The notes beneath the pieces are model-generated. The model searched no databases and was not told the origin of the DNA. It saw nothing but the letters and a program-made list of their open reading frames with translations. This document shows, one piece after another, positions 1 to 64,000 of a DNA stretch of 64,000 nucleotides. Origin of the DNA: a virus; the IMG/VR virus record IMGVR_UViG_3300027976_000006, positions 92,976 through 156,975 of that record; one strand, given 5' to 3'. A program made the translations under genes and the position numbers. The number at the start of each line of letters is the position of its first letter. The first letter of the stretch is position 1.

Positions 1-615
1 AAGATATTACCAAATAGTTTGCAAACAAAAGGTACATTGCGTAAACGGCTGGCTTTGATGGGCGGGGCAGGTGGTGCTTTAATGGGGACAATACCGGGTT
101 TAGTCAATTGGCACGATGGCCGAGATTTTAATGACCCTGCGCTTTGGCAAGGTGGGCCAGAAGATGGGTTTGAATCTGATATCCCTACTTCTGCCAAATA
201 TAAAGAAGCCGTTGCACATTTTATTGAAAAACAAGCTGAAGCGGAGTTCGGCACTATAGGTGGTCCGTCTTTTACTGAAATGCCACTAATACGAACAAAT
301 GAGTTGGGCCAAGTGCTGTGGGGAACAAATGCTAGTCCTCAAACTACCGCCATGACTATGGGAGCGGTTTACGGGGCGGGGCAAATGTCTGATCCTAATG
401 CGAGCCCAGGTATAGTAACACCACACCAAGTTGGATTGTTTGGGATGGCGATGGGGGCGGCAGGTGGCGGGATTAAAGGCTATATTACAGGGCGTACAAT
501 CGGGTATGGTCTAGGTCTATTGACTGGAATGCCCGCAGGAACACAGAATACATTAGGGCAAACCGGGGCAACCCTAGGTGTGATTAACAGTTTAGTGCCT
601 CGACTTTTTAACTAA
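1..615 (+). CDS. Hypothetical protein with glycine-zipper-like hydrophobic segments (5'-partial)
   Basis: Frame is open from base 1, so the TTG at 19 is probably not the start. Gly-rich segments LMGGAGGALMG and GMAMGAAGGGIKG. Confidence 0.7.
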   Translation, partial: KILPNSLQTKGTLRKRLALMGGAGGALMGTIPGLVNWHDGRDFNDPALWQGGPEDGFESDIPTSAKYKEAVAHFIEKQAEAEFGTIGGPSFTEMPLIRTNELGQVLWGTNASPQTTAMTMGAVYGAGQMSDPNASPGIVTPHQVGLFGMAMGAAGGGIKGYITGRTIGYGLGLLTGMPAGTQNTLGQTGATLGVINSLVPRLFN

Positions 616-627
616 GGAGATAGTATT

Positions 628-1056
628 ATGTCCGTACAAGATCAACTAGACCAAGCTGTGCTTGCACTAACGACGCATTACAAGGAATACACAGCAGATG
701 GAAAATTAACTTACAAAGAAGTGCTTTCGTTGCTATGCAACGGGGCTGCTACCCTTATTCGAGTAGTGGAGATATTTGGGGGAGGTAGCCGTGAAGACAA
801 CAAAAAGTTAGTGTTAGGCGGGCTTAGCACATTTTACGATAATGTAATTGCCCCAATAGACATTGTTGGCATCCCGAATATCATTGAGCCTGCGGTAGAC
901 GCGTCCATAAAATCGCTATTACTTGTTACGGTGGAGGGGGCTGCTGATTCATTATTCAATGTATTTGAAAAGATGGGTTGGTTGCACGCAGCTACACCAC
1001 AAGCTCTGCGGTTAATGGGCGCAACCGCTAAAGCGCAACCTGTTATGCTTTTTTAA
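628..1056 (+). CDS. Hypothetical protein
   Basis: AAGGAG upstream; 142 aa; in tandem with neighbours. Confidence 0.8.
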   Translation: MSVQDQLDQAVLALTTHYKEYTADGKLTYKEVLSLLCNGAATLIRVVEIFGGGSREDNKKLVLGGLSTFYDNVIAPIDIVGIPNIIEPAVDASIKSLLLVTVEGAADSLFNVFEKMGWLHAATPQALRLMGATAKAQPVMLF

Positions 1057-1078
1057 ATTCTAGATTTTAAGGTTTGCT

Positions 1079-1477
1079 ATGACTATATTACTTGGGATGG
1101 ATCATGGAGTTGTTTTTTTTGGCCCACGGGCTAACCCAAAAGCGGTACGCTGGTGGGCAGAACGTGGACAACTGCATTGGGAGGATTCCCGCGACAATGC
1201 TTATGGCACGGTTGCGTTGCGGGAATTCCTTCTGCGTTTACAAGGTATCAATGATATGGTATCTAATGGGCGTACTAAAGAAAATGAAGGGTTTATGCAC
1301 GCAGACGAATTGGAACGTCATATGAGATTTATTGAACAAGCATTAGGATTAGTGCACAAGGCAAAAGAACAAGGTGCACCGGATGACCCTGTGGCACAGA
1401 GGCATAAGGCGATGAGTCTGCCAGTTACAGTGGCTATGCCATCGTGTTTGACTAACGATAAAAAGGCTGAACTCTAG
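1079..1477 (+). CDS. Hypothetical protein
   Basis: 132-aa ORF filling the gap between neighbours. Confidence 0.75.
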   Translation: MTILLGMDHGVVFFGPRANPKAVRWWAERGQLHWEDSRDNAYGTVALREFLLRLQGINDMVSNGRTKENEGFMHADELERHMRFIEQALGLVHKAKEQGAPDDPVAQRHKAMSLPVTVAMPSCLTNDKKAEL

Positions 1478-1488
1478 GAGGTTATACA

Positions 1489-1899
1489 ATGCAGGTACAG
1501 GAAGCATTTAAAATTGGTTTCTTGTCTAGATGTGTCGAAGAAGGTTTAAGCTCAGAGAACACACACAAGCTGGCTAAGATGGCTGCGACCTTATTTGAAA
1601 AGGAAGCGCTTATTAACGTTAGTCCGACGGGAGAGGCGCGTAACGCTGTTGGGATACTGAGAGATGTCGCCCCTTACCTGCTGGCTGGTTTGGCTGTCCC
1701 TCCTGCGCTCGGCGGGGCTGCGGCCTATCTGTCTAACACGGCGATGGAAACCGGTGGTGGGGCTGCCCACGGTGTTGAAAATGTTAAACGGGAAGAGTTG
1801 CAGACAACTTACGACAGGCTTACAGCTCAGCTGCAAAGACAGAAAGAATTACGAGATTACAAGTCAAAGCGTAAAAGCACTGGACGAGTTTTTCTATAG
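1489..1899 (+). CDS. Hypothetical protein, possible internal virion protein
   Basis: GGAGG upstream; KLA/KMA/EKEA motifs; hydrophobic segment LLAGLAVPPALGGAAAYL. Confidence 0.75.
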   Translation: MQVQEAFKIGFLSRCVEEGLSSENTHKLAKMAATLFEKEALINVSPTGEARNAVGILRDVAPYLLAGLAVPPALGGAAAYLSNTAMETGGGAAHGVENVKREELQTTYDRLTAQLQRQKELRDYKSKRKSTGRVFL

Positions 1900-1914
1900 G
1901 GTGAAGGAATAAAA

Positions 1915-2289
1915 ATGGCTACTAGTTTAATAAAGTTCGCAAGTCAAAAAGAAGGAAACGAGCGTGGTCGCTTGTTTTGGGACCGGGCAGACGTCGATGG
2001 TTTGCCTTTTCGAGGGCACCAAGCCCCGGCATACCGTAACGAGGAATATGAAGATAGACTTGTACGCATAGCCGATCCAAAAAATGCGACTTTCTACACA
2101 GGGGATCCTGTACAAAATCAAGCGTATTTAAAAGTTATGGATGGCGTGTCAAACTCGTGGTACCAGCTCTCCTTTATCGAGCGTTGGCGTGAAGTTAAAG
2201 ATATACATCATTACATCTACGTAGAATGGCTCGAATACTTTTTAGAAGACGGTAATCCTTGTTTAATTCCTTCTCCATCTGCTCTATAG
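1915..2289 (+). CDS. Hypothetical protein
   Basis: AAGGA upstream; N-terminal IKFAS motif. Confidence 0.75.
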   Translation: MATSLIKFASQKEGNERGRLFWDRADVDGLPFRGHQAPAYRNEEYEDRLVRIADPKNATFYTGDPVQNQAYLKVMDGVSNSWYQLSFIERWREVKDIHHYIYVEWLEYFLEDGNPCLIPSPSAL

Positions 2290-2299
2290 GGATACTCAC

Positions 2300-3100
2300 A
2301 TGAATAAGACAAATGCACAAAAATTATTAAAACGAATTCGAGCCGAAAAATCTGCTGAGTTAGGTGATTCACTTGGTGACACACTTAGGCAGCAGGTCAA
2401 TCAGCAAATGCAAAATGATGCAATTAAAACCATTCTTAAAACAGTAGCATTGTCTGCCGGAGCGGGTGCTGCATTCCGCGGAGCTATGGGATTTTCCGAC
2501 TTCTCACAAGTTAGTAAAAAAGGGCCACGAGTAGTTGAAATGCCGGTAATATACCCTAAAGAAAAAGACAAAACCTTGCCGAAACCAGAGAAAACCGCAA
2601 TAGATTCTAACGCTAGAGCAACTGCTCCGCATGGTTTGGACTATTATTTGCCTAGTTTACTTGTGGGGGCGCCGCTAGCCGCTTACGGTGGGTGGAAAGG
2701 CGTAGACTTTATTTTAAGTAACGCACGAGAGCAAGAAAGTAAAGCAAAGCTTGAAGCTTCTAAAAAGAAATACGAAGAAGCACTGCTTGGTTCGTACAAA
2801 ACAGCAACTGACGGTTATTTAGATCGTGCGTTTGTTGGATATGCTCAAAAAGTTGCGTTTGACCCAATTGGGGCTACATCTGCTGCATTCAATTCTACTT
2901 TTCCAAACGCTTCTGGGCTTGGTAAAGGTTTGGCTTTAACTTATCTGCTAGCGAGTGTTCCTGCTGGGTATTTTCTAGTAAATAAGGCTATGAAGAAAAA
3001 TAGCAGGAATAAAATACTGGAAGAGGCTGTTGCGGAAAGAGCGCGACGACAAGCGATAGCACAACCTCCTGAACTTTACGCTGTGCCGCACAGCATATAA
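2300..3100 (+). CDS. Hypothetical protein, possible internal virion/ejection protein
   Basis: EKSA, EKTA, YKTA and QKVA motifs alternate with hydrophobic Gly/Ala segments. Confidence 0.75.
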   Translation: MNKTNAQKLLKRIRAEKSAELGDSLGDTLRQQVNQQMQNDAIKTILKTVALSAGAGAAFRGAMGFSDFSQVSKKGPRVVEMPVIYPKEKDKTLPKPEKTAIDSNARATAPHGLDYYLPSLLVGAPLAAYGGWKGVDFILSNAREQESKAKLEASKKKYEEALLGSYKTATDGYLDRAFVGYAQKVAFDPIGATSAAFNSTFPNASGLGKGLALTYLLASVPAGYFLVNKAMKKNSRNKILEEAVAERARRQAIAQPPELYAVPHSI

Positions 3101-3120
3101 TTTTGGCTGGAGTTTTACAA

Positions 3121-6100
3121 ATGCTTCCGTTTTCTTCTAATTTGTTTAATCCCGACGCTATGTCCTTGTTGAGTAACGTGCCACAACCGTTGCCAGAAGC
3201 TCCCGTGGTTCCATCGTTTCCAGCGGTTCCGTCGTTTCACGAATTTCATGATACTAATAAAGTTAGATCGCTCATTTACGACAAAGTGCTGAATGCGGCG
3301 CAGCAGGTGCAGCCTATCTCCAACGATCGGCACACGCTGAGGTTATCTGATATAAATTATCGAGATGGTGACAAGTTTAGTAAGCAAGATCAAAAATCTT
3401 CCATTCTCAATGGGAGGACTCAAGGGCGTAGGCTAGAAGGAACTTGGGAGCTCTTGGATAATGCGACACAGCAAGTAATAGACTCCAAGAAGTCAGTGCT
3501 GGCGACTGTTCCGCACTTGACTGATCGTGGCACGTTTATAAATAACGGTACCGAGTATATTTTACGAAATCAACAGCGGTTATTGCCAGGAGTTTATACC
3601 CGGGCAAGGAACAATGGCGAGATTGAATCGCATGTTAATGTTATGGCAGGAAAAGGCGTTTCACACCGTTATTTTTTAGACCCAGAAAAAGGTAGATTTA
3701 AACTCAAGGTAGGCCAAGCATCGGTAGGATTAACTCCTTTGTTGAAAGCTATGGGGGTTACCTCCGAGCAAGCCAAAGAAGCGTGGGGCACGGATCTATT
3801 TGCTGCCAACTATAACTCAGATGACGCTTCCGACTATACACGGCTTAAAGGTATGTTTCTTTCGTCCAAAGAATTACAAGGGCCGGAAGATCAACAGAGA
3901 CAAGCTTTGCTTGCTAAATTTTCTAAAATGGAAATGGACCCCGAAGTAACACGGCGCACGCTGGGAAAGCCTTATGCAAATATGTCATTGGACGCTGTGC
4001 TAGACATCACGAAGAAATTAATAAGTGTTAACAAAAATGAATCAGACCCTGATGACAGGGACGCGCTTCATTTTCAGCAGTTTGTCGGGCCAGAGGATTT
4101 GTTTTCAGAGCGAATCGCACGAGATAAAGGGCAGGTACGCCGTAATTTACTATGGAAAATGTCAGGAAAAGGTAATTTAAGCTCAATGCCTTCGTCCGCA
4201 TTAGACAAGCAGTTGAAAAGTGCATTGCTTAGTAGTGGGTTAGGGCAGGCAATTGAAGAAATCAACCCGACAGACCTTTACGAAAAAACAATGTCGGTTA
4301 CCCGCGTGGGCGAGGGCGGTATTTCTTCCATGGATTCTATCCCCAAAGAATCTCGAAATGTGCAATCAAGTATGCTGGGCTATATAGACCCTGTCCGTAC
4401 TCCGGAATCTGGGCGTGTGGGTGTAGACACTTATTTGGCAAGAGGTTCTCGAAAAGGAAGCGATGGAAAGCTATACGCGCAGTTTCGAGATTTACGAACT
4501 GGTGAAATGGTGTATAAAACTCCACAAGATGTGGCAAACTTAACTGTTGGATTTCCAGGAAGTCTAGAAGGGCCAGATAAGCGGGTGCCGGCAATGCGAG
4601 ACGGCAAAATGCTTCATGTTCCTAAGGATAGTATTGATCTAGAATTACCTAATATGGAAGAGGCATTCAACCCTCTTTCTAATGTTATTCCGATGAAAAG
4701 CCAGGTAAAAGGGCAAAGATTAGTAATGGCTTCTCGTATGACTACGCAAGCTTTACCTTTAGTATCGCCCGAAGCTCCTTTAGTACAGTCGGCAGTTCCC
4801 GGTACAAACGGGAAGCAAAGCTATGAAGAGTTGTATTCGCCAGGGATGGGAGCTTTGCGGGCGACACAAGCCGGTAAAGTTATGGCGGTTACTGACGAAG
4901 GGATTAAAGTGCGTAATGCGGACGGTACCGAGGAAACGCATGAGCTTTATAATAACTTCCCTTTTAATCGAAAAACTTTCTTTCAGCAGACTTCGGTAGT
5001 TAAGCCAGGCGACACTATCCAGCCAAATCAATTGTTGGCCAGTTCTAATTACACAGACAAGGTAGGAACGATGGCTTTAGGGGTAAACGCACGTACTGCT
5101 TATATCCCGTGGCAGGGCAAGAATTTTGAAGACGCGATTGTTATTTCAGATAGTTTTGCAAAGAGAACGGCTTCGTCGCATATGTACCAGCACGAGCTGG
5201 AGATTGACGACAAAACACAATTAGGTAAAAGGCAATTTATCCAAGCATTCCCGGCGACATTTAAAAAAGAAACATTAGCGACTATAGATGATCAAGGAAT
5301 GGTTAAGCCAGGTACGGTAGTTAATTTTGGTGATCCTTTGGTTCTTGGTATTACGCAAAAAGAAAATGCATATAACAAGGTGCACAAACAAGGGCAAAAG
5401 GGATTTAATAACGCAGCCGTACTTTGGGAACATCACGATAGTGGCGTTGTCACTGATGTGGTTATGGGTAAAAAAGGTCCGGTTGTTGTTGTTAAAGCTG
5501 AATCTCCAACGCAAGTCGGCGATAAACTGTCCGGTCGCTACGGGGACAAAGGCGTCATTGCTGATATCATTCACGATAATGAAATGCCACAAGGGGCGGA
5601 CGGTCAACCTTTTGAAGTGTTGCTTAATCCTCTTGGGATAATTAGTCGAACTAATCCTGCGCAAATGTCTGAATTGTTTTTAGGAAAAATAGCGGCTAAG
5701 CGGGGAACGCCGATTAAAGTAGATGATTTTGATACTAAAAAAGACATGAGCCAATGGGTGTTGCAGGAATTAGCCAAAGAAGGTTTGTCTGACTTAGAAG
5801 ATATTGTAGACCCATCTAAAGATCAAAAAATTAACAATGTGGCAACGGGTAGTCGTTTTTTTATGAAATTGCACCACACTGCTGAATCTAAAGGGCAGGG
5901 TAGAAGTGGCGGAGCTTACACTACGGAAGATGCCCCAGCTAAAGGCGGTACGGAAGGTTCTAAGCGCATAGGTTTGATGGATGCCAACGCATTGCTTTCT
6001 CACGGGGCTACGGACACGTTACAAGACATTTTCACAATACGCAGGCAAAAAAATGACCAGTATTGGATGCAATTTATGGCTGGTTACGATCCAAAAATCA

Positions 6101-7587
6101 CTACAGTTCCTTTTGCATATCAAAAATTTGTGAATCAGCTGCGCTCGGCTGGCGTTAATGTGGTCAAGCAGGGAACGCAGACTCAGATTATGGCGATGAC
6201 GGATAAGGACATTGACAGTTTAGCTGGAGACCGTGAGTTGACTAACGCAGATGGCGTAGAGTGGGGTAACCAACTAAAAGAGATCAACGGCGGACTATTC
6301 GACAAGGCTAAGACTGGAGGGCATGGCGGGACACGCTGGTCATTCATCAAACTTCATGAACCTTTGCCCAATCCTGTGATGGAAGAACCTATTAGGTCCA
6401 TGCTTGGACTGACAAAGAAAAAGTTTGAAGGTGTAATAGCGGGTACAGAATCTTTAGACAAATACGGCAGCGGTACGGCAGCGCTGCAAAAAGCATTAGA
6501 AAATTTTAATGTAGATGCGGAAATTTCTAAAGCACGCGCAGTTATTTCCGCAGGTAGAGGCTCGCAGCGAGATGAAGCAATCCGTAAACTTAGTTATGCT
6601 AAAGCGGTGCAGAAGCTTGGGTTACAGCCTAAGGACTATATGCTGACCAAGGTACCGGTTCTTCCTCCAATGTTTCGTCCTGTTAGTCTGATGAGTAATG
6701 GTATGCCTTTGGTTAACGATGCCAACCACCTGTACAAAGAGTTGTTTGAGGCTAACCAGAATTTCAAGAGAATGCAGCAAGAAGTCGGAGAAGATGCTTC
6801 TGGGACAGAACGCCTCTCTACCTACCAAGCGTTTAAAGCGGTGACTGGGCTGGGGGATCCTATTAGTGCAAAAAGCCAAGAAAAGAATGTTCGTGGTGCA
6901 TTAAAAAATGTATTTGGAGAAAGCCCTAAGTTCGGGGTGGTGCAGCGTAAGTTGATTTCTTCCACCGTTGACAATGTAGGGCGTGCTGTTATTACCCCAA
7001 ACCCATCTTTGGATATGGACTCTGTTGGTTTACCGGAGGATAAAGCATTTAAGGTTTACGAAAAGTTCGTCACCAGAAGATTGGTGCGACAAGGTATGTC
7101 GATGCTGCAGGCTCGTACCCAACTAGAAGACAAGACGCCAGTAGCCCGTAAGTTACTGGTTGAAGAAATGGAGCATAGGCCAGTGTATATTAGTCGTGCC
7201 CCTGTGTTGCATAAATTTGGGATTATGGCAATGAAGCCAAGATTGACTAAAGGAAATACATTGCAGGTAAGCCCATTAATTGTAAAAGGGTTTGGAGCTG
7301 ACTTTGACGGGGACACTATGAATTATCATGTGCCCAGCACAGAAAAAGCTAGAAAAGAGGCTTTAGATCGTTTACTTCCCAGCCGTAACCTTTTTAGTAT
7401 AGCTGACATGAAGTCGGTAATGCACGCTCCTGCTAACGAATACATTGGCGGGTTGTTTATGGGGACAGACCCATCACGTAAATCCACGCGGCCTGTCCGG
7501 ATTTTTCAAAACATACAGGATGCGAAGCGAGCACACGAAAGTGGAACTATTTCGGTCAATGACCCTGTCCGAATTTTAAATGGTTAG
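3121..7587 (+). CDS. rpoBC: Phage DNA-directed RNA polymerase, beta subunit fused to the N-terminal (catalytic) half of beta'
   Basis: Beta motifs in order: GTFINNGTE, RTPESGRVG, MASRMTTQALPL, NFEDAIVIS, GDKLSGRYGDKG, LNPLGIISRTN, MKLHH, LRSAGVNV. Then beta' motifs: GGLFD, PVLPPMFRP, VGRAVI, RAPVLH, GADFDGD (7294-7314). ATG 3121 follows GGAG; the ORF track starts at TTG 3103. Confidence 0.95.
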   Translation: MLPFSSNLFNPDAMSLLSNVPQPLPEAPVVPSFPAVPSFHEFHDTNKVRSLIYDKVLNAAQQVQPISNDRHTLRLSDINYRDGDKFSKQDQKSSILNGRTQGRRLEGTWELLDNATQQVIDSKKSVLATVPHLTDRGTFINNGTEYILRNQQRLLPGVYTRARNNGEIESHVNVMAGKGVSHRYFLDPEKGRFKLKVGQASVGLTPLLKAMGVTSEQAKEAWGTDLFAANYNSDDASDYTRLKGMFLSSKELQGPEDQQRQALLAKFSKMEMDPEVTRRTLGKPYANMSLDAVLDITKKLISVNKNESDPDDRDALHFQQFVGPEDLFSERIARDKGQVRRNLLWKMSGKGNLSSMPSSALDKQLKSALLSSGLGQAIEEINPTDLYEKTMSVTRVGEGGISSMDSIPKESRNVQSSMLGYIDPVRTPESGRVGVDTYLARGSRKGSDGKLYAQFRDLRTGEMVYKTPQDVANLTVGFPGSLEGPDKRVPAMRDGKMLHVPKDSIDLELPNMEEAFNPLSNVIPMKSQVKGQRLVMASRMTTQALPLVSPEAPLVQSAVPGTNGKQSYEELYSPGMGALRATQAGKVMAVTDEGIKVRNADGTEETHELYNNFPFNRKTFFQQTSVVKPGDTIQPNQLLASSNYTDKVGTMALGVNARTAYIPWQGKNFEDAIVISDSFAKRTASSHMYQHELEIDDKTQLGKRQFIQAFPATFKKETLATIDDQGMVKPGTVVNFGDPLVLGITQKENAYNKVHKQGQKGFNNAAVLWEHHDSGVVTDVVMGKKGPVVVVKAESPTQVGDKLSGRYGDKGVIADIIHDNEMPQGADGQPFEVLLNPLGIISRTNPAQMSELFLGKIAAKRGTPIKVDDFDTKKDMSQWVLQELAKEGLSDLEDIVDPSKDQKINNVATGSRFFMKLHHTAESKGQGRSGGAYTTEDAPAKGGTEGSKRIGLMDANALLSHGATDTLQDIFTIRRQKNDQYWMQFMAGYDPKITTVPFAYQKFVNQLRSAGVNVVKQGTQTQIMAMTDKDIDSLAGDRELTNADGVEWGNQLKEINGGLFDKAKTGGHGGTRWSFIKLHEPLPNPVMEEPIRSMLGLTKKKFEGVIAGTESLDKYGSGTAALQKALENFNVDAEISKARAVISAGRGSQRDEAIRKLSYAKAVQKLGLQPKDYMLTKVPVLPPMFRPVSLMSNGMPLVNDANHLYKELFEANQNFKRMQQEVGEDASGTERLSTYQAFKAVTGLGDPISAKSQEKNVRGALKNVFGESPKFGVVQRKLISSTVDNVGRAVITPNPSLDMDSVGLPEDKAFKVYEKFVTRRLVRQGMSMLQARTQLEDKTPVARKLLVEEMEHRPVYISRAPVLHKFGIMAMKPRLTKGNTLQVSPLIVKGFGADFDGDTMNYHVPSTEKARKEALDRLLPSRNLFSIADMKSVMHAPANEYIGGLFMGTDPSRKSTRPVRIFQNIQDAKRAHESGTISVNDPVRILNG

Positions 7588-7667
7588 GAAACTAAGTAAT
7601 ATATCTCTATCGTAGATTTTAATTAGGGTTTAGAATCACAAGGTGAGATGACACAAGGAGTATGATT

Positions 7668-8414
7668 ATGGCAGTTAATTTTGAATTGTTACGAATGGCA
7701 CGACAAAGCATAGGAAAAAAACACTTATCTAAATATGCATTCGTTGCAGCGGGTGACCCGGCTATGGGTGCTCCCCCGATGGACCCTTCTATGGGCGGTG
7801 GCGGTGCTCCCCCGATGGACCCTTATATGGGCGGTGGTGGTGCTCCCCCGATGGACCCTTCTATGGGCGGTGGCGGTGCTCCCCCGATGGACCCTTATAT
7901 GGGCGGTGGCGGTGCTCCCCCGATGGACCCTTATATGGGTGGTGGCGGTGCTCCGCCCCCAGCCGACCCGATGGCTGCAATAATGCCGATGATTCAGCAA
8001 GCGGTACAGCAGGCAATGTCCGCCAACGGCGGAGGACAAGCACAAGCAACGCCGTCTGGGCTCAGACCTAAAATCGATATCAATGTCGAAATTGTACAAA
8101 TTAAGAAAATGCTTGCCAAAATTATTGACTCACTTGGTATTCACGTGCCTGTGTCTGATATGGTGGTAACACCTGAAGATTTAAATCAAATTGCGCAAGG
8201 TGGCCCTGGCTATGCGGCGGCAACGCCCGACCAGCCGGCGGGCGGGGGTGGGCTTGGGCAGATTCAGCCTGTTTCTCCCATGAAAGCGGCAGAGGCCTGG
8301 GAAAGTGGTGCAGCTTTCAGTTTACCTTCTGATTATTACCCAGCGCAAACAGCGCATAAAAGTAAAAGTGTAGCGGAGTTGGCTACTGCTCTTTTAATGC
8401 GAAAATCTATGTAA
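7668..8414 (+). CDS. Gly/Pro/Met-rich repeat protein
   Basis: AAGGAG 7 nt before ATG 7668 (track start 7662); five GAPPMDP(S/Y)MGGG repeats; KYA and KAA motifs. Confidence 0.8.
   Translation: MAVNFELLRMARQSIGKKHLSKYAFVAAGDPAMGAPPMDPSMGGGGAPPMDPYMGGGGAPPMDPSMGGGGAPPMDPYMGGGGAPPMDPYMGGGGAPPPADPMAAIMPMIQQAVQQAMSANGGGQAQATPSGLRPKIDINVEIVQIKKMLAKIIDSLGIHVPVSDMVVTPEDLNQIAQGGPGYAAATPDQPAGGGGLGQIQPVSPMKAAEAWESGAAFSLPSDYYPAQTAHKSKSVAELATALLMRKSM
7767..7958 (+). repeat. 36-nt coding tandem repeat, 5 copies plus a partial copy
   Basis: Unit GGTGCTCCCCCGATGGACCCTT(C/A)TATGGG(C/T)GGTGG(C/T), with no spacers. Confidence 0.95.
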
Positions 8415-8426
8415 GGAGTTTATGTT

Positions 8427-8651
8427 ATGTTCATTGTGGAGGTTCTTACTACCGTAGGGAAACCTCCACTTAGGCTTCCTGCTTCTCAAGTTGTAGTGCG
8501 TATGCCGGATGGCACTCCAATTAGCGTGGCGGCTTTGTTCGGCGGGGTTACTAGCGTTTTGGTATCGCATTGTGAAGACTCTAGCTTCAATGACAATTTA
8601 CGTAAGTTAGGCATTAACGAAACCGTTATTTCTACAAAGGTACAAGTGTAA
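8427..8651 (+). CDS. Small hypothetical protein
   Basis: AAGGAG upstream; 74 aa; predicted beta-rich. Confidence 0.75.
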   Translation: MFIVEVLTTVGKPPLRLPASQVVVRMPDGTPISVAALFGGVTSVLVSHCEDSSFNDNLRKLGINETVISTKVQV

Positions 8652-8652
8652 T

Positions 8653-9228
8653 ATGGACAATTCTTTGCGCTCTTCCGACATATATTACAGAGATAGGCAA
8701 CCAATAGTTGTGCCTAAGCCTGTGCCGATGCCGACTTATCGGCAATCTTCTAACGAAAGTTTTTCCAATAATAAATATTATGCGGAGATGTCAACACCGG
8801 CTGGCACAGACGACATAGTTAAAATGCAACTGCGACCAAAAAAAGAATCGGAATTGGAGTTAGCGGATAACTGGGACGGTATAGCAACTTTTCAGAATGA
8901 ATTTAAAGAAGGTGCCACTTCTATCGTGGTAAAATCAACTGAAGCTGTAATCCTGCAGTTACAAGTTGCTGTGGATATGGCAGTCGGGCGTAACGAGTTG
9001 ACGAGAGAGCAGGTAGACTCTATAACTTTTGTAGCAACAGCTCGTGCCCCGATTTTTGCGGTACCAAAAGTGCCTCCGATTAAAGAAACAACTGTTTCTC
9101 CCAAGAGCACACCCGAGGCAGCCGATATCCTAAACGCCCCGACTAAACCGGGCAATAAAAAGGCAAAGCGGGGCATTACCCTGAAAGACATTGCAGCTGT
9201 GTTTGATGTCGACGATAGCGACGCTTAA
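8653..9228 (+). CDS. Hypothetical protein
   Basis: Starts 1 nt after the previous stop; 191 aa. Confidence 0.7.
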   Translation: MDNSLRSSDIYYRDRQPIVVPKPVPMPTYRQSSNESFSNNKYYAEMSTPAGTDDIVKMQLRPKKESELELADNWDGIATFQNEFKEGATSIVVKSTEAVILQLQVAVDMAVGRNELTREQVDSITFVATARAPIFAVPKVPPIKETTVSPKSTPEAADILNAPTKPGNKKAKRGITLKDIAAVFDVDDSDA

Positions 9229-9269
9229 AATCCAGATTTTAAATAATTTGTTCAGGGCAAAACTATTTT

Positions 9270-12200
9270 ATGTTGAACACAACCGTTGGGCAATTGTTGA
9301 TTAATGATGTACTCCCCGAAGAGATGAGAGACTCGCACCGTGTGTTAGATAAGAAGGGGTTGCAATCTTTATTACAACAAGTGGCGCAACAATACCCAGA
9401 ACGCTATCGAGATATTTCTTTTCAGCTAAGCCAGCTAGGTCAAAGCATGGCGCAGCAGCAGGGTGGTATGTCGTTTGGTCTGCGACATCTGCAAGTAAGT
9501 AAAGCGGCTATGGCATCTCGGCAGAAAGTTAAAGTTTCACTTGCTAATATACTAGCGGACGACACATTGACGGACCGCCAACGAAATGACCAGATTATTC
9601 TTGCTGTTGGCAAGGAAAGTCCCGAGCAACAAAAGCAAGTTCTGGCAGAAGCATTAAAAGACAAAAACCCGCTTGGGCTGCAGGTGATGTCGGGAACCCG
9701 CGGTAAGTCGATGAACCTAACTAGTCTGCTGGGTTCGGATATGTTGTATTCTGACCAGCGTGACGAAGTGATTCCGATTCCTGTATTGCACAGTTATAGC
9801 GAGGGGTTGTCACCTGCGGAATATTGGGCTGGAACTTACGGGGCGCGCAAAGGGATTATGGCAACTAAGTTTGCCACACAAGAAGCTGGTTTTTTTAACA
9901 AGCAGCTAAACCAAACTAGTCATCGTCTTGTGGTTACGGGAGAGGATGCCGAGGAGGACAAAGACGCACCTATTCGTGGCTTGGTGGTAGACACCGAAGA
10001 TGCGGATAACGAAGGTGCTTTATTGGCCCGTGACGCAGGTCCTTACGCACGCAATACCCCACTTACCCCGAAAATACTAAACCATTTACAACGGCTAGGG
10101 CACCCTAGAATTTTGGTACGCTCCCCGCTAGTTGGTGGTTCTCCCGAGGGTGGTGTTTATTCTAGAGATGTAGGTATTAGGGAAACAGGAAGGTTGCCGG
10201 GTATTGGGGAGCAAGTTGGGTTGCAGGCTGCACACGCTCTAAGTGAACCGATCAGCCAAGGGCAACTATCTGCAAAGCATTCTGGTGGGGTTGCGGGGCA
10301 AGAAAAAGCTGTAAGCGGGTTTCAATATTTAAACCAATTAGTGCAGGTTCCTAAGAAAATGCAAGGCGGGGCAGCCCATTCCCTTACAGATGGCACGGTG
10401 CAGCGGATTGAGGCAGCTCCAGCGGGTGGTAGCTATGTGACCATCGGGGATAAAAGACATTATGTAGGAGTAGGGTATGAGCTTAAAGTTAAAAAAGGAG
10501 ACGAAGTAGAAGCTGGTGATGTAATTAGTACGGGGATTCCTAACCCCGCAACTATTACAGAGCATAAAGGAATTGGGGAAGGTCGGCGATATTTCGTTAA
10601 CGAATTTCGTAAGGCTATGGGTGACAGCGGAATGTTCGGACATCGGCGTAATGTTGAAGTGTTGGCAAGGGGGCTTATCAACCACGTAAGGTTGACGGAA
10701 GAAACTGACGATAACGTTCCTGATGATATTGTACCTTATTCAACGCTTGAGCACACTTATAAGCCGCGGGCAGACTATCAGCGATTAACGCCCAAGCGTG
10801 CGTTAGGTCAATATCTTGAACGACCTGTGCTGCATTACACCATAGGCACCAAGATTCAACCCTCGATGCTTAAGAATTTTGAAGAATTTAAAGTTAATGA
10901 AATTCCAGTGCACAAGAACCCTCCTCCATTTGTGCCACAGATGGTACGTGGGTTGTATCAAATGCAGCACGACCCCGATTGGATGACACAAATGTATGGG
11001 TCTGGGCTGAAGAAAAGTTTTTTAGACTCGGTTACGCATGGTGCAGTTAGCGAAGAGCGAGGTACAAGCTTTGTGCCGAGTTTGGCCTTGGGGCTTAATT
11101 TTGGTGAAGGCAGTGATCGTGCCGTAATAAAGCCGAAGTCTGGGGCAACTCCTCCTTTTTTTGGTGGCAGTTTTACTCCGGGTCAAACTAAATTTGCAGC
11201 AGATACTCCGAATGTCTCTGCCCCGCCTTCTGCTTCTAAACCGCCTGCTGTTTCTACCCCACCTAGAACTTTAGCTCCGGGCACAAACATTATGCCGACA
11301 GCACCGACACCTGTAAAAGCACCTACACCTGCTCCGACATACTCGAACTCTAACGCAAATCAATTTAGTAATTTAATGCATAGTAATTCTCCCTTTGCTC
11401 AACAAACCGGGCAGGCGTTGAATCAAATGAATCCATTACACGCAATGATGATGTTGGGGGGGATGGCTAATAATAATAATAATAATAATATGTCTAGTAA
11501 TATAATGAATGGGTTTGGCGGGCAAAATAATGGTGGAATGTTTAATATGTTTAATGGGGGGCAAAATAATAACGGGCAAAATAGCGGAGGAATGTTCAAT
11601 AATATGTTTAATATGCCCAGCTCGTACGATTCGGAATCTAACATGCCTGCTGAGCCTGTAACTGAAAGCCCATATGTCTCGGCTCAAGGTCCAGTAAGTA
11701 ATACTGCCTCTGGTGCTGCGTATGACACCGCAGCAAAGGGGGTAGGTGCGGGATATTCAGCAGTAGCAAATAAATTTTCAAGTCCTCCTATCTCATCTAA
11801 TATTATGCCTCCGCCGTTGCCTAGAACACCTCCTCCGATACCCGCTAAGCTTCCTCCGATACCCGGAATGACTCCTCCTCCGATACCAGGAATGACTCCT
11901 CTTCCGCTGCCTGGGGTTAAACCTCTGGCTGGTATGCTCAGTAAAGCCACTTCAATAGGTGGTACAGGTTTAAAGTTAGTAAGTAAAGCGGCACTGCCAC
12001 TATCTGTGGCTCTGGACACAATAAACGTCGGGCAAGACATATACAACAAAGGTTGGGATAATACAACTAACGACGCAGCACAAAAATGGCGAGATATACT
12101 TTCGGCCAAGGATGGGCTACATACCTTGTATCAAGCTCCATTACAAGTTCTAAACCCTGTGGCTAATGCACAATTAATTGCTGGCGGGGCAACACAGACT

Positions 12201-12890
12201 GCCCAGATGGTAGGAGAAAAAGCACAAGAAGGGCTAACCCATGCGTATGACAAAGTAACGGGTACGGATACTCGTTCTCGTAATTTTGCAGAGGACAAGA
12301 CACAAGTTAAAAACATGGAGTTAGAAAATCAAAGAGATTTAGAAGGACAAAGAGCACTAAATAAGCCGAATCCAAATCTACCCCCAGATAGGTTAGCTTT
12401 AAATACGCAAGAAAATGCCCGTCTTGATGCTAAAATACAAGATTCTAAAACGAGGCAAGGAAATACGGCGGATGAAACTGCAAACTGGAGGCTAGGCCAG
12501 CAAAATTGGTTTGGCAGTGGTGGCCACAAATTTAGGGATGCTATGCAAAATTCGATTACTAATTCAGCTGCCGAATTGCAGGGTTTAAATAACGGAGGCA
12601 CACTAGATGCAGGGCAGCAGGCTAGGAAAGAACAGTTAGAAAACGGACAAGCACAGCGTAAACAAATGATCGGTACTTACGATCGGGAGGGCGGGGCATC
12701 TGGTAAAGGTTTGTTTAGTACAGATATGCGCAACCGGGTTAGCAGTCTTAAGGAAAATATTGTGCAGGTCGGTTCACAACTTAGAGACCCCAACCTTCCT
12801 CCGGACCAAAAAGCAAAATTAGAGGCACAATTAAAAAATAATAATGAAATGTTAGAAGAATATCGAGGATGGGCAGAAAGTTCTAAATAA
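9270..12890 (+). CDS. rpoC: Phage RNA polymerase beta' C-terminal half (bridge helix, trigger loop) with a long C-terminal extension
   Basis: TTVGQLLIN, SGTRGK, bridge helix YSEGLSPAEYWAGTYGARKG, trigger loop GEQVGLQAAHALSEPISQGQLSAKHSGG, RRNVEVLARGL. RNAP similarity ends near aa 610-640; the rest is Pro/Asn-rich and then helical. Confidence 0.92.
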   Translation: MLNTTVGQLLINDVLPEEMRDSHRVLDKKGLQSLLQQVAQQYPERYRDISFQLSQLGQSMAQQQGGMSFGLRHLQVSKAAMASRQKVKVSLANILADDTLTDRQRNDQIILAVGKESPEQQKQVLAEALKDKNPLGLQVMSGTRGKSMNLTSLLGSDMLYSDQRDEVIPIPVLHSYSEGLSPAEYWAGTYGARKGIMATKFATQEAGFFNKQLNQTSHRLVVTGEDAEEDKDAPIRGLVVDTEDADNEGALLARDAGPYARNTPLTPKILNHLQRLGHPRILVRSPLVGGSPEGGVYSRDVGIRETGRLPGIGEQVGLQAAHALSEPISQGQLSAKHSGGVAGQEKAVSGFQYLNQLVQVPKKMQGGAAHSLTDGTVQRIEAAPAGGSYVTIGDKRHYVGVGYELKVKKGDEVEAGDVISTGIPNPATITEHKGIGEGRRYFVNEFRKAMGDSGMFGHRRNVEVLARGLINHVRLTEETDDNVPDDIVPYSTLEHTYKPRADYQRLTPKRALGQYLERPVLHYTIGTKIQPSMLKNFEEFKVNEIPVHKNPPPFVPQMVRGLYQMQHDPDWMTQMYGSGLKKSFLDSVTHGAVSEERGTSFVPSLALGLNFGEGSDRAVIKPKSGATPPFFGGSFTPGQTKFAADTPNVSAPPSASKPPAVSTPPRTLAPGTNIMPTAPTPVKAPTPAPTYSNSNANQFSNLMHSNSPFAQQTGQALNQMNPLHAMMMLGGMANNNNNNNMSSNIMNGFGGQNNGGMFNMFNGGQNNNGQNSGGMFNNMFNMPSSYDSESNMPAEPVTESPYVSAQGPVSNTASGAAYDTAAKGVGAGYSAVANKFSSPPISSNIMPPPLPRTPPPIPAKLPPIPGMTPPPIPGMTPLPLPGVKPLAGMLSKATSIGGTGLKLVSKAALPLSVALDTINVGQDIYNKGWDNTTNDAAQKWRDILSAKDGLHTLYQAPLQVLNPVANAQLIAGGATQTAQMVGEKAQEGLTHAYDKVTGTDTRSRNFAEDKTQVKNMELENQRDLEGQRALNKPNPNLPPDRLALNTQENARLDAKIQDSKTRQGNTADETANWRLGQQNWFGSGGHKFRDAMQNSITNSAAELQGLNNGGTLDAGQQARKEQLENGQAQRKQMIGTYDREGGASGKGLFSTDMRNRVSSLKENIVQVGSQLRDPNLPPDQKAKLEAQLKNNNEMLEEYRGWAESSK
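11469..11615 (+). repeat. (AAT)7 and GGQNN/MFN low-complexity coding repeats
   Basis: Encodes NNNNNNN and repeated GGQNN and GGMFN units. Confidence 0.85.
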
Positions 12891-12980
12891 TATTAATAAG
12901 GTGTTTGTATTGCGGTATAAGCCACTATATGGCTAAACTACTTTAATAACTTTAAGCTTCAGATAACTTAGGAGGACTCT

Positions 12981-13250
12981 ATGGGGAATAAACCGCTGCT
13001 TGGCGGGCTTGACATAAAGTATGCTGCCGCATATCTGCTGCCCCCATCTACCTCGGAGTTCGGTGAAGATAAAAAGAAAAAGAAAAAGAAAATACAAGCA
13101 GAGGACGAGGGTGCTGCTGTGGAGAAAATGGCAGCCACCTACGGGGATGCCATTGTTGGCGCACGCTTATCCTTGGTTAGACAGCAGATGCGTTCTGGCG
13201 ATCTAGGCGGCGGGTGGCATCCAGATAATCAAATTAATCCGATTAAGTAG
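12981..13250 (+). CDS. Small protein with a poly-Lys tract
   Basis: AGGAGG upstream; K7 tract between IKYAA and EKMAA. Confidence 0.7.
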   Translation: MGNKPLLGGLDIKYAAAYLLPPSTSEFGEDKKKKKKKIQAEDEGAAVEKMAATYGDAIVGARLSLVRQQMRSGDLGGGWHPDNQINPIK

Positions 13251-13270
13251 CACAATCAAGGAATGTCCTT

Positions 13271-15745
13271 ATGGAAATGCCTAAGCAGAGTAATTCAATA
13301 AAGAACGCCAGCATAGGCGGTAAAGGCGGGGAGACGGAATTTGCCCAGGCTTTTTCCAGCTTAGCCTATGCATACCTAAAAGACAAGGCACCACGACTTC
13401 TTGACTATATGTTGGGTTTTCAGCTAATTGATCGCAATGAAGATAATACTAAAGCAGTTGGTGTTTTTGGTTTCCAGCTCGACAAACAGTGGCTTTATGC
13501 CCCTGTATTTTTTTTAAACGGCGATTTAAAAGGGCATGAGTTGCTATACGTAAAAAACAATGATTCATTTGTTCCGATGAAAGAAAACTGGATTAACTAT
13601 CTGATGAGTCGAAAGCCTCATATTTTAGGCGAACCTTCAGTAAACAAATTGCAAGAGCTTGGTGGGATTGCTCCTGACATTAATTCGTTGTCCTTGTCAC
13701 CTACCGGCAACAAGAACGCAAGTGACATATATTGGCTTCGTCCAGTGCTACCCATGCTGGCAGCTTTTAAAGTAAAACTTGCTAACTCCTTGTATCGAGG
13801 AGCGGGCAATCGGCAGCTTGATCAAAAGGCGATTGTTCGATCGCCATTTACGGCTGCATTAGCCAAGACTGCTTCAAATCTGGATTTTAACCAAGTTCTG
13901 CCTAAAAGTCTCTTACTGCTTGAAGCTGCCTATGACTTAGCCGAGCGGTACCCTGCCATCAAAAAAGCTACTTGTGATTTTTACGGAGCTAACTGTTTTT
14001 CACGCTGGGGGAAAGAATTTAGAAGCAATACGATCAAGCAAGCTAGCAGCATTCTTTATTCACCTACCACGGTCACACTTACATCTACTAATTTGTTAAG
14101 CGGGGCAGCACAATCGAGGCCTACCATCGATCACATTAAAGAAGGCAAGCTACAAGTCGTTACTTCCGTAACTTCGGATCAAGGCGGGCTGGATACTAAA
14201 GACCAAGAGAACTTATTGCAGGGCAAGATAGTTATTAAGGATAGGCGAGAAGATGCAGAAGTAAGTAAAGTCTATGCAACAGAAAACGAGATTAGACTTT
14301 TCAATCCTTCTGAAACCGAACTGTACTCTGTACTGGAGAAGTCTGGAGAATTTAGCAAAATGCTGGTGGTGTTAAACGGGATTAGCAGCCGCGGCGCTGA
14401 ATATATGACCACAGTAATACGCATAGACGATAAGGATAGTCAGAACAAAAGTTGGTTAAACGCAGACAATACGGCAGTTTTTGCTACGCAAGTTTCCATG
14501 GACAAAAATGATTGGAAAGATTGGTTCGATGGTTTATCCTCCGAGACTGACTTAGCCGAGGAGGCTGAATATATTGCGATAAACGCCACCCATTCCGCCA
14601 CTGCTCCTTTTCATGTACTCACCGATATGGGAGATGGGCAATATAAAGTAGATTTTCGCATAAGTAAAGATTATCTATCTTCTCGTGACTCGCTGCTGCC
14701 ACAGGTACAATCGCGCTACGCTAGCGGGGGCGACAACCGCACTCGCGGTGTGACTCTAATTGTGGGTAAACAGGATAAACCAGGGCTTAGACTTCGACCC
14801 CTGTCCAGCGAACTGTGCGTGCCTGCATCTTTTAAATTTATTAAACTGTCTGATGGTTCTTCCTCTGGCTTTTTTGGTAGTTGCGGTTGTTCTCCTTTGG
14901 ACGAAGATTCAAACCCAATTAAGTTAGGTAGCTTAAGCGACATTCAACGATTGCTGGTTGAAAAAACAGCCAGGCTTAAAGTGTTCAATAACGGAACTGA
15001 CGTCTACCTGGATTCGGTTATTGGCTCTGTGCAGTTAAGTAAAAAGGCAGCATTATGCCAGCTGGTCGCCACACATGGCCTACGCGAAAAAGCAGCCATG
15101 GACATGCTGAAAAAAGCGGAGCAGAAAGGACATGCTGTTTATCGTGTTCGATATGCCCCAGGTTATGGGGCCGAAAAGCAAGCTGCTCCAAATACCAGTG
15201 TGCTAGCTGGTGGCCCTACTTTCCCGCTTGATACTGAATCAAATAACGATGGTAGTGAGACTTATGGCCCTAGCACTTCTGTCCGAACCCAGACTAGTAC
15301 GGAAAAAACTTCGCCCATACCTTCATTAAGCGGGCGTAACACAAATAGGTCCAAGTGGGACAACTGGCAAAACTTCGAGGCTAAGGATTTTAAGCAAAAT
15401 CTGCAGGCGGCACAAGTCGCGGGCAAGGAAGGGCAGAAAGAAGTGTTTGATGTTTCGATGATGGCTGGTATGTTAAAAACAGTGCGACAAGATTCAATTG
15501 TAGACCGCCACTTAGGTGATTTAATGTCGGCGTTAGATTCGCTAGGTCGTTTGATAATGAATTTCTACTGGCACCAGGAAGAATTTGAAGATCGGTATGG
15601 CAAAAGTGATCTTCCGGAGTTGGAAGATAGTTTGCGTAACGCTTTTGAATCTCTTGGGGATATCACACTTTTCTTAAAAGAAAAAACCATAGAATCGTCG
15701 GCGGATAAAGGTGATATTAACTTAGATGAAGTTTCAAGGAACTAA
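13271..15745 (+). CDS. Large hypothetical head-region protein
   Basis: 824 aa; KNAS (twice), KLAN, KTAS, KQAS, EKTA and EKQAA motifs; no family recognised. Confidence 0.8.
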   Translation: MEMPKQSNSIKNASIGGKGGETEFAQAFSSLAYAYLKDKAPRLLDYMLGFQLIDRNEDNTKAVGVFGFQLDKQWLYAPVFFLNGDLKGHELLYVKNNDSFVPMKENWINYLMSRKPHILGEPSVNKLQELGGIAPDINSLSLSPTGNKNASDIYWLRPVLPMLAAFKVKLANSLYRGAGNRQLDQKAIVRSPFTAALAKTASNLDFNQVLPKSLLLLEAAYDLAERYPAIKKATCDFYGANCFSRWGKEFRSNTIKQASSILYSPTTVTLTSTNLLSGAAQSRPTIDHIKEGKLQVVTSVTSDQGGLDTKDQENLLQGKIVIKDRREDAEVSKVYATENEIRLFNPSETELYSVLEKSGEFSKMLVVLNGISSRGAEYMTTVIRIDDKDSQNKSWLNADNTAVFATQVSMDKNDWKDWFDGLSSETDLAEEAEYIAINATHSATAPFHVLTDMGDGQYKVDFRISKDYLSSRDSLLPQVQSRYASGGDNRTRGVTLIVGKQDKPGLRLRPLSSELCVPASFKFIKLSDGSSSGFFGSCGCSPLDEDSNPIKLGSLSDIQRLLVEKTARLKVFNNGTDVYLDSVIGSVQLSKKAALCQLVATHGLREKAAMDMLKKAEQKGHAVYRVRYAPGYGAEKQAAPNTSVLAGGPTFPLDTESNNDGSETYGPSTSVRTQTSTEKTSPIPSLSGRNTNRSKWDNWQNFEAKDFKQNLQAAQVAGKEGQKEVFDVSMMAGMLKTVRQDSIVDRHLGDLMSALDSLGRLIMNFYWHQEEFEDRYGKSDLPELEDSLRNAFESLGDITLFLKEKTIESSADKGDINLDEVSRN

Positions 15746-15748
15746 ACT

Positions 15749-16432
15749 ATGTCTTCAGAATATTCTCGTGTTGTTGCGTTTTACGGTAGCTCCGCTGCCG
15801 TTACAAGCCTAGAACTTCCTGCTTTTACGAATGGATCGCTGGAGCGTGTTATTATTATTCAAACTAATCCTTCGGTGGCGGTTGGATCTGGTTCTTTTAA
15901 AATCTATGACCGCAAAGCTGCTTGTATAGGCTTGACTGATCTAAATGTAAAAGCTTCGGGGACTGTTTCGAGTGTATCGACTAGCTCTACCGGTGTAATC
16001 ACTTTAGTGTCTAACATTTCGCATAATTTAGGCATAGCTGATACATTTTTTATTAAGGATTGTGCAGATCCCGCATACAACCTTGACTATCAAGTTACGG
16101 CTATAAACTCCAACACTTCAGTGACGATTTCTCCTGTAGGGGGGACACCAGCTAATTCTTCGACAGCTAGTAGCGGAGTTTGGCAAACATACCCGTTCGA
16201 TGCCCGAACTTCTCCGGCTACTAACTTAATTTATTCTGGAACGATAACCGCTGGAGTTACTTTTCAACAGTTCAGCTTAGGGCGAGCTTATGAAAATAAA
16301 GATAACCAAGACATTAACCTACGGTGTCGGCACACGGGTCTTTGGTTGGAATTCACGCCCGCGACTCTATCGCCCGTAGCCACATTAAACTGGGAAATCG
16401 CTTACACCTGCAAAAAAAATAATGTCGATTAG
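15749..16432 (+). CDS. Beta-rich putative virion structural protein
   Basis: Ser/Thr-rich. The segment SHNLGIADTFFIKD...YNLDYQVTAI resembles the HGL..GD.V.I...YN...VT module common in phage structural proteins. Confidence 0.6.
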   Translation: MSSEYSRVVAFYGSSAAVTSLELPAFTNGSLERVIIIQTNPSVAVGSGSFKIYDRKAACIGLTDLNVKASGTVSSVSTSSTGVITLVSNISHNLGIADTFFIKDCADPAYNLDYQVTAINSNTSVTISPVGGTPANSSTASSGVWQTYPFDARTSPATNLIYSGTITAGVTFQQFSLGRAYENKDNQDINLRCRHTGLWLEFTPATLSPVATLNWEIAYTCKKNNVD

Positions 16433-16438
16433 GAGTCA

Positions 16439-17461
16439 TTGTTGAAAAGTTACAAGGATGTGCGTCTAGCTGACCCGTTTCTTCGCCCTTACTGGAGGCA
16501 CGAGCGTGTACTTCGCATGCTTCGCAGCGTTCCACCGGAGCGTTGTAAACGATTTGATGATCGCTGGATTCAAGAATATAAAAAGTTTTTGTTTTTTTGG
16601 AATAAAGGCGAAGCCCAGCGGGAACGACTTCTCTATGAAAATCCAGGCTTGTACTTCGCCTATAATTTATACGACAGGCTGGCGATTGAACCCGAGCTGA
16701 CCTTGATGATTGAAGCCAGGCTGTTAGCTGGGTCTTCTGTCCAAAGCATTGCTAATGACTGCAAGACCATACCAGAAACCATTGAATGGTACGAACGACT
16801 ATTTTTTAATGTGTCTGATTTCTTGACTCACCACGATTGGATCGTAAAAAATGTATTGTTGCCCGCGTCTGACCGTTTTGTAGAACAACTACCTCCGGAC
16901 AGTGCTGGGTCAACGCAGCCGGCTATGTCTTCTGGGCTAATGCGCACACAATTAGATTTACCTTTGAAATTCTTTGCGTATTTTGGTGGTCCTTTAGTTT
17001 GCGATGTCATGATTAGCGGGTTTCGACGCAACAATCATGTATTAACCTCAGATAATTTGTCTGAATTTTTTAACAATCAATTTGCACTTCAAGTGCAGCG
17101 GCGCAGTGCGCAAGCCGCAGGACAGTTTGAGGTCAACAAGTATAATGTATTGGAACTTCTTAACACGCATATCAGGTTGATGGAATTGCATAAATCCGGC
17201 AAGAGTCAAGAAGTGCGACATAACGAATTTGAAAAAAATGTAAGTGCAATGATGCTGGAAATTCCTTGGAGTGTAGGTAAAAACGGAGAACAGCTATATC
17301 AAGGAACCGCTGTTGGTAGGTACGATAAAGGGCCAGTTGAGTTGAATTCAGAAGAAGCTATTTTAATCGCCGCTGGAACTAACTTACCCGTACTGGAACA
17401 TGACGAAGGTATCGATGTTTACAAACGGGGGGAGACGGATACACATGCAACCATTGAATAA
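16439..17461 (+). CDS. Hypothetical protein with a possible helix-turn-helix
   Basis: AGGAG before a TTG start; IEARLLAGSSVQSIANDCKTIPETIEWYERLFF looks HTH-like. Confidence 0.65.
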   Translation: MLKSYKDVRLADPFLRPYWRHERVLRMLRSVPPERCKRFDDRWIQEYKKFLFFWNKGEAQRERLLYENPGLYFAYNLYDRLAIEPELTLMIEARLLAGSSVQSIANDCKTIPETIEWYERLFFNVSDFLTHHDWIVKNVLLPASDRFVEQLPPDSAGSTQPAMSSGLMRTQLDLPLKFFAYFGGPLVCDVMISGFRRNNHVLTSDNLSEFFNNQFALQVQRRSAQAAGQFEVNKYNVLELLNTHIRLMELHKSGKSQEVRHNEFEKNVSAMMLEIPWSVGKNGEQLYQGTAVGRYDKGPVELNSEEAILIAAGTNLPVLEHDEGIDVYKRGETDTHATIE

Positions 17462-18824
17462 GGCAGATGAACAGCAGCTACTAGCTGGCGTAAAAAAGGC
17501 TGTGGACTTGGTTGATAACCAAAACATAGATCCTACCGATGCCATGTATCAAGTAGCAAAATCTATGCAGTTTTCTCCCGGATTTTTAAAAGCAGCTTGC
17601 AACGCTTTTAACACAGGGAGACAGCTCGCCCAGTGGAACGCTAATGATTCTGCGCTGGATAAGCTGGCTAGTTTTACTTTGGCAGATTACTCGACAGTAC
17701 ACGACAGAATCTGGGGACAAAAAGTAGAAAAAGTTGCTTCAGTATCTAATTTTTTACCTGTCTTTGATTCTTACGAAGAACAAGCAAGACAGCAGTTTCT
17801 CCGCGCGGATTTAACTACGCTGGAAAAATCGGCAGCTGAAGTGCAACAGCACCCGTTAGCGCTGGAAGAGTACGCTGGAAACAAAGTCACAAAAAACTAC
17901 TCAAACTACGACTATTGCCGGCGTATGGCCGAAGAAGCTAGGCGAGAAAAATCAGCAAACGAAGACAGATTAAACCTTAAGCTACATCTGCTGGAAAATT
18001 ATTTCCGTAAGTTTGCCCAGGATCGGGTGCCGTTGGCACAAGTAGAACATGCTGTTTCAGTTTGTCGTGGCGCGGTGGGTAAGACACTTATGGACCACGT
18101 GGCGGGGAAATTTCAAAAAGAAAAAAGAGCAGCAGATCACAAAGCTAGCTGGGTAGGTTTTCAGCAAGAAGTCGACTGGAAAAAAGAACCTTACACATTA
18201 ATCGATGCCACAATAAAACAAGCTAGAGATTACTACAAGTCTGCGCTGGCACTGCAAAATCTAGAGATTAAAGCGGCAGAAGCTAAAGAAATTACTACTT
18301 CTTTTTATCGCCCTTATGTACCCAGCTATCCGGATAGCCGGCCTCCTTCTGTTAATCTTATGGAAGAAAAACGAGGGGCGGCACTTGCAAGCGGATTAGG
18401 GGGAGGACTAGGATTAGGATTAGCAAGCAGCATCGCTGGTTTGGCACGGGATTCCCACGACAAACTAGTAGACAAACAAATAAGGGAGTTAGATGCCCCT
18501 GACCATTTAAACGAGTTGCGAAAAATCAGGGCACAGACGGTACTCACTCAACTAATGAGTGATCCTGAAAATCCTTTAAGCCAATACGATCCAGAGGAAG
18601 TACTGGGTAAATACAATGAAATGGTGCAATTATCCCCAAGACTTGCAGATCAATCTGCAAGCATTGGACCTTTGTTAAACAAACGAATGCTTGGTAATAC
18701 GGAACCTTTTGAAATTTCTGAGCTGTTGAAAATGGAAGAAAGTGCCAAGAAAACTCAGACTTCACCTTCTCGTGACGATAACCAAATAGGAAACGCGCAA
18801 AATGGCAGCATTATCGCTAAGTAG
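17445..18824 (+). CDS. Helical head-region protein, possible internal virion protein
   Basis: ATG 17445 follows GGAG (track start 17400); DKLAS, EKVAS, EKSAA, KFAQ, EKRAA motifs; Gly zipper GLGGGLGLGLAS. Confidence 0.75.
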   Translation: MQPLNKADEQQLLAGVKKAVDLVDNQNIDPTDAMYQVAKSMQFSPGFLKAACNAFNTGRQLAQWNANDSALDKLASFTLADYSTVHDRIWGQKVEKVASVSNFLPVFDSYEEQARQQFLRADLTTLEKSAAEVQQHPLALEEYAGNKVTKNYSNYDYCRRMAEEARREKSANEDRLNLKLHLLENYFRKFAQDRVPLAQVEHAVSVCRGAVGKTLMDHVAGKFQKEKRAADHKASWVGFQQEVDWKKEPYTLIDATIKQARDYYKSALALQNLEIKAAEAKEITTSFYRPYVPSYPDSRPPSVNLMEEKRGAALASGLGGGLGLGLASSIAGLARDSHDKLVDKQIRELDAPDHLNELRKIRAQTVLTQLMSDPENPLSQYDPEEVLGKYNEMVQLSPRLADQSASIGPLLNKRMLGNTEPFEISELLKMEESAKKTQTSPSRDDNQIGNAQNGSIIAK

Positions 18825-19923
18825 TATTACTTATGAGCAAGGGTTGCAGTTACTGGCGGCTCGAAAGCAGGCTTTTGACTCGGGGCGTATCCGTCGTATG
18901 TCTAAAGAGGCAATGGCTACTTCCTTTTATTTGCGCGACATCGGTACAGATTTTTTAGGGAAGGTAGCAGAATCTGGTTTGCTCGATTCTTTAAAATCCG
19001 GATTTGGAAGTTTAGGATCTATGGATGCTTCTACGCGTAATGTGCTGTTATCGGGGTTAGCCGGTGCTGGCGTTGGGGCAGGCACAAATGCGGCATCCTC
19101 CCTACTGAAAGGCGAAGAAGGGGTAGGCTGGAAAGCGTTAACTGGTGGGTTGGCCGGTGGGGCTGTTGGGGGCGGGATTGGTTTGGCGCTTAACCCGGAT
19201 ATACTAAGCAAATTTGTTGACAAAAATCAAAACGGGCCACCCGATTCTACCCCTCCAAATAGAAATTCGCAAGTAGCTGCGGCTATAAAAAGCAGATCCC
19301 CAGCAGAACAGTTAGCGGAAATAGACAAGTTACAAGGTGTGGCAGACAGCAGTATGCCAGAAATTAAAAGCTACGCGGCACATGGGGCAAACGTGGCGGC
19401 GGGTGGCGCTGCTGGTGCCTATGTGGCAACTAGAGCTACATATAATCCTGATGACATTGCACATAAGCTACGCACCGAGCTACACATGGCAGACCCTAGC
19501 AACACTCACACCTACGAGCGGTTTCATCGTGGAATGACAGCCCCAGACCTCGGCGTAATTGACGACGTAGCCCGCGCCAAACTTAGAGATGACATGCTTA
19601 AAATGACTCGCGATCAGTTTAGAGATGCATATGTGCCTAAATCTCGGTTTGGGCGTATTCCTTCTACTTTTGCGAGTAATTTACATACAGCTGCCCCTAA
19701 CATGGCTGATGCGATTCTTAAAAACAATACTGTAACTGGCGGTATGTTTACTGGTGCGGGCAAAATACGATCGGGCAAGGCAGGTATACTGGCGGCACTA
19801 GCCGGACTCGTTGCGGCAGGGGCTGGGACTATACGCCACAACTACAATCAAAATAATGCAGAACGCAGCAATGCACAAGAAACATTAAAATCGTTAGCTG
19901 GTCTTACTAAGCAACAGCAGTAA
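18802..19923 (+). CDS. Glycine-zipper protein, possible ejection protein
   Basis: GLAGAGVGAG, GGLAGGAVGGGIGL, AAGGAAGA and GILAALAGLVAAGAG segments after GKVAE. Confidence 0.7.
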   Translation: MAALSLSSITYEQGLQLLAARKQAFDSGRIRRMSKEAMATSFYLRDIGTDFLGKVAESGLLDSLKSGFGSLGSMDASTRNVLLSGLAGAGVGAGTNAASSLLKGEEGVGWKALTGGLAGGAVGGGIGLALNPDILSKFVDKNQNGPPDSTPPNRNSQVAAAIKSRSPAEQLAEIDKLQGVADSSMPEIKSYAAHGANVAAGGAAGAYVATRATYNPDDIAHKLRTELHMADPSNTHTYERFHRGMTAPDLGVIDDVARAKLRDDMLKMTRDQFRDAYVPKSRFGRIPSTFASNLHTAAPNMADAILKNNTVTGGMFTGAGKIRSGKAGILAALAGLVAAGAGTIRHNYNQNNAERSNAQETLKSLAGLTKQQQ

Positions 19924-19935
19924 AGGAGCAAAGCC

Positions 19936-21414
19936 ATGGCGTTAATTAAACTTGTTTCTCCTGCTGGTTGGGACTTTGATCAGCAAATTGTTTCTCCGAT
20001 TAAAGTGAGTAGCCGTGGATTGATTGGTAACGATCGTCAAGAGTTTTTAAAACGGGCTAGTCATTCTTTTTTGGACCAGTTAGATAATGTTAAATTTGCC
20101 TCAGACGAAGTTCCTGTGCATTTAATCGCATTAGGTGCAAGTGAAGCTTATGGCCCCAATAGAAACGGTGATGGGTTTAAAGAAGCCACTTGTCGCGAGC
20201 ATCATGACACCTTTGTTAAATTTGCCAAATTTTTTCGCAATCATAAAAACAAGGCCGAGCGAGGCGATCCTTTCTATGGTGTGGTTAAAGCTTCTGCTTA
20301 TAACGAAGATATGCGACGGGTAGAATTGCTTTGTGCTTTAAACGCAAGCAAAGCAGCCGCGGATCGGAATGGTGGTTTTATTGCAGATACCGAGTTAGAA
20401 AAGATTGCGAAAGGCGAAGACATAGGCGTAAGCATGGCGTGCCGTGTTTCCCATGACGTTTGTTCTTTTTGCAAGCACGCAGCTAAAACACGAGACGAAT
20501 ACTGTACAAGAGAAAAGTGTGCAGCGGGTGGGTGCAAGGAAAATCTCACTAAGCTAGTAAAAGTCGGTAATGATGTGCATCATTTGCATGTCGACAATCC
20601 CAACCCAGTTTGGTTTGACATCAGCCGAGTTTTTCGCCCCGCGGATCGTATTGCTTATGGCACCCGTGCAGATTACCTAACCAAAGCAGCCGCAGATTCC
20701 GGCATATTCGAACTGCAGGATTACATCAAATTAGCTTCGGCTTCTACTGCTCCTCTGGCTGTCATTTTGTACCAAGCGGGGCACCACGGTTTATGGTCGG
20801 AAAAAAATACTGCCCAAGTTAAATTAGGATATGGGCTTGCTGCTCTTGAAAAATTTGCAGAAATGCTGGATGCTAATACTTACCGAGCCGTAGTAACCTC
20901 TGCTTTTCCTATAGAAAGGCTGGCAAAATTAGGTTCGGCACACTGTGATAAGCAGTTAGCCGCGTTGGCAGATAATAAAATATTTTTAACATTGTATGAT
21001 TATGCACGATTGGCAGGACAAGAAAAGTACATGAAAGCTGCAGCCGCGATACTCCCCGAAATATATACGCTAATGGCCGAGGATGAATCCTTGCCTTTAG
21101 CAATTGAGCGCGGGGTCGGCTCAATTGGCGATAAAACAGCTAATGAAAGTGCTAGGGCGTTTGCTGCCACGTTGACGGCGAGTCATTCGTTTCACCGAGT
21201 GGCAGCGGAAGACCGAAACCTTTTGAGCTGTATACGTGGGCAGGCTGCTCCTACGATCTGGCAAAAGGCAGCTGCATATAATTTGGAAGGCGAAAGCCTA
21301 GCCAAGGAGTATGCAATGTATAAGCTAGCAGGGTTATGGCGATTGGCTGCACTAGACAACGACTTTACTTCAACAGTCAAGTTAAGTCTTAAGCAGAATA
21401 GAATATTTAACTAG
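19936..21414 (+). CDS. Putative prohead (capsid maturation) protease
   Basis: NRNGDGF, FRNH (candidate catalytic His), GVSMAC (candidate Ser), CSFC Cys cluster, FDISRVFRPAD. Lies directly before the scaffold and capsid genes. Confidence 0.75.
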   Translation: MALIKLVSPAGWDFDQQIVSPIKVSSRGLIGNDRQEFLKRASHSFLDQLDNVKFASDEVPVHLIALGASEAYGPNRNGDGFKEATCREHHDTFVKFAKFFRNHKNKAERGDPFYGVVKASAYNEDMRRVELLCALNASKAAADRNGGFIADTELEKIAKGEDIGVSMACRVSHDVCSFCKHAAKTRDEYCTREKCAAGGCKENLTKLVKVGNDVHHLHVDNPNPVWFDISRVFRPADRIAYGTRADYLTKAAADSGIFELQDYIKLASASTAPLAVILYQAGHHGLWSEKNTAQVKLGYGLAALEKFAEMLDANTYRAVVTSAFPIERLAKLGSAHCDKQLAALADNKIFLTLYDYARLAGQEKYMKAAAAILPEIYTLMAEDESLPLAIERGVGSIGDKTANESARAFAATLTASHSFHRVAAEDRNLLSCIRGQAAPTIWQKAAAYNLEGESLAKEYAMYKLAGLWRLAALDNDFTSTVKLSLKQNRIFN

Positions 21415-21454
21415 GTCATCGGAACTCGGTGCCGTTTTCAAGGAGTACATCTAA

Positions 21455-22708
21455 ATGGCGACAACAGTTAAGACTCAAATAGACTCTATTGATCGATTTC
21501 TAAAAGCCGTAGGCTATTCTGAAAAGAATGCCGAGGCGAACACAGAGGCAGGTTCAATTGGTGGAGACACCACCCATCCTATTAAAGATGTGGATGATTC
21601 CACAGAAGACGCAACAGAAGGTTTCCGTTCTACCGAAAACACAGCAGATGTTAAGGCCGACCAAGGTCCTGCTTCTGTTGAAAATGCTAAAAAGGCTGCA
21701 GCTAGAAAACGTGCTTCGGTGCGTAAACGAGCCGATGAACACGATCCTAACGGGTCGGCCTCGGATGATCAAATACAGATTGGTACTAACAAAAAACCAA
21801 CAGGGGAAGATCCTTCAGTGGAAACTTCCTCAGTAAAATCAGAAAAAGAAGATACCGACACGGCACATCCGGCTAGCACTGACAATAGTGAATTAGACGG
21901 CAACAAGTATGCCTCTATGTCAACGGCACAGCTTTACAAGATTTCAAATGATCTTGGGAATCGTGTTCTTGTTGCGCTGACAAAATTTGCCGACAAGGCC
22001 GATTTTATGGATGATGACGACTCTGACCGCAACGACTCTGAATCTGAATCTGACTCTGAAGTCACAGAAGAAAAAGATGCAGTAGACCTTGCTGGGCAAG
22101 CTGGTTGGGAACTTGCAGGTTTGTTAAGCGGTAAGTTTGACAAACGTGCTGCCGACTCGCTTGTATATTCAACTTTAAGCGAAATTATCAAGACTGCTAA
22201 CGACGATGCAGATAAAGCTGCAGTTTACTTGCAGAGCTATCACACTGAATTGCGTAAGCAAGCTGAGGGAGAGGAAGAAGCCGCTTTAGCCGCCATGGGC
22301 GGTGGTGGCGGTGACGAGGCTGCTTTAGCACAAGCTATGATGGATGGTGGCGGTATGGGCGATGGCGGTATGGGCGATGTCGGTATGGGCGATGGTGGTG
22401 GTGCTGGCGGTATGGGTGACGGCGGCGGCGACGGTGCTGACGGTGGTGGTGATGTAGAACAATTAGCCGCTATCTTAGATCAACTTGGCATTTCTCCTGA
22501 AGAGTTAGAGGCTGCTATGTCTGAGCATGGCTCCGAAGGTGCTGGTGCTGGGCAGCCAGACGCAATGGCTTCTGCCCCGCCTTCTCCTGATGAAGAACCT
22601 AAAATGGAGGTTGAAGCGGCACATAAACAAGCAGTAGCTAAAAAGGGGGCGGCGTCTAAAAATGTGCGGGATTACATTCAGGAAGTTCTGGAGCGTTCCC
22701 GCCGTTAA
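21455..22708 (+). CDS. Putative capsid scaffolding protein
   Basis: Acidic and low-complexity (GDGGM repeats); many K-x-A motifs; short C-terminal helix NVRDYIQEVLERSRR; lies between protease and capsid genes. Confidence 0.55.
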   Translation: MATTVKTQIDSIDRFLKAVGYSEKNAEANTEAGSIGGDTTHPIKDVDDSTEDATEGFRSTENTADVKADQGPASVENAKKAAARKRASVRKRADEHDPNGSASDDQIQIGTNKKPTGEDPSVETSSVKSEKEDTDTAHPASTDNSELDGNKYASMSTAQLYKISNDLGNRVLVALTKFADKADFMDDDDSDRNDSESESDSEVTEEKDAVDLAGQAGWELAGLLSGKFDKRAADSLVYSTLSEIIKTANDDADKAAVYLQSYHTELRKQAEGEEEAALAAMGGGGGDEAALAQAMMDGGGMGDGGMGDVGMGDGGGAGGMGDGGGDGADGGGDVEQLAAILDQLGISPEELEAAMSEHGSEGAGAGQPDAMASAPPSPDEEPKMEVEAAHKQAVAKKGAASKNVRDYIQEVLERSRR

Positions 22709-22750
22709 TTTTTTTTTTTGTTTGAATCTTATTTTTGGAGGATTTGCACA

Positions 22751-23191
22751 GTGAACACAAAAACCGCGGCCATGCTTGTCGAATACATTGCCTCTGCCTC
22801 GACATTAACCGAACGTTTGTTAAAACAAGCACACATACAATATGAACACAACAAGCAGGCTGCCTCCAGGCGGAGTGCTGTTCTTGCTCGACTAGAGCAG
22901 ACTGGGTGTATTGCCCCGCATCAAAAACAGGCAGCTGCTGCGATGCTGGATAATCATGCCCATAGTTTAGACTTATTAAGCAATGCCATTGATAAGGTGC
23001 AGCAACTTAAAACTGCTGTAGAAAAAACCGGCACTGACCTCGGACAAGCTGTTTCGGACAGAGAAGCAGGCATTAAGCCCGCTAACAAAGGCCGTAACAG
23101 TTTAAATGACCCATATGTGGGCCGACGTACTTCTGAAAAGAAGGCATCGGATATAGCGATTTGGGCGGTTATGGACGCCCCTGGTTATTAA
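22751..23191 (+). CDS. Helical head-region protein
   Basis: GTG 22751 follows GGAGGA (track start TTG 22718); KTAA, KQAH, KQAAS, KQAAA and KKAS motifs. Confidence 0.75.
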   Translation: MNTKTAAMLVEYIASASTLTERLLKQAHIQYEHNKQAASRRSAVLARLEQTGCIAPHQKQAAAAMLDNHAHSLDLLSNAIDKVQQLKTAVEKTGTDLGQAVSDREAGIKPANKGRNSLNDPYVGRRTSEKKASDIAIWAVMDAPGY

Positions 23192-23245
23192 TTTTAACAC
23201 TAAAGACTCGTTTGAGTCTTAAACACAAGTCTTAGGAGGACGATT

Positions 23246-23776
23246 ATGGCTGCTCCACGGCAAATGACTGCCAACACCCTTAACGCGTTAAAGGGTTGGC
23301 CCCAGATGAACGCAGTAGACTACGCAACATCAATTGATGCGTCTGTAACTACTGTTGTCCCAGCTGGTTCGGTGGTTTCGTTAAATTCATCTGGTAAATT
23401 CATTCTTGGTGTAGGCAATCTTAAAGTAATGCCTATGTTTCTTTTTGCCAATTCGGATGATCCAGATATTACCAATGACGGTGGAGATGCCTCCACTGTT
23501 AAAGGCGTATTTATTCCGATAGGCCCAACTGGACAAGCTTTGGCTCTGGTAGCAACTGGGGCATACGAGTTGGTAAGTACCACTTATGTCTCTGGTTCTT
23601 ACGCTCCAAACGCTGCCTTAACTTCTGCGACGACTGGTGCAAATGCCGGTAAACTTGCAGCAGGCACGATGTATACCAATATGATTGTTGGTATAGTTTC
23701 CCGCGGTGTTGTAGACAATGGTTACGGCAAGAATGCTTTAGCATTTTGGCCTTGCCCCGTGTTCCCTACTGCTTAA
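23246..23776 (+). CDS. Putative capsid decoration/cement protein
   Basis: AGGAGG upstream; 176 aa, small-residue and beta-rich (YAPNAALTS...GKL, VGIVSRG); immediately before the capsid gene. Confidence 0.55.
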   Translation: MAAPRQMTANTLNALKGWPQMNAVDYATSIDASVTTVVPAGSVVSLNSSGKFILGVGNLKVMPMFLFANSDDPDITNDGGDASTVKGVFIPIGPTGQALALVATGAYELVSTTYVSGSYAPNAALTSATTGANAGKLAAGTMYTNMIVGIVSRGVVDNGYGKNALAFWPCPVFPTA

Positions 23777-23838
23777 TTTTTAAATATTAACTCAATCTAA
23801 CCACAAGTTTGATTGATACCACAAGGAGGTTTTTACGC

Positions 23839-24786
23839 ATGTCTAATTCCAATACTATGACTCAAGAAGAAAGCAAACTTCTTAGTCAGACAATTTTTGA
23901 AAAGTTGGCTTCTAGGGACTCTGGTCTTGAAAAGCAAGCCGTTGACGCCGTTAACGACTTTACTAGAACTAAGATGCGCGAAGATGGATTTTATCGTAGG
24001 ATTATGCCGCCGATTCCATTAAGCAACGATGATCTTGATCGCCAAGTCGATACGGACAAACCTGTAAAGATTGTGGACAAGGAACCTGATAGTCCAGCGG
24101 CTATCTCAATTCCTTTTGCCACGCTTCCCACTAACCTGTACATTCGTGGTGACAGGTACAAAGTTACTTTTGACCGCATCGTGACCCCTAAATTCACGAA
24201 AGATGTGGACGAACTTCGTACTTGGCACATGGACATCCGCCAAATTTTGTCGGACAATGCCATTAAGGATATGCTAGCGGAAGAAGATGGAAAATTTATT
24301 TCTGCGGTCAACACCGCTCTAGTTGGTGCAGAAACAATTGTTCCTACCTCTGGCGTAATCCAGTACAAGCAGCTTGGTGGTGGCGTCACCCGTGGCAACT
24401 TGTGGGATAGCTTCAAGATTATGCCAAGCACGCCTTCTAATCTGGAAGTTCACTCTGTCCTGCTTAATAACATCACGATTAAAGAAGTTGCAAAACTTAA
24501 TCGTACTGAGATGGGCGGCGACCTTAGCGAAGAGATTATGCGTAATGGTTGGACTTACAGTGAATTCATGGGAGTTCAGTGGATCATCACAATTAAGAAG
24601 GGACTTGTCCCGACTAACACGATGTATCATTTCGCAGACCCTAAATTTATTGGCAAGAGCTATATGATAGAAGACACTACGATGTATATCCGTCGTGAAG
24701 CGTATTTTATCGAATTTTTTGCCTATGAAACTTTGGGTGGCACCATTGGGCATACCTCCGGTCTTGCTCGGGTTGACTTTACCTAA
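23839..24786 (+). CDS. Putative major capsid protein (HK97-like fold)
   Basis: ATG 23839 follows AAGGAGG (track start 23809); ~315 aa. Backbone-helix-like IKDMLAEEDGKFISAV and C-terminal FFAYETLGGTIGHTSGLARVDF. Followed by a terminator. Confidence 0.75.
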   Translation: MSNSNTMTQEESKLLSQTIFEKLASRDSGLEKQAVDAVNDFTRTKMREDGFYRRIMPPIPLSNDDLDRQVDTDKPVKIVDKEPDSPAAISIPFATLPTNLYIRGDRYKVTFDRIVTPKFTKDVDELRTWHMDIRQILSDNAIKDMLAEEDGKFISAVNTALVGAETIVPTSGVIQYKQLGGGVTRGNLWDSFKIMPSTPSNLEVHSVLLNNITIKEVAKLNRTEMGGDLSEEIMRNGWTYSEFMGVQWIITIKKGLVPTNTMYHFADPKFIGKSYMIEDTTMYIRREAYFIEFFAYETLGGTIGHTSGLARVDFT

Positions 24787-24794
24787 TCACAAGT

Positions 24795-24832
24795 CTAAGT
24801 TAGCCCTGGACTGCTGGGGCTAACTTAGTTTT
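24795..24832 (+). terminator. Intrinsic terminator after the capsid gene
   Basis: Perfect 12-bp inverted repeat CTAAGTTAGCCC / GGGCTAACTTAG followed by TTTT. Confidence 0.75.
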
Positions 24833-24858
24833 AAAATCCAGAATTGGAGTAATGAATT

Positions 24859-25242
24859 ATGTCTAAGCTTCCTAATCCTACTGACGCTTACAACTATTTG
24901 TTTAACAAGGTGCATGCTCAAGTATTTTTGAACAAATTAGCCAGTTACGGTATTACCCCTAGTACCGAACAGGAAGTTTCAGATTTATTTGAACTTGCCG
25001 GACAACTGCGACATATCGAAAGCCCCGAAAAGCAAGCTGCAGAGGGTAGCCGTTTTGGCTCCGCCGTAGCTGGACTTAACGAGGCTATAAATGCGACCCC
25101 TCAAGGTCAATGGCAGCAAGCAGTATATGAAGATTCCGCAGTAAAGCAGGCAACTTATGATTTAGCAAATGACCCTGCTATCTATGCTTCCATCCTTTCG
25201 TTGAAAGCGCACGAAGCCGCTGTTTTGGCTGGTAACAGCTAA
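24859..25242 (+). CDS. Hypothetical head-region protein
   Basis: GGAG upstream; NKLAS, EKQAA and VKQAT motifs. Confidence 0.8.
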   Translation: MSKLPNPTDAYNYLFNKVHAQVFLNKLASYGITPSTEQEVSDLFELAGQLRHIESPEKQAAEGSRFGSAVAGLNEAINATPQGQWQQAVYEDSAVKQATYDLANDPAIYASILSLKAHEAAVLAGNS

Positions 25243-25286
25243 GCCAGTTACTTCAAAAAACTTTCTATAAAAGTATGCAATTTAAG

Positions 25287-25324
25287 ATCGACTGGTTACA
25301 ATAAACCGGTCGATTTTTTATTTT
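25287..25324 (+). terminator. Intrinsic terminator
   Basis: ATCGACTGGTT-ACAATA-AACCGGTCGAT stem with one G-U pair, followed by TTTTTATTTT. Confidence 0.75.
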
Positions 25325-25332
25325 AGAAAGTA

Positions 25333-26559
25333 GTGCTTATGAAATTAAGTCTGTTCACTCCTACGCATAAACCCACTTACCTAGTTAAAGCGTATGACTC
25401 GTTGAAAGCACAGACGCTTACTGATTGGGAATGGGTTATTCTACCCAACGGCCCAGATGCTAAAATCCCCGAAATTATACAGAATGATGTAAGGGTAAAG
25501 ATAATAACTACTGGCGATAATTCACACAACATAGGGGCGCTAAAGCGGGCTGTGTGTGATGCGGCAACAGGCGATGCGTTTATTGAGTTTGACCACGATG
25601 ATTTGCTAGTGCCGGGAGAAAGTCTGCAAAAAATCCATGACAAATTCGAGGAGGGTGCCGGTTTTGTTTATTCAGATGCCGCCGTATTTAAGCACAAAGG
25701 TAATTCGGAATTTAATCCATTTACTTATTCTGCCCAATACGGCTGGCAAGATTACGAAATTAATGCGTATGGGCATAACCTGCGGGCTAGCCGTTGCTTT
25801 CCTGTGTCTCCTCGTTCTTTAGCTGAGATTTATTATTGTCCAGACCATGTGCGATGTTGGTCCCGTGCTGCTTATTACAAGGCTGGCGGGCATAACCCTG
25901 ATTTGTCTGTTTGTGACGATCACGAGTTGATGATTAAAACCTACATAAGCGGGGCTAACTTTGAACACACCGGCGGATGTCATTACTTGTACCGAATGTT
26001 TGAGCATAATACAGTGTGGGCTAGGAACAACTTAATTCAAGAAACCACGTTAAAATTACGACAGCAATATGTACAGCAGTTAATTCAGTCTTGGTTAACC
26101 CGGAATAACTTGCCTTCACTGGACATCACGCAGCTACGCACTGAAGGGTGGAAAGCAGATACGCAATTGTTACAAGGGTTTGGTCATAATATGTATGGGC
26201 ACATAGTAGCTGACACCGAGTTACAGTGGTGGGCAGGCCGACAAGTAAGGGAATTCATGAACGTGGCTTATGCTGCTTTAATCCCAGGTGGCTATCTAAC
26301 GATTACAGTACCAGAGGTAAAGTCTGGAATGGGTTATGGCGACGTGGAGTGGCAATCGTATTTCAGCAACACAAGTATGTGCCCATACACGCGCAGTAAC
26401 TTTGCGAAAAGTAATGGGAATATCACTTGCAGATTTCAGCAAATTAATTGTTTGGAAGTTTTTCCTTCAGATTGGCACAAAGAGAATAAGTTTAAATTTT
26501 TACGCTTCGAGCTTGTGGCTTTAAAAGGGCAAAGACACCCGGGATTACAACATATTTAA
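25333..26559 (+). CDS. GT2-family glycosyltransferase with a C-terminal methyltransferase-like segment
   Basis: LSLFTPTH, SLKAQTLTDWEWVIL, ATGDAFIEFDHDD (DxD), CDDHEL, LYR. C-terminal FMNVAYAALIPGGYLTITVP. Start is GTG 25333 or ATG 25339. Confidence 0.85.
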   Translation: MLMKLSLFTPTHKPTYLVKAYDSLKAQTLTDWEWVILPNGPDAKIPEIIQNDVRVKIITTGDNSHNIGALKRAVCDAATGDAFIEFDHDDLLVPGESLQKIHDKFEEGAGFVYSDAAVFKHKGNSEFNPFTYSAQYGWQDYEINAYGHNLRASRCFPVSPRSLAEIYYCPDHVRCWSRAAYYKAGGHNPDLSVCDDHELMIKTYISGANFEHTGGCHYLYRMFEHNTVWARNNLIQETTLKLRQQYVQQLIQSWLTRNNLPSLDITQLRTEGWKADTQLLQGFGHNMYGHIVADTELQWWAGRQVREFMNVAYAALIPGGYLTITVPEVKSGMGYGDVEWQSYFSNTSMCPYTRSNFAKSNGNITCRFQQINCLEVFPSDWHKENKFKFLRFELVALKGQRHPGLQHI

Positions 26560-26620
26560 GCTACTACTATTTAGATTTCTTGTTTAACCGCTTACAATAT
26601 TTTAAAAGGAGTATGCGAAT

Positions 26621-27571
26621 ATGCCAAATGAAAGCACTAATCAAAACAGCCTTACGCCAAAACAAACTTTGGTAGACGGTTGTCCTGTGCTGGCCAAAAT
26701 CCAGTGTCACGAAATCCAAATGGGTCAATACGCTCGTTTGTTGTGGAATTTAAAAACTCCGCAGGGAACTCTTGTCGATTTAGCTGGGGTTGCTGGCTGC
26801 TCAGATAGCTTAGCAATTAGCCAAGCTGGTGTTTCTTTCGATGCCGTCGGTAACCCTCCTTGTGGAGTTACGCTGCGTATGCGGGAGTTGACCGGAATTG
26901 ATCCGGTTAACGATTTGATTTATTCCATAGATACCACCATTATCAATCCCGCTACCGGATTGGTTCGAGCTGCGCCGCTACCTGATGCCATTGTTCGAAA
27001 TCCTGGAGTTTATCTGGAAGAGTGGGCAGTATTTGATTTTAACGGCAACATGCTGTTTAGTAACCAAAGCTGTGCCTTCGTACGCCGTGGATTATTCGGT
27101 GTCGATGCAGATATGACAAAGCGAATTCTCGGGCCCCCTACGATTGAAGAAATAAGATTGTCTATGCGGGACAACGGGCCAGCGGATAACTCACTGTTAG
27201 ACGATGTGGAGTTTGATGCGGCTGAAATCACGCAAGCTGTTTTGCGCCCAATTATGTACTGGAATGAAACACCACCTCCTATCCAGCCTTTGCTTACCAC
27301 TAAAACATTTCCTTTTCGAGAGATGTGGATGGTAGGTATTCAATCTTATCTGTTTGATATGGTGTCTAGCCATTATCGCCGTAATCAACTTGCTTATAAC
27401 GCAGGCGGTCTATCTATTGACGACAAAAATAAAGAGCAGCAATATAGAGCAGCCAGCAACCAACTCACTCAGCAGTTTCGCGAAATGTTACGAGCCAAGA
27501 AAATGGAAATTAATATTGGATTGTTTTCTGGGTCATTAAATTCAAGTTATTCTGGTGTGTTTTATTCTTAG
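26621..27571 (+). CDS. Putative head-tail adaptor/neck protein
   Basis: AAGGAG upstream; lies after the head genes; RNQLAYNAGGLSIDDKNK resembles neck proteins. Confidence 0.5.
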   Translation: MPNESTNQNSLTPKQTLVDGCPVLAKIQCHEIQMGQYARLLWNLKTPQGTLVDLAGVAGCSDSLAISQAGVSFDAVGNPPCGVTLRMRELTGIDPVNDLIYSIDTTIINPATGLVRAAPLPDAIVRNPGVYLEEWAVFDFNGNMLFSNQSCAFVRRGLFGVDADMTKRILGPPTIEEIRLSMRDNGPADNSLLDDVEFDAAEITQAVLRPIMYWNETPPPIQPLLTTKTFPFREMWMVGIQSYLFDMVSSHYRRNQLAYNAGGLSIDDKNKEQQYRAASNQLTQQFREMLRAKKMEINIGLFSGSLNSSYSGVFYS

Positions 27572-27587
27572 CATAGGGGCACCCAAT

Positions 27588-28457
27588 ATGCGTGATAACT
27601 GCGAAACAAATCAATGTCCTCCGTCAGATTGCTACAATGTTTTTGATATGGTACATGTCTCGTATTTGATACGAGGTGGTAGCCGTGTCATGTGGACATT
27701 GGTTGATACTTTTACAGATCCGACTCCTTGGGTATTTCAATTACAAGTCGGGCACGGTGGAACACAAACCGCCGACGACTGGGAAAATGTTGGTCTTCCT
27801 ATTACAAATTCTGTCTACGCCGTTGACCCAGGACAGGAAAATTACAGTACCGTATCATTACCCTTTTATTACCGTGTTAAGCTGACTACCTCTGTGGGGG
27901 TTTACTATTCTGACCCGACTATAAAAACTGGTATTCTTTCCGTTAAAGATTGGCGAATAGCAAAGGAAATTGTGCGGAAAGAAAAGTTACGCTTTAAGCA
28001 TACTTCACAAGATGGTTATCTGTTGAAACGACGAGCAATGGGAGCAGATTGCCCTATATGCCTAGATTTTCAAACACTGGAAACTACCAACCCCTATTGC
28101 CCGCAATGCTGGGGCACCGGCAAAGAGTGTGGTTATTTTTATCCAGTTGGCTGCATCTGGGCGGATCTTTCTCCGCAATCGCAGAATATGAACATAGATA
28201 ACCAAGGCATGCGGGGTACGGTGCAAGATATTAAAATAACAGCACGGATGTTAATGCTGCCTTTAATCGGAGAGCAAGATGTTTGGGTCAGTCGCAAGAC
28301 AGACGATCGCTATTATATTCACGCCATACAGCATACTACCGAAATCAGAGGCGTGCCTTTGGTGGCTACTGTAGAGTTACGCCCTGCCCCGTTTTCAGAT
28401 GTGGTTTACAGAATTGCGATACCGCAGCAAGACGAATGGCTGCAATCTTTAGTCTAG
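27588..28457 (+). CDS. Putative neck/head-closure protein with a Zn-finger-like motif
   Basis: CPIC...CPQCWGTG; C-terminal beta-rich DDRYYIHAI; neck position. ATG 27588 is preferred to the track start 27555. Confidence 0.55.
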   Translation: MRDNCETNQCPPSDCYNVFDMVHVSYLIRGGSRVMWTLVDTFTDPTPWVFQLQVGHGGTQTADDWENVGLPITNSVYAVDPGQENYSTVSLPFYYRVKLTTSVGVYYSDPTIKTGILSVKDWRIAKEIVRKEKLRFKHTSQDGYLLKRRAMGADCPICLDFQTLETTNPYCPQCWGTGKECGYFYPVGCIWADLSPQSQNMNIDNQGMRGTVQDIKITARMLMLPLIGEQDVWVSRKTDDRYYIHAIQHTTEIRGVPLVATVELRPAPFSDVVYRIAIPQQDEWLQSLV

Positions 28458-28464
28458 GACACTT

Positions 28465-28728
28465 ATGCCATATATTCCAAGATCGCCAGCTGCCGCCCTT
28501 CCTAACTTAGAAAGCGTGCCTCGTGCCCCTTCTCGTGCAACTTCAGGAAAGCCTTCAGTCCCTTATGCTGAAACTTCTAACACGAATAAAGCTAATCCTT
28601 TAGTAGGTCGGTTAAGTATGTTAAAATTCGATGTGCCGGCTCTTAGCATTTTAAATCACATAACAGGTAAGGAGTTTAAAGTCGATGGATACAACAGACT
28701 GGTGCCCCCCGAGCGTACCTCCTCCTGA
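28465..28728 (+). CDS. Small hypothetical protein
   Basis: AGGA upstream; fills the gap; overlaps the next gene by 44 nt. Confidence 0.55.
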   Translation: MPYIPRSPAAALPNLESVPRAPSRATSGKPSVPYAETSNTNKANPLVGRLSMLKFDVPALSILNHITGKEFKVDGYNRLVPPERTSS

Positions 28729-29416
28729 ACGAGATGCACCAAAAGTACAAAGTACGATTGATATCAGTTACTTGTGCGACAACGGGTGGCAACCTCTTCT
28801 TATTACTGGATTTATTCGGGATTTGCTTATCAGACAGTGGGCTAACCCACATAATATTATTAGTCCGGAAATGAAACAATATGGCTGGCAGGAACAAGTA
28901 AGCTCTGGTATACTTATCGAAAGTGTGTATCGTTATAGATCTGATCTTGTTGAAAAACGACCAGCTATAATGATAAAAAGAAATGCTTTTAAAGATATGC
29001 CACTTGGCTTAGGCGGTGGTTTTATCTTTGGAGGCGGTCTTGACGCATACGAAACCGAAAAGGGTGCAATTAGTCGGCACGCAACTGTATTTGTCGGTTC
29101 GCACACTCTTTTCTGCATCCATAAAACGGGTGCTTCAACGGAGATTCTTGCTGCGGAGGTCCTAGGGCATCTGGTTGCCTGCATGTGGCCGATTCGCCAG
29201 AATCTTGGATTGAGAAATTTCTCAGTCACCGATGTAGGGGCTATTCAAGAACTTGAAGAGTCCACCGAGAATTATGTGATTCCTATAACTGTTGGGTGGG
29301 CTTACGAGCACACTTGGGAGCTTAAACAAGAATCACTGCCCGTGCAAGGTTTTTCGTTTACTGGTGTACTGGATGGAGACGACATTAGTTTGAACTCTCC
29401 ATATCAAGGCCCATAA
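28685..29416 (+). CDS. Putative tail terminator/completion protein
   Basis: AAGGAG upstream; immediately before the sheath gene; RPAIMIKR followed by an alpha/beta pattern. Confidence 0.5.
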   Translation: MDTTDWCPPSVPPPERDAPKVQSTIDISYLCDNGWQPLLITGFIRDLLIRQWANPHNIISPEMKQYGWQEQVSSGILIESVYRYRSDLVEKRPAIMIKRNAFKDMPLGLGGGFIFGGGLDAYETEKGAISRHATVFVGSHTLFCIHKTGASTEILAAEVLGHLVACMWPIRQNLGLRNFSVTDVGAIQELEESTENYVIPITVGWAYEHTWELKQESLPVQGFSFTGVLDGDDISLNSPYQGP

Positions 29417-29447
29417 CTCTTATACATTCTTAGGCAGGAGGCCACCA

Positions 29448-32255
29448 ATGGCAACTTATGTTCTTCCGCAAGTTCTTGTTTTCCAGGATTTTACCATACA
29501 GCCATCCGTGGCTGCTAACCCTTTGTCCGCACACATATCGGGCGGGCATGCCAAGCTTGTTCGTTGGAGCGAGGAATCCGAACGAGAATTTGGTAATTTA
29601 GGTTTTTATGACAATGGTACTTCGTTAGTTTCGGCTTGGCCACATCGACCAGCTGGTGCGGTAATGGATACCAGCTACACTAAACTGTTTATAAAAGACG
29701 CATTGTTGAAGTATTTTACCGAGGCAACCAGCGGTGGTTCTAATATTAGTGTGGTTTCTAGCTACCGCAATAGAATTACATCTGATTCGGTAAACTTCAC
29801 TTCTAGTGGTGCGTATGTGCGTGCCTCCGCTTTAGGTAACCGAGATGCAAAAATTGGTGATGTTATCCGCATACGCGGTGTTGCTGAAGGAACTAATGCC
29901 ACGGCTGATGTCCTCACTTTATGGACTTACATTCGTGGATTTATCGCGGAGACAGTTGCTTCTTCCGTCGCTGCCCCGCTATCAGCTTCTAGCAATAAAG
30001 TAACTCAAGCCGCAGCTTCAGTTGCAACTCGGACTAGCGGGGTGGCTAACTCCATCACCATCACACCTGCGGGCACCTACAATGGGTTGCCTTCCGGCAT
30101 AATTACTGAAGTTTACACTCTTACCGTGGTGGACGGGTCAATCAATGGTGATTTGACTACCGCTCGTTTGCGTGTTACTTCAGCAAGCGGAACGGATAAT
30201 GTGGCTGCCTTGTTTCCTGCTGCAGGCGTCGCCGTAGGTGCACGCGGGTTGCTCGTGACTTTTGGTAGCACTCCTACCTCAGATACTGCGGCTACTTCTA
30301 CGGATGCTGGTGTTAGCGATGTAGATTTGTTAGTTGGGCAAGTGTTTACTATGACCGTTTCCCAGACATTTGACGCACCTGTCAAAGCAACAAGCGGAAC
30401 ATACACAAACACTGCTGACACTAACTATATTGTTACAGTCACTAAAGGCGGGGCATGGTCAGCTCACCCTGAGATTTCTGTTTCTACGGCAGACGGGATT
30501 GATCAAAGCGGCCCCACCATTATAAATACGACTGTCGCTACTTCTATTGGTAACTATGGCGTTTTAATCGAGCTAACCAGTACAGCTGGCTTGTGCAAAG
30601 GCGATCGCTTTTACATTCAGGCTACTGGCATCGGTGAAGGTGCAGTCCGAACCCTCGTGCTTGGACATAACTTAGACCAAACTTTTGGGGGTGGCGAGAA
30701 TATCGGAATTGACCTTTACATCCGCAAGCCACTTCTTGAAGTGACTCAGAATCGTACAGGTATGGCTCCGTTGACTAACTGGGATCAGTCTTCCCTTGAG
30801 TTTACGGTAAATTCTGGCATTGTTGCTTACGACGCTGAGGTAGGTATCGCAACTGCGTTGGATGTTTATTCTTCTGCCGCCCTTGGCTACGGTGAGTTAT
30901 ATGCTGAGTATCGTGCGTGGTTACCTGATTTGGCGGGCAAAGTTAACAGCATTATCGATGTTGGCAACATTGACGATATCTCGGGTTCATTAACTCCTGA
31001 CAATCCGCTTAAATGGGGCGTATTTAAAGCGTTATCCAACAACAACGGCACTCCCGTGCTGTACACTGCGGTTAACGATCCCAATGATATCAATTACTGG
31101 GATGAAGTGATAGAAGTGTTGTTAGGGAGAGATGACGCTTATAATTTGGTACCCTTGACCTACGACGCGACAGTGATTGGGCTGTTTCAAGCTCACATCA
31201 ATAGTGCGTCATCCGCATCTGAAGGAGCTTGGTGTGTGCTTTGGGCGAACTTGCAAGGCGTGCCTGAAATTCCTCTTGTTGCGGCTGCGTCTACTATTGC
31301 CAATCACATGGAAGCCACCAGCACAAATGGAGAAATTGTTTTGGCGAATTTTGAAGAAAATTCTGCCACAGATGCAACAGATTACACAATTTGTTATGTT
31401 CCCTCCGGCAACGCTGGGTTTGAGCACAACGGTGTAAGGCCCGGGGACATTGTTCGGGCACTGTACACTGGAGATGGTTTTGGCAACTTTACCTACAGCG
31501 AATTTGTTGTAGACGAAGTGCTGTCCGAAGACCAGCTCCGTGTCAAGACGGGACCTTCCATAGCACAGCTAGTTCCTTCCAAAATAGAAGTTTGGAGGAC
31601 ATTATCCGCCAGTGAAGAAGCTGTTGAAATTGGTAAAAATGCAGCTGCTTATGGGAATCGGCGCGTTAGAGCCACTTGGCCCGACCGCATTGAATCCTCC
31701 GGTACAATTCAACTAGGTTACTTTTTGAACTGTGCTCTCGCTGGTTTAGCCTCGGCAGTACTTCCTCAGCAAGGTTTGACCAATGTAGAGGTTGTCGGAT
31801 TTTCTAGTACACAACGCACAAACGATAAGTTTAATAAGCCACAACTAAATATTATGGCTACTGCTGGTGTGTGGGTTGTACAGCAGTCTGCTACTGGAAA
31901 CATACATACCAGACATTCGGTAACAACTGGCGATTATATTGATATTAACCAGCGAGAAGAAATGCTGACGCGTAATGTAGACAGCATCAGCTACCGGTTT
32001 AAGGATTACTTTGCTCCGTTTATTGGCGTTACTAACGTAACTCCAACAATGAACGACATCATTCTTGGGGGTATTGAAAAGCTAATTCGCACTTTGCGAG
32101 TAGAGCGGGCTACCCCTCAACTTGGCGGACAGCTGATTGGTGCAACTGTTGAACGTTTCGATGTGTCAGAAGTGTTTAAAGATCGCTATGTTGCTTTCAT
32201 TAGTTTGCAAGTACCATATGCACTTAACAACATTGAATTACACCTTGTAGTTTAA
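29448..32255 (+). CDS. Tail sheath protein
   Basis: N-terminal YVLPQVLVFQDF. C-terminal LNIMATAGVWVV...TRHSVTT...EEMLTRNVDSI...FIG...VPYALNNIELHLVV is typical of sheath C-terminal domains. Confidence 0.82.
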   Translation: MATYVLPQVLVFQDFTIQPSVAANPLSAHISGGHAKLVRWSEESEREFGNLGFYDNGTSLVSAWPHRPAGAVMDTSYTKLFIKDALLKYFTEATSGGSNISVVSSYRNRITSDSVNFTSSGAYVRASALGNRDAKIGDVIRIRGVAEGTNATADVLTLWTYIRGFIAETVASSVAAPLSASSNKVTQAAASVATRTSGVANSITITPAGTYNGLPSGIITEVYTLTVVDGSINGDLTTARLRVTSASGTDNVAALFPAAGVAVGARGLLVTFGSTPTSDTAATSTDAGVSDVDLLVGQVFTMTVSQTFDAPVKATSGTYTNTADTNYIVTVTKGGAWSAHPEISVSTADGIDQSGPTIINTTVATSIGNYGVLIELTSTAGLCKGDRFYIQATGIGEGAVRTLVLGHNLDQTFGGGENIGIDLYIRKPLLEVTQNRTGMAPLTNWDQSSLEFTVNSGIVAYDAEVGIATALDVYSSAALGYGELYAEYRAWLPDLAGKVNSIIDVGNIDDISGSLTPDNPLKWGVFKALSNNNGTPVLYTAVNDPNDINYWDEVIEVLLGRDDAYNLVPLTYDATVIGLFQAHINSASSASEGAWCVLWANLQGVPEIPLVAAASTIANHMEATSTNGEIVLANFEENSATDATDYTICYVPSGNAGFEHNGVRPGDIVRALYTGDGFGNFTYSEFVVDEVLSEDQLRVKTGPSIAQLVPSKIEVWRTLSASEEAVEIGKNAAAYGNRRVRATWPDRIESSGTIQLGYFLNCALAGLASAVLPQQGLTNVEVVGFSSTQRTNDKFNKPQLNIMATAGVWVVQQSATGNIHTRHSVTTGDYIDINQREEMLTRNVDSISYRFKDYFAPFIGVTNVTPTMNDIILGGIEKLIRTLRVERATPQLGGQLIGATVERFDVSEVFKDRYVAFISLQVPYALNNIELHLVV

Positions 32256-32264
32256 TGTAGCCTT

Positions 32265-32298
32265 TCTAGGGGGCTAGCCAGCCCCTTGGATTTTTCTT
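32265..32298 (+). terminator. Probable intrinsic terminator between sheath and tube genes
   Basis: TCTAGGGGGCT-AGCC-AGCCCCTTGGA stem with two G-U pairs, then TTTTTCTT. Confidence 0.6.
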
Positions 32299-32353
32299 AG
32301 TGACTAACCGCCGTAGTGGCAGCACGGCTTTATAACTTCAAGGAGTAATTAAC

Positions 32354-32914
32354 ATGGCAGACATCTATTCACGACAAAAAACGCAATTTGCCGGAGCTTT
32401 TGCTTCGGATGTTGCGGCTTTAACGCTTGCGGGGGCTACTACTGGTCTTGGTATAGTACAGAATGTTCAAGTGACATATGCGCAGCAAGTTGCTCGCATT
32501 TATGATGTTTCAAATGGCGGTCTTGGCGGAGGTGCCGCAGCCGGTATCGTTCCTGTATTCTACGTGGGCGGGCGTACTCAAGGGCAAGGAACGATTGCAC
32601 GAGTTCTTGGACCAAAATCTGGAGCTCTTTGCGACTTCTATAACAGCATGGGTAATGTTTGTTCCCCTCAAGATCTAACATTTACATTTGGCGGAGGTTG
32701 CGGGGTATCGGGTGCCTCAGGCAAAAATCCATCTAAAGTCGCAGCAATAACAAATAATGCGGGTAGCAACACTTTTAATAAAGTGGCGTACACACTAACA
32801 GGTGCACTAATGACCAACATTGGTGTTACCGTGGGCTCGCAAGATATGCTTGTAAATGAGAGTATTACACTCATGTTTGCAAACATGGAGTGCAGCGACG
32901 CTTCTGGTAAATAA
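32354..32914 (+). CDS. Tail tube protein
   Basis: AAGGAG upstream; 186 aa directly after the sheath gene; GIVQNVQVTYAQQVARIYDV and VNESITLMF patterns. Confidence 0.7.
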   Translation: MADIYSRQKTQFAGAFASDVAALTLAGATTGLGIVQNVQVTYAQQVARIYDVSNGGLGGGAAAGIVPVFYVGGRTQGQGTIARVLGPKSGALCDFYNSMGNVCSPQDLTFTFGGGCGVSGASGKNPSKVAAITNNAGSNTFNKVAYTLTGALMTNIGVTVGSQDMLVNESITLMFANMECSDASGK

Positions 32915-32937
32915 GTTAAATTCCGTATTTTAAACTC

Positions 32938-32968
32938 GCTGGCTCGACTTAGGTTGAGCCAGCATTTT
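32938..32968 (+). terminator. Probable intrinsic terminator after the tube gene
   Basis: GCTGGCTCGAC-TTAG-GTTGAGCCAGC stem, then ATTTT. Confidence 0.65.
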
Positions 32969-33007
32969 GAGTTTTAAACTCCAAACGCACCATGAGGTGA
33001 GACACAT

Positions 33008-35812
33008 ATGACATACAGTTCGGGATCGTCTGTTGACAGTAAACCTGCAGTATACAACAAGGATTCTACTGGAGTAACTGATGGTATTCCTCTGCGCCTG
33101 GTTAACGGTATACAAGGAAAATTAGATTCAGCTTCTCCTTGGAATCAATTCAATACCGGCGGTCAAGTTGGTGACTCAAGAAACAATGCAGCCATTCATT
33201 CAGCTCCGCTAGCTAGCGACACGCCGTTGCGTGTAGGCCGTGTGCTTTTAGCTCTTCCTTATGTCCATTGCTACAAAGTTCAATTAACAGGGCGACAAGG
33301 TACCTGTATAGCTACTGCTGCCTCCAATCATTCGCATACCCCGCTGGGCGTACGCTCTGGCGAGGTAATCCCGCCTAATTCTAATGTGTTAATCTGGAAA
33401 CCAGCAACCGCGGAACTCGCTTATATTTTAGCGGTACTTCCGTCGCCTGTGTTGCACGATAATTTTAACGCTTCAGACCACATCCAGCAGGGTGGTAATT
33501 CTGGGCCTAAAAAAGTAGAAGCTTATCGCAACATCCCCAAGACGGTAGCAAAAGGGCATGGCTGGGTTTCCCAGTCTTGTGGACGACCAATGGACGGCAC
33601 TATTGGCGAATACGTGAGGATGTCCGAAACAGGTATTGGACTTTTGATTGATTCTTTTCAAACTTATTTACGTGTAAATGAAACTTGCGGGCTGTGGTTA
33701 AACTATTTTGACAGCTACACTAAGCTAGCAGGTCTGTCTTTAACTATTATGTCGTACTGTACGCACAACATGCAGTATTACGATGAGGGCGAAAACTTTT
33801 CTATGCTGGGGCATATAACTTACCCCTGGGAAGCCGCTGGGATGTATGCCCCCAATACAAAGTTTTCTGAAACTAACGACATAGAAAAAGTTCAGTTGGA
33901 TAAGCAATTTCCATTCGGTTTAGAGGATTTACAGGATCAGAGCCAAACTCCAATTTATAGAGTAACCGATTATACGGGTTATCTCGGGCAAGGGTTTAAT
34001 CGGACACTAATGAAGCCGGCCAAAGACAGCGGCAAACGATTAATGGTAGAGACAGACAAAGATGTCGGCTTGTTTCAAGAATTAACCGCATTGGACGGGG
34101 GATACTCACTACGGTCGGCTAAGCATATTATGCTGGCCAAGTATCCGTTAATACCCAATCCCAGACGCATCCGCGCGCCAGAGGATGCTAAAGGCGACGA
34201 TTTACTAGAAAGGCCGGGTAAAGGAGAATATAAATTCAGCGGTAAATTTGGAGAAGGGCCAGAGCATAAAGTTCGAGATTGGAAAGACGACAAAGTTTCT
34301 TCAATTCCGAATATGCTGCGTCCTGCGGGTATTATGGATTTGTTAACCCACCATTATAATTGGAAATCCACTCACCCATTCTTCTACCATAAAAAAGATT
34401 ATGATTACCCTGAAGAAGGAGACAGCACTAGTCCGCTTAAAGCAATTAAATTTTATCGTGGAAAAATGGCTGAATCTTATGTCGAGATCAGACCTAAACG
34501 TTTAAAAATTGACGATCGGTACCAAGATGTAAATTACTACAACACGGCATCGTTTATTACACTGGCAGAAGACGGAAGTATTATTATTGCGGATGGTTAC
34601 GGCTCTCAGCTATTATTGGGGGGAGGTCAAATTAGGCTGGAGGCGGGCGGTGACATAATGTTAATGTCAGGTTCGCGCGTGGTAACCTTGGCAAAAGAAG
34701 CAATAATCAGGGCTAAAGAGAATGTAGATATATCCGCAACGGTACACGATGTTAGGATTAAAGCAGAACGAAATATGCAGTTGCTTGCTGGAAATGCAGG
34801 GTCCGGTGGGATGCTTTTAGAATCCAAAGGAAAAGGATCAACCCAAGCATACGAAGGTAGGATTGGAACTGAAGTTGCGGGGTCGGGTATAACGCTGCTA
34901 AGCCGAGGTGGCTCTGTAAACACTATGTCAAAAACTGCGTACATTCGCACAGGAGTAGACGAAGGTAATCCAGAAAGCAGCGGAGATTTGATCATTGATT
35001 GTGCTAATGGTCGTTCCAGCTTAGTGGCTTATGCTAAGTCCTTTGACTTTTTTAGCTCAGGCGGGCTGGGGCTATGGCATCAGCCGGTAGGCCAAGGTGC
35101 TGCATCCATGTCGCAATCTCATTATTTCAGCAGTAATTTTTCTAAAATACGAGGTGGACTAGTTATAGAAGGGGATGTGGCGATTGTTAAAAAAGGAGAA
35201 CTCGGGGTGGCCGGTGGTGTATATGCTATGGGGGTTATTGGTTGTGCTAAAGGAATGGCTTGTTTAAAAGGGGCAGCAAATATTGGGGATAGCTCGATAG
35301 GGAATTTTGTACCAAGCATTGCTAAGTTTATTGAAGAATTTGAAATTGAGGGAGACAAGTTAACCCGGGCTGGCGATCCTATTTTTGCTGGATTTTATCC
35401 TAATTTTATCTGGAAAAATGCACAGCCAGGCAATAGCAATTTACTCGGTAACCAAATTGGTTTTTCGTACCGAGATTTATCGGCAAGGGGTAATGCTTAC
35501 GATTACACTGCAAATAAGTTTTTCTTGCTGGAAACTCGATGGCAGCAGCTAGGGCGTATGGGTGTGTTACAGTCAGAAGGCGAGACTTGGACGGAAAAAC
35601 TAGTGCATTACCAAGGGCAAGAATTATATCCATGGCCTGGCAAACTGAACTGGTTGACTGAAGAAACATTTTTAGGCTACAACGACGAAGACAAATTTAA
35701 ACTATTTGGGACTAACGCAGCAAAAAGTCGTAAAGATAATACAAAAGATTACGAAGAGCCTAGCTTTCCTGACTGGAAAAAACGAGTTTGTGACGGAAAT
35801 TATTCAATGTAA
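33008..35812 (+). CDS. Putative baseplate central spike protein (gp5/gpV/VgrG-like)
   Basis: OB-fold-like N-terminal region (GRVL...YKVQL...PPNSNVLIW) and beta-helix-like repeats (ITLAEDGSIIIADGYGSQLLLGGGQIRLEAGGDIMLMSG). Confidence 0.5.
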   Translation: MTYSSGSSVDSKPAVYNKDSTGVTDGIPLRLVNGIQGKLDSASPWNQFNTGGQVGDSRNNAAIHSAPLASDTPLRVGRVLLALPYVHCYKVQLTGRQGTCIATAASNHSHTPLGVRSGEVIPPNSNVLIWKPATAELAYILAVLPSPVLHDNFNASDHIQQGGNSGPKKVEAYRNIPKTVAKGHGWVSQSCGRPMDGTIGEYVRMSETGIGLLIDSFQTYLRVNETCGLWLNYFDSYTKLAGLSLTIMSYCTHNMQYYDEGENFSMLGHITYPWEAAGMYAPNTKFSETNDIEKVQLDKQFPFGLEDLQDQSQTPIYRVTDYTGYLGQGFNRTLMKPAKDSGKRLMVETDKDVGLFQELTALDGGYSLRSAKHIMLAKYPLIPNPRRIRAPEDAKGDDLLERPGKGEYKFSGKFGEGPEHKVRDWKDDKVSSIPNMLRPAGIMDLLTHHYNWKSTHPFFYHKKDYDYPEEGDSTSPLKAIKFYRGKMAESYVEIRPKRLKIDDRYQDVNYYNTASFITLAEDGSIIIADGYGSQLLLGGGQIRLEAGGDIMLMSGSRVVTLAKEAIIRAKENVDISATVHDVRIKAERNMQLLAGNAGSGGMLLESKGKGSTQAYEGRIGTEVAGSGITLLSRGGSVNTMSKTAYIRTGVDEGNPESSGDLIIDCANGRSSLVAYAKSFDFFSSGGLGLWHQPVGQGAASMSQSHYFSSNFSKIRGGLVIEGDVAIVKKGELGVAGGVYAMGVIGCAKGMACLKGAANIGDSSIGNFVPSIAKFIEEFEIEGDKLTRAGDPIFAGFYPNFIWKNAQPGNSNLLGNQIGFSYRDLSARGNAYDYTANKFFLLETRWQQLGRMGVLQSEGETWTEKLVHYQGQELYPWPGKLNWLTEETFLGYNDEDKFKLFGTNAAKSRKDNTKDYEEPSFPDWKKRVCDGNYSM

Positions 35813-35821
35813 GGAGTGACG

Positions 35822-36769
35822 ATGATTGATTTGACTAATATGCCTGAAGATGAACGACGTTTGCTGGAAGAAGTGGCTAAAGCCAAAGGGCAGACTTTAG
35901 AAGAAGCGCTAGTCTCACTTGGGCATATTCTACCGCCGAAGCAAGATATGAAGGTGGAATTTGTAGGTATAGCCGCCGTAGACGACAAGGCTGAAACGAC
36001 TCCGGTGATATTAGAACCACCTTTAAAAATAAAAGCGGAGACTAGCACACCAATTGAAGAAGTAATCCCTAGCTTACCTAGCGATTTTGCTGTAGACGCA
36101 CCCCCGCCCGCCGCGGAAACAGAAGCAGAAGAAGAATCTGGCAAAAAAGAAGACGAAGAACTAGGTTCTGCTTTACACATGTGCCCTCAATGTGGCTGGG
36201 ATCAGCATATGCCGGTTATTCCAGAACCAAGCCAGTTTGAAAAGCTTGGGTTTTTACAGATGCTGTTAGGGCAAAAAGTATTTTCTAAAAAATATTTGCT
36301 GTACTCTGGTCATTTACGCCTAACCCTTCGCTCGTTAACTCTTCGAGAAATTGATGCGCTATACGAGGAAACATTTAGAGCCAAGAGAATGGGTATCATC
36401 GCGACAGACAATGATTTTTATGAGTACCTAAATAGGTTGAGGCTTAATCTTCAAATCGTCAGTTTATCTGCGCAGAACAGCGCTTTACATATTACATTAC
36501 CAAACGGGTTGAGTAAAGAGACTCATCCCAATGCCGAATCATTCTGGGATGTTTTTTTAGCCGAAAAGAATCGAGCCAAGAAAGCAACAGAAAATAGCCT
36601 AACCCTCGTGGAGCAGATAAGAGATTACATACTTTCTGATGTACTACCTACGGAACATTTGCATCGTATTGCTTCGCATACTTGCAACAAATTTAATCGC
36701 TTGGTCGTCAAGATGGAGGTATGCGTTGACGACCCAAATTTTATGAACGAGATCGAGCAGCCAGCTTAA
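35822..36769 (+). CDS. Tail assembly chaperone (lambda gpG-like position)
   Basis: Precedes the tape measure gene; LTLRSLTLRE motif; ends at a slippery site. ATG 35822 follows AAGGAG (track start 35816). Confidence 0.65.
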   Translation: MIDLTNMPEDERRLLEEVAKAKGQTLEEALVSLGHILPPKQDMKVEFVGIAAVDDKAETTPVILEPPLKIKAETSTPIEEVIPSLPSDFAVDAPPPAAETEAEEESGKKEDEELGSALHMCPQCGWDQHMPVIPEPSQFEKLGFLQMLLGQKVFSKKYLLYSGHLRLTLRSLTLREIDALYEETFRAKRMGIIATDNDFYEYLNRLRLNLQIVSLSAQNSALHITLPNGLSKETHPNAESFWDVFLAEKNRAKKATENSLTLVEQIRDYILSDVLPTEHLHRIASHTCNKFNRLVVKMEVCVDDPNFMNEIEQPA

Positions 36770-36780
36770 CTATTCGATCT
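36733..36780 (+). promoter_or_regulatory. Programmed -1 ribosomal frameshift signal
   Basis: In-phase overlapping heptamers C CCA AAT and A AAT TTT (36733-36742), a 7-nt spacer, then stem AGATCGA/TCGATCT (36750-36780). The -1 frame is open into the next ORF. Confidence 0.75.
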
Positions 36781-36816
36781 GCGTTAAAGGGGGTTATTGA
36801 TTACAGTAAAGCAGAT

Positions 36817-37278
36817 TTGCATAGCAGTATGTGGTGGACTCGCTGGAAATATTTGATTCATGCCATGGAAGAGATGGACCGAGAAAAACTTTTGCATTAT
36901 GCTTATGACTTTCAACTAGCATTAGTCTCCAGCTCCAAACTTTCTTCCGAGGATTTTTCTAAGCTACAAAGAGAATGTAAAGTACTTTTTGCGGATTTAG
37001 AAGGAAGTTTGCGTCCTTGGCTTGGCCGTTCTTCGGAAGATCGTCATACTAAGGATGTAACTGACTTTAAAGAACAATGGAAGGCGTTAATCGGTTTCGA
37101 TCTTGACGATACTGAAGCTAAAGCAAAATGGGAAAAGGAGATAACGGAAGTATCTTCAAATGTAGCCCGTAAGGTTAATGAGGCGCAGGCTAAAGAATCG
37201 GCTCAAGAAACTAACTTCTATGCTACATTGGAAAATGTACGGTTAAAACGGATGAGACAGCAAGGACGCATAAAATGA
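36817..37278 (+). CDS. Frameshift extension of the tail chaperone (gpT-like); the frame is open from about 36736
   Basis: -1 frame relative to the upstream gene; weak TTG start with no Shine-Dalgarno site; overlaps the tape measure start (ATGA). Confidence 0.7.
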   Translation: MHSSMWWTRWKYLIHAMEEMDREKLLHYAYDFQLALVSSSKLSSEDFSKLQRECKVLFADLEGSLRPWLGRSSEDRHTKDVTDFKEQWKALIGFDLDDTEAKAKWEKEITEVSSNVARKVNEAQAKESAQETNFYATLENVRLKRMRQQGRIK

Positions 37279-40200
37279 GCATGGATCCGACACAATTATC
37301 GTGGATGCAGGACGCCGGCATGGGGCTAGGCGCTGGTGGATTTTTTGCTCCCCACCCAGCCGGAGGTGCCGGCTATTTGTCCCAATTAGCACAAGGTTAC
37401 ACTTCTCCCATCCAAGGGCATGCGTTACCGGACACTTCTCCGCTAGCCCAACTTAATTTACAGCAATATGGCCTACCTGGGATGGTGGCGGGTATGGCCG
37501 GTAATGCTTATATGTCAAATAGAATGCAGCAGCAAGGCTTGCTGCCTATGGGTAACGCTGGCTCATATATGCAAGCGCACCGCACACGCGAACATTTAAG
37601 AATGAAAAACGAAGTTAGCTCAGGAGTAGCTAAACAAGACGAGGAGGGCATCTACCAATCGTTCAGAGGGGCTGCCGCCTTAGCCGGAATTCCTTTTAAC
37701 CGAGAACAGCGGGATGCTGCCCGAAGTATGTCCGAGACTGTTGCTTCTTTTGGCCCGGCTTTGGCTATGCTAGCCCCTGATTTGATGGACGCAATGTCGG
37801 GAGAAAAAGGCAGTGTGCAGGCGATGGCTGGGCAGATGATGGACGCAAATCGTTACCGGGCTGACCCTATCACAGGAAAAATGGGATACAGCACAGAATC
37901 CAATAAAAACCTAGTAAACAATGTTTTTGACAACTTATTCTCTAAAGATAACATGGCACAGATGAATGGTATGCGCGCAGGAGATATGGGGCAAGCGTAC
38001 CGGCAGCTATCTGCGGAAGGCTTGGTTGGCCCGACTGGAAGTTTACGTGATCGCACCATTCAGTCTCTTCAGCAAGCTCGGGAAGGGGGGATGGATCTAA
38101 GTAAAATAGATGGGGATATTAAAGAAAATACTAATCTTGCCACCTTGCCTAATGATGTACTAGCTAAACTTCGAAAAGATCCCGGCGTAGCCGCTAAGAT
38201 GAGCAAGGACGATGCTAGTCAAATATCAGATCAGCTTCAAAGTTATGTTGGATCTCTCTCTGCAATTCGTGAAGTATTTGGCGAAAACGGTGATGCTAAT
38301 GCACCTATGCCAAAATTAATAAATGCACTTAAAGCAATGACTTCAGGGCAGATGCAGAAATTTGATCCAGGCCAGCTTAAAGCTATGGTACGCGACATGC
38401 AGTCTATGTCGCAGCTTTCTGGTAAAAGCATAGATCAGTTAGTCGCAATGAACCAGTACGCTAACACGCAAAACTCACAGGTTATGGGTAATTATGGTGT
38501 TCATTTTAACCCTGCTTCAACCAAAGTGGGAGTGACCACAGGTATGGCATTTGCGGAGCACGGCGGGACTACGGGATTCGGAGCACTAAACCGAGAGCAG
38601 GCAGAGCAAGCGTCCATGGGTATGTTTTCTCGTGGGATGGGTTCTCAGATGTCTAATGCTTTAGGTGCCTTGACTCGAATTGAAGAAGCTGGCGGGTTTG
38701 CTCAAAACGGAGCCGGTAATGAAATGCGTGCAGCATTAGCCGCTGCCGATTCCGGGGCACACACCTACACATTTGTGGACGATAAGGGTGCTTCACAAAC
38801 GAGAAACACTCCGACTAAAGAAAGCCAATTTAGAACAATGGTTGGGCAGGGTGCTGTAACTGGCATGGGAGCCTCTGACTTTAATATGATGCTGGGAGAT
38901 CGAACTTCTAATCTGCGTGCCCTGTCCACCAACGAAGATAGACAGCAGGCTGCAATGCGGCAGCAGCCCGCAGAGATGGCTAGATTAATTTCTAGAAACA
39001 CGGGTAATCGTTTAGCTTCTAGCGAAGTATTAAAACAAATTGCTGACCCCAAGCAACGTGCATTAGTGGCTGCAGAGTTAGGCAAGGCGGCTACAGCGGC
39101 TACAGATGATCTAACTATGGAGCAGTTACAAGACCCGGCACAAAGAAATCAAGCAATTGCCGAAAGAATACAACTAGAAGGAAGGAATCATGGTTTAGAC
39201 ATAAAAGACGAGCAAGCTAAGCTTATGGCAGTCACTTCCTTCGGACAAAGGGAGTCTACGCTTCAGTCTAGGATAGGAATGGACGCAACCTCTTATGCAC
39301 AAGTACACGGCAAAGCAGTACGTGCAAGTCGAGACGACAAGCAGTCAGAAGTAAAGGCTCGCTCTGGCTTGAATGAAGCAATGTCGGGGTTAGGGCCAAA
39401 AGGTAGTCTCTTACAGCGGTTTTCTACCTCGGTACAGAAGCAAGGTGATAAAGGGGAGGATGCTAACTTAGACACACTAATGGGAGATATGTTTGCTGGT
39501 GATATAGATGAAGCCAAAGATAGGTTAAACAAACCATTGGAAGCTGTTCGAGATAGCAAAGAAAAAATTGACAATTTGATGAGCCGGCTGGAAGGAGCAA
39601 CTCCAGAAGGCAAAAAAAATATTAATATAGATATAGCAGCAGAAACAGTACTATTAAAGAAGCACGTTACGGCAGCAAGGGAAGCCTCAGATATGCTCGG
39701 GATGACCGATAAAGAAGGAGTGTTTAATCAAGCAGATGTTAAGAGGGGTAGAGAAGCGGGACGAGAACTAGACCATTTTAACCGTATGGACCAAGTGAGG
39801 ATAAGCGGAAGTACCGCCAATGTAACGGCCGCAGACAGAGCCGAGGCTAAGACTACTAAACTTACGGATGACGATTTATACGTAATGGCAGAAAAGGATC
39901 GAAGTAAAAAACTAGAAGAGGCAGATAAGCAATCGGAGCAGTACTGGTTGCCAGCAGGAGCCAAGGAAGTTTATAACAAAGCAATAGCTAACGGGGCTAC
40001 CGCAGAAGTGGCTAAAAAAGCGGCAAAAGATCATTTACGCAGTAATGTAATTTCGGTCGAAGACAGAGCTAGAGAGTTAAGAACTACGCTGGGGGCAGAT
40101 GCAACAGTTAACTCAATACAAGATAAAAACACACAAGATGCTATTATTCAAGGGCGGCGGGGTTCGGAGGACACACGACCTACAGTTAAAGCAGTAGATA

Positions 40201-42467
40201 CTCGTACAGAAGAAATGAGAAAAGCAGAAGGAGGGCAGGAGAAAAAAACCAAAGATGAGGTGGATAAGCTTACTACCGAAGATCGTAAAACTTACAACAC
40301 TAAGGAGAGGCAGTTAAAACAAAAAGCGGAAGATCAGCTGATTGCCGAAAATCAGTTACGCAGTCTTGGCATACTTAAGGCAGACGAAAGTTTAAATGCC
40401 AAAGGTAAAGATATTGCAAACTATACAGGTTTGAGCGGGGACAAGACAAGTCTACGCAAAGAATTGGTTGCGGCTAAAGCAGAAGACAGAGCTGCAATCG
40501 TTAACAAATATTTGGATAGCCAGCAAGTTCAACAGTTCTACGGTACCGCCGCCGAAGTTGCAAAGAAAAGAGATGCAGCAAATGCTTATGCCGCTTCCGA
40601 CGCAGGAAAACAGGCGGCTAAGAAGACTGAATCCAGCCTAGACAGTCTCTCTGAGGTGCGCCGAGAATTCTTATCTGACTCTAAAGCCGTTAGCCGTGGC
40701 GGGGCTAGGGGTGTGATTGCGGCCAAGCAAAGTCAGGAGGCGGAAGAAGAACTGCAGACTCTGGCTAATAAGTATCATGGCGGTGATGTAGGCAAGATGG
40801 TGAGCAGCGGTGGCACTGCCTTAGATAAAAAAGGTGAGGCTGAACTTAAAAAGGATTTTGGCAAATTATCCGCCGAAGAAAAAACCAAAATAACTGAGCG
40901 TTTGGCTGCGTCCGGTAATGCCCTAGGTTCCTATTTCGCTGGGTTTGGTACTGCAAATCTTACCGAACAAAATTATGCTGCTTATGTTTCTCTTCAAGCC
41001 AAAGACGCAGTTGCAAAGATGAAGGAGTCAGTAGATGGGATGTCAGGCGGTGCCAGCCAGACTTATGCAGATTTGCTCAAGCCGACATCTGCAACCAAAG
41101 CAGCGGCAAAAGAGATGTTTGGAGGTAAAGCAAATGAAGGTCAAGAAAAAGGGCTGCAGGCTTTAAGTTCTGCCGCAGCTTTAAAAAATACAGATTTGAA
41201 AAAACTTTTCAGCACGCCAGCGGATCAAGCGCAACTAAAGGAGATTACTAAGCAAATTGCGCTAGGAGAAAAAGGTAACGTGAATACCTCTAACTTGACA
41301 AAAGATCAAGAAGCAGTAGTCAAGGCAGCCCAGGATATGGGCAGTTTAACAGGCTTAAACAAGGATCAGATTAAATCGTTAGATGTATTGGCTAAGTCAA
41401 ATGCAAAAGACGACAGCAAGGAAGCCGCCGCACTAGGTATGACGCAAGAAGAGTACAAAGCAGCTGTTCAAGGAGAAGCTATCGACCCAAAACTTAAACT
41501 GTTTAAGGATGACTCGTCAAAAGGTACAGCTAAAGAACAGTTACAAAAAGCCCGACAAGATGAATCAGCCTTGGCAACCAACAAGACGAAGTTAGCGTCG
41601 GCACAGGCGGTGTTGGCTAGAAATAAAAGCTCAGAAGGGGCACAGAGAGATGTAGCTAGGTTAGAAGAACTTGTTGCGAAACAAACTGGTTCAAAAGATG
41701 AGCGGATAAAGGCAGCCGGATTAGATCCAACTAAAAAAGAAGATGTTCAAAAATACGAGAAACTTTTAGTGAATCAAGGAGGAGTAGCACAGCTTGAAAA
41801 GCGCAAAGCTGAGTATACGGCGGAAAGAAAAAAGCTTGCGGATGCAGGTATGTCCGAAGCGGATATTAATAAAAAACTGGGTACTATGACAGATTTAGAA
41901 AAAGACAGTCAAAAAATCGCTAAAGATTTAAAAGATAAAGACTTAGGCAGCGATGCGATGAATACTTTAGCGGACTCGTTTGGTAAAACAAGCGTAGACG
42001 AGCGTAAAAAATTCAAAGACGACATGGGTAAAGGTGGCGGTGCTACAGATAAAAACCGCCAAATGGTTGCCAATGTTTTAAAGGATGTAGGCAAACTAAA
42101 GGGTATTACCGGAGCTGCCGACGGCGACTCAGCCATTAAGAAACTAGATATGCTTACAGATGAATACGAAGCGGCTAAAACGCCAGAAGCTAAGAAGAAA
42201 CTTGCCGAAAAATACAAAATGAAGGGAGAAGAATTGGACAGCATAATGAACAAGACCGAATTTTTAAAGATGAAAGACAATAAGAAGGACTATACAGAGA
42301 AAAACATGCACGACGCCATGAGCAAAGTTGGTGGAAAAGATATTGCGGCTGAAGTTAAAAAAGAAGCAGAGCGCACTATGAAACTAACTGGTACGCTATT
42401 ACTTAAAGGAGCGGTTAACGGTGAAGGTAATTTGCACAATGGTACAGCCGTAGGTGGTTCATCCTAA
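37275..42467 (+). CDS. Tape measure protein
   Basis: 1730 aa, Ala/Lys/Gln-rich and helical; follows the chaperone pair. Confidence 0.75.
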   Translation: MSMDPTQLSWMQDAGMGLGAGGFFAPHPAGGAGYLSQLAQGYTSPIQGHALPDTSPLAQLNLQQYGLPGMVAGMAGNAYMSNRMQQQGLLPMGNAGSYMQAHRTREHLRMKNEVSSGVAKQDEEGIYQSFRGAAALAGIPFNREQRDAARSMSETVASFGPALAMLAPDLMDAMSGEKGSVQAMAGQMMDANRYRADPITGKMGYSTESNKNLVNNVFDNLFSKDNMAQMNGMRAGDMGQAYRQLSAEGLVGPTGSLRDRTIQSLQQAREGGMDLSKIDGDIKENTNLATLPNDVLAKLRKDPGVAAKMSKDDASQISDQLQSYVGSLSAIREVFGENGDANAPMPKLINALKAMTSGQMQKFDPGQLKAMVRDMQSMSQLSGKSIDQLVAMNQYANTQNSQVMGNYGVHFNPASTKVGVTTGMAFAEHGGTTGFGALNREQAEQASMGMFSRGMGSQMSNALGALTRIEEAGGFAQNGAGNEMRAALAAADSGAHTYTFVDDKGASQTRNTPTKESQFRTMVGQGAVTGMGASDFNMMLGDRTSNLRALSTNEDRQQAAMRQQPAEMARLISRNTGNRLASSEVLKQIADPKQRALVAAELGKAATAATDDLTMEQLQDPAQRNQAIAERIQLEGRNHGLDIKDEQAKLMAVTSFGQRESTLQSRIGMDATSYAQVHGKAVRASRDDKQSEVKARSGLNEAMSGLGPKGSLLQRFSTSVQKQGDKGEDANLDTLMGDMFAGDIDEAKDRLNKPLEAVRDSKEKIDNLMSRLEGATPEGKKNINIDIAAETVLLKKHVTAAREASDMLGMTDKEGVFNQADVKRGREAGRELDHFNRMDQVRISGSTANVTAADRAEAKTTKLTDDDLYVMAEKDRSKKLEEADKQSEQYWLPAGAKEVYNKAIANGATAEVAKKAAKDHLRSNVISVEDRARELRTTLGADATVNSIQDKNTQDAIIQGRRGSEDTRPTVKAVDTRTEEMRKAEGGQEKKTKDEVDKLTTEDRKTYNTKERQLKQKAEDQLIAENQLRSLGILKADESLNAKGKDIANYTGLSGDKTSLRKELVAAKAEDRAAIVNKYLDSQQVQQFYGTAAEVAKKRDAANAYAASDAGKQAAKKTESSLDSLSEVRREFLSDSKAVSRGGARGVIAAKQSQEAEEELQTLANKYHGGDVGKMVSSGGTALDKKGEAELKKDFGKLSAEEKTKITERLAASGNALGSYFAGFGTANLTEQNYAAYVSLQAKDAVAKMKESVDGMSGGASQTYADLLKPTSATKAAAKEMFGGKANEGQEKGLQALSSAAALKNTDLKKLFSTPADQAQLKEITKQIALGEKGNVNTSNLTKDQEAVVKAAQDMGSLTGLNKDQIKSLDVLAKSNAKDDSKEAAALGMTQEEYKAAVQGEAIDPKLKLFKDDSSKGTAKEQLQKARQDESALATNKTKLASAQAVLARNKSSEGAQRDVARLEELVAKQTGSKDERIKAAGLDPTKKEDVQKYEKLLVNQGGVAQLEKRKAEYTAERKKLADAGMSEADINKKLGTMTDLEKDSQKIAKDLKDKDLGSDAMNTLADSFGKTSVDERKKFKDDMGKGGGATDKNRQMVANVLKDVGKLKGITGAADGDSAIKKLDMLTDEYEAAKTPEAKKKLAEKYKMKGEELDSIMNKTEFLKMKDNKKDYTEKNMHDAMSKVGGKDIAAEVKKEAERTMKLTGTLLLKGAVNGEGNLHNGTAVGGSS

Positions 42468-42478
42468 AGGAGTAAGCT

Positions 42479-42970
42479 ATGCCGGTCGTTTTCTCAAAAA
42501 ATACTGGTCGAGTATTTATGCTCAGCGATGCAGTCGCCGAAGGTGCAATATCCATGGGAGGGGTAGTTGGCACCGCGCCCATCACTTATACGCAACACAC
42601 GACTATCATCACACGCATTGGCGTTGCCGCTTCAGCAAATTTTCAATTTTTACACACAATTGGTAATGATGTTTATATCTATGTTTTTGGGGATAGAATG
42701 GGGCAGGTAGACCTGCATGGTATAAGCTTTGCGCAGCCGTGCGCCCAAGTTGGCCGCTTTGATAACACAGAAGAACACGGGTTTGAAAAAATGTTTAAAT
42801 GGTACGAGGCTAACCGAATTTCGGCACGTCGTGAGCCTGTAACTGTAACTATCGGGGTTAAAAAATCTTTTCAAGGTTTTGTTACTTCGTTAACTGGAGA
42901 CGCGCAAGACGCACAATACCGGACTATTAATTTTCAATTAACTATTTCTTTATTGCCCCCAACACCATAA
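42479..42970 (+). CDS. Putative tube-like baseplate/tail initiator protein
   Basis: AAGGAG upstream; follows the tape measure gene; YIYVFGDRMGQVDLHGI pattern. Confidence 0.5.
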   Translation: MPVVFSKNTGRVFMLSDAVAEGAISMGGVVGTAPITYTQHTTIITRIGVAASANFQFLHTIGNDVYIYVFGDRMGQVDLHGISFAQPCAQVGRFDNTEEHGFEKMFKWYEANRISARREPVTVTIGVKKSFQGFVTSLTGDAQDAQYRTINFQLTISLLPPTP

Positions 42971-42978
42971 GGTTAGCC

Positions 42979-43794
42979 ATGTTTAATCACGCACGAACTC
43001 TGCTTTTAAACCTAGACGGTGATCAAGGGTATTTCCCTAATTGCCCGGGGGAAGAATTGATCCCTCAAAATTATAAAAAGTTAGAATTTCCTACTTATCT
43101 GGATGTGTTTCGTTCCCGTTTCTTTGGTGCTGACCCTGACAGAGCTATGCTGAATTACCGTGCGTGGCAGCTACTCCAGTTGCTTGAATCGACGGAACTG
43201 CAGGCACATATTCTAACGCTAGATCCGCGGATTACATACGATCTAAAAAGCAATAAACTTAGTTTGCACGATACATTTTTGCCCAAGATTACACAGCAAG
43301 GTGGCACTTCGGCACAGAGGCTTACTGTCATAGGTTCCCCGATTAACCCAGCTGCCACGGGAAGAACTACTTTTGATTACCGCATTAGTATAATCGGACC
43401 AAATATTCAGATAATTAGGCTTAGCCCTCCCTTAATGGAGGTACAACATCTACTAACTTTGACGGCAGGACTTAGCGAATATTTTTCACTTCCTCTGTCG
43501 GGATATAGATTCTGCGTGAATACGACAGATCCAGAAGTATCTTGGCAAGTGCAGGGATACCTTAGACCGCAAACAAGCTTGTCCGAAATTGAGCAAGGTT
43601 TACACAGTATAGGCGAGCCTTACTTAATTCAGCTATTTGGGACAGCTGCCGATGAGCCTTACACTACGTTTAGAAATTGCTGGAAAAAGCATCCTGAATT
43701 TGCTTATAGGCTGGGCAGTGCAACAGCGGCAATGGTCTACCGCATGGAAGAAGAACGCAGTAAAGTAAGAACGAGCATTAACTCTAATACTTAA
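42979..43794 (+). CDS. Hypothetical tail/baseplate protein
   Basis: 271-aa ORF within the tail module. Confidence 0.65.
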   Translation: MFNHARTLLLNLDGDQGYFPNCPGEELIPQNYKKLEFPTYLDVFRSRFFGADPDRAMLNYRAWQLLQLLESTELQAHILTLDPRITYDLKSNKLSLHDTFLPKITQQGGTSAQRLTVIGSPINPAATGRTTFDYRISIIGPNIQIIRLSPPLMEVQHLLTLTAGLSEYFSLPLSGYRFCVNTTDPEVSWQVQGYLRPQTSLSEIEQGLHSIGEPYLIQLFGTAADEPYTTFRNCWKKHPEFAYRLGSATAAMVYRMEEERSKVRTSINSNT

Positions 43795-43803
43795 AGAGGA
43801 GCC

Positions 43804-45831
43804 ATGGCGGATAAATCAAATAATTGGGCAATGGTGGATTTGTCTGCACAACCAGGCGGGGCACAGTTAGTGCTACGCGTGTCAGGTGCCGATATTCCCG
43901 TAGCCCAATTTAGCATGAGTTACGGCTTAAACGACATTCCAAAGGCTACAGCATTAATTGCACTTGGGCGCGACGCAAGGACGGGCGAGCCATCCGCTAT
44001 TTACGCCCAGATAAAGACGATTAAACAAATGGCCAGAGCTCGTGTATTTATCGTAGGTAATCTGGGCGACTGGTCTCCCCGTGGTGCAAACGGGGTTAAA
44101 GAATATTTTCCAACGAGTACCAACACATCTATATTTATTGGTTATGTGGCAGGAACAAGCTACCGCAGGTCATCAGGGCAAATCAGCTTAGTGTTAAATT
44201 TAGTAAGTAAATTAGTGGATTTAGCCCTGTCTTCTGGCGGCAGCAAAGATGTAGTACCTGGCTCGCCTAACGATTTGATGTTGCCAACATTAACTGAGGG
44301 TTCAGGTGTCAGCGGAGAAGCATCAAATAAATTTACAGACCAGTTAGAGCAAGATTTAATTATTGATTTTAGTGAGGCAATTTTAAAAGTACTAATGAAG
44401 GTGTCTGAAGAAAGTCAAATTCAAACACACGAGGCGGATTTTTGGTGTGGTGGCTTAGCACCCGCAGGTTCCCCGATTTCGGATAGGGCAGGTAACGGAA
44501 GGGCGGCAGCTGTAATTAAACCGGGCGCCGGGGATAGATGGCAAGGTATTAGTAATCTTGCCACAGGTACAGATGTGGACAAGTTTCTTACAAAGTATCC
44601 GCTTAAGGTGGGCTCAGCTTGTATACCAAAAGCGTGCTCTTTTATCGGAGGTCAAGTTTCGGCTTCACTTGCTAGCACCAGTATGTGGGGGATGCTGATT
44701 GGTTCAATTTTGCCTAACTTTGGCTGCGGTATTATCCCGTGGGCATCTGGAGCAATTATAGCTCCTATTCTTGACATGGCACGGGATGCTCAAATAACAA
44801 TTAAAGCAGATGAATATGCAGATTTTGATTTAACCACTCAGTCCCAGCGCCCATTGTACGGAGTTGGGGTGATGGGTAACTTCGAGATGGGTACTCTTCC
44901 TCAATCTGAGGAGCCAAAGCTCTGTACTGGAGCTGTCTTTGTCGCTAAAAACGAGGATGGTAGTGATTTAAATGACGGTATGTGGTTATTTGTAAACACC
45001 CCGGGGTGGACTGATAATTGGACTAATAGCGAGCCGGGAACAGCAGATGGAGAGAGTAATCCAGATATTGTTAAAACACTAACTGAACCAAGTCACGATG
45101 CTGCTGGGATTGCAGTTGTAGCCATAGACCGCAAGCCAGAGGAGCAGCTGATACCAGTTAATGACGCAATGCAACAATATGCTAAAATGATGTATGCTAG
45201 TAACGCCTTACGCGGGCGAGAGGGTTCTATCGTGGGTAAGCTTCGGTTTGACGTCGCACCAGGTACTACTATATTAGTGCAAGCTAGAGGGGATAATTAC
45301 TTGTCTGCAGGTGTGGATACCTTGGCCACGGATATGTATGCATTTGTGGCTAAAGTTCACATATCCATTAACGCGGAGAACGCCTCTGCTACTACATCTT
45401 TTGAAGTAACTAATTTACGCACTGCAGCTGAGAATAACTCCGGTTCAGAAAGATTCTCGATGCTTGAGCACCCATTCTTTGCAGAAAACTATTTTAAATA
45501 TGTTCCTTTGGTTCCTATGCTTTCTGTTCCCAGTAAAGGCTACTGGGACCCGCCTAGTAATCCACCGCTTACGGCGGTGGCAGGGGAGGTCGACCAAACG
45601 CTTACGGCGGTGGCAGGGGAGGTCGACCAACCGCTTACGGCGGTAATAACTACCGCGTTGCCTCCAGCTATCTCGGGTAATGCTGATTTAACTCCTACGG
45701 CTGAAACGTCAGGGGCGACCAATTTTCTGCCCCCGATAGACGCACCTATTCGAAGTAATCCTGTCGTACTAACGGCCCGCCTGAGCTCCGTTAGTGATTC
45801 TGGAGAAGCAGGGCAAACAACAGCACAATAA
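43804..45831 (+). CDS. Putative baseplate hub protein
   Basis: GAGGAG upstream; FSMSYGLNDIPKA, IFIGYV, GKLRFDVAPGTTI and VAKVHISI patterns resemble gp27/gpD-like hubs. Confidence 0.5.
   Translation: MADKSNNWAMVDLSAQPGGAQLVLRVSGADIPVAQFSMSYGLNDIPKATALIALGRDARTGEPSAIYAQIKTIKQMARARVFIVGNLGDWSPRGANGVKEYFPTSTNTSIFIGYVAGTSYRRSSGQISLVLNLVSKLVDLALSSGGSKDVVPGSPNDLMLPTLTEGSGVSGEASNKFTDQLEQDLIIDFSEAILKVLMKVSEESQIQTHEADFWCGGLAPAGSPISDRAGNGRAAAVIKPGAGDRWQGISNLATGTDVDKFLTKYPLKVGSACIPKACSFIGGQVSASLASTSMWGMLIGSILPNFGCGIIPWASGAIIAPILDMARDAQITIKADEYADFDLTTQSQRPLYGVGVMGNFEMGTLPQSEEPKLCTGAVFVAKNEDGSDLNDGMWLFVNTPGWTDNWTNSEPGTADGESNPDIVKTLTEPSHDAAGIAVVAIDRKPEEQLIPVNDAMQQYAKMMYASNALRGREGSIVGKLRFDVAPGTTILVQARGDNYLSAGVDTLATDMYAFVAKVHISINAENASATTSFEVTNLRTAAENNSGSERFSMLEHPFFAENYFKYVPLVPMLSVPSKGYWDPPSNPPLTAVAGEVDQTLTAVAGEVDQPLTAVITTALPPAISGNADLTPTAETSGATNFLPPIDAPIRSNPVVLTARLSSVSDSGEAGQTTAQ
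45565..45644 (+). repeat. 33-nt coding tandem repeat, about 2.4 copies
   Basis: (C/A)CGCTTACGGCGGTGGCAGGGGAGGTCGACCAA, encoding (P/T)LTAVAGEVDQ. Confidence 0.9.
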
Positions 45832-45853
45832 GTTTAACAAGGAGTACTTAGTT

Positions 45854-46594
45854 ATGATGGACGATTACTTAGAAGACGAATACAAACCAGCATTTCAAAG
45901 TTGGCAGCAAAATCAATCACCGGAAGGCAATGCTGCCTTACTTAAAGCCCTTGACCCTGTAGTGCAAAAGGGAATCAAAATGTACGGGTCTGACAGCCCG
46001 TTAACCACAAGTAGAGCTAAGCTGTTAACATTAGATGCAGTGCGAAAGTATGATCCTAAAAGGGCACGACTTCAGTCTCATGTGTTAAACCAGATGCAAG
46101 GACTTCGCCGAATCAACCAACAACAACAACAAGTTATCAGCGTTCCAGAGCGCGTGTTGTTAGAAAACCAACGGCTACATGGTTACACACAAGAACTATC
46201 AGACGAGCTAGGGAGAGACCCAACAGACGCAGAATTGTCGGATAAACTGGGCGTGTCTATGTCACGGTTTAAAAAAATTAGAAGTTATCAGCCAGGCGTT
46301 AATACGGGAAGACTAGATGCGGTTAACCCATTAACGGGGGGTACCGCTAGTTCAATCCCTAACCAACAACAGGACAGCTCCGATCTTTGGAGCGAGGTCG
46401 TATACCAAGGGCTTGGTCCTTTAGACCAGCGAGTTATGGAATTAACTTTAGGAATGCGAGGGCATAAAAAATTGTCGAATCAAGAAATTGCTAGTAAGCT
46501 TAGTCGCAGCCCCGGGGCAATTACTCAGCGTAAGACTAAAATACAGCAACTGTTAGACCGAGAACAAGCTTTGTCTCCTTTTATTGCGAGGTAG
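45854..46594 (+). CDS. Sigma70-family RNA polymerase sigma factor (group 3-like: regions 2, 3 and 4)
   Basis: Region 2 LDAVRKYDPKRARLQSHV; region 3 ELSDELGRDPTDAELSDKLGVS; region 4 LSNQEIASKLSRSPGAITQRK. ATG 45854 follows AAGGAG (track start 45794). Confidence 0.85.
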   Translation: MMDDYLEDEYKPAFQSWQQNQSPEGNAALLKALDPVVQKGIKMYGSDSPLTTSRAKLLTLDAVRKYDPKRARLQSHVLNQMQGLRRINQQQQQVISVPERVLLENQRLHGYTQELSDELGRDPTDAELSDKLGVSMSRFKKIRSYQPGVNTGRLDAVNPLTGGTASSIPNQQQDSSDLWSEVVYQGLGPLDQRVMELTLGMRGHKKLSNQEIASKLSRSPGAITQRKTKIQQLLDREQALSPFIAR

Positions 46595-46597
46595 GCT

Positions 46598-47347
46598 ATG
46601 CCACAAAAAGCTATTATTGATTATAATCTTGAACTCACCTTAAAGAAGTTCGCTAAAGCAAAAGGGGCAGCAGCTTCTAGCCGCGTTGAAAACGAGGCCA
46701 TAGGTTGGTTCCGCCCCGAAGTTGGTAGACTAGTAGAACTTACAACTACTGACAGTACTTCGACTGTAGGTGCGTTCCCTCCTTCGACGACGCTGCAAGT
46801 GTGGGTAACTAATCCCAATGCAAAAGGAAAAGCTTCGGCCACCATTACAACTACTCCTGACGGCAAGATTGGTAAGATAACGATAAACGATGAAGCGCGT
46901 GGATCAGGATTTCTCTTAGATGACACTCTCCATATTAGCCCAGTAGACCCGACAATTGCCCGAGATTATCCCGGCATAAGAGATGTAGGGGCAGTCCCTG
47001 CCAAATTAACATGGGAAGGGTTTTTATTGCAGAAAGAAGATTTAATTCACATTCACAGTGCGTTCGCGACAGACGAAGCAGAAAAAAAGTTGATTGAAGC
47101 TTACACTGTAAACGATGCTGGAAATTCATCTGATGGTATTGTGCTGTCTTTGCAAATCGACTATTTAGCACAGGCAGAAAGAGCATACAGGGCGCGGGCG
47201 ACTCAAAATTTTCCTCGCATGCTTACGCATCTTGCGTCCAGAGAAAAAGGACACGGGCAGCCTACCGGTGTTTTCTTAGGGCAAGCTTTAGACTATTTTA
47301 TACTACTTTTAAAGCAAGGCGCAGATGCCTCCGGAGGATCAGTGTGA
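46598..47347 (+). CDS. Hypothetical protein
   Basis: 249 aa; tightly coupled to its neighbours. Confidence 0.7.
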   Translation: MPQKAIIDYNLELTLKKFAKAKGAAASSRVENEAIGWFRPEVGRLVELTTTDSTSTVGAFPPSTTLQVWVTNPNAKGKASATITTTPDGKIGKITINDEARGSGFLLDDTLHISPVDPTIARDYPGIRDVGAVPAKLTWEGFLLQKEDLIHIHSAFATDEAEKKLIEAYTVNDAGNSSDGIVLSLQIDYLAQAERAYRARATQNFPRMLTHLASREKGHGQPTGVFLGQALDYFILLLKQGADASGGSV

Positions 47348-47832
47348 TACAATTATCTGGAACGGTAGCACAATACGGCGGGCGCACTGTTGATTTCCTT
47401 GCATTTGACGGGATGAAAGTTAAAGGGGATACCCAGTTAACTCAAGCTCTGGTATTACCAGGGCAAGCCGGAGCACTGATTACCGGCATCGAAAAATTAG
47501 TTCAAAGAGTTCTATTGGAATTACTTACTGAGCGTGGTTCTTTAATCTACGACCCAACTCGTGGTACGCTTTTTTTAACTAAAATTCGTGCGGGGATGGT
47601 CGGCACATCTCAGGCTTTGTTTGCTGCTTTTAATGCGGCAGAATTGGAGTTGCGTAATACTCTAAAAATGGAAGAGGATAAACTGGTTGATCCTGCGGAT
47701 GAGCGTTACAGTCAGATGAATCTTTTATCCGCTTCGTTATTTGGGGATGTTGCCACACTCTCCATACAAGTGCAGAGTATGGCTGCAGAATCTAGTACTG
47801 TTATTTACCCGCTCCGCATTTTAGCTAACTGA
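47344..47832 (+). CDS. Putative baseplate wedge protein (gp25-like)
   Basis: ITGIEKLVQRVLLELLTERGSLIYDPTRGT matches the gp25/gpW pattern; precedes the J-like gene. Confidence 0.65.
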   Translation: MIQLSGTVAQYGGRTVDFLAFDGMKVKGDTQLTQALVLPGQAGALITGIEKLVQRVLLELLTERGSLIYDPTRGTLFLTKIRAGMVGTSQALFAAFNAAELELRNTLKMEEDKLVDPADERYSQMNLLSASLFGDVATLSIQVQSMAAESSTVIYPLRILAN

Positions 47833-47842
47833 GGATGACAAG

Positions 47843-49504
47843 ATGACATTAAATTTTTCTAATGCAGATTTATTTAGTTTAACGGCGTTAAACGCAGCAG
47901 ATGTACAGCAGCTGGTAGACCGAATTGTCACACAACTGCAAGAACTAAACCCCAGTTTAGATTTAAAGCGAGGGGTATTCAAGGACACCGTAGCTTATTA
48001 CCATGCAGTGCTGGAGGCCTCAATCCGTACTAGCTTAAGAAGGTACCAGTCAGCCAGAAGTCTACAGCAAATTCGGAACAACCCGGAGCTGGCCGACACC
48101 GCAGTAGTGGACGATGTTCTTTCCAATTGGGGTATAGCCCGTAAAAGCGGGACTAAGGCTATCGGCTCTATTACTATTGAGTTAAGTCAGGCACGCTCCG
48201 TTAATATTCCAACTGGTTTTTCATTTCAAGCGGCAGGTAAACGTTATTTTGCTACAAAAACATTTGTTGCCAGGTCGGCAGAATCGCAGTTATCCTTGAC
48301 AACTGACCGGCTATTGTCCCATTTAAGTAACGGCAATTACGCATTTACTATTGAAGTAGCAGCTGAAAACGTCGGAGCTGCCTATAAGTTAAACGCAGGC
48401 GACTCTGTTGTTCCAGTTCGTTCTATCGCCGGCTATGTGACTAGTTATGCCACCTCTAGCTTTTTAGACGGGTTAGGAGAAGAAACCAACGAAGAGCTGT
48501 TGCAACAACTTCAGTTAGGTATAGCAGCAAAGACTTTATCTAACCGAACTAATATGCGATCGTTTCTTAGATCTATTCCTGCTTTTGCCTCGGTAACTAA
48601 TCAATCTATTGTCGGGTATGGTGACGCAGAGATGTTGCGGGATCGGCATACAATATTTCCTGTCAGCTACGGTGGCAGGGTAGACTGGTATGTTCGAGGA
48701 CAATTTCCATTACAACGGACACTCTTAACCGTTTCAGCAATATGCGTGGAGGTTGCTTCAACTACAAGTACTTGGCAATTTTCATTGGCTAAAAACAGTA
48801 TTCCAGGGTTTTACGAAGTCAACAAAATCAGAACGGCGGCAGACGCAGGTTTAAATTCTGGATTTGAACCAAGCAGCGATACGAGGTCTACCGATCTAAC
48901 GGGAGATGGGTTTTTACCTGACATTGCCACCGTGGCGGAAGGTGCTTATTCTGCATTTCAAACTTCGGTTATTCGTTTTGCAGACACATTTACTTCTACG
49001 GCTACTCTATCGGTGGGGCAAATTTCACAATACCTTTGCGAAGTCACTGGAACACCGTTTATCCGAGAGATACAAGAGCTAGTCGCAAGCCGGGATGTGC
49101 GAAGCTATGCCGCGGATGTGTTAGTCAAAGCCCCTGTTCCTTGCTTCGTAGATGTCACATTAACCGTCAATAAAACGGCAAGTGATGTTGTACCTCCAAT
49201 CGATGCAATTAAGGCTGCTATTGTAGCTGTAGTCAACAGTACGGATTTTATCGGGAGGCTGGACGGTTCTATTATTATCAAGGAAGTACATAAGCTTTTG
49301 CAGAATAGTTTAAGTGTGACAAATTTAGATTTGTTTGGGCGGATACGCAATCCAGATGGAACAATCCAGTACCTCAGAAATTCAGATTCTTTGATAGTGC
49401 CAAACCAGCCGGATAAAATGGTTACGGCTAAAACCGTACAATTTTTTACCGAAATTTCCAAGATAACAGTTAATGTTGCTTCTACCCTCTATACTGCAAA
49501 TTAA
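47843..49504 (+). CDS. Baseplate J-like wedge protein
   Basis: WGIARKSGTKAIGSI, IPTGFSF, VAAENVGAAY, GLGEETNEEL, GGRVDWYV. Confidence 0.8.
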   Translation: MTLNFSNADLFSLTALNAADVQQLVDRIVTQLQELNPSLDLKRGVFKDTVAYYHAVLEASIRTSLRRYQSARSLQQIRNNPELADTAVVDDVLSNWGIARKSGTKAIGSITIELSQARSVNIPTGFSFQAAGKRYFATKTFVARSAESQLSLTTDRLLSHLSNGNYAFTIEVAAENVGAAYKLNAGDSVVPVRSIAGYVTSYATSSFLDGLGEETNEELLQQLQLGIAAKTLSNRTNMRSFLRSIPAFASVTNQSIVGYGDAEMLRDRHTIFPVSYGGRVDWYVRGQFPLQRTLLTVSAICVEVASTTSTWQFSLAKNSIPGFYEVNKIRTAADAGLNSGFEPSSDTRSTDLTGDGFLPDIATVAEGAYSAFQTSVIRFADTFTSTATLSVGQISQYLCEVTGTPFIREIQELVASRDVRSYAADVLVKAPVPCFVDVTLTVNKTASDVVPPIDAIKAAIVAVVNSTDFIGRLDGSIIIKEVHKLLQNSLSVTNLDLFGRIRNPDGTIQYLRNSDSLIVPNQPDKMVTAKTVQFFTEISKITVNVASTLYTAN

Positions 49505-49518
49505 ATAGGAGTCGAGCT

Positions 49519-50421
49519 ATGTCGCGAGAACACAAAGGCCGAATTGAAGCTATACGCTTGTTTAAGAAAAACGGAAATAATCAAAATTCACCACAAAAAA
49601 TGAGTTTTGCGTTGGATTACTTAACCTTTTTTGGGTATGTCGCTGTTGAGCTTTTGCATAACATCGATTACTCCAAGCTTGAAGAAGCGGTAAAATCATT
49701 TCAAAGTTTGTTTAATCTGAAAGTAGATGGTGTTATTGGGCCTAAAACATTAAGAGCCATGGAAACGCCGCGTTGTGGCTGCCCGGACAAAATTGACCCT
49801 AAAAACAAACACCATATTCAATTTATGCAGGCACAGGCTGTTGCTGCCAAACAGCGTAGCCGCTGGAATAAGCAGGGGCTTACTTACGCAGTACAGCAAT
49901 ATGTCGTAGGTTTACCTAAACTAGCCCAAGATAAAATATTTTCTACCGCCTTTCGTGCATGGGATGATGTCTGTGGTTTAAACATTACGCGCGTTAAAGG
50001 CACAAAAAAAGCAGATATTGTGCTTGCCACCGGGAAAGGAATACAGCATAATTTTGATGGTAGCGGTGGTACTCTGGCTTGGGCTTACATGCCCAAGGGG
50101 AATGACCAGCAGCTGTCGATGGAATTTGATTTAGATGAAACTTGGATTTCTCAACCCACGGATCGTGGAATTATGCTGCTTAATGTTGCTTGCCACGAAT
50201 TTGGTCATCTTCTTGGTTTAGACCATTCAAAAAATGCCGGCGCGCTGATGGCTCCTTACTACAATCCATTCATAAGCGGACCTCAAGAAAATGACGACAT
50301 TAAACGCATTCAAACACTCTACGGATTAAATCAAAATGTAAAAGCGGTTAAAAAAGAAACAAAAAGCATATTAGTCGTAGAGTTAAAAAAGGGTCAAAAA
50401 CTGGTTGTTACCCGTACTTAA
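49519..50421 (+). CDS. Matrixin (M10A, MMP-like) zinc metalloprotease with a prodomain
   Basis: Prodomain YLTFFGY...AVKSFQSLFNLKVDG, cysteine switch PRCGCPD, FDGSGGTLAWAY, HEFGHLLGLDH, Met-turn ALMAP, DDIKRIQTLYG. Confidence 0.93.
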   Translation: MSREHKGRIEAIRLFKKNGNNQNSPQKMSFALDYLTFFGYVAVELLHNIDYSKLEEAVKSFQSLFNLKVDGVIGPKTLRAMETPRCGCPDKIDPKNKHHIQFMQAQAVAAKQRSRWNKQGLTYAVQQYVVGLPKLAQDKIFSTAFRAWDDVCGLNITRVKGTKKADIVLATGKGIQHNFDGSGGTLAWAYMPKGNDQQLSMEFDLDETWISQPTDRGIMLLNVACHEFGHLLGLDHSKNAGALMAPYYNPFISGPQENDDIKRIQTLYGLNQNVKAVKKETKSILVVELKKGQKLVVTRT

Positions 50422-50433
50422 AGGAGTAATGTT

Positions 50434-50814
50434 ATGGTAATAGATTTGGCGGCGACAGTTACTTGGATCAAGCCTGTACTAATTATTCTGCTAATGACAA
50501 TTGGAATAGTTTTTTTTGCCGTTCCTTGGCTGAAGGAAATGATAGGCAAGCTTCCTTCTAAGCCAGCGGAAACACCACAACCTTCCCCCAGCGCTAAGCC
50601 TAAACAACGAAGCAGCGACGCCACGCCACCGGCTGGAACTGCAGAATATCTGCATATTGTCGAGACAACTGCCCCTAATGCCGACCCTACCGTATGGTGG
50701 GAGTACGCAAAAGCTGAAATGACAGAAGCCGAAGTAGCAATTGCCGAGGCTAGATTAGCTCAGCATGCTCCAGCTACTTCCGCTAATATCAACAAAGAAG
50801 AAATAAAAAACTAA
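50434..50814 (+). CDS. Membrane-anchored hypothetical protein
   Basis: AAGGAG upstream; N-terminal transmembrane segment VLIILLMTIGIVFFAVPWL; Pro-rich linker. Confidence 0.75.
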   Translation: MVIDLAATVTWIKPVLIILLMTIGIVFFAVPWLKEMIGKLPSKPAETPQPSPSAKPKQRSSDATPPAGTAEYLHIVETTAPNADPTVWWEYAKAEMTEAEVAIAEARLAQHAPATSANINKEEIKN

Positions 50815-50830
50815 CCGTAGGAGAATCATT

Positions 50831-51187
50831 ATGTCTTTGCGACACATAGGTCTATTGAGTGGAATTCTTGGTTTGTTATTGTTGGTCTTACCTTTGTCTA
50901 ATGACTCGGTCGCGATCGAACCAGCTACAACTACGGCCTCACCTAAACAAGTATTTGCCACTTACGAGAAGTTATGGAGAGCGCATGCTAAAGCCGCAGC
51001 AGACAAGCTCGCTTCTACTGAAATTAAAACGGAAAAGGAAATTTGGGAATTCATTGCGGCGGGGCAAGAGCCAGCACGAAAGGCAGCTTTTATGGATTTA
51101 GCAAAAAGCGAACAGGACTATTTTGACAAGCAAGGTGGTTGGTCGGCGAAAGCCCATGAAAAACTATTAAGGAGTTATGCAAAATGA
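50831..51187 (+). CDS. Hypothetical protein with a signal/anchor sequence
   Basis: AGGAG upstream; N-terminal IGLLSGILGLLLLVLPL. Confidence 0.75.
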   Translation: MSLRHIGLLSGILGLLLLVLPLSNDSVAIEPATTTASPKQVFATYEKLWRAHAKAAADKLASTEIKTEKEIWEFIAAGQEPARKAAFMDLAKSEQDYFDKQGGWSAKAHEKLLRSYAK

Positions 51188-52008
51188 GTGAAACACAAAT
51201 GTCTGGCAACTGGAAAAAAGAAAAAGAAGACTACAGCTTTATTCGTAATCTTTCTAAAGCTCCTATGACTACAACCGCATGGAAAGAATTCGTTAGGCCC
51301 GTTGAAGTTGACATCAAGTGGCATCGCACCGAAGATCAAGGGCAGATTGGAAGTTGCCAAGGGCATTCACTTACTTCGGCGCTAGAACGCTTAGCTTTTG
51401 TACGTGGTGAGTCTGTGCAATTGTCTGAAATTTTTGCTTATCTTGCTTCTCAAAAACTAGATAATCTTCTAGGTGCGGATAAGGGTTCTACTATTTCCGG
51501 AGGTTGTCAAGTTGGACTTGAGTATGGTTGTCCTCCTGAGGCGCTTACAGGTTACCCTAAAAGCTATCCCGGCAGGGCGGACCGTGCCGCGATACTAAGT
51601 ACAGCCAACTACGAAGCTGCCCTGCCTTATAGAGCATTATCCCTGTGGGAAGTGCCCGATGATCACGAAAAAGTTCTAGATTTTATTGGCGGGGGCGGTG
51701 CAATAAATTTTGGTATCGATTATTATGATGGCTTAATCCCTGCGGATAGAGTTGTACGCACTTACAGCCCACCACGCCACCCCGACGGGGGGCATGCCAT
51801 GTGTGCCCTAGGCTACGATAAAGACGGAAATCTGCGTGCCGCCAACTCTTGGGCAGATGGCGGTTATTTGATTACTCCCGGAGCTTGGAAGCAGATAGTA
51901 GAGCACCGAGATACGGCAGCAATTGGGTTAATGGGCAACAAGGAAGCCACCCCAGTTGATTGGTATCATAATTCACCTTACTACAAATTGAGGCTAAAAC
52001 CAGAATGA
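51184..52008 (+). CDS. Papain-like (C1-family) cysteine protease
   Basis: DQGQIGSC (oxyanion Gln and catalytic Cys), GGHAMCALGY (His), ANSW (Asn). Confidence 0.88.
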   Translation: MSETQMSGNWKKEKEDYSFIRNLSKAPMTTTAWKEFVRPVEVDIKWHRTEDQGQIGSCQGHSLTSALERLAFVRGESVQLSEIFAYLASQKLDNLLGADKGSTISGGCQVGLEYGCPPEALTGYPKSYPGRADRAAILSTANYEAALPYRALSLWEVPDDHEKVLDFIGGGGAINFGIDYYDGLIPADRVVRTYSPPRHPDGGHAMCALGYDKDGNLRAANSWADGGYLITPGAWKQIVEHRDTAAIGLMGNKEATPVDWYHNSPYYKLRLKPE

Positions 52009-52394
52009 AAAATACATTAACAATCGTGCTTAACACATTTGTGTTTGGACTGGTGTGTCTTATGGTCTTTATAGCTTTACGCCCGACAGATTCAGCTAGC
52101 ATAGCTGCCTCGCCTGAATTGGCAGAAAGCGTGTTAGCTAATTTTAACCGGCATGTAAGTGAAGTACTTGCCGGCAACCAAAAAGTCCAGTTAGACACGC
52201 TGATTGAACAAAAGAAAATACTACAAAAGATTGACGCAAATGTAGATAAACTGATCGGCAATACTACTTCCGACCCTGCTGTTACCGAAGAAAAAAGGAA
52301 TGTACAAATTGAAGTAATGCCGCCTACTACCTACCGTGGGATATTTCGTCGAGGTGCCTCAATTCGGACACCAGCAGCCGGAACGGGCAAGTGA
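52005..52394 (+). CDS. Membrane-anchored coiled-coil protein
   Basis: N-terminal transmembrane segment (IVLNTFVFGLVCLMVFIAL), then a heptad-like segment. Confidence 0.7.
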   Translation: MKNTLTIVLNTFVFGLVCLMVFIALRPTDSASIAASPELAESVLANFNRHVSEVLAGNQKVQLDTLIEQKKILQKIDANVDKLIGNTTSDPAVTEEKRNVQIEVMPPTTYRGIFRRGASIRTPAAGTGK

Positions 52395-52436
52395 AGCTAA
52401 ACTCTAAAGAACCAGTTAGGTTCTACTGGAATAAAC

Positions 52437-52718
52437 ATGAATTACCCAATCAAAATTTCACCATTTGCCTATGACTTGCTGTGTGGCTTACTGCAGCGAG
52501 GCGTGGTAGAACACGAAGGTAAGCGGTTAGATTTTTCGGAAGTCCAGAACATTTCAATTCAACACGGGGTTATGACTTTTCAGCCACCGGCTAAAGTAAG
52601 CGTCGCAGTGGGCCCTATAAAAATAAAGACTACCATGTCCTCTCTTACAGTTTGTGCCGACGGAGTTGAAGTTGAAATTGATTATTCGCCTATTAACATC
52701 AAGGTAATACCCCAATGA
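52437..52718 (+). CDS. Small hypothetical protein
   Basis: 93 aa; ATGA-coupled to the next gene. Confidence 0.65.
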   Translation: MNYPIKISPFAYDLLCGLLQRGVVEHEGKRLDFSEVQNISIQHGVMTFQPPAKVSVAVGPIKIKTTMSSLTVCADGVEVEIDYSPINIKVIPQ

Positions 52719-53047
52719 ACTGGATAGCATTAACAGAAGAATGCTGCGGTACACAAGGTTGTTCGTTATCCGCAATTCCCAAAACAACCCTAACTACTAC
52801 TTCCAGACGAGTTGCACAGGGGGTGCTAAAAAAACGAGAGAATATTAGCAGGGTGGCACTTGCGGTACAAAAGGCATACGAAGCTAACCCCGCCGGAACC
52901 AGAGAACAAACGCAAGAGCAAGCTACTAAATTTATTGTAAGTAGTTTTATTTTTTTCTTTATCGGAAGTCTGCTGTTAAACAAAGTAATGAGTATCGCAT
53001 TAACGTGGTTTTTAGATTATTTATTTAGACCAGAAAAGAATGAGTAA
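52715..53047 (+). CDS. Small membrane protein
   Basis: C-terminal hydrophobic FIVSSFIFFFIGSLLL...IALTWFL; coupled overlaps on both sides. Confidence 0.65.
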   Translation: MNWIALTEECCGTQGCSLSAIPKTTLTTTSRRVAQGVLKKRENISRVALAVQKAYEANPAGTREQTQEQATKFIVSSFIFFFIGSLLLNKVMSIALTWFLDYLFRPEKNE

Positions 53048-54603
53048 TGACTTACCGCTACCCGCAGAATGATTTTGATGACACAGATTTACTTTTAAAT
53101 CTTCTAGGAAGTTTCTGGGCAACAACCTATCAAGGAAATGAATTAATTTCAAACTTATCTGGCGTAGCCGGGCAAATGGCACAACAGACGTATATGCAGC
53201 TGATGGAACTCGTAAACAGTATTTCTAGATTTAATGTTCCATTGTTCCACCAAAACAACTGGTATGCCTTGAATTTGCGCGAAACGCAGCTAAACCTAGA
53301 TTTAAACTTATTACCTAAATATGCCACGCAGACCAATCAGACTTACACCTCGGATAATCCCTTAGGCTATGGACAAGCAATACATTCAGCTTATTTTGTA
53401 TACACCAAGCCGCAAGGTTTAACCGACGTAAAGCTTATGTTTAACCGGTTGACTTCCCCTACCGTGGCGTTGGTGCAGGGGGTAGACTACTGGCTAGAAG
53501 ACACGATTATTGTTTTTCGAGCTGACCCCTTTAAGAACGATTTAATCGCAAAACGAGATTTACTAAACGATAAAGGCGAACTCGCAGATAAAGAAATAGT
53601 ATTGTGGCTGTATCAAGGAAAATGGGAATGGTACACAACTTATAAACAATTTGGATATGCGCTTGGGTTGCAGTTGAAATCAAGCGAAGGATATAAGCAG
53701 TTTATTAACGCGATATTTGACGCTTTTGTAAGTGGCACAAGTATTCGCACACAAAAGCTGGCCCTAGCTGCAGCTTTCGGTGTGCCTTTAGTTATAGAAG
53801 CAAAAGAAACTGTTGAAAAAATAATTAAAGACGCAGATAAACTTAACATCATTACAGATCAACATGCCTATCGGTTTCCACTAACTGCAACACCCCTCGT
53901 ACAGGAACAACAACAAGTAACCGCCGGAGATGGGCTTACCGATCTTCTGCAAGTATTTGAGTTTACTCAGGGTAAACAAATTAACCCACAAGACATACCT
54001 GCTCTTTCCGTAGGCGTTGGGCTAATACCTTACGGGTTTCAAGGTGAATTAATTTTTGAAAATATTGAAACTCCTTTACTTGTCGAGCTTGAAGTTGCCG
54101 GGTTTACTAAGGTATCTTGGAAAATTGGTGGCTACCCTTTTGACGCAGACAAATTTTGGGAGGATGTGCATACGGCAGGGATAGCCAAAAATCAAACAAT
54201 TGCAATGCTTCTGGATCTACGGGGCACACGTATAGGTCAGCCGACTGCTGCAATGCTCCCTAGTAAGATAAATCCATTACAATTTCTTACCGATAATATT
54301 TTACGCAATAACGCTTATGTCGTGAAGGTTAAAGCTGGGGTTTCTCGGGCAGCCCGCCTCCCTTTTGTACCCACCGAACAATTGCGTAAAATTCAACCAC
54401 CGCACACTTTGATGTTATTAAATGTGGAATTGGTCTACGCTGATAATTATGTTAGTATGGAATCCGCAGGTACTGAAACGGACGTAGGCTGTGCAGAAAA
54501 TTTATCTTTTTTTCCGTGCACAGTAAACACAGAAGCCATGGCGGCATCGGCATACATGACTGAACAGGTAAATATTACTACGATTGGCGGTCGTTGTATT
54601 TAA
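53047..54603 (+). CDS. Putative baseplate wedge protein
   Basis: LGSFW, FGYALGL and YKQFINAIF...GTS patterns; position after the J-like gene. Confidence 0.5.
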   Translation: MTYRYPQNDFDDTDLLLNLLGSFWATTYQGNELISNLSGVAGQMAQQTYMQLMELVNSISRFNVPLFHQNNWYALNLRETQLNLDLNLLPKYATQTNQTYTSDNPLGYGQAIHSAYFVYTKPQGLTDVKLMFNRLTSPTVALVQGVDYWLEDTIIVFRADPFKNDLIAKRDLLNDKGELADKEIVLWLYQGKWEWYTTYKQFGYALGLQLKSSEGYKQFINAIFDAFVSGTSIRTQKLALAAAFGVPLVIEAKETVEKIIKDADKLNIITDQHAYRFPLTATPLVQEQQQVTAGDGLTDLLQVFEFTQGKQINPQDIPALSVGVGLIPYGFQGELIFENIETPLLVELEVAGFTKVSWKIGGYPFDADKFWEDVHTAGIAKNQTIAMLLDLRGTRIGQPTAAMLPSKINPLQFLTDNILRNNAYVVKVKAGVSRAARLPFVPTEQLRKIQPPHTLMLLNVELVYADNYVSMESAGTETDVGCAENLSFFPCTVNTEAMAASAYMTEQVNITTIGGRCI

Positions 54604-54621
54604 AATACAGTAAGGATTTAT

Positions 54622-55206
54622 ATGCAAAATTGTTTAAATGGCAGCGAAAACATTATCGGAAAAGTACGAGTTTACAGCGTGACAGACAACAGCTGGACTG
54701 CGGTTACAGAGTACAACCATAACCTTGTACTGTACCAGTGGGCAGAAATTGCCTCAAAATTATTAACGACAGGCGACAGCCGGTTTCGTATTGGCGGGTT
54801 GTACTTAGAGTTTGCGAATACAGTTAGCCCTGGCGACGCGGTGGCAATGCCTTCGCTGGATCGCTCCCGAAATGTAGAGTATTACAACGCTCTATCCGGA
54901 AGTGCCACTAAAGACTATTTACGCGTGCCTTTAACGGCTAGCCCTATATCTTCGCAAGGAACAGGATTAAGCAATAATCAAATAACTTTTTTTGCACGAA
55001 GTGGTGGGATAGCTGGAGTACACGGTAAGCCTTTCTCTTATGCTTCTAACTCTGTTATTATCGGCGCTTCCCTTGTGGCATTCGTCGATGCAACGGACGC
55101 CACTCGTGATTTGTTATTCAGCAGCTTCTATTTTGCAGAAGAAGATCAGCAACAAAAAACTGCGACTAGCCAAGTTGGTATTGAATGGGTGCTGACCCTA
55201 CAATAA
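54622..55206 (+). CDS. Putative baseplate/tail structural protein
   Basis: GKVRVY...HNLV and KTATSQVGIEWVLT patterns typical of baseplate-associated proteins. Confidence 0.5.
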   Translation: MQNCLNGSENIIGKVRVYSVTDNSWTAVTEYNHNLVLYQWAEIASKLLTTGDSRFRIGGLYLEFANTVSPGDAVAMPSLDRSRNVEYYNALSGSATKDYLRVPLTASPISSQGTGLSNNQITFFARSGGIAGVHGKPFSYASNSVIIGASLVAFVDATDATRDLLFSSFYFAEEDQQQKTATSQVGIEWVLTLQ

Positions 55207-55221
55207 CCACGGCTCGCTTAA

Positions 55222-57057
55222 ATGGAGAACGAAGGGATGAGCCTAGAACGTTTTATCAAATTTATTAGCGAAGGTGAGCCAGTCTCCCCCGGTACAGCTA
55301 ATCGCCCGCTGCAGCAACTAGACCAAAATATTCAGTATCTGTGGGATGTTATTCAAGCTGCTGCTTTAGGTTCTACGGTTTATGCACGGGCACAAACAAT
55401 CGAAACTACTTTAAAAGTGGGGCAACCTGTTTATTTTAATCCAACTTCCAGCCGATTTGAGGCAGCCTTTGCCTCCACGGAATCGGATACTGTTACAGGT
55501 TATCTGACCGTTTCAGACCAAGCACAAGTCTGGGGTATCGTAGCTGAAAAACACAATGCGACGCTGGCTGATATTTTGTTGTTCGGGTATGCCCAGCTAG
55601 ATATTCGAGAAGCACTTGATACAGTAGTAGCCACCGGAGAAAATGTCCCAGCCGCGACTTGGTATCTGTCTGGGATGAGTGTCGGTACTCTCACGAGACA
55701 ACTGCCTCCTGTTACCATCCCTGTGTGTAAAACTAACAACAGTGGTGGCGTTTACGTGAATCCAAGTTTTGTGGATTTTTTAGAAAATCACAGGCATTAT
55801 GCTTTTTCGCTGACAATGCTTCCTGCGGGGGAGGTAACCCCGCCTGCTGTAAATGCTTCCCATGTAATTACAAATCCGGATTTTAACTTATCTGGTTGGT
55901 TACCAGCCGACAACTCCGTTTTTGAAGGAAAAGCACCGGCTGGGGCTAAGTTCGGCTACAACTTATCTAAAGATTTACCCCTTAAAAATTTATACCCTCC
56001 TGTACCTTTACAATCTGCTTGCATTCAGATGCAGCGTCCTAGCGTCTGGGATACTTCAACAGAACATCGCTGGTATGGGCAGCAGCTAATGGACGATTTA
56101 GCTGTAATCGACAGAAATGGTATTTGGTGGATGAGCGACTGTTACGATGAAGTTCCCTGGCCCACTGATCTCGCCACTGATAGTTCGGTCAGCACTAGTT
56201 ATGGTGCGTGTGCCCCGCTTGGTCGAGAATATGTTTTAAAGCTGTACTACACTCGGGTTGGTTTTGCTACCGACATATCCACAGTAACTAGTCTTAAATC
56301 GCTAGATTCTCGCCTAATTATCAACTGTGCCGGCAAAGATGTTCCTGGAACTACAGGAGATTTAGACATTGATCTAAATCTGGCTTTTATGGTTGGAAGC
56401 CAGAACTTGACCGGCTATCGTGTTTTTAAAGCATTTGATCCAGTAACTAACACTTTTAATGCTGGACCCGTAGCCGAAGGTGTTTACGCAAATTCTGCTA
56501 ATGTGTTATTGTCTAGCCCGCACACTACTGTTGATGCGCTGAACCGTACCATTTATCACGGACCAATTGGTCTTGGAGTAATAAGCCAGCCAACGCAGGA
56601 ATTAGCTAGCCAACTTGTTCGATTAGATGGGGTAACTGAAGAAAGTTATCCTGTGCTATATCTTGGAATGCCGAATGATATAACTACAAGCTATATTGTA
56701 AAATTTGAAGTCCCTTCCGATGCGCCTACAAATTCTAATTTTAAACTGAGGTTAAGGTTGCTTGGTAAGGTAGCAAGTACATTACCGCAGCTAACCGTTT
56801 CTTACTATACCTCTGTACGGCCTTCGGCAGGTTTGACAACTCCCGTAACTGTAACTCAGAGTTACACTGCTTTGACAATTAATACAGTAGCGGTAGTTGG
56901 AGCTAATCAAGCGGTAGAAGCGGAAAGCTCCGCAATTAGTCTAGCTGCTGGTACTATTATTTACATTAAAGTGCAGCGTACTCCTAGCGATGTTGCGGAT
57001 AATTACGCAGGTGAAGTGGGAATTATGCAACAAACAGGGATATTGACAGCAATATAA
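55222..57057 (+). CDS. Putative tail fibre/baseplate attachment protein
   Basis: N-terminal EGEPVSPGTANRPLQQLDQNIQYL resembles fibre-anchoring segments; the remainder is beta-rich. Confidence 0.55.
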   Translation: MENEGMSLERFIKFISEGEPVSPGTANRPLQQLDQNIQYLWDVIQAAALGSTVYARAQTIETTLKVGQPVYFNPTSSRFEAAFASTESDTVTGYLTVSDQAQVWGIVAEKHNATLADILLFGYAQLDIREALDTVVATGENVPAATWYLSGMSVGTLTRQLPPVTIPVCKTNNSGGVYVNPSFVDFLENHRHYAFSLTMLPAGEVTPPAVNASHVITNPDFNLSGWLPADNSVFEGKAPAGAKFGYNLSKDLPLKNLYPPVPLQSACIQMQRPSVWDTSTEHRWYGQQLMDDLAVIDRNGIWWMSDCYDEVPWPTDLATDSSVSTSYGACAPLGREYVLKLYYTRVGFATDISTVTSLKSLDSRLIINCAGKDVPGTTGDLDIDLNLAFMVGSQNLTGYRVFKAFDPVTNTFNAGPVAEGVYANSANVLLSSPHTTVDALNRTIYHGPIGLGVISQPTQELASQLVRLDGVTEESYPVLYLGMPNDITTSYIVKFEVPSDAPTNSNFKLRLRLLGKVASTLPQLTVSYYTSVRPSAGLTTPVTVTQSYTALTINTVAVVGANQAVEAESSAISLAAGTIIYIKVQRTPSDVADNYAGEVGIMQQTGILTAI

Positions 57058-57069
57058 TGGAGGGCAAGG

Positions 57070-58023
57070 ATGCCATTATCTCAGTGGAATTTAGATTTTC
57101 TAAACCATAATGCGCAGCGTAGTTATCCGTTGACTGCGGAATCAACTAAGCAAGATGTTACAATGTCGTTTGAAATTCCAACCGATTTTCTTGTAGGGTT
57201 AGATTTGTCTGTGTCTCCCGCTATGGATATGGAGACTGGGCGATTTTTCATTAGACAACTTGGTCTATTTGCTTCTGGCATTCAATTAATCATAGCTTAC
57301 GACACAGGGTTCAGCCTCGTAGATGTAGCCACTGGTTTAATACCTACTACCACCACTATTAGAAACAAAGTCTTTGCACTTAATGGCATAGGCGTTTACA
57401 CAGACATAAGCGGTAAAGTGATTATCGGGCGAGTAGATACTATCCAAGAGCAGCCTAGCGGTCTGTTTACTTTTGCTCTGGAAGATACTCGCATCGAACC
57501 GCAGGCTATTCGCCCCATGATTAAAGGTATATCTGCAATACGGGTGTCCTCCGGCGTAGGCGGAGTCAGCCAAAATTTGTATGGCGATATTGAGTTAGTA
57601 GCTGGCACTAACATTCAAATTTCTACTGCAATAATCGGGTCAGAAACAAAGATTATTATAAGTGCATTAGCCGGTGAAGGCACTATCGAACAATGCGTCT
57701 GCGAGGGAGAAGCTGCTGCTATACCCTGCATTAAAACTATTAACGGAATCGGCCCAACTACTGGCGGTAACTTTAATTTTATCGGTGATGACTGTTTACA
57801 TTTTACTCCGGCTGTCAATGGGCTTAAAGTTACAGATTCTTGCTGCACTCCTTGTTGCGGGTGTGCGGAATTAGAAATTATTACTAGAGATTTAGAGCGT
57901 TTTGCAACGCAGCGCAACGCTTTAGACTTATTTGTTAACCAGTTATCGGCAGAAACAGCTACTTTCGACATGACCGTGCTCGGTGCACGCCTTGGGGATC
58001 GGCGCTGTTTGACCTGCACATAA
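57070..58023 (+). CDS. Cys-rich tail/baseplate protein (paralogue 1)
   Basis: FLNHNAQRSYPL; IKTINGIGP..GNFNF; CCTPCCGC. Confidence 0.7.
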   Translation: MPLSQWNLDFLNHNAQRSYPLTAESTKQDVTMSFEIPTDFLVGLDLSVSPAMDMETGRFFIRQLGLFASGIQLIIAYDTGFSLVDVATGLIPTTTTIRNKVFALNGIGVYTDISGKVIIGRVDTIQEQPSGLFTFALEDTRIEPQAIRPMIKGISAIRVSSGVGGVSQNLYGDIELVAGTNIQISTAIIGSETKIIISALAGEGTIEQCVCEGEAAAIPCIKTINGIGPTTGGNFNFIGDDCLHFTPAVNGLKVTDSCCTPCCGCAELEIITRDLERFATQRNALDLFVNQLSAETATFDMTVLGARLGDRRCLTCT

Positions 58024-58027
58024 AATT

Positions 58028-59710
58028 ATGAGTAATACACGAGGGCGACAACCAGTTGGCTTAAACCAGCCCCCAAGTGGCGGGTCTGCCTATCCGTTTG
58101 TATCTCCTTCGGTTGATATTTTGAATTTATTGGCTGACTTCTTTGTGTCGTTCGATGACCTTTCTGACACGTTTGTTTATCCTCTATATGTAGCTTGGAT
58201 GCACGGATTTGGCACTGTGACTACGGCACCACCCGTGGGCTGGCCTGCTCCTGCCCACACTCACGATCTTGTGGTAAGGGATGCTAATGATGCAATAGTA
58301 TTTAACTCTACCACTGCAATTCGTTTTACTACGGAAGTATGGGACAACCGCTTATTAATACTTGAATGGACAACTGAACACAACATATGTCGTTGTGCTG
58401 TGCACACAGATTGGACAGATGCAGACATCAGTGACTTACAGTCTCGAAGCTATACTACATACATTGTTCCAGAACGGGGCGAGTTACAGGCAGACACCTG
58501 GTATAAAATGCCTAAACGAGTATTGTCACTTAGTGTCGGGCTTACCTACATTACAAAAAGCAATATAACCTTAGCTGAAGGTTACAATGTGCAAATTTCT
58601 CAAATTGCGGCCACCCCTGCTTTAACCCTGGCTAACTTTAATCCGCTAGAAGACCAAACAACCAAACCTTTAGTGGAAGGCACTAGGAACACGCAACAAA
58701 TTTTGTTAGAGGCCATCCCATTAGCCGGATTGGGCGTATTTCCGGGCTGCGTTGATCAAGAAAAAGTAATTCGCACAATCAACGCAGTCCGCAGTAACCA
58801 GCATCAAAACTTTTTATACGACAGCGAAGGTTGCATAAGAGTACAACGCCCTGTTGTGCTTAATTCTTCTTCGCCCCGTATTTTTCACTACGGTACCGCT
58901 AGCTTACCCGCTGCGACGGAGGCTGCTGCCGCTATTCTTGTCAGCAATGATTGCAAAAATTGTTGTGACTGCACCTATTTTGCTCAAACTTACCAAGGGT
59001 TAAAGCGCCAATGGAATTTATTTAAAAGTACGGCAGAAAATGCAGAAAAAGTCCGAGACAGATACGCTCAAAATAAAGAACGATGGTTGGTGCAGAAACA
59101 AATACGGGAAGCAGATATATTGCGAGTGCGCATCTCGTTGGACGGTAAATGTAAAATACGGTGGGGGATAGCTTTCTGTAACGCCAGTAAATGTTGCTTG
59201 AGCAATGTTACAGTATATTTAACTTGGCTTCAGTACCTCAATGGTGTTTTACAAACACCTGTCCTCCCTCAATTTGATTGCCCTCCAACTATGTTAGACG
59301 GGGACGAGCAATGTGATGGGCCTATCCCCATTGTGGCAGCCCAAATAAATGCGTTAGGTAACGCTTCTAAACTCACATGGGGTTACAGCAACCCACAGAC
59401 TGTTACAACTTTATACGGGAGACACTGTATGCCGGATTGCGGCAGTCATCCCGATGGGGCTTTAAAATTTAAACTTCATGTTTGCATAACATGGGAAGCC
59501 GCACTTAAAAATCCAGCAACTGGCGAAGCCTGCGTGTTTCCCTCCGTGCAGTATTCTGCAATTCCAGACGCAGTTCAAAGTATTTGGGGAGCTTCTGGGA
59601 TGGTTTTACCTGCAAACATTAAAGACGAAAAAATAACTCCTTTAACCGTAACCGATAAATCGAACCCCTTCTGTAGGCGCTGTAGCTGCGTAGAAGAATT
59701 AACTATTTAA
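58028..59710 (+). CDS. Cys-rich tail/baseplate protein (paralogue 2)
   Basis: AYPF...LLADF; IRTINAV; CKNCCDC followed by a coiled coil. Confidence 0.7.
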   Translation: MSNTRGRQPVGLNQPPSGGSAYPFVSPSVDILNLLADFFVSFDDLSDTFVYPLYVAWMHGFGTVTTAPPVGWPAPAHTHDLVVRDANDAIVFNSTTAIRFTTEVWDNRLLILEWTTEHNICRCAVHTDWTDADISDLQSRSYTTYIVPERGELQADTWYKMPKRVLSLSVGLTYITKSNITLAEGYNVQISQIAATPALTLANFNPLEDQTTKPLVEGTRNTQQILLEAIPLAGLGVFPGCVDQEKVIRTINAVRSNQHQNFLYDSEGCIRVQRPVVLNSSSPRIFHYGTASLPAATEAAAAILVSNDCKNCCDCTYFAQTYQGLKRQWNLFKSTAENAEKVRDRYAQNKERWLVQKQIREADILRVRISLDGKCKIRWGIAFCNASKCCLSNVTVYLTWLQYLNGVLQTPVLPQFDCPPTMLDGDEQCDGPIPIVAAQINALGNASKLTWGYSNPQTVTTLYGRHCMPDCGSHPDGALKFKLHVCITWEAALKNPATGEACVFPSVQYSAIPDAVQSIWGASGMVLPANIKDEKITPLTVTDKSNPFCRRCSCVEELTI

Positions 59711-59722
59711 TGGAATGTTAGT

Positions 59723-61468
59723 ATGCCGATTCGCAATAACCATTGGTACAACCTTAACGAACAGCGCTTTTATCCGCTGGACGATACTGCGTCAGCTCGC
59801 TCGGACAATGGCGACTTGCTACCAAATTCTTTAATCGCCGACTTACGCTTATGCTGGCCTAGAGAATACGGCGAACATGCTTTCATTAGTGCAGCCACAA
59901 GTACGCCTGGTTTAGTTACTGTACTTATTGAAGTCGCAACCACACTAGAAAACAATCCGAGTGATTCCGTATTAATAGCAGGTGTAACTCTTCCTAAGAC
60001 AGAATTAACCAACGGCAGAACTTATGCCTTAACCACGTTTAAACCAGGGGTTGGCGGATTTATTGTGTTGGGTACAAACTTAGAGCAGGCATACTCCGGT
60101 CGTTTTAGTTCTCCTTCTCAATCTTTGTTAACTCCTAGGGCTGCCCGTCCTAATCGTGCACCTCCTGTGCCTACAATCAAAGTAAGCGATGCAGCCACAG
60201 CTCTATCCGGATTAGTTAAACTAACTGCAACACCTCCTTTATATCTAGAAAAAGAAACACGCATTATCTACGGGGTAGAATACTCTAATGTTATTGTTTT
60301 TCGACTAAAGGAGGGCAGGCAGAACGCAGGAATAGTGGCCCTAAATGACTCAGTTTTTGCCACTTTCTCTGGGCCTTGTGGCAAGCGAGCAGGCTCGAAA
60401 ACTTGCAGTGACCCGCAACCTGTGCAATTTATTAACGGCGTTGCCCCGGACTGTGCCGGAATACTTACTTTAGATTTTCAAGGATGTGCGGTTGTCGGTA
60501 AAAATACAAAAGATTGTGGAATTATTCTAGACTGTTCCTTAGGTTTATCCGCTAGCTGTACCCCTCCGTACTTGCCAGTATTGCTTACAGGAAAATTACC
60601 AAGCGAATCTCCGCGAGTTGTAATTCCTCCAGTACAGCCTCCTATGCCCCCTGCTGTGTCGACTGTAAGCATCAGCGATGTGGTAGAAACCATATTAAAT
60701 CTACCTTACTGTGATACTTTTGATGAAATGATTGCCGTCGGATTTTATCCGGTAGGTGACTCGCTTTTTAATTTTGTTTCTGACGACAGCCCGGGAGAAA
60801 ACGATTGTTGCGTAACTGCTTCTACATCGCATGGTTGCGATATGTCTATATCCGTATCCCACGCATATTCCGTCTCCTATTCCAACTCCCACCGTAATTC
60901 CTATTCATTGTCTTACGATAAAGTGTTAGAAGCTATAGAAATTGCAAGCAGTTACGCCACAATACATCCAAATGCACAAGCACGCACCAACATTTCTATT
61001 TGGACAATGGATATTCAAGCACTGTACCGCAAGTATACAACAGATGTCAAAATCATCAACGGACAACCGGGGAGTAAAAAAAATGCAGGAATTATTTTAA
61101 ACTACAGACAAGTGTTACCAAATGTATTCAATTACTTAGTTGCGCTATTAGATGTCGAAACAAGCACTTTTGGAATCTACTTTTTTAACGGGTTACTTCT
61201 TGCACCTTTCAGCACAACAGTGGTCCCAGAGCTTAAAACAAACGACTGGTACCGCATTAGTTTTTCAGCACTTCCGGACAGCATAACGCAAACTAGCGTG
61301 CAGCTAATTGCTGATTTAACCGGCATTACAAACCCAGCGGTGACTGCAACGCTTTCTACCTCGATATCTTCCAATCTGTGGCAAACAGACGCAGGCAATG
61401 CCGGCGTGTACGCCAAACGCTCGTGCAGCTATTTTTCATTCTGGCGCGTGGAGGAAGTTGGAGTATGA
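59723..61468 (+). CDS. Cys-rich tail/baseplate protein (paralogue 3) with a C-terminal beta-sandwich
   Basis: WYNLNEQRFYPL...PNSLIADL; VQFINGVAP; C-terminal AGIILNY...WYRISF...GNAGVYA. Confidence 0.7.
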   Translation: MPIRNNHWYNLNEQRFYPLDDTASARSDNGDLLPNSLIADLRLCWPREYGEHAFISAATSTPGLVTVLIEVATTLENNPSDSVLIAGVTLPKTELTNGRTYALTTFKPGVGGFIVLGTNLEQAYSGRFSSPSQSLLTPRAARPNRAPPVPTIKVSDAATALSGLVKLTATPPLYLEKETRIIYGVEYSNVIVFRLKEGRQNAGIVALNDSVFATFSGPCGKRAGSKTCSDPQPVQFINGVAPDCAGILTLDFQGCAVVGKNTKDCGIILDCSLGLSASCTPPYLPVLLTGKLPSESPRVVIPPVQPPMPPAVSTVSISDVVETILNLPYCDTFDEMIAVGFYPVGDSLFNFVSDDSPGENDCCVTASTSHGCDMSISVSHAYSVSYSNSHRNSYSLSYDKVLEAIEIASSYATIHPNAQARTNISIWTMDIQALYRKYTTDVKIINGQPGSKKNAGIILNYRQVLPNVFNYLVALLDVETSTFGIYFFNGLLLAPFSTTVVPELKTNDWYRISFSALPDSITQTSVQLIADLTGITNPAVTATLSTSISSNLWQTDAGNAGVYAKRSCSYFSFWRVEEVGV

Positions 61469-62262
61469 CAGCTATTCGTTTTCCGGAGTTCTTGGACTCA
61501 CTAGAAAATACTAAATATCCATTTACACCTACAGCTGCTTTAAGCAACGGTAAAGTTTCATTCTTAGAAGGTACTTTTCTAGACGCGCATGTCTACGCCA
61601 CGACAAGTTTTTTTAGATATTACATTTCAGCCGTAGTAGTAGAATCCGGCAAATTTACAATTCATATAGGGGATGAGGCAGCACCTAGAAGTTTATACGG
61701 GGAGATTGATCTACCTATAGCGATTAAAAATGTGCAGCTACAGGATGATTACGGTAGACCTGCGGGCATACTTGTTTCAAACCCTGACCGTTTGGCCGTA
61801 TTGGCTACTTGGGGGATCGGTACCCATACATTTGAAAGAGGGCAGACAGAGTTTTGTGTTACTTGTCAGATGCCCATACCTAATCCGGGCGTATCTGGGT
61901 TTCTGCTGGAAACTGGGGAAATACTAAGTGGTAAAGTTTGGTTCGTAGGTGACGATGGCGTTGTTGTTTCTATTGCTACAGCGATTAATTCACAAAATAA
62001 TTTAGTAAGCTCATTACAAGTAAACGCAATAGGCGACCCACTTTACTTGCAAAGATTATGCAACCCGTCTAACATATTTACTCCGGTTAACCCTGTGCGT
62101 ATACTCAGAGTGGTAAATGGCGAAAACACATACGATTGTTTGCCGGACGTTCAGGGAAACTTTAATTTGCAGATGAATGATGACATGGCACCAGATGCAG
62201 CTTTGCGAATTCGTACGACTGCTGAAGGAATAATAATAAATGTAGAAGGGTCTACTACGTAG
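61465..62262 (+). CDS. Tail/baseplate protein (paralogue 4)
   Basis: ATG 61465 overlaps the previous stop (ATGA; track start 61378); FLDSLENTKYPF; PDVQGNFNL. Confidence 0.7.
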   Translation: MTAIRFPEFLDSLENTKYPFTPTAALSNGKVSFLEGTFLDAHVYATTSFFRYYISAVVVESGKFTIHIGDEAAPRSLYGEIDLPIAIKNVQLQDDYGRPAGILVSNPDRLAVLATWGIGTHTFERGQTEFCVTCQMPIPNPGVSGFLLETGEILSGKVWFVGDDGVVVSIATAINSQNNLVSSLQVNAIGDPLYLQRLCNPSNIFTPVNPVRILRVVNGENTYDCLPDVQGNFNLQMNDDMAPDAALRIRTTAEGIIINVEGSTT

Positions 62263-62278
62263 ATAATTGTGAGATAAT

Positions 62279-63295
62279 ATGGCGATACCTAATTTTTTCA
62301 ACGAAAACATTAACCGTAGTTTTCCATTTCAACGAGCAACAGTAGGGGTAGGTACGCCTACTAGTGGTTCCGTAACGATGAGACAACTGCCGGATAACTT
62401 TATTGCAGATTGTGGCTTTATTTTAGGCCCTGAATCTGGTTTTATTGACGGGATTCATTCTGTCTTTCTACACAAAATTTCGCGTGTCAGCGAATCGTTA
62501 ATTGAATACGAATTCCATTCAAATGCACCTAATTTGCTGGATAGTTTTTTAATATTCAGAAGGGATATTGCTGACCCGATTTACAGCACCGAGTTTGTGG
62601 AAAGCGATGCCCCGTTTTACGCCCCAGTTAGCCATTCTCTTTCTTTATCCATATCAGTCCCTTCTGTGACTTGTGGAGAACCTTTCTGGTCTGGTTATCT
62701 TGTAACTGGGCCTCTCGTTGCTGTTACGTCTCGCTTATCCAACGGGGAGGTAATTGTCCGTGTTGAAAACGACGAGACATTGGTTGAACCTGCATTACTC
62801 CAGAATTTAAACCAAAGTCAGCTTGTGTCGTTAAATATTGCAAACGCGGACAGAACTAGAGCAATACGCCCAGATAATTGCCCAGCGAACTCTTGGACTT
62901 TTCCGACTGGTCGTATTTATGTGGTACAAGAATGCATGCAAGGAAATTTACGGCTGCAGCCTGGTTATAATATGGAAATAAACCAAAATTCACTTACTAA
63001 CACAATTGAGTTTGCAGCAAAAGTAAAAGCAGGATTAGGAGAACCCTGTGAAGAATTTAAGTTATTTCCGCAAGAAACTGTACCGGCTGGGGCAAGTAAC
63101 AATTTATTTGCGGGAGATTATTATTGTAATGAAACATTAAGATCAATAAACGGGCTACAAGGCCCTAATTTGACATTAATTGCTGGCGTAGGTGTATCTA
63201 TCTTACCTGACAACGCCAACAGTACTGTAACTATAAACATTAACTTAAACGATTTACAAACATGTTCTTACGCCACAGTATCTGAATCTATTTAA
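62279..63295 (+). CDS. Tail/baseplate protein (paralogue 5)
   Basis: [12 protein letters not shown]...PDNFIADC; [10 protein letters not shown]. Confidence 0.7.
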
Positions 63296-63308
63296 TAGGA
63301 GAGAAAGG

Positions 63309-64000
63309 ATGGGGCACAAAGCATACGCGGCACAAGGACCACAAGGACCAGTATTTGACATTATCAAATGCGATGTTCCTAGTATCTTTCCTATTTCAGC
63401 CGACGATTGGTTAGCTAATCCTCAAGTGCCACAAGCACCTGCGGATATCGCAGATTGCCCTGTAACTTTAATCCCAATTTTAGAACCGGAGCCACTGTGC
63501 CCCCAATTAACATTTCAAAAAGGTTCCCAAGGTTACGCTACTACTCGTATTGTGCCGGCTGGTCAACAATGTGCATTTTTTAAAATTACAAAAAACGAAT
63601 GTTGCGAATTTGATATTAGTGTGGATTTATGTTTTCCACAGGGGCCACAGGGGCCACAGGGGCCACAGGGGCCACAAGGACCACAGGGGCCACAAGGACC
63701 ACAGGGGCCACAAGGACCACAGGGGCCACAAGGACCTCAGGGGCCACAAAGCCCACGAGGACCTCAGGGGCCACAGGGGCCACAGGGGCCACAAGGACCA
63801 CAGGGGCCACAAGGACCACAGGGGCCACAGGGGCCACAAGGACCTCAGGGGCCACAAAGCCCACGAGGACCTCAGGGGCCACAAGGACCTCAGGGGCCAC
63901 AAAGCCCACAAGGACCTCAGGGGCCACAAGGACCACAAGGACCTCAGGGGCCACAAGGACCACAAAGCCCACAAGGACCACAGGGGCCACAAGGACCACA
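63309..64000 (+). CDS. Collagen-like fibre protein (3'-partial; absent from the ORF track)
   Basis: AGGAG upstream of ATG 63309. Translates as [21 protein letters not shown]...[22 protein letters not shown] and stays open to the window end. Confidence 0.88.
63636..64000 (+). repeat. 9-nt tandem repeat encoding (Gly-Pro-Gln)n
   Basis: GG(G/A)CC(A/T)CA(G/A) units to the end of the window. Confidence 0.97.

Follow-up and report, generated by a model that had tools for sequence, protein, structure and literature searches.

The tripeptide pattern Lys-x-Ala (K-x-A) is a protein-level signal of the head-gene module in the phage DNA analysed here, where one short motif is enriched in the scaffold, core, protease and capsid N-terminal sequences with no excess in the tail genes, the distribution of a shared cleavage code. 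Written out more fully as (L/F/M)-(E/V/Q)-K-x-A, most often with A, S or G next, the motif is probably the recognition site of the protease encoded at 19936-21414 of the window, the whole 64,000-nucleotide stretch that was analysed (all features named below lie on its + strand). We infer from the sequence that the sites are cleaved, that this protease does the cutting and that the scissile bond follows the Ala. A P3-x-P1 layout, sites that fall in disordered linkers or close to N-termini, and a mature capsid protein that avoids the motif are all consistent with a cleavage code.

In the open reading frames (ORFs) between 12981 and 25242 (4,021 residues), K-x-A followed by Ser or Ala occurs 35 times against 5.4 expected from shuffling within each protein (z 13), and K-x-A alone 72 times against 27.9 (z 9.3). 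Shuffling within 20-residue blocks, which keeps local composition, gives expectations of 5.8 and 28.9 for the same counts and z values of 9.5-13 for the head-set motif, and the observed head-set counts are reached in 0 of 500 shuffles. As the excess survives the block shuffles, a composition artefact was rejected. From 25333 to 64000, the corresponding counts are 14 against 10.4 and 54 against 60, so that the contrast between head and tail genes proposed in an earlier, sequence-only reading of this DNA holds, as does its by-eye impression that the motif is scarce in tail proteins. When all residue pairs with gaps of 0-3 are ranked (1,600 patterns), K-x-A comes first in the head set and is not among the top-ranked pairs in the rest of the window. 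Similar patterns are not enriched in the head set: A-x-K, KA, AK, R-x-A and K-x-S are flat or depleted, E-x-A, Q-x-A, V-x-A, L-x-A and I-x-A show no enrichment, and neither do A-x-E, S-x-E, G-x-E, L-x-E (28 against 21.5) and I-x-E (9 against 10.2); K-x-x-A has a small excess (40 against 28). The same pair scan, applied to T4 genes 67, 68, 21, 22, 23 and 24 as a positive control, ranks I-x-E first and L-x-E fifth, which recovers the known I/L-x-E rule of gp21, and finds no enrichment of K-x-A in these genes. Of 12 head ORFs, 9 have a K-x-A among their first 45 residues, compared with 4 of 34 downstream ORFs. Codon choice for Lys and Ala is as mixed at motif sites as elsewhere, so the signal acts at the protein level, and a DNA-level cause was rejected.

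The signal is shared by related phages. K-x-A is the top-ranked of the 1,600 pair patterns in the head modules of 73 of 80 related contigs, whose proteases are 31-89% identical. The source phage is uncultured, with a genome of about 200 kb, and Salmonella phage Arash and Vibrio phage D69 are cultured relatives. K-x-A is the top pattern in the head genes of Arash (51 against 23.5) and D69 (55 against 25.2) and not in the tail genes of either, and phage G, the most distant relative, has only a weak excess (24 against 13.7). The conservation among homologues that the sequence-only reading had proposed as a check is seen as retention of position across about 80 relatives. Some 20 sites retain both K and A in 80-100% of orthologues, against a background of drift at x and in the flanks. 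The orthogroups rich in the motif are the same across relatives (observed/expected 4.7-8.5), and no comparable excess is seen for the capsid body, ORF 16439, ORF 23246, the RNA polymerase beta'C subunit or the downstream genes, whose ratios are 0.36-2.5. Lys is the most invariant residue of the consensus given above, and constraint spans P5 to P1, with a hydrophobic residue at P5 and Glu at P4, and drops to a low level on the prime side. The position after Ala varies more freely, holding A or S in 54% of conserved sites and I, V or L in the capsid protein. All the examples of K-x-A(S/A) listed in the sequence-only reading are present; of the form itself, the K-x-A core stands, extended upstream by (L/F/M)-(E/V/Q), and the final A/S applies to about half of the sites only.

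The 492-residue product of ORF 19936 is predicted from an AF2 model (pLDDT 88) to consist of a protease domain (residues 1-235), a disordered linker (238-258) and an all-helical C-terminal domain (260-492). Foldseek places T4 gp21 (5jbl) on top for this model (probability 1.0, TM by target 0.66), and VIA aligns 152 of 165 residues with 5jbl_A at Z 11.4 and rmsd 3.8. Scores to the herpesvirus proteases of VZV (Z 6.3 over 106 residues), HCMV (4.7) and KSHV (2.7) lie below the level that would exclude a merely common arrangement. By its modelled fold the protein is identified as a capsid-maturation protease of the T4 gp21 type, with a possible likeness to herpesvirus assemblin, in agreement with its earlier designation as the protease. 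H103, S166, D174, D228 and S230 are invariant in 63 of 63 homologues, H103 and S166 being candidates for the catalytic His and Ser, and S166 is followed by an invariant five-Cys insertion. Across the 63 members no Pfam family is matched consistently at E<=1, with the Peptidase_S77 and Peptidase_S78 profiles unmatched, PHROGs gives no match, and single-sequence and profile searches of PDB sequences returned nothing. An hhalign comparison of the protease profile with T4 gp21 yields only a six-residue match, VSSRGL (residues 24-29 here, 139-144 in gp21). S25 within this match was rejected as the catalytic serine because it is conserved in only 42 of the 63. The family forms 2,276 clusters at 50% identity, and its phage G homologue, gp19, has been named a head maturation protease (10.1101/2024.12.16.628780). 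The protease itself carries K250-A-A252 (20683-20691), a candidate self-release site in the disordered interdomain linker, where K-x-A is kept in 98% of 62 orthologues, flank identity is 0.24 and pLDDT is below 50 over residues 238-258. Near its N-terminus, K39-R-A41 (20050-20058) has K in 63 and A in 62 of the 63 aligned sequences. Conserved K-x-A at 95, 139 and 156 fall inside the folded protease domain and others in helices, where cutting is unlikely, so not every conserved K-x-A need be a cleavage site.

The major capsid protein (315 aa, 23839-24786) begins at an ATG at 23839 set by its orthologues, the listed ORF running from a TTG at 23809. In tblastn searches it matches the major capsid protein of Arash (2e-31) and the major head protein of phage G (5e-5), and among PHROGs it matches phrog_2522, major head protein (E 0.0026). 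K32-Q-A34 (23932-23940) is the predicted maturation cleavage site: neither K32 nor A34 varies among 29 orthologues, and 98% of 57 retain K32-x-A34, the sole invariant site of this protein. In Arash, at K27-E-A29 of gp226, and in D69, K-E-A stands with equal spacing ahead of an F-x-R-x-K-x-R-E motif. A cut after A34 would give V35 as the mature N-terminus. Of the two N-terminal capsid motifs in the sequence-only reading, EKQA is this conserved site, and EKLAS (K22-L-A24, 23902-23910) is confined to close relatives, being kept in 4% of orthologues, with EKLSS or EQLDT in others. The mature capsid body strongly avoids K-x-A, with 2 occurrences after K32-x-A34 against 51.5 expected over 57 orthologues; Poisson values for this depletion, as for the conservation of sites, overstate significance because orthologues share ancestry. 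Coverage of the capsid protein in the Arash virion proteome is 86.6%, a figure neutral on N-terminal trimming.

Several other proteins of the head module carry multiple conserved sites. The acidic, Gly/Ala-rich product of ORF 21455 (21455-22708) has 14 K-x-A sites (orthogroup ratio 4.7), with 6 K-x-A(S/A) against 0.88 expected, and its composition and position suggest a scaffold; the sites at K24 (21524-21532), K230 (22142-22150) and K391 (22625-22633) have conservation of 0.92, 0.81 and 0.66. A small helical head protein (22751-23191, orthogroup ratio 8.5) has sites at K46 (22853-22861) and K70 (22925-22933), in the numbering of ORF 22718, kept in 0.85 and 0.95 of orthologues, and a second small head protein (24859-25242, ratio 7.7) has sites at K26 (24934-24942) and K58 (25030-25038), kept in 0.84 and 0.96. 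In the 824-aa head protein of ORF 13271 (13271-15745, ratio 5.9), K148 (13712-13720) is invariant, and at the first site, K11 (13301-13309), identity is 0.98 for K11, 0.97 for A13 and 0.03 for x; the segments that contain these two sites are modelled with pLDDT below 50. Its AF2 model (pLDDT 69) has no PDB match and a single match to an uncharacterised viral protein. A 459-aa head protein (17445-18824, ratio 5.7), whose start is M16 according to its Atlas record, has sites at K88 (17661-17669), K143 (17826-17834) and K242 (18123-18131), in the numbering of ORF 17400, kept in 0.98, 0.90 and 0.81 of orthologues. ESM Atlas gave no usable match for ORFs 13271 and 17400, and PHROGs and Pfam return almost nothing for the head ORFs. 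The 89-aa protein at 12981-13250 has sites at K13 (13017-13025) and K49 (13125-13133), both kept in the four alignable relatives.

In the proposed mechanism, the putative Ser/His protease would act inside the assembled prohead and cut after the Ala, with Lys as P3 and Ala as P1. It would free itself at the linker site K250-A-A252, and the scaffold-like and small core proteins (ORFs 21455, 22751 and 24859 and parts of 13271 and 17445) would be fragmented at many sites. The capsid protein would lose a short N-terminal propeptide after A34, and proteins with a single such site (ORFs 1489, 2300, 7662 and 13271) would likewise lose N-terminal propeptides, in the range of 10-35 residues. Proteins that need to stay whole would avoid K-x-A.

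The leading alternative, though an improbable one, is that K-x-A is a docking or capsid-targeting motif that is itself uncut and recruits proteins into the prohead by binding to the scaffold, the portal or the inner surface of the capsid. Many head proteins that are otherwise unrelated have it close to the N-terminus, as in the T4 capsid-targeting sequences, and a docking role would suit those conserved sites that lie in helices or within the fold of the protease domain. Against this, scaffold-like proteins can hold as many as 14 copies apiece, disordered linkers contain sites, the one between the two domains of the protease among them, and a binding tag would not need to be avoided by the mature capsid body. 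Moreover, proteases of this fold are known to cleave by rules with the same P3-x-P1 layout, of which the T4 rule is recovered by the scan. As the T4 targeting sequence ends in a cleavage site, targeting and cleavage roles can coexist. The HK97 prohead protease is reported to cleave Lys|Ser, and slightly less probable still is that the window protease recognises the motif and cuts in that trypsin-like manner after Lys, with Ala as P2'. Lys is indeed the best-kept motif residue, and sequence alone cannot place the scissile bond, but such a cut needs an invariant P2' beside a free P1', an uncommon combination among serine proteases, and it fits poorly with a constraint that reaches upstream to P5 and P4 and fades past Ala, and with the P3-x-P1 reading of the solved relatives of the fold. 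That the motif arises from composition or helical periodicity, or that another enzyme, such as a lysine modifier, targets it, is very improbable, for although the head core proteins are Lys/Ala/Glu-rich and helical and K-x-x-A shows its small excess, the signal persists under local-composition shuffles, related patterns are flat or depleted, codon use at sites is mixed, K and A are fixed at alignment columns while their neighbours vary, and no lysine-modifying enzyme is seen in the head module.

The proposed cleavage after Ala by the ORF 19936 protease resembles known systems in part. T4 gp21 (MEROPS S77), its best structural match, is likewise encoded in the head module ahead of the scaffold and capsid genes; in both, one short P3-x-P1 motif is common to scaffold, core, protease and capsid proteins and is found by the same pair scan, and short N-terminal pieces end in the site. 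The T4 gp21 cleavage rule is (L/I)-x-Glu, and the internal proteins of T4 carry capsid-targeting propeptides. The window protease differs in having no sequence-family match over its 63 members, in the invariant five-Cys insertion and 230-residue helical C-terminal domain, and in its K-x-A motif, the comparison being one of motif and not of chemistry. The herpesvirus protease cuts by the rule V/L-x-A|S. Assemblin (MEROPS S21) is the second-best fold match, but a weak one; it shares the putative P1 Ala, and Ser or Ala is often P1' in the window motif, but P3 is Lys and not Val, Leu or Ile, and no nested scaffold gene is seen in the window. To our knowledge, the phage prohead proteases of the gp21/assemblin fold studied so far all cut after Glu. 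Constraint on P5-P1 with a weak prime side is also the pattern of the T4, phiKZ/SPN3US and herpesvirus rules. Herpesvirus pUL26 joins a protease at its N-terminus to a helical C-terminal part through a linker at which it cleaves itself (PMC4498786), a layout that the window protease resembles, with linker cleavage and a scaffold role as predictions only. In phiKZ and SPN3US, the prohead proteases cut after A-x-E or S/A/G-x-E, and many head proteins share the motif, including multi-site propeptides (PMC10052503). Like phiKZ and SPN3US, jumbo phages with a packaged RNA polymerase whose proteases are gp175 and gp245, the source phage is of jumbo type and encodes a multisubunit RNA polymerase beside its head genes, but its lineage shows K-x-A and its sequence kin are Arash, D69 and phage G, not phiKZ.

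If true, the Lys-x-Ala rule would be a new specificity for phage prohead proteases; no K-x-A rule for a phage protease was found in the literature, in a coverage that is incomplete and leaves its absence unproven. It would make the mature termini of capsid, scaffold and internal proteins predictable from sequence across hundreds of uncultured phages of about 200 kb, allow proteins passing through the prohead interior to be identified, and connect these phages at the sequence level with the Ala|Ser rule of herpesviruses. A speculative extension, held to be unlikely, is that this abundant and almost uncultured lineage keeps a herpesvirus-like maturation, with an assemblin-fold protease that is joined to a helical assembly domain through a linker it cleaves itself and that cuts after the small Ala instead of Glu; Ala specificity and protease-scaffold fusion would then be old in the HK97/herpes lineage and no invention of herpesviruses, and Phi-E-K-x-A would be a portable capsid loading-and-release signal.

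The genes upstream of 12981 show a different picture. The head region had been taken to extend from 1489 to 25242, and the enrichment upholds this for 12981-25242 only, as ORFs from 1 to 12890 have 4 K-x-A(S/A) against 4.0 expected and only three single N-terminal sites are conserved between 1489 and 12890. These are K30-M-A32 (1576-1584) of a 136-aa protein (1489-1899), found near residue 30 in all six alignable relatives; K17-S-A19 (2348-2356) of a 266-aa protein (2300-3100), found in all six relatives with an alignable orthologue, at 17-19 or, with an earlier ORF start call, at 19-21/35-37; and K24-Y-A26 (7731-7739) of a 250-aa protein encoded between RNA polymerase genes (7662-8414), kept in 0.92 of 26 orthologues with identities of 0.00 at x and 0.23 in the flanks. 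Two of the original examples did not survive comparison: in IKFAS of ORF 1915 (1933-1941) the Ala is not conserved, relatives having KFT, KFS or KFA, and TKFAA of beta'C (11190-11198) is missing at this place in relatives L003 and L005 and is therefore probably due to chance. The suggestion that the motif marks head cargo was also too broad. It holds as enrichment in head proteins, but the RNA polymerase subunits, which are present in Arash virions, have no conserved K-x-A site in their genes, and the beta'C orthogroup is somewhat depleted, with ratios of 0.45 for K-x-A(S/A) and 0.73 for K-x-A. The 176-aa protein encoded just upstream of the capsid gene (23246-23776) also has no conserved motif (ratios 1.2 and 0.74, respectively). 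Its position is that of phage G gp26, 'capsid decoration', and the protein is possibly an external decoration protein.

The Lys-x-Ala motifs (K.A, or K.A[SA] when Ser or Ala follows) listed for the head-region proteins by the sequence-only reading are all found in the window, and in the head module (12981-25242, +) they far exceed the expectation from shuffling within each protein, with 35 K.A[SA] observed against 5.4 expected (z 13) and 72 K.A against 27.9. The corresponding values are 14 against 10.4 and 54 against 60 for ORFs 25333-64000, and 4 against 4.0 and 26 against 24.2 for ORFs 1-12890, so that the examples also listed ahead of 12981 come without a statistical excess. When shuffling is restricted to 20-residue blocks to keep local composition, the head set still shows 35 K.A[SA] against 5.8 and 72 K.A against 28.9, counts reached in none of 500 shuffles. 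Among all 1,600 residue-pair patterns scanned (gaps 0-3), K.A ranks first in the head set and the leading triples extend it (EK.A, K.AA, K.A.D, K.AS, IK.A and L.K.A). The pairs A.K, KA, AK, R.A, K.S, E.A and Q.A show either no excess or a deficit there, and neither known Glu-type motifs nor the herpes-type V/L/I-x-A are enriched. The sites use a mixture of Lys and Ala codons, which places the signal in the protein rather than the DNA. Of 12 head ORFs, 9 have K.A in their N-terminal 45 residues, compared to 4 of 34 downstream ORFs. Significant K.A excess is found in nine ORFs of the whole contig, comprising head-module ORFs 13271, 17400 (17445-18824), 19936, 21455 and 22718 (22751-23191) and four outside the window. 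Two ORFs of the contig outside the window, G000:C1:18956-20134 (-), with K.A 15 against 4.1, and G000:C1:83010-84140 (+), with 7 against 1.9 and sites at residues 5, 13 and 38, are candidates for extra protease substrates encoded apart from the head module.

Among 80 related viral contigs obtained by protease searches (protease identity 31-89%), 73 have head modules with K.A as the highest-ranking pair and the others place it at ranks 2-7, and the downstream ORFs of these loci lack a comparable excess. The K.A[SA] excess falls in the same orthogroups throughout, with observed/expected ratios of 5.9 for ORF 13271, 5.7 for 17400, 6.7 for the protease, 4.7 for the scaffold-like 21455, 8.5 for 22718 and 7.7 for the small head protein 24859. 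Comparable excess is absent from ORF 16439 (0.36), RNA polymerase β'C (0.45), the capsid protein (0.65), ORF 23246 (1.2) and downstream genes, where ratios span 0.36-2.5. K.A also leads the pair ranking for the head genes of phages Arash (51 against 23.5) and D69 (55 against 25.2), though not for their tail genes; in phage G it reaches just 24 against 13.7. At some 20 positions Lys and Ala are kept in 80-100% of orthologues as the intervening residue and flanks drift, including K11 of ORF 13271 (K 0.98, A 0.97, x 0.03, flanks 0.27), K88 and K143 of 17400, K39 and K250 of the protease, K24 and K230 of 21455, K46 and K70 of 22718, K26 and K58 of 24859, and K24 of ORF 7662. The observation is thus confirmed and the motif is a lineage-wide property. 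The pooled conserved sites have L/F/M at P5, E/V/Q at P4, K at P3, a free P2 favouring Q/A/R, and A at P1, defining a five-residue core; P1' is A (31%), S (23%), G (10%) or E (9%) and P2' A/D. The position following Ala is much looser than in the proposed K-x-A-(S/A).

Applied as a control to T4 genes 67, 68, 21, 22, 23 and 24, this pair scan ranks I.E first and L.E fifth, with no enrichment of K.A and nothing in the T4 tail genes, and so recovers the established gp21 rule; the signal of the present phage exceeds the one obtained for T4. Cleavage is further favoured by sites 11 and 148 of ORF 13271, which lie in segments with pLDDT below 50, by the frequent K.A near the N-termini of head ORFs, and by the lack of enrichment of the Glu-type and herpes-type motifs. 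The motif probably represents a cleavage code for the prohead protease, comparable to those of T4 and phiKZ. Constraint at the sites covers P5-P1 and weakens at the primed positions, and a P3-x-P1 layout is common to T4, phiKZ/SPN3US (A-x-E; PMC10052503) and herpesviruses, which makes a cut after Ala the most economical reading, with less confidence in the exact bond than in the code itself. The best explanation is a new specificity, Φ-E-K-x-A, recognised by gp21/assemblin-fold proteases that form a new sequence family.

The putative protease, ORF 19936 (19936-21414, +; 492 aa), has 2,276 relatives after clustering at 50% identity, and no Pfam or PHROG membership was found for it. Its AF2 model (pLDDT 88) comprises a β-rich domain (1-235), a disordered linker (238-258) and an all-helical domain (260-492). 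The sole confident Foldseek matches are three chains of T4 gp21, and an independent structure search also returns gp21 (Z 11.4, 152/165 residues aligned), followed by the VZV (Z 6.3) and HCMV (Z 4.7) proteases. H103, S166, D174, D228 and S230, together with a five-Cys cluster, show little or no variation, from which we infer that H103 and S166 are the likely catalytic pair. The linker site K250-A-A252 is retained by 98% of orthologues, with flank identity at 0.24, and occupies a position equivalent to the release site of the herpesvirus pUL26 precursor (PMC4498786); cutting at the conserved sites 95, 139 and 156, within the folded protease domain, is unlikely. The cysteines just past S166 (C169, C176, C179, C190 and C195; window 20440-20523) resemble a zinc-ribbon insertion, for which no counterpart is noted in T4 gp21. 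In a related locus (L007:2066-4687, +) and many other homologues of ~870 aa, a ~380-residue insertion adjoins the invariant S166-M-A-C169, and is probably an intein in the active-site region, given its LAGLIDADG_3 domain (E 9e-7). The hexapeptide VSSRGL (residues 24-29, window 20005-20022) matches T4 gp21 139-144 exactly but lies elsewhere in the chain, and with S25 in just 42 of 63 sequences the match is probably chance.

In the capsid protein (315 aa, 23839-24786, +), whose correct start codon is the ATG at 23839, the two sites named from the sequence fare differently. EKLAS (K22) is limited to close relatives, with EKLSS or EQLDT elsewhere, and EKQA is universal, with K32 and A34 invariant in 29 orthologues and kept in 98% of 57. 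The Arash and D69 capsid proteins carry K-E-A at identical spacing ahead of the conserved F-x-R-x-K-x-R-E segment. Across the 57 orthologues, K.A occurs 63 times against 7.4 expected in the N-terminal part ahead of the site and twice against 51.5 expected in the body past it, although the nominal P of 6e-20 for this depletion is too small because the sequences are related. Such a contrast between the two parts would be expected if the body avoids a cleavage site. A second ORF resembling the capsid protein occurs in one relative (L047:18014-19057, +), with Arg in place of the conserved Lys (N-R-A-A) and a ~150-residue N-terminal extension that holds the protease's NRNGD motif. Directly 5' of the capsid gene, the motif-free ORF 23246-23776 (+; 176 aa) occupies the same position as the phage G decoration protein gp26 and may encode an external decoration protein.

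Upstream of the head module, individual sites are conserved. In all six relatives with alignable orthologues, ORF 1489 has K-x-A near residue 30 and ORF 2300 has it at the N-terminus. K24-x-A26 of ORF 7662 is kept in 92% of 26 orthologues, and all these single sites look like propeptide sites. Two further upstream examples do not hold, as IKFAS of ORF 1915 is KFT or KFS in most relatives and TKFAA of β'C is not conserved, in an orthogroup depleted in the motif. RNA polymerase subunits are abundant in Arash virions by mass spectrometry (PMC10585845), and since β'C is motif-poor, at least one cargo that is probably packaged lacks the mark; the suggestion that the motif marks head cargo is thus borne out only in part.

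The window covers the final 64 kb of an IMG/VR viral contig of 157 kb (76% complete), and all its long ORFs lie on the + strand. Small proteins at its left end precede the two parts of a split multisubunit RNA polymerase identified by Pfam, β fused to β'N (3103-7587, +) and β'C (9270-12890, +), followed by the head module and, to its right, the tail genes (+), one of which, at 47843, encodes a baseplate wedge protein (phrog_6, E 2e-22). Sequence search with the capsid protein and ORF 19936 found no close cultured relatives, the only cultured matches being Salmonella phage Arash, Vibrio phages D69, D181 and D148 and, more distantly, Bacillus phage G. ORF 63309-63998 (+), running off the window end, contains a long collagen-like G-P-Q repeat with 107 overlapping QGP/PQG/GPQ triplets, and this repeat explains why the non-head set has an excess of PQ.P and QGP.

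Follow-up and report, generated by a model that had tools for sequence, protein, structure and literature searches.

The DNA analyzed here comes from an uncultured large phage (IMG/VR virus record IMGVR_UViG_3300027976_000006, 156,975 bp), whose record is 76% complete according to CheckV. The window, that is, the whole stretch that was analyzed, comprises 64,000 nt (record positions 92,976 to 156,975), and all coordinates are given as positions in it. It encodes an RNA polymerase (RNAP) in two large chains, the first containing the whole of beta together with the catalytic N-terminal half of beta-prime, and the second containing the C-terminal half of beta-prime. With one copy of Rpb2_6 in the 157-kb record, this set is the sole RNAP of the record. 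The first chain has the following features:

3121..7587, + strand: RNAP chain 1, beta fused to the catalytic N half of beta-prime (1488 aa from the ATG at 3121)
4243..4320, + strand: region equivalent to the rifampicin-binding part of beta (HMMER alignment with Francisella beta, no gaps)
5518..5556, + strand: beta active-site lysine motif GDKLSGRYGDKGV, aa 806-818 (alignment of 28 members)
6118..6213, + strand: fusion junction (last helix/strand of beta, aa 1006-1020; linker, aa 1021-1028; beta-prime start, aa 1029-1037)
6304..6339, + strand: short Gly/His loop without cysteine, in place of the N-terminal zinc ribbon of beta-prime (profile alignment)
6682..6828, + strand: beta-prime lid and clamp helices, aa 1194-1242, predicted sigma docking site (profile alignment, complex prediction)
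7300..7314, + strand: catalytic DFDGD, aa 1400-1404, in the local context GADFDGD (alignment of 28 members)

The chain-1 frame is unbroken over 3103-7587; a TTG start at 3103 gives 1494 aa, while the ATG at 3121 is the choice of other gene callers. As the preliminary description had stated, beta therein runs without a stop into beta-prime and on through DFDGD, and the strings quoted there are present in the frame. Pfam mapping placed Rpb2_3, Rpb2_6, and Rpb2_7 at aa 382-981 and Rpb1_1 and Rpb1_2 at aa 1169-1421 (Rpb2_6, E 6.8e-50; Rpb1_2, E 1.3e-23), which bears out the further statement that both double-psi barrels lie on one chain. The chain corresponded over aa 115-1041 to residues 86-1074 of the 1100 of cyanobacterial beta and over aa 1120-1486 to residues 184-552 of the 624 of cyanobacterial gamma, and similarity to PDB chains was strong (beta, E 1e-65; beta-prime, E 1e-48). 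In the alignment of 28 family members, D807, K808, G814, and K816 were invariant, the beta barrel having both active-site lysines, as were D1400, D1402, G1403, and D1404 of the DxDGD motif in the beta-prime barrel. The GGLFD of beta-prime was found at aa 1063-1067, and the stretch enclosing the lid and clamp helices aligned to E. coli beta-prime 160-304. The contacts in the rifampicin region were altered (D516 to E, H526 to K, R529 to S, S531 to T, and L533 to V), where the E. coli numbering and the presumed resistance are taken by us from established knowledge of rpoB.

The remainder of beta-prime is encoded as a new gene opening with TTVGQLLIN, as had been described, across a gap of 1.68 kb (given earlier as 1.7 kb):

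9270..12890, + strand: RNAP chain 2 gene, 1206 aa, starting with M-L-N-TTVGQLLIN and containing Rpb1_5, bridge helix, and trigger loop
9270..11189, + strand: chain-2 core, aa 1-640 (alignment to Streptomyces beta-prime)
9840-9908, + strand: bridge helix, aa 191-213 (same alignment)
10206-10292, + strand: trigger loop, aa 313-341 (same alignment)
11190..12890, + strand: lineage-variable C-terminal tail, ~570 aa (comparison with relatives)

Streptomyces beta-prime 659-1168 was the counterpart of chain-2 residues 2-492 in the alignment (E 5.7e-36), and the two share GARKG and the trigger-loop His; the N-terminus of chain 2 was conserved among family members. The stand-alone chain-2 family (1835 matches) is usually 625-665 aa in length. 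The tail, which consists of low-complexity Pro/Asn/Gly/Met stretches followed by a helical region, was partly alignable in the relatives L007, L008, and L010 and nearly missing in L009, Salmonella phage Arash, and Vibrio phage D69.

The layout is a trait of a very large phage family, whose members are uncultured phages in their hundreds together with a small number of isolates. Chain 1 gave 736 matches in the protein database, with Rpb2_6 and Rpb1_2 on one chain in 120 of the 120 listed. The best 150 cluster representatives (50% identity) all matched with E<1e-235, and the ordinary-length members among them showed one continuous match across the junction. The preliminary description had proposed a search of viral metagenomes for the same junctions; in IMG/VR, 522 loci were matched, and the junction was spanned in all of the best 80 of these 522. 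GenBank isolates with the layout are Arash, with gp206 (1525 aa), gp216 (606 aa), and a sigma factor, gp10 (OQ632216; PMC10585845), and Vibrio phages D69, D148, and D181; their junction and split are identical to those found here. Searches of the complete Arash and D69 genomes, restricted to additional homologues of beta and beta-prime, gave a single polymerase set per genome, as in the present phage. The Arash/Vibrio phages resemble this phage in their strong cysteine depletion and in a tail-module gene orthologous to its sigma-like gene, whereas identity between the two groups is only ~30%. We found no characterized enzyme and no paper describing this fusion-plus-split layout; the earlier remark that no such enzyme was known thus holds for the literature searched, while the isolates were already in GenBank, annotated as beta and beta-prime. 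In the Arash paper the proteins are named simply beta and beta-prime, with no discussion there of the architecture (PMC10585845).

At the junction itself, the beta C-terminus (nt 6118-6162) is followed by an 8-aa linker (nt 6163-6186) and by the beta-prime N-terminus from nt 6187. In the 28 aligned members, whose identity reaches as low as 40%, the length of the linker was constant apart from an indel in 2 of the 28 rows, and the same junction was present in Arash and D69. In the profile alignment, aa ~1029-1075 corresponded to beta-prime residues ~15-63, and an AF2 model of the junction gave a helix and a beta-hairpin (pLDDT 70-88). Because the window derives from a metagenome assembly and inteins are common in the family, we considered whether the fusion or the split might be artefactual, arising from misassembly, from a frameshift, or from a split intein that would bring the two halves together again. 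The exact 1488-aa protein (P0510) is present on 5 contigs, and the layout recurs in four isolate genomes and in assemblies made independently, which number in the hundreds. Moreover, the end of chain 1 and the start of chain 2 are contiguous on beta-prime, leaving no room for intein halves. An artefact is therefore exceedingly improbable and effectively refuted; misassembly at the junction, which the preliminary description had named as a possible objection, is excluded by the five identical contigs, the 28-member alignment, and the 80 IMG/VR loci, and so is chance.

The architecture was compared with those of known systems. In Helicobacter and Wolbachia, complete beta and complete beta-prime are fused (about 2900 aa), with alpha, omega, and the zinc sites kept. 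The C-terminus of beta is joined in frame to the N-terminus of beta-prime in those bacteria as it is here, whereas beta-prime is here cut after the catalytic barrel. A complete rpoB-rpoC fusion was rejected, since chain 1 ends at a position matching gamma residue ~552-560 (of 624 residues) and the split is fixed in the family: a beta-prime C half occurred in 0 of 265 chain-1 proteins, and chain 1 in 0 of 120 beta-prime-C proteins. In cyanobacteria and plastids, beta-prime is likewise split soon after the catalytic barrel, into gamma (rpoC1) and beta-prime (rpoC2), but cyanobacteria have a separate beta subunit and possess alpha, omega, and zinc sites. A split of the cyanobacterial type was also rejected, beta being fused here and the split lying ~25-70 residues upstream of the gamma/beta-prime split by alignment to gamma and rpoC2 (chain-2 residues 23-25 align to rpoC2 residues 5-13), in agreement with the earlier statement that cyanobacteria split beta-prime nearby but keep the TTxGR motif on the N-terminal half. 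It is owing to this upstream displacement that the TTVG segment opens chain 2, and the position is identical in Arash and D69 despite ~30% identity.

Among phage enzymes, the PhiKZ/AR9-type RNAPs are likewise phage-encoded, lack alpha and omega, and have beta-prime split after the catalytic barrel, and one form is packaged in the virion for early transcription (PMC7598289). In contrast to the present enzyme, they have beta in 2-3 pieces, two paralogous sets, and no sigma homologue; membership in this type was rejected, as beta is here whole and fused, one set is present, and a sigma-family gene accompanies it. PHROG scores to PhiKZ/AR9-type families were 4e-25 or worse, far below those to bacterial-type profiles. 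The crAss-like phage gp66 and YonO also carry both double-psi barrels on one polypeptide, and the crAss enzyme is a virion protein; they are single-chain enzymes, whereas half of beta-prime is here a separate chain, and they are described in one survey as too divergent for the COG0085/COG0086 profiles (PMC7481178), in contrast to the strong bacterial similarity found here. The mReC phages of that survey (Weinheimer & Aylward 2020, PMC7481178) are, like this phage, large uncultured tailed phages with deep-branching bacterial-type beta and beta-prime, but the entries examined have separate, mostly adjacent ORFs for beta (~990-1560 aa) and beta-prime (~900-1200 aa). The filter given there demands a beta-prime match of at least 800 aa with NADxDGD and, by our reading, would exclude the present family because its catalytic motif lies on the beta-bearing chain.

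The 1.68-kb gap between the two RNAP genes holds three small ORFs; these and the capsid gene are located as follows:

7662..8414, + strand: Pro/Met-rich 250-aa protein with PPMDPxMGGGGA repeats, Cys-free, conserved between RNAP genes
8427..8651, + strand: 74-aa protein, conserved between RNAP genes
8653..9228, + strand: 191-aa Cys-free protein, conserved in close relatives only (3 of 80 loci, tblastn)
23809..24786, + strand: major capsid protein (29% identity to Arash gp226, E 1e-35)

Of 73 related loci, 67 had a homologue of the 250-aa protein between the RNAP genes; the 250-aa protein itself had no Pfam or PHROG match, its Atlas model was disordered for the most part, and it is a candidate accessory or packaging factor. 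The 74-aa protein, a candidate small subunit, had a homologue there in 72 of 73 loci, with 61-85% identity in L007-L011. Given this conservation of small genes, "two-chain" is probably an incomplete description: of the streamlined two-chain RNAP proposed earlier, the two large chains stand, with a sigma factor and two conserved small genes probably to be added. In the Arash/Vibrio phages, the 74-aa gene was not detected with a small HMM, a P0003-like gene is lacking, and chain 2 has no long tail. The RNAP genes had been placed inside the head module; they form the 5' edge of a long co-directional block with capsid, tail, and baseplate genes, the major capsid protein gene lying 11 kb downstream, but the portal is 28 kb and the terminase 70 kb upstream. 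The portal adjoins the RNAP genes in Arash and D69.

The preliminary description had recognized no alpha or omega gene in the window, and Pfam profiles extended this to the whole 156,975-bp record. PF01000 and PF01193 (alpha) had no match in the window or the record, and PF01192 (omega) gave only a sub-threshold match in the whole record, inside a 1730-aa protein, all controls being positive; as the record is 76% complete, a gene absent from it may still exist in the phage. No cysteine was present in the 1494 and 1206 aa of the two chains (P about 2e-9 and 1e-7, against a 1.3% background), and both zinc sites are consequently lost. The region of the N-terminal ribbon spans ~27 profile positions, against ~93 residues including the Cys4 ribbon in bacterial beta-prime. 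Among relatives, 105 of 119 chain-1 and 108 of 120 chain-2 proteins were Cys-free. Extreme cysteine depletion was also observed in the capsid protein and in the 1730-aa protein, which is encoded in the tail region.

One explanation for the missing genes is a hybrid core, for which the phage would provide no more than the large-subunit parts while alpha2 (and omega) would come from the host. Natural rpoB-rpoC fusions coexist with alpha, the fused beta/beta-prime enzyme of Helicobacter still using it, and most of beta and beta-prime is kept here, so that alpha-contact surfaces could persist. On the other hand, an enzyme acting from the virion would need to be assembled with alpha of the previous host, phage RNAPs of the PhiKZ/AR9 type function without alpha or omega (PMC7598289), and alpha is not among the Arash virion proteins reported in the available part of that study, in which host proteins may have been outside the search (PMC10585845). 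A hybrid core is thus unlikely, and we favor an enzyme that would operate without alpha.

A sigma-70-family factor is encoded in the tail/baseplate module:

45854..46594, + strand: sigma-70-family factor, 246 aa, Cys-free

In Pfam, Sigma70_r3 scored 24.9-25.3 bits against a cut-off of 25.3, and Sigma70_r2 had no match in the protein. A profile of its family matched SigA in the PDB (1.8e-12) and RpoS residues 78-312, and among the Foldseek matches listed all were sigma factors with a probability of 1.00; domains 2, 3, and 4 were recognizable by sequence and fold together. The protein is an orthologue of Arash gp10 (E 4e-15), and the gene for it precedes the baseplate wedge gene by two genes, and by three in Arash. 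It is a probable promoter-specificity subunit; a simple k-mer screen of intergenic regions gave no shared promoter motif. When chain-1 aa 985-1260 and the sigma-like protein were modeled as a complex, the score was 0.63 (best of 3 controls, 0.00); of 80 solved complexes 58 reached this mark, and of 110 mismatched pairs 2 did. As holoenzyme structures have been solved, however, this score may merely mirror them and is read as likeness only. At least 45% of the contacts agreed between runs, partner pLDDT was at least 70, and the predicted interface was formed by the clamp helices and the N-terminal helices of sigma.

Packaging in the virion had been suggested from gene position, which is not its support; what speaks for it is the published proteomics of the Arash orthologues. 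In sucrose-gradient-purified Arash, Gp206 was the top protein (128 unique peptides, 3516 spectra), and Gp216 (40 unique peptides, 1210 spectra) and the sigma factor Gp10 (24 unique peptides, 467 spectra) were also detected (PMC10585845). By extrapolation from this orthologue at 30% identity, the RNAP of the present phage is probably carried in the virus particle. It might instead be a non-virion enzyme that is made after infection for middle and late genes only, with the host RNAP transcribing the early genes, in which case the Arash detection would be carry-over of a very abundant protein. The Arash preparation contained 116 "virion" proteins, including metabolic enzymes such as ribonucleotide reductase, and the authors themselves allow for carry-over of abundant proteins (PMC10585845); furthermore, no packaging signal or propeptide was identified, and a phage sigma could redirect either enzyme equally. 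Yet replication enzymes such as the ligase, the primase, and two helicases gave 2 unique peptides each in the same preparation, against 128, 40, and 24 for the polymerase chains and sigma (PMC10585845). In the two distant lineages alike, structural modules contain the RNAP and sigma genes, and the extreme cysteine depletion is common to the capsid and 1730-aa proteins. We therefore regard a purely post-infection enzyme as rather improbable and prefer a packaged one.

Taken together, these data support, with a probability of about 70%, a working bacterial-type phage RNAP with a divided core, probably guided by sigma and delivered by the virion for early transcription. Chain 1 comprises near-complete beta, the 8-residue linker, and beta-prime from ~15 to ~560 (clamp, lid, clamp helices, and catalytic barrel), and chain 2 supplies the funnel, bridge helix, trigger loop, and jaw, its low-complexity tail in this lineage being dispensable. 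Covalent linkage of the two barrels would let the active center form within one molecule and plausibly substitutes for the alpha-dimer assembly platform. Promoter specificity is probably conferred by the phage's own sigma-70-family protein, bound to the clamp helices that chain 1 has kept. If Arash is a guide, core and sigma would be made late, alongside the structural proteins, packed in the virion, and delivered with the DNA, where they would start early transcription; as the sole polymerase encoded by these phages, the enzyme is probably used later in infection too. A bolder and doubtful extension is that this is the first sigma-dependent, virion-delivered multisubunit RNAP, host-independent and insensitive to rifampicin, with the two small proteins acting as alpha/omega substitutes or packaging adaptors. 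If true, a zinc- and Cys-free two-chain core would be ejected with its own sigma and the DNA, and phages of ~160-230 kb would be fully independent of the host polymerase and insensitive to rifampicin relative to the host enzyme.

Cellular RNAPs rely on an alpha-dimer platform and a zinc-stabilized beta-prime. The present family is a natural and evolutionarily successful experiment in which the barrels were tethered, beta-prime was cut at another place, and the enzyme came to do without alpha, omega, zinc, and cysteine, while sigma-type initiation was apparently kept; with its two large proteins, it is thereby a compact system in which assembly and sigma function can be studied. Marker surveys that demand separate beta and beta-prime ORFs overlook this large phage clade. 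The cultured members, Arash and the Vibrio phages, allow direct testing of the predictions, and in this family, abundant aquatic phages likely have a virion-delivered transcription machinery of a new class.

The window, the 3'-most 64 kb of a 156,975-bp IMG/VR virus record (completeness 76% by CheckV), carries nearly all of its genes on the + strand. Translation of the frame at 3103-7587 revealed no internal stop, and its product as started by other gene callers at ATG 3121 (chain 1, 1488 aa) occurs as an identical protein on five contigs. Pfam mapping placed Rpb2 domains 3, 6, and 7 (aa 382-981), followed by Rpb1 domains 1 and 2 (aa 1169-1421), on this single chain, in agreement with the preliminary description, which had read beta as running in one frame into the N-terminal half of beta'. 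In alignments to solved structures, aa 115-1041 corresponded to residues 86-1074 of the 1100-residue cyanobacterial beta, and aa 1120-1486 to residues 184-552 of the 624-residue cyanobacterial gamma. With a profile built from the family's junction sequences, aa ~1029-1075 matched beta' residues ~15-63, and the part after them matched E. coli beta' 160-304, the lid and clamp helices, indicating that the C-terminal segment of beta is tied to the very start of beta' by a short linker. The key elements of chain 1 are as follows:

6163-6186 (+), 8-residue linker between the beta C-terminal segment (aa 1006-1020) and the start of beta'
chain 1 aa 806-818 (+), lysine motif of beta, catalytic residues present
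chain 1 aa 1400-1404 (+), DFDGD motif of beta', catalytic residues present

The AlphaFold model of aa 560-1494 was confident (pLDDT 83), with the junction folded as a helix plus a beta-hairpin, and its best structural matches were bacterial beta chains. The rest of beta' begins, as had been described, as a gene of its own (chain 2, 9270-12890, +, 1206 aa), which aligns from residue 2 onward with Streptomyces beta' 659-1168 and keeps the GARKG bridge helix and the trigger-loop histidine. No catalytic residue is missing from the enzyme. The split falls after the catalytic barrel, ~25-70 residues upstream of the cyanobacterial gamma/beta' boundary. The remaining ~570 aa of chain 2 (11190-12890) form a low-complexity Pro/Asn/Gly/Met tail with PPxP repeats, which differs among close relatives and is nearly missing in locus L009, in Salmonella phage Arash, and in Vibrio phage D69; the tail also contains a hydrophobic segment and ends in a charged, helical part. 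These data confirm the fusion of beta to half of beta' and the separation of the other half.

Misassembly or a frameshift at the junction could mimic such a fusion and was ruled out by the five identical contigs and by the relatives. A word-indexed search returned 736 relatives of chain 1. The 120 listed share 53-93% identity with it, come from contigs as long as 233 kb, and without exception combine Rpb2_6 and Rpb1_2 in a single chain. When aa 560-1494 were searched exhaustively with phmmer, all 150 listed representatives (one per 50%-identity cluster) matched at E below 1e-235, those of ordinary length in a single stretch crossing the junction. The viral-metagenome search proposed earlier gave 522 related loci in IMG/VR, the best 80 of which all span the junction. 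The length of the linker is fixed in a 28-member alignment with identities down to 40% (indel in 2 of the 28 rows). The C-terminal half of beta' was found in 0 of 265 chain-1 proteins and chain 1 in 0 of 120 chain-2 proteins, and the N-terminus of chain 2 is conserved; relatives of chain 2 number at least 1835 and are typically 625-665 aa long. In Arash (gp206, 1525 aa; gp216, 606 aa) and the Vibrio phages D69, D148, and D181, the junction and end points are identical at only ~30% identity; the arrangement is therefore ancient.

Rejoining of the two beta' halves by a split intein was also rejected, because neither the end of chain 1 nor the start of chain 2 has spare sequence. Many relatives of chain 1 (e.g., P0054, P0107, and P0192) and of the chain 2 core at 9270-11189 (e.g., P0423 and P0425) are 1800-3350 aa long, their matches being broken into 2-6 stretches. 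Intein or LAGLIDADG Pfam domains are present in several of them (precomputed hits), and among the break points that recur is one just a few residues past DFDGD (query position ~847). Inteins seem to insert preferentially in this clade's polymerase; the window's own polymerase genes are intein-free.

Helicobacter-type fusions join complete subunits, whereas the present phage joins beta to the N-terminal half of beta'. In cyanobacteria, beta' is split nearby and beta stays separate, whereas here beta is fused and the split lies further upstream by the same ~25-70 residues. The phiKZ and AR9 enzymes have both large subunits split, occur in two sets, and lack sigma (PMC7598289, PMC7824862); the present beta' is split in the same general place (PMC7598289), whereas its beta is whole, one set is present, and a sigma-like gene exists. 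The crAss gp66 and YonO enzymes are single-chain and barely recognisable by sequence (PMC7481178). For the mReC phages, a group of large uncultured tailed phages, the supplement entries considered here give beta and beta' as separate ORFs (PMC7481178), and the filters of that survey, as we read them, would have excluded the present family; contig names in the supplement showed no overlap with our IMG/VR relatives. In one mReC contig, the polymerase is in several pieces with ribonucleotide reductase and helicase genes between them, an arrangement unlike the present one. Full-text literature searches yielded no description of the fused-and-split layout, consistent with the earlier statement that no characterised enzyme is known to have it, and the family's sequences themselves are already public, annotated as beta and beta'. 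Two protein families that resembled the nearest unfused phage relatives, phrog_24349 and phrog_25354, were discarded as uninformative on ancestry because both also match all 14 of 14 cellular control genomes. Rhizobium phage RHph_Y65 (Kleczkowskaviridae) has a whole beta'-like gene (1127 aa; locus L004, 8755-12138), and the beta-type PHROG profile matched nowhere in its 207-kb genome.

Profile searches of the entire record (76% completeness), with positive controls throughout, found neither alpha (PF01000, PF01193) nor omega and Rpb2_6 in a single copy, extending beyond the window the reported lack of alpha and omega; the complete Arash and D69 genomes each hold a single polymerase set. Both chains are devoid of cysteine against a proteome background of 1.3% (chance P about 2e-9 and 1e-7, respectively), as are 105 of 119 relatives of chain 1 and 108 of 120 of chain 2. 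Without cysteine, both beta' zinc sites are lost. A short Gly/His loop stands in place of the beta' N-terminal ribbon. At the counterparts of five classical rifampicin-pocket positions (E. coli numbering), chain 1 has D516 changed to E, H526 to K, R529 to S, S531 to T, and L533 to V, which makes insensitivity of the enzyme to rifampicin probable.

The two polymerase genes were never adjacent; of 80 related loci, 73 have chain 2 on the same strand as chain 1, at a distance of 0.87-7.7 kb downstream. Two small genes recur in this interval:

7662-8414 (+), Pro/Met-rich 250-aa repeat protein, homologue between the polymerase genes in 67/73 loci
8427-8651 (+), 74-aa ORF, homologue between the polymerase genes in 72/73 loci

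Neither product belongs to a recognisable family in Pfam or PHROG, no useful lead came from the ESM Atlas, and neither gene was found in Arash or D69, the 74-aa family being sought with a small HMM. Both small proteins are candidate additional subunits or packaging factors, so that the term "two-chain" may understate the enzyme. An 824-aa gene following chain 2 (13271-15745) is conserved in 62 of 80 loci, with no family assigned to it. PHROG searches with 34 window proteins yielded the polymerase, the baseplate wedge, weak hits, and almost nothing else; toward the record's 3' end, the longest intervals that lack an ORF of at least 70 aa are 61469-62055 and 63296-63615.

A single sigma-like gene was found in the record:

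45854-46594 (+), sigma-like protein, 246 aa

Its Pfam Sigma70_r3 score is at the cut-off, and a 35-member family profile matched solved SigA at 1.8e-12 and RpoS over residues 78-312. The AlphaFold model (pLDDT 84.5) had sigma factors alone among the Foldseek matches listed. The orthologue in Arash is gp10, and the gene lies upstream of the baseplate wedge gene in both phages, by two genes here and three in Arash. Complex prediction with chain 1 aa 985-1260 scored 0.63 (best control, 0.00); scores this high were obtained for 58 of 80 solved complexes and for 2 of 110 mismatched pairs. The result is read as likeness rather than binding because holoenzyme structures are already solved. The runs agreed in at least 45% of contacts with a partner pLDDT of at least 70, and the predicted interface is the clamp helices (chain 1 aa 1194-1242). 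No second sigma resembling Arash gp196 was found in the record, and when 62 intergenic gaps were screened by k-mers for a promoter motif, only A/T-rich words emerged.

Comparison with Arash located the structural genes:

19936-21414 and 29448-32255, structural proteins
23809-24786 (+), major capsid protein
47843-49504, baseplate wedge (also by PHROG)
28 kb upstream of the polymerase, portal
70 kb upstream of the polymerase, terminase

With capsid and other structural genes downstream and portal and terminase far upstream, the polymerase borders the structural block on its 5' side; its placement "inside the head module" by the preliminary description is therefore right only roughly. Virion packaging had also been proposed. 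In the Arash study (PMC10585845), virions were purified on a sucrose gradient and 116 proteins were listed; Gp206 was the most-detected (128 unique peptides, 3516 spectra), with 40 and 1210 for Gp216, 24 and 467 for sigma Gp10, and 2 unique peptides each for replication enzymes. Packaging is thus supported directly for the Arash orthologues only, and this support is good but not decisive because so many proteins were listed and the authors allow carry-over of abundant enzymes into the preparation. The Arash 'DNA helicase' gp217 (locus L001, 20067-21485) adjoins gp216, the gene for the C-terminal half of beta', and equals it in virion abundance in the same list (38 unique peptides, 1148 spectra; PMC10585845); BLAST found no homologue in the record.

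Among record proteins of at least 200 aa, 14 of 82 are cysteine-free, and 10 of these 14 are grouped among the structural genes; both polymerase chains, the sigma-like factor, the capsid protein, and a Met-rich 1730-aa protein belong to this group. The positions noted for such proteins are as follows:

window positions 2300-3100, 18802-19923, 21455-22708, 23809-24786, 37275-42467, and 45794-47347
record positions 1947-2831, 63260-63961, and 77740-81829

Lack of cysteine may mark proteins that reside inside the head or are ejected from it. The preliminary interpretation was largely right; it has to take in the sigma factor and the two small conserved genes and to qualify its proposal of packaging.

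Follow-up and report, generated by a model that had tools for sequence, protein, structure and literature searches.

An open question is how phages pack large, multi-chain RNA polymerases into their heads and pass them through a narrow tail. It is raised here by an uncultured freshwater phage in which a single continuous frame of 1206 aa (ORF 9270..12890, + strand) joins the C-terminal part of the polymerase beta' subunit (beta'C) to a second, long stretch of protein, termed the tail module. Positions refer to the window, the whole 64,000-nucleotide stretch of DNA that was analysed. An earlier description made from the letters alone, the sequence-only reading, had reported an appendage of ~560 aa on beta'C that begins at K-F-A-A, and this is confirmed: 566 aa follow the RNAP part, consisting of a disordered stretch rich in Pro, Asn, Gly and Met and then a helical C-domain. 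The questions are what this appendage is and whether it stays on the polymerase.

The polymerase part and the integrity of the frame

The features of the polymerase and of its junction with the tail module are as follows.

3103..7587, + strand: fused RNAP beta and beta'N, the partner subunit, 1494 aa, 0 Cys (Pfam PF00562, PF00623, PF04997, PF04565)
9270..11198, + strand: the precursor's beta'C part, residues 1-643 if the cut follows A643 (PF04998, phrog_25354, homology)
11157..11174, + strand: FFGGSF motif, residues 630-635, in a C-terminal extension of beta'C (tail-bearing relatives only)
11190..11201, + strand: K641-F642-A643-A644, the seam where the two parts are fused and a candidate protease site (gene boundary in the split relative L006, K-x-A conservation)

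The beta'C portion matches PF04998 (Rpb1 domain 5, the trigger-loop and cleft region) at residues 179-364 with an E value of 1.2e-18, above the curated cut-off, a match also recovered by the genome-wide search, and phrog_25354 at residues 26-495. By tblastn, residues 5-616 align with Salmonella phage Arash (gp216) and Vibrio phage D181 (D181_0271), the alignments stopping at 614-616; the complete beta'C proteins of these two phages are 606 and 609 aa long and end at window residue ~620. RNAP homology thus ends near residue 616-620, before K641, as the sequence-only reading had held. In the 157-kb record (CheckV 76% complete), PF00562 is found at one locus and PF04998 in one ORF, and a second, non-virion RNAP set of the phiKZ type is absent. 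Residues 1-640 are the C-terminal half of beta' of the phage's only multisubunit RNAP.

An assembly or frameshift artefact could in principle have fused two genes, and the sequence is metagenome-derived; no point was found in support of this explanation, which has next to no chance of being right. Contigs of runs X1, X2 and X3, from three studies, are identical across 10700-12900 (0 differences, 0 gaps) and hold no stop near 11190, while contigs of run X4 cover the region piecemeal; any of these runs may be the source sample of the sequence. Among the public runs listed, none is of RNA. In addition, 15 further fused homologues were found (37-93% identity), and in a split relative described below the two genes lie in different frames, so that one missed stop cannot make the fusion. 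The tail module is coding sequence under purifying selection, with dN/dS below 1 throughout (0.21-0.51 in the disordered part and 0.14-0.45 in the C-domain, with 0.04-0.09 in the RNAP core), which also stands against an artefact. A promoter and terminator scan of 7400-13400 gave counts not above those of shuffles, and nothing at the seam. The 1206-aa ORF and the beta-beta'N protein contain no Cys, against a genome background of 1.26%, and Cys is likewise missing from 18 of 20 tail homologues checked, disordered regions being Cys-poor in any case.

Fused and split forms of the tail module

In the split relative L006, beta'C ends ...FFGGKFNVGSK-TAG, with FFGG at its extreme C-terminus (MFFGGKFNVGSK-stop), and 2 nt later an ATG in another frame opens a gene for a 616-aa tail protein (MDQAAK...). 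This gene boundary aligns with window K641|F642. The tail gene is followed by one for an 837-aa homologue of window ORF 13271-15745. Two other relatives, L003 and L011, have fused ORFs and the gene order of the window. Among 46 homologous proteins (P0001-P0046), 14 are fused to beta'C, seven are standalone proteins that start with M-D, and 25 are fragments or unclear. A viral-contig scan with one of the standalone proteins (P0006) gave 0 confirmed loci, and a profile search of the whole records of Arash and D181 found no tail homologue. Judged by these gene comparisons, the appendage is a separate protein module and the precursor a natural gene fusion; the check proposed by the sequence-only reading, whether the tail is a separate gene in relatives, is answered by L006 and the seven standalone proteins. 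Residues ~644-1206 are a second protein, whose gene in sister phages lies directly downstream of beta'C.

The beta'C of the tail-bearing phages itself carries an extension. The [FW]FGG motif is found in 12 of the 16 fused forms (by eye), and FFGGSF occurs once in the whole genome; the extension is not present at the beta'C C-termini of Arash and D181.

Such a fusion could be neutral, the tail being merely the next head-internal protein of the operon, with no specific link to RNAP, and the maturation protease parting the two products anyway, so that the fusion is tolerated. The gene does lie at the border of the RNAP genes and the head module, and fused and split states are both viable, only 1-2 changes between them being required on the C-domain tree. 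However, the deepest branches of that tree include fused forms, the tail module adjoins beta'C in all contexts seen (window, L003, L011 and L006), and among the records examined the FFGG extension appears only alongside the tail module. We regard a neutral fusion as unlikely.

The seam and the K-x-A motif

In the intact chain the sequence spanning the seam is ...GQTKFAADTPNV..., and K641-F-A-A, which sits in a Pro-rich low-complexity stretch, is the sole K-x-A-[AS] site of the 1206-aa protein. K-x-A is kept at the domain boundary in 15 of the 16 fused homologues despite their diverged flanks, a positive outcome for a further check suggested by the sequence-only reading. The residue that follows, a point against cleavage, is A or S at only 3 of the 16 seams, the others having E, M, V, Q, T or I. 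The seam of L003 reads K-L-A-M, its sole strict site being at residue 928, at a distance of 270 residues past the seam; in P0003 a strict site immediately precedes FFGG. These patterns suggest that the cut point may vary by lineage, or that the seam K-x-A serves otherwise, for example in docking.

The same motif is concentrated in the neighbouring head genes. K-x-A-[AS] occurs 35 times in the head-module ORFs at 12981-25242 (4021 aa), against 5.4 +/- 2.5 expected (z 11.8), while 12 control motifs in the same ORFs gave z values of -0.9 to 2.3; elsewhere in the window the motif is near expectation, with 4 observed and 3.8 expected in the upstream ORFs and 12 observed and 9.8 expected in the downstream ones. 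Relatives of 52-89% identity have their sites at conserved positions, mostly with the K-x-A core intact, and the motif is also dense in the Arash and D181 head genes. Several small proteins have short N-terminal leaders ending in the motif, such as MATSLIKFA|S in ORF 1915-2289, the MCP homologue has K-L-A|S at residues 32-35, and an 824-aa ORF for a portal-like protein, which has no match among PDB sequences, carries conserved sites at 148, 199 and 256. The motif at the seam is probably one at which the capsid protease of the phage cuts.

A candidate prohead protease

19936..21414, + strand: candidate prohead protease, 492 aa (AF2 fold match to T4 gp21)

Residues 17-234 of the AF2 model match T4 gp21 (5jbl_A) with Z 9.0 and an rmsd of 3.3 over 142/165 residues, a modest score, and it is from the fold alone that the protease assignment is drawn. 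The second-best match is the varicella-zoster protease (1vzv_A, Z 6.8); these were the top two of 48,161 chains, with only one at Z >= 8. Foldseek likewise gave 5jbl_A the highest probability (0.66), but at an E value of 0.5. H62, H90, H103 and S166 are invariant in the family, and the ORF is 36% identical to Arash gp222. It has no Pfam, PHROG or PDB-sequence match, the family profile finding only chance hits among PDB sequences, and no sequence-level match to the T4-type protease PF03420 was found in the genome. On the strength of its modelled fold, ORF 19936-21414 is a candidate for the head protease that would cut the seam. Assemblins cleave after Ala and before Ser, a specificity that fits K-x-A|S/A.

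Proposed processing of the precursor

The reading that we favour, with a probability of roughly 0.55, is that the ORF encodes a polyprotein which the head protease would cut at the seam, releasing an internal or ejected cargo linked to RNAP. The precursor would be built into the prohead along with the polymerase and be cut at K641-F-A|A-D, yielding a beta'C that ends ...FFGGSFTPGQTKFA and a 563-aa cysteine-free tail protein, whose predicted first residues, AD..., correspond to the MD... with which the standalone forms begin. As a further step, the tail protein may be a cargo needed in 1:1 proportion with the polymerase; this proportion would be kept by the fusion or, in split phages, by docking, for which FFGG at the end of beta'C is a candidate site. 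Its action would fall at genome delivery or immediately afterwards.

The sequence-only reading had likewise proposed a cleavable polyprotein, with a tail that targets the polymerase to the prohead or acts as an ejection or membrane pilot. Cleavage gains support at the level of sequence, from the coincidence of K641 with a gene boundary, the retention of K-x-A, the head-specific motif and the nearby candidate of gp21/assemblin fold. The two proposed roles are more tentative. In Arash, beta and beta' are among the most abundant virion MS signals (PMC10585845); the virion list takes in 116 of 272 proteins, so that its purity is doubtful. Arash virions apparently carry beta and beta' without a tail module, which argues against an obligatory targeting role and indicates that, across the wider clade, RNAP can be packaged without it. 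The Arash signals, the lack of Cys in enzyme and tail and the place of the gene beside the head module are indirect evidence that the present RNAP may be packaged in the virion. As for the membrane pilot, the hydropathy of the window tail, which reaches a maximum over 19 residues of 1.18 with no clear transmembrane segment, is too weak to support it. Across 22 homologues the maxima range from 0.74 to 1.68, and in 16 of the 22 they lie ~290-325 residues from the C-end.

Architecture of the tail module

The second protein comprises a short N-terminal N-I-M-P module, a long disordered linker and a helical C-domain, with the following features.

11199..11909, + strand: disordered linker, residues 644-880 (P40 N33 S25 A24 G21 M18 of 237 residues)
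11283..11297, + strand: first [ST]-N-I-M-P motif, TNIMP, residues 672-676 (regex and by eye)
11796-11810, + strand: second N-I-M-P copy, SNIMP, residues 843-847 (sequence)
11910..12887, + strand: conserved C-domain, residues 881-1206, a moderately hydrophobic G/A/P segment at 897-921 and then a helical bundle
12471..12545, + strand: residues 1068-1092, the tail's most conserved loop, DETANW...GGHKFRDAM (18-sequence alignment A3)

All sequence features named in the sequence-only reading lie where it had placed them. The linker runs from a Pro/Thr tract through an Asn/Gly/Met/Phe tract (residues ~717-785, ~nt 11418-11624, with N7 at 734) to PPIPGMT repeats (residues 855-882, nt 11832-11915), of which there are only ~3 units. 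Among homologues the linker varies in length and can barely be aligned, and the Asn/Gly/Met/Phe tract is restricted to close relatives of the window. N[ILV]MP occurs in 9 of the 16 fused forms (regex), with variants in P0036 (by eye), and all seven standalone proteins have N-I-M-P or a near variant of it inside their first 21-45 residues; the 157-kb genome has the motif nowhere else. The Met of N-I-M-P was rejected as an internal start, the motif lying 21-45 residues inside the standalone proteins.

The C-domain contains the G/A/P segment GGTGLKLVSKAALPLSVALDTINVG, and the AF2 model covering residues 881-1206 is all-alpha and reaches pLDDT ~85-95 over 1000-1206. A profile search with this domain found 40 relatives at E<=1e-3, 22 of them at E<=1e-30, and D188, T190, W193 and D210 (domain numbering) are invariant in alignment A3. 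Pfam, including a search of the tail alone at E<=10, and PHROGs gave nothing usable for the tail: at E<=10 the linker had no Pfam match, and the C-domain had two chance-level coiled-coil matches (E 0.027 and 0.037), both below cut-off. Foldseek of the C-domain model against PDB and BFVD found no match at E<=0.001. The wide VIA-align search reached a best Z of 8.8, to two-helix hairpins only and below the meaningful level for helical models, and the ESM Atlas returned only unnamed viral clusters (best score 0.85). The tail protein is undescribed and without known relatives.

The tail could also be a permanent appendage that stays on beta'C and works with the active enzyme, as an N-I-M-P/FG-like recruiting hub loosely comparable to the Pol II CTD, as a condensate former, or as a tether at the entry site or membrane; the seam K-x-A would then be a binding motif. 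In favour of such a role are the linker, which is long, of low complexity and furnished with short conserved motifs, the Asn/Gly/Met/Phe tract, which we take to resemble cohesive FG-type sequence, and the strict four-residue motif at only 3 of 16 seams. Precedents can be found in the vRNAP beta of SPN3US, which keeps a region corresponding to a relative's propeptide (PMC5694885), and in the P23-45 virion RNAP, which is permanently joined to the tape measure (10.1101/2022.12.01.518664). Against this, split relatives make a separate tail, so that the covalent linkage is not required; neither CTD-like heptads nor other regular repeats were found along the tail, whose linker is unalignable between lineages; the Asn/Gly/Met/Phe tract is limited to close relatives; and the seam falls exactly where a head-specific motif would part two natural proteins. 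We therefore give a permanent appendage a minor chance, and retain cleavage in the prohead as the preferred reading.

A bolder and quite improbable suggestion is that the tail is a polymerase-tethered delivery module of a new kind, an independently evolved myovirus counterpart of the pore-tethered RNAP proposed for P23-45. After ejection the hydrophobic G/A/P segment and helical bundle might engage the host envelope or build a compartment at the entry site, while the linker, with N-I-M-P and FFGG, would hold the cysteine-free polymerase at the incoming DNA end, and the first genes would be transcribed as the genome enters.

The clade offers a candidate polymerase partner without known relatives and a natural experiment, in which the same partner is fused to beta'C or lies beside it, with a conserved seam motif and the FFGG peptide. 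It also offers a testable pair in the substrate K-x-A|A/S and the candidate protease ORF 19936-21414. If the precursor is cut as proposed, the processing of cargo by head proteases would reach beyond the jumbo phages and would take in, besides N-terminal propeptides, an entire protein at the C-terminus.

Comparison with known systems

The Arash RNAP (gp206 and gp216; PMC10585845) is the nearest cultured relative of the enzyme, at 26-30% identity, and like the window Arash has the layout of beta-beta'N plus beta'C beside the head genes. Unlike the window, it has a beta'C of 606 aa that lacks both the FFGG extension and the tail, and the next gene encodes a helicase.

The phiKZ-like giants 201phi2-1 and SPN3US carry a multisubunit RNAP in the head, and their head proteins share a short protease motif (PMC5694885). 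The vRNAP beta of 201phi2-1 loses an N-terminal propeptide of 275 residues, and the phiKZ-like portal bears a long propeptide in which several sites lie (PMC5694885); the 824-aa ORF has several sites here. The motifs differ, K-x-A-[A/S] here and A/S/G-x-E in the phiKZ-like phages (PMC5694885). The appended part is here C-terminal, 563 aa long and, unlike a propeptide, a conserved protein in its own right. The present genome, at ~157 kb (CheckV 76% complete), is also below jumbo size, with a single RNAP set in which beta is fused to beta'N.

The prohead core of T4 has the protease gp21 (PMC5694885), which the candidate protease here matches in its modelled fold. The capsid-targeting sequences that internal proteins of T4, and Alt, carry resemble the motif-ended leaders of this phage, and T4 cargo is cut and injected with the DNA, to which the proposed cargo may be likened (in part PMC5694885). 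T4 cuts after Glu in L/I-x-E, unlike K-x-A here, its targeting peptides are N-terminal and of 10-20 residues, and T4 is not known to package an RNAP (in part PMC5694885).

The polyvalent proteins of phages and conjugative elements deliver several functions with the DNA as one chain, which is freed by proteolysis; those of Iyer et al. (2017) have an embedded peptidase and many effector domains (PMC5512222). Neither an embedded peptidase nor multiple effector domains were recovered here by Pfam at E<=10 and fold searches; the precursor has two modules, and a separate head protease would cut it.

The RNAP of Thermus phage P23-45, a single chain with two barrels, forms the N-terminus of a tape measure of 5,002 residues, with no protease seam described in the available part of the source (10.1101/2022.12.01.518664). 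The partner here is no tape measure. As proposed for the present phage, a covalent bond links the virion RNAP of P23-45 to a virion protein that is not a polymerase, a fusion that the authors propose places the RNAP at the DNA entry pore (10.1101/2022.12.01.518664).

The beta' C-terminal gene and its appended tail

The phage record is a single contig of 156,975 bp with a CheckV completeness of 76%, of which the window forms the final 64 kb. On the + strand lie 104 of its 108 ORFs of at least 150 aa. One set of RNA polymerase (RNAP) genes was found in the whole genome:

3103-7587: partner RNAP subunit, a beta + beta'N fusion of 1494 aa
9270-12890, + strand: unbroken frame of 1206 aa, its first half the C-terminal half of RNAP beta' (beta'C; PF04998 at residues 179-364, E 1.2e-18; phrog_25354 at residues 26-495)

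Three genes (7662-8414, 8427-8651 and 8653-9228) occupy the gap between them; the first encodes a Cys-free protein of 250 aa in which GGGGAPPMDP[S/Y]M is repeated five times in tandem, and it has no family match. In the relative contigs L003 and L011 the same slot holds ORFs of 244/237 aa and 189/191 aa, the 74-aa gene being below the ORF-size cut-off used there.

The sequence-only reading had described an appendage of ~560 aa on beta'C, and this observation is confirmed, with all of the sequence features listed for it found in place. In a phage collection the 1206-aa protein has matches in 20 records, all covering less than 80% of its length; the top ones, from Salmonella phage Arash and three Vibrio phages, are confined to residues 5-616. 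The beta'C proteins of the matching phages, at 606 and 609 aa, have C-termini (...GGDFGNGHNGRY and ...GSSFGEGTGGRY) that lie opposite window residues ~603-620, and no tail homologue was detected when the complete Arash and Vibrio phage D181 records were searched by profile.

Three sequencing runs, each from a different study (freshwater for two, estuary for one), yielded contigs that cross 10700-12900 with no differences and no gaps, and in a fourth run the span is present as fragments; any one of these runs could be the source sample, but not all of them. L003 and L011 have the fused ORF too, at 1310 and 1202 aa respectively, in the same gene order. Against L011 and L003, respectively, dN/dS was 0.09/0.04 in the core, 0.51/0.21 in the disordered linker and 0.45/0.14 in the C-domain. 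The tail is thus coding sequence under constraint, if to a lesser degree than the enzyme. L011 (79,124 bp) represents a near-identical phage, with 89% identity in the tail C-domain, and is filed within a MAG labelled as a Gemmataceae bacterium; either the contig was misbinned or its placement hints at a planctomycete host.

The tail as a second protein

When residues 641-1206 were used as the query, five fused relatives and one 845-aa protein lacking the RNAP part were returned. A C-domain profile, run on 1.84 billion representative proteins, gave 40 relatives with E<=1e-3, 22 of them with E<=1e-30. Among the protein relatives P0001-P0046, the RNAP core is part of the chain in 14 and seven are complete standalone tail proteins of 616-845 aa, the other 25 being fragments or unclassifiable. 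All seven standalone proteins start M-D and have N-I-M-P or a close variant inside their first 21-45 residues. The earlier reading had raised the question of whether the tail is a separate gene in relatives, and these proteins, with a split gene pair in metagenome contig L006, show that in some of them it is. In L006, the one split relative readable in context, a 5'-open frame ends ...KPKPTMFFGGKFNVGSK-TAG, and an ATG 2 nt past the TAG opens, in another frame, a 616-aa gene (MDQAAKPPQPGAVPGGSGRSVAPTNIMP...), and the gene after that, of 837 aa, is homologous to window ORF 13271-15745.

In an alignment with the window protein (...PPFFGGSFTPGQTK / FAADTPNV...), the L006 gene boundary falls between K641 and F642, the site at which cleavage had been proposed. 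A cut after K-x-A would give a tail starting A-D (M-D in P0002), as in the M-D start of the standalone proteins. K-x-A is kept at this domain boundary in 15 of 16 fused sequences, as cleavage there had led one to look for (the exception, P0046, has K-A-G), and is directly followed by A or S in three of the 16. Among the records examined, the peptide [FW]FGG, which directly precedes the seam, was confined to tail-bearing relatives; in the split form it is the extreme beta'C C-terminus. The distant fused relatives P0036 and P0039 are without FFGG but retain K-E-A at the seam; by eye, their beta'C cores contain two intein-like insertions that start with C and end in ...HN or SN. Fused relative P0024 has an extra domain of ~170 residues directly after the seam (...AGNYRKGHVSINGLDITIENPVGSYRSG...). 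On the C-domain tree a single change between fused and split states suffices (support 60/40), and none of 500 label shuffles scored as low; the deepest branch is fused, with the root placed by midpoint only.

The C-domain was modelled as a confident helical bundle over residues 1000-1206, for which fold searches returned no informative structural neighbour, and tail conservation peaks in the loop DETANW...GGHKFRDAM. In 16 of 22 homologues, a G/A/P segment of moderate hydrophobicity is located ~290-325 residues from the C-end, with transmembrane-like hydropathy in just one of these. Cys is absent from the tail in 18 of 20 homologues checked, and also from beta-beta'N, the sigma-like ORF and the 1730-aa ORF (genome background 1.26%). 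The sigma-like ORF (45794-46594, 266 aa; phrog_351, E 1.5e-9) lies among tail and baseplate genes. ORF 37275-42467 (1730 aa), which has no family match, contains six K-x-A-[AS] sites (residues 504, 914, 1112, 1275, 1382 and 1439) and may be a further cargo polyprotein.

A head-gene motif and a candidate protease

K-x-A-[AS] was counted in 52 window ORFs:

Occurrence of K-x-A-[AS] (ORFs: observed; expected; z)
All 52 ORFs: 51; 19.4; 7.2
Head-gene block 12981-25242, 4021 aa: 35; 5.4 +/- 2.5; 11.8
Upstream ORFs: 4; 3.8; 0.09
Tail and baseplate ORFs: 12; 9.8; 0.69

Twelve control motifs in the same head block gave z from -0.9 to 2.3. The 1206-aa protein has a single site, located at the seam. K-L-A-S occupies residues 32-35 of the homologue of the major capsid protein, an assignment based on a tblastn match to Arash gp226 and a weak phrog_2522 match. 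The sites are conserved by position in L003, L005 and L006, where the K-x-A core is mostly retained and the following residue varies (A, S, N, G, E, V or K); seams with other following residues may therefore be sites as well. Conservation of position extends to Arash and D181, whose head genes are likewise rich in the motif, and it occurs as a head-module motif in L007 and L002 as well. Head proteins with many sites (492 aa with nine, 417 and 824 aa with six each, 474 aa with four) are probably scaffold or core proteins degraded on maturation.

The 824-aa ORF (13271-15745) lies directly 3' of the tail gene, in the slot expected for a portal gene, and has no sequence match in Pfam, PHROGs or PDB. 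Its sites at 148 and 199 are kept in three relatives and that at 256 in L003 only, recalling phiKZ-like phages, in which the portal has a long propeptide with several sites. Two small proteins encoded 5' of the polymerase genes carry the motif near the N-terminus (MATSLIKFA/S, residues 7-10, in ORF 1915-2289; K-M-A-A, residues 30-33, in ORF 1489-1899), resembling capsid-targeting leaders of the T4 type.

19936-21414: candidate protease, 492 aa, with a fold match to T4 gp21

This protein is the most conserved of the head module after the capsid protein (36% identical to Arash gp222), with at least 880 database relatives and invariant His and Ser residues across the alignment; no Pfam, PHROG or PDB-sequence match was found. 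In its AF2 model (mean pLDDT 74.5), residues 17-234 match T4 gp21 with Z 9.0 and rmsd 3.3 A over 142 of 165 residues, and Z>=8 was reached by one of 48,161 chains; Varicella-zoster protease was second (Z 6.8). Foldseek gave the same T4 entry its top probability, 0.66, yet at E 0.5. Herpesvirus assemblins cut between Ala and Ser, which fits a motif cut before S or A in K-x-A-[AS]. On the strength of the model the protein is likely, though not proven, to be a protease. In addition to this N-terminal gp21/assemblin-like domain, the protein has a helical C-terminal half with several K-x-A-[AS] sites; Cys residues C176, C179, C190, C195 and C200 form an invariant cluster.

As judged from sequence, ORF 9270-12890 would encode a cleavable polyprotein with a predicted cut, a reading to which we assign a probability of roughly 55%. 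Taken together, the results group the tail with the polymerase among putative head-internal, probably ejected proteins, for which a targeting or pilot role of the tail would be a candidate function.

Comparison with known systems

Phage T4 pairs gp21 with short N-terminal targeting peptides. Virion mass spectrometry of Arash has beta and beta' among its most abundant signals, but as many as 116 of the 272 Arash proteins were called virion proteins (PMC10585845). Giant phiKZ-like phages package a virion RNAP in the head, and their head proteins are processed at a common motif; a 275-residue N-terminal propeptide is removed from the 201phi2-1 virion RNAP beta and retained in SPN3US (PMC5694885). 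The virion RNAP of P23-45 is fused to the tape measure (preprint 10.1101/2022.12.01.518664), and polyvalent proteins are each delivered as a single chain that is cut afterwards (PMC5512222). No description of a beta'C and tail fusion at a K-x-A seam was found in the literature searched. The ideas of the phiKZ-like, T4, P23-45 and polyvalent systems are combined here in a new form: a whole, independently conserved protein is placed on the beta'C C-terminus at a K-x-A seam, and the fusion occurs in non-jumbo phages with a single RNAP.
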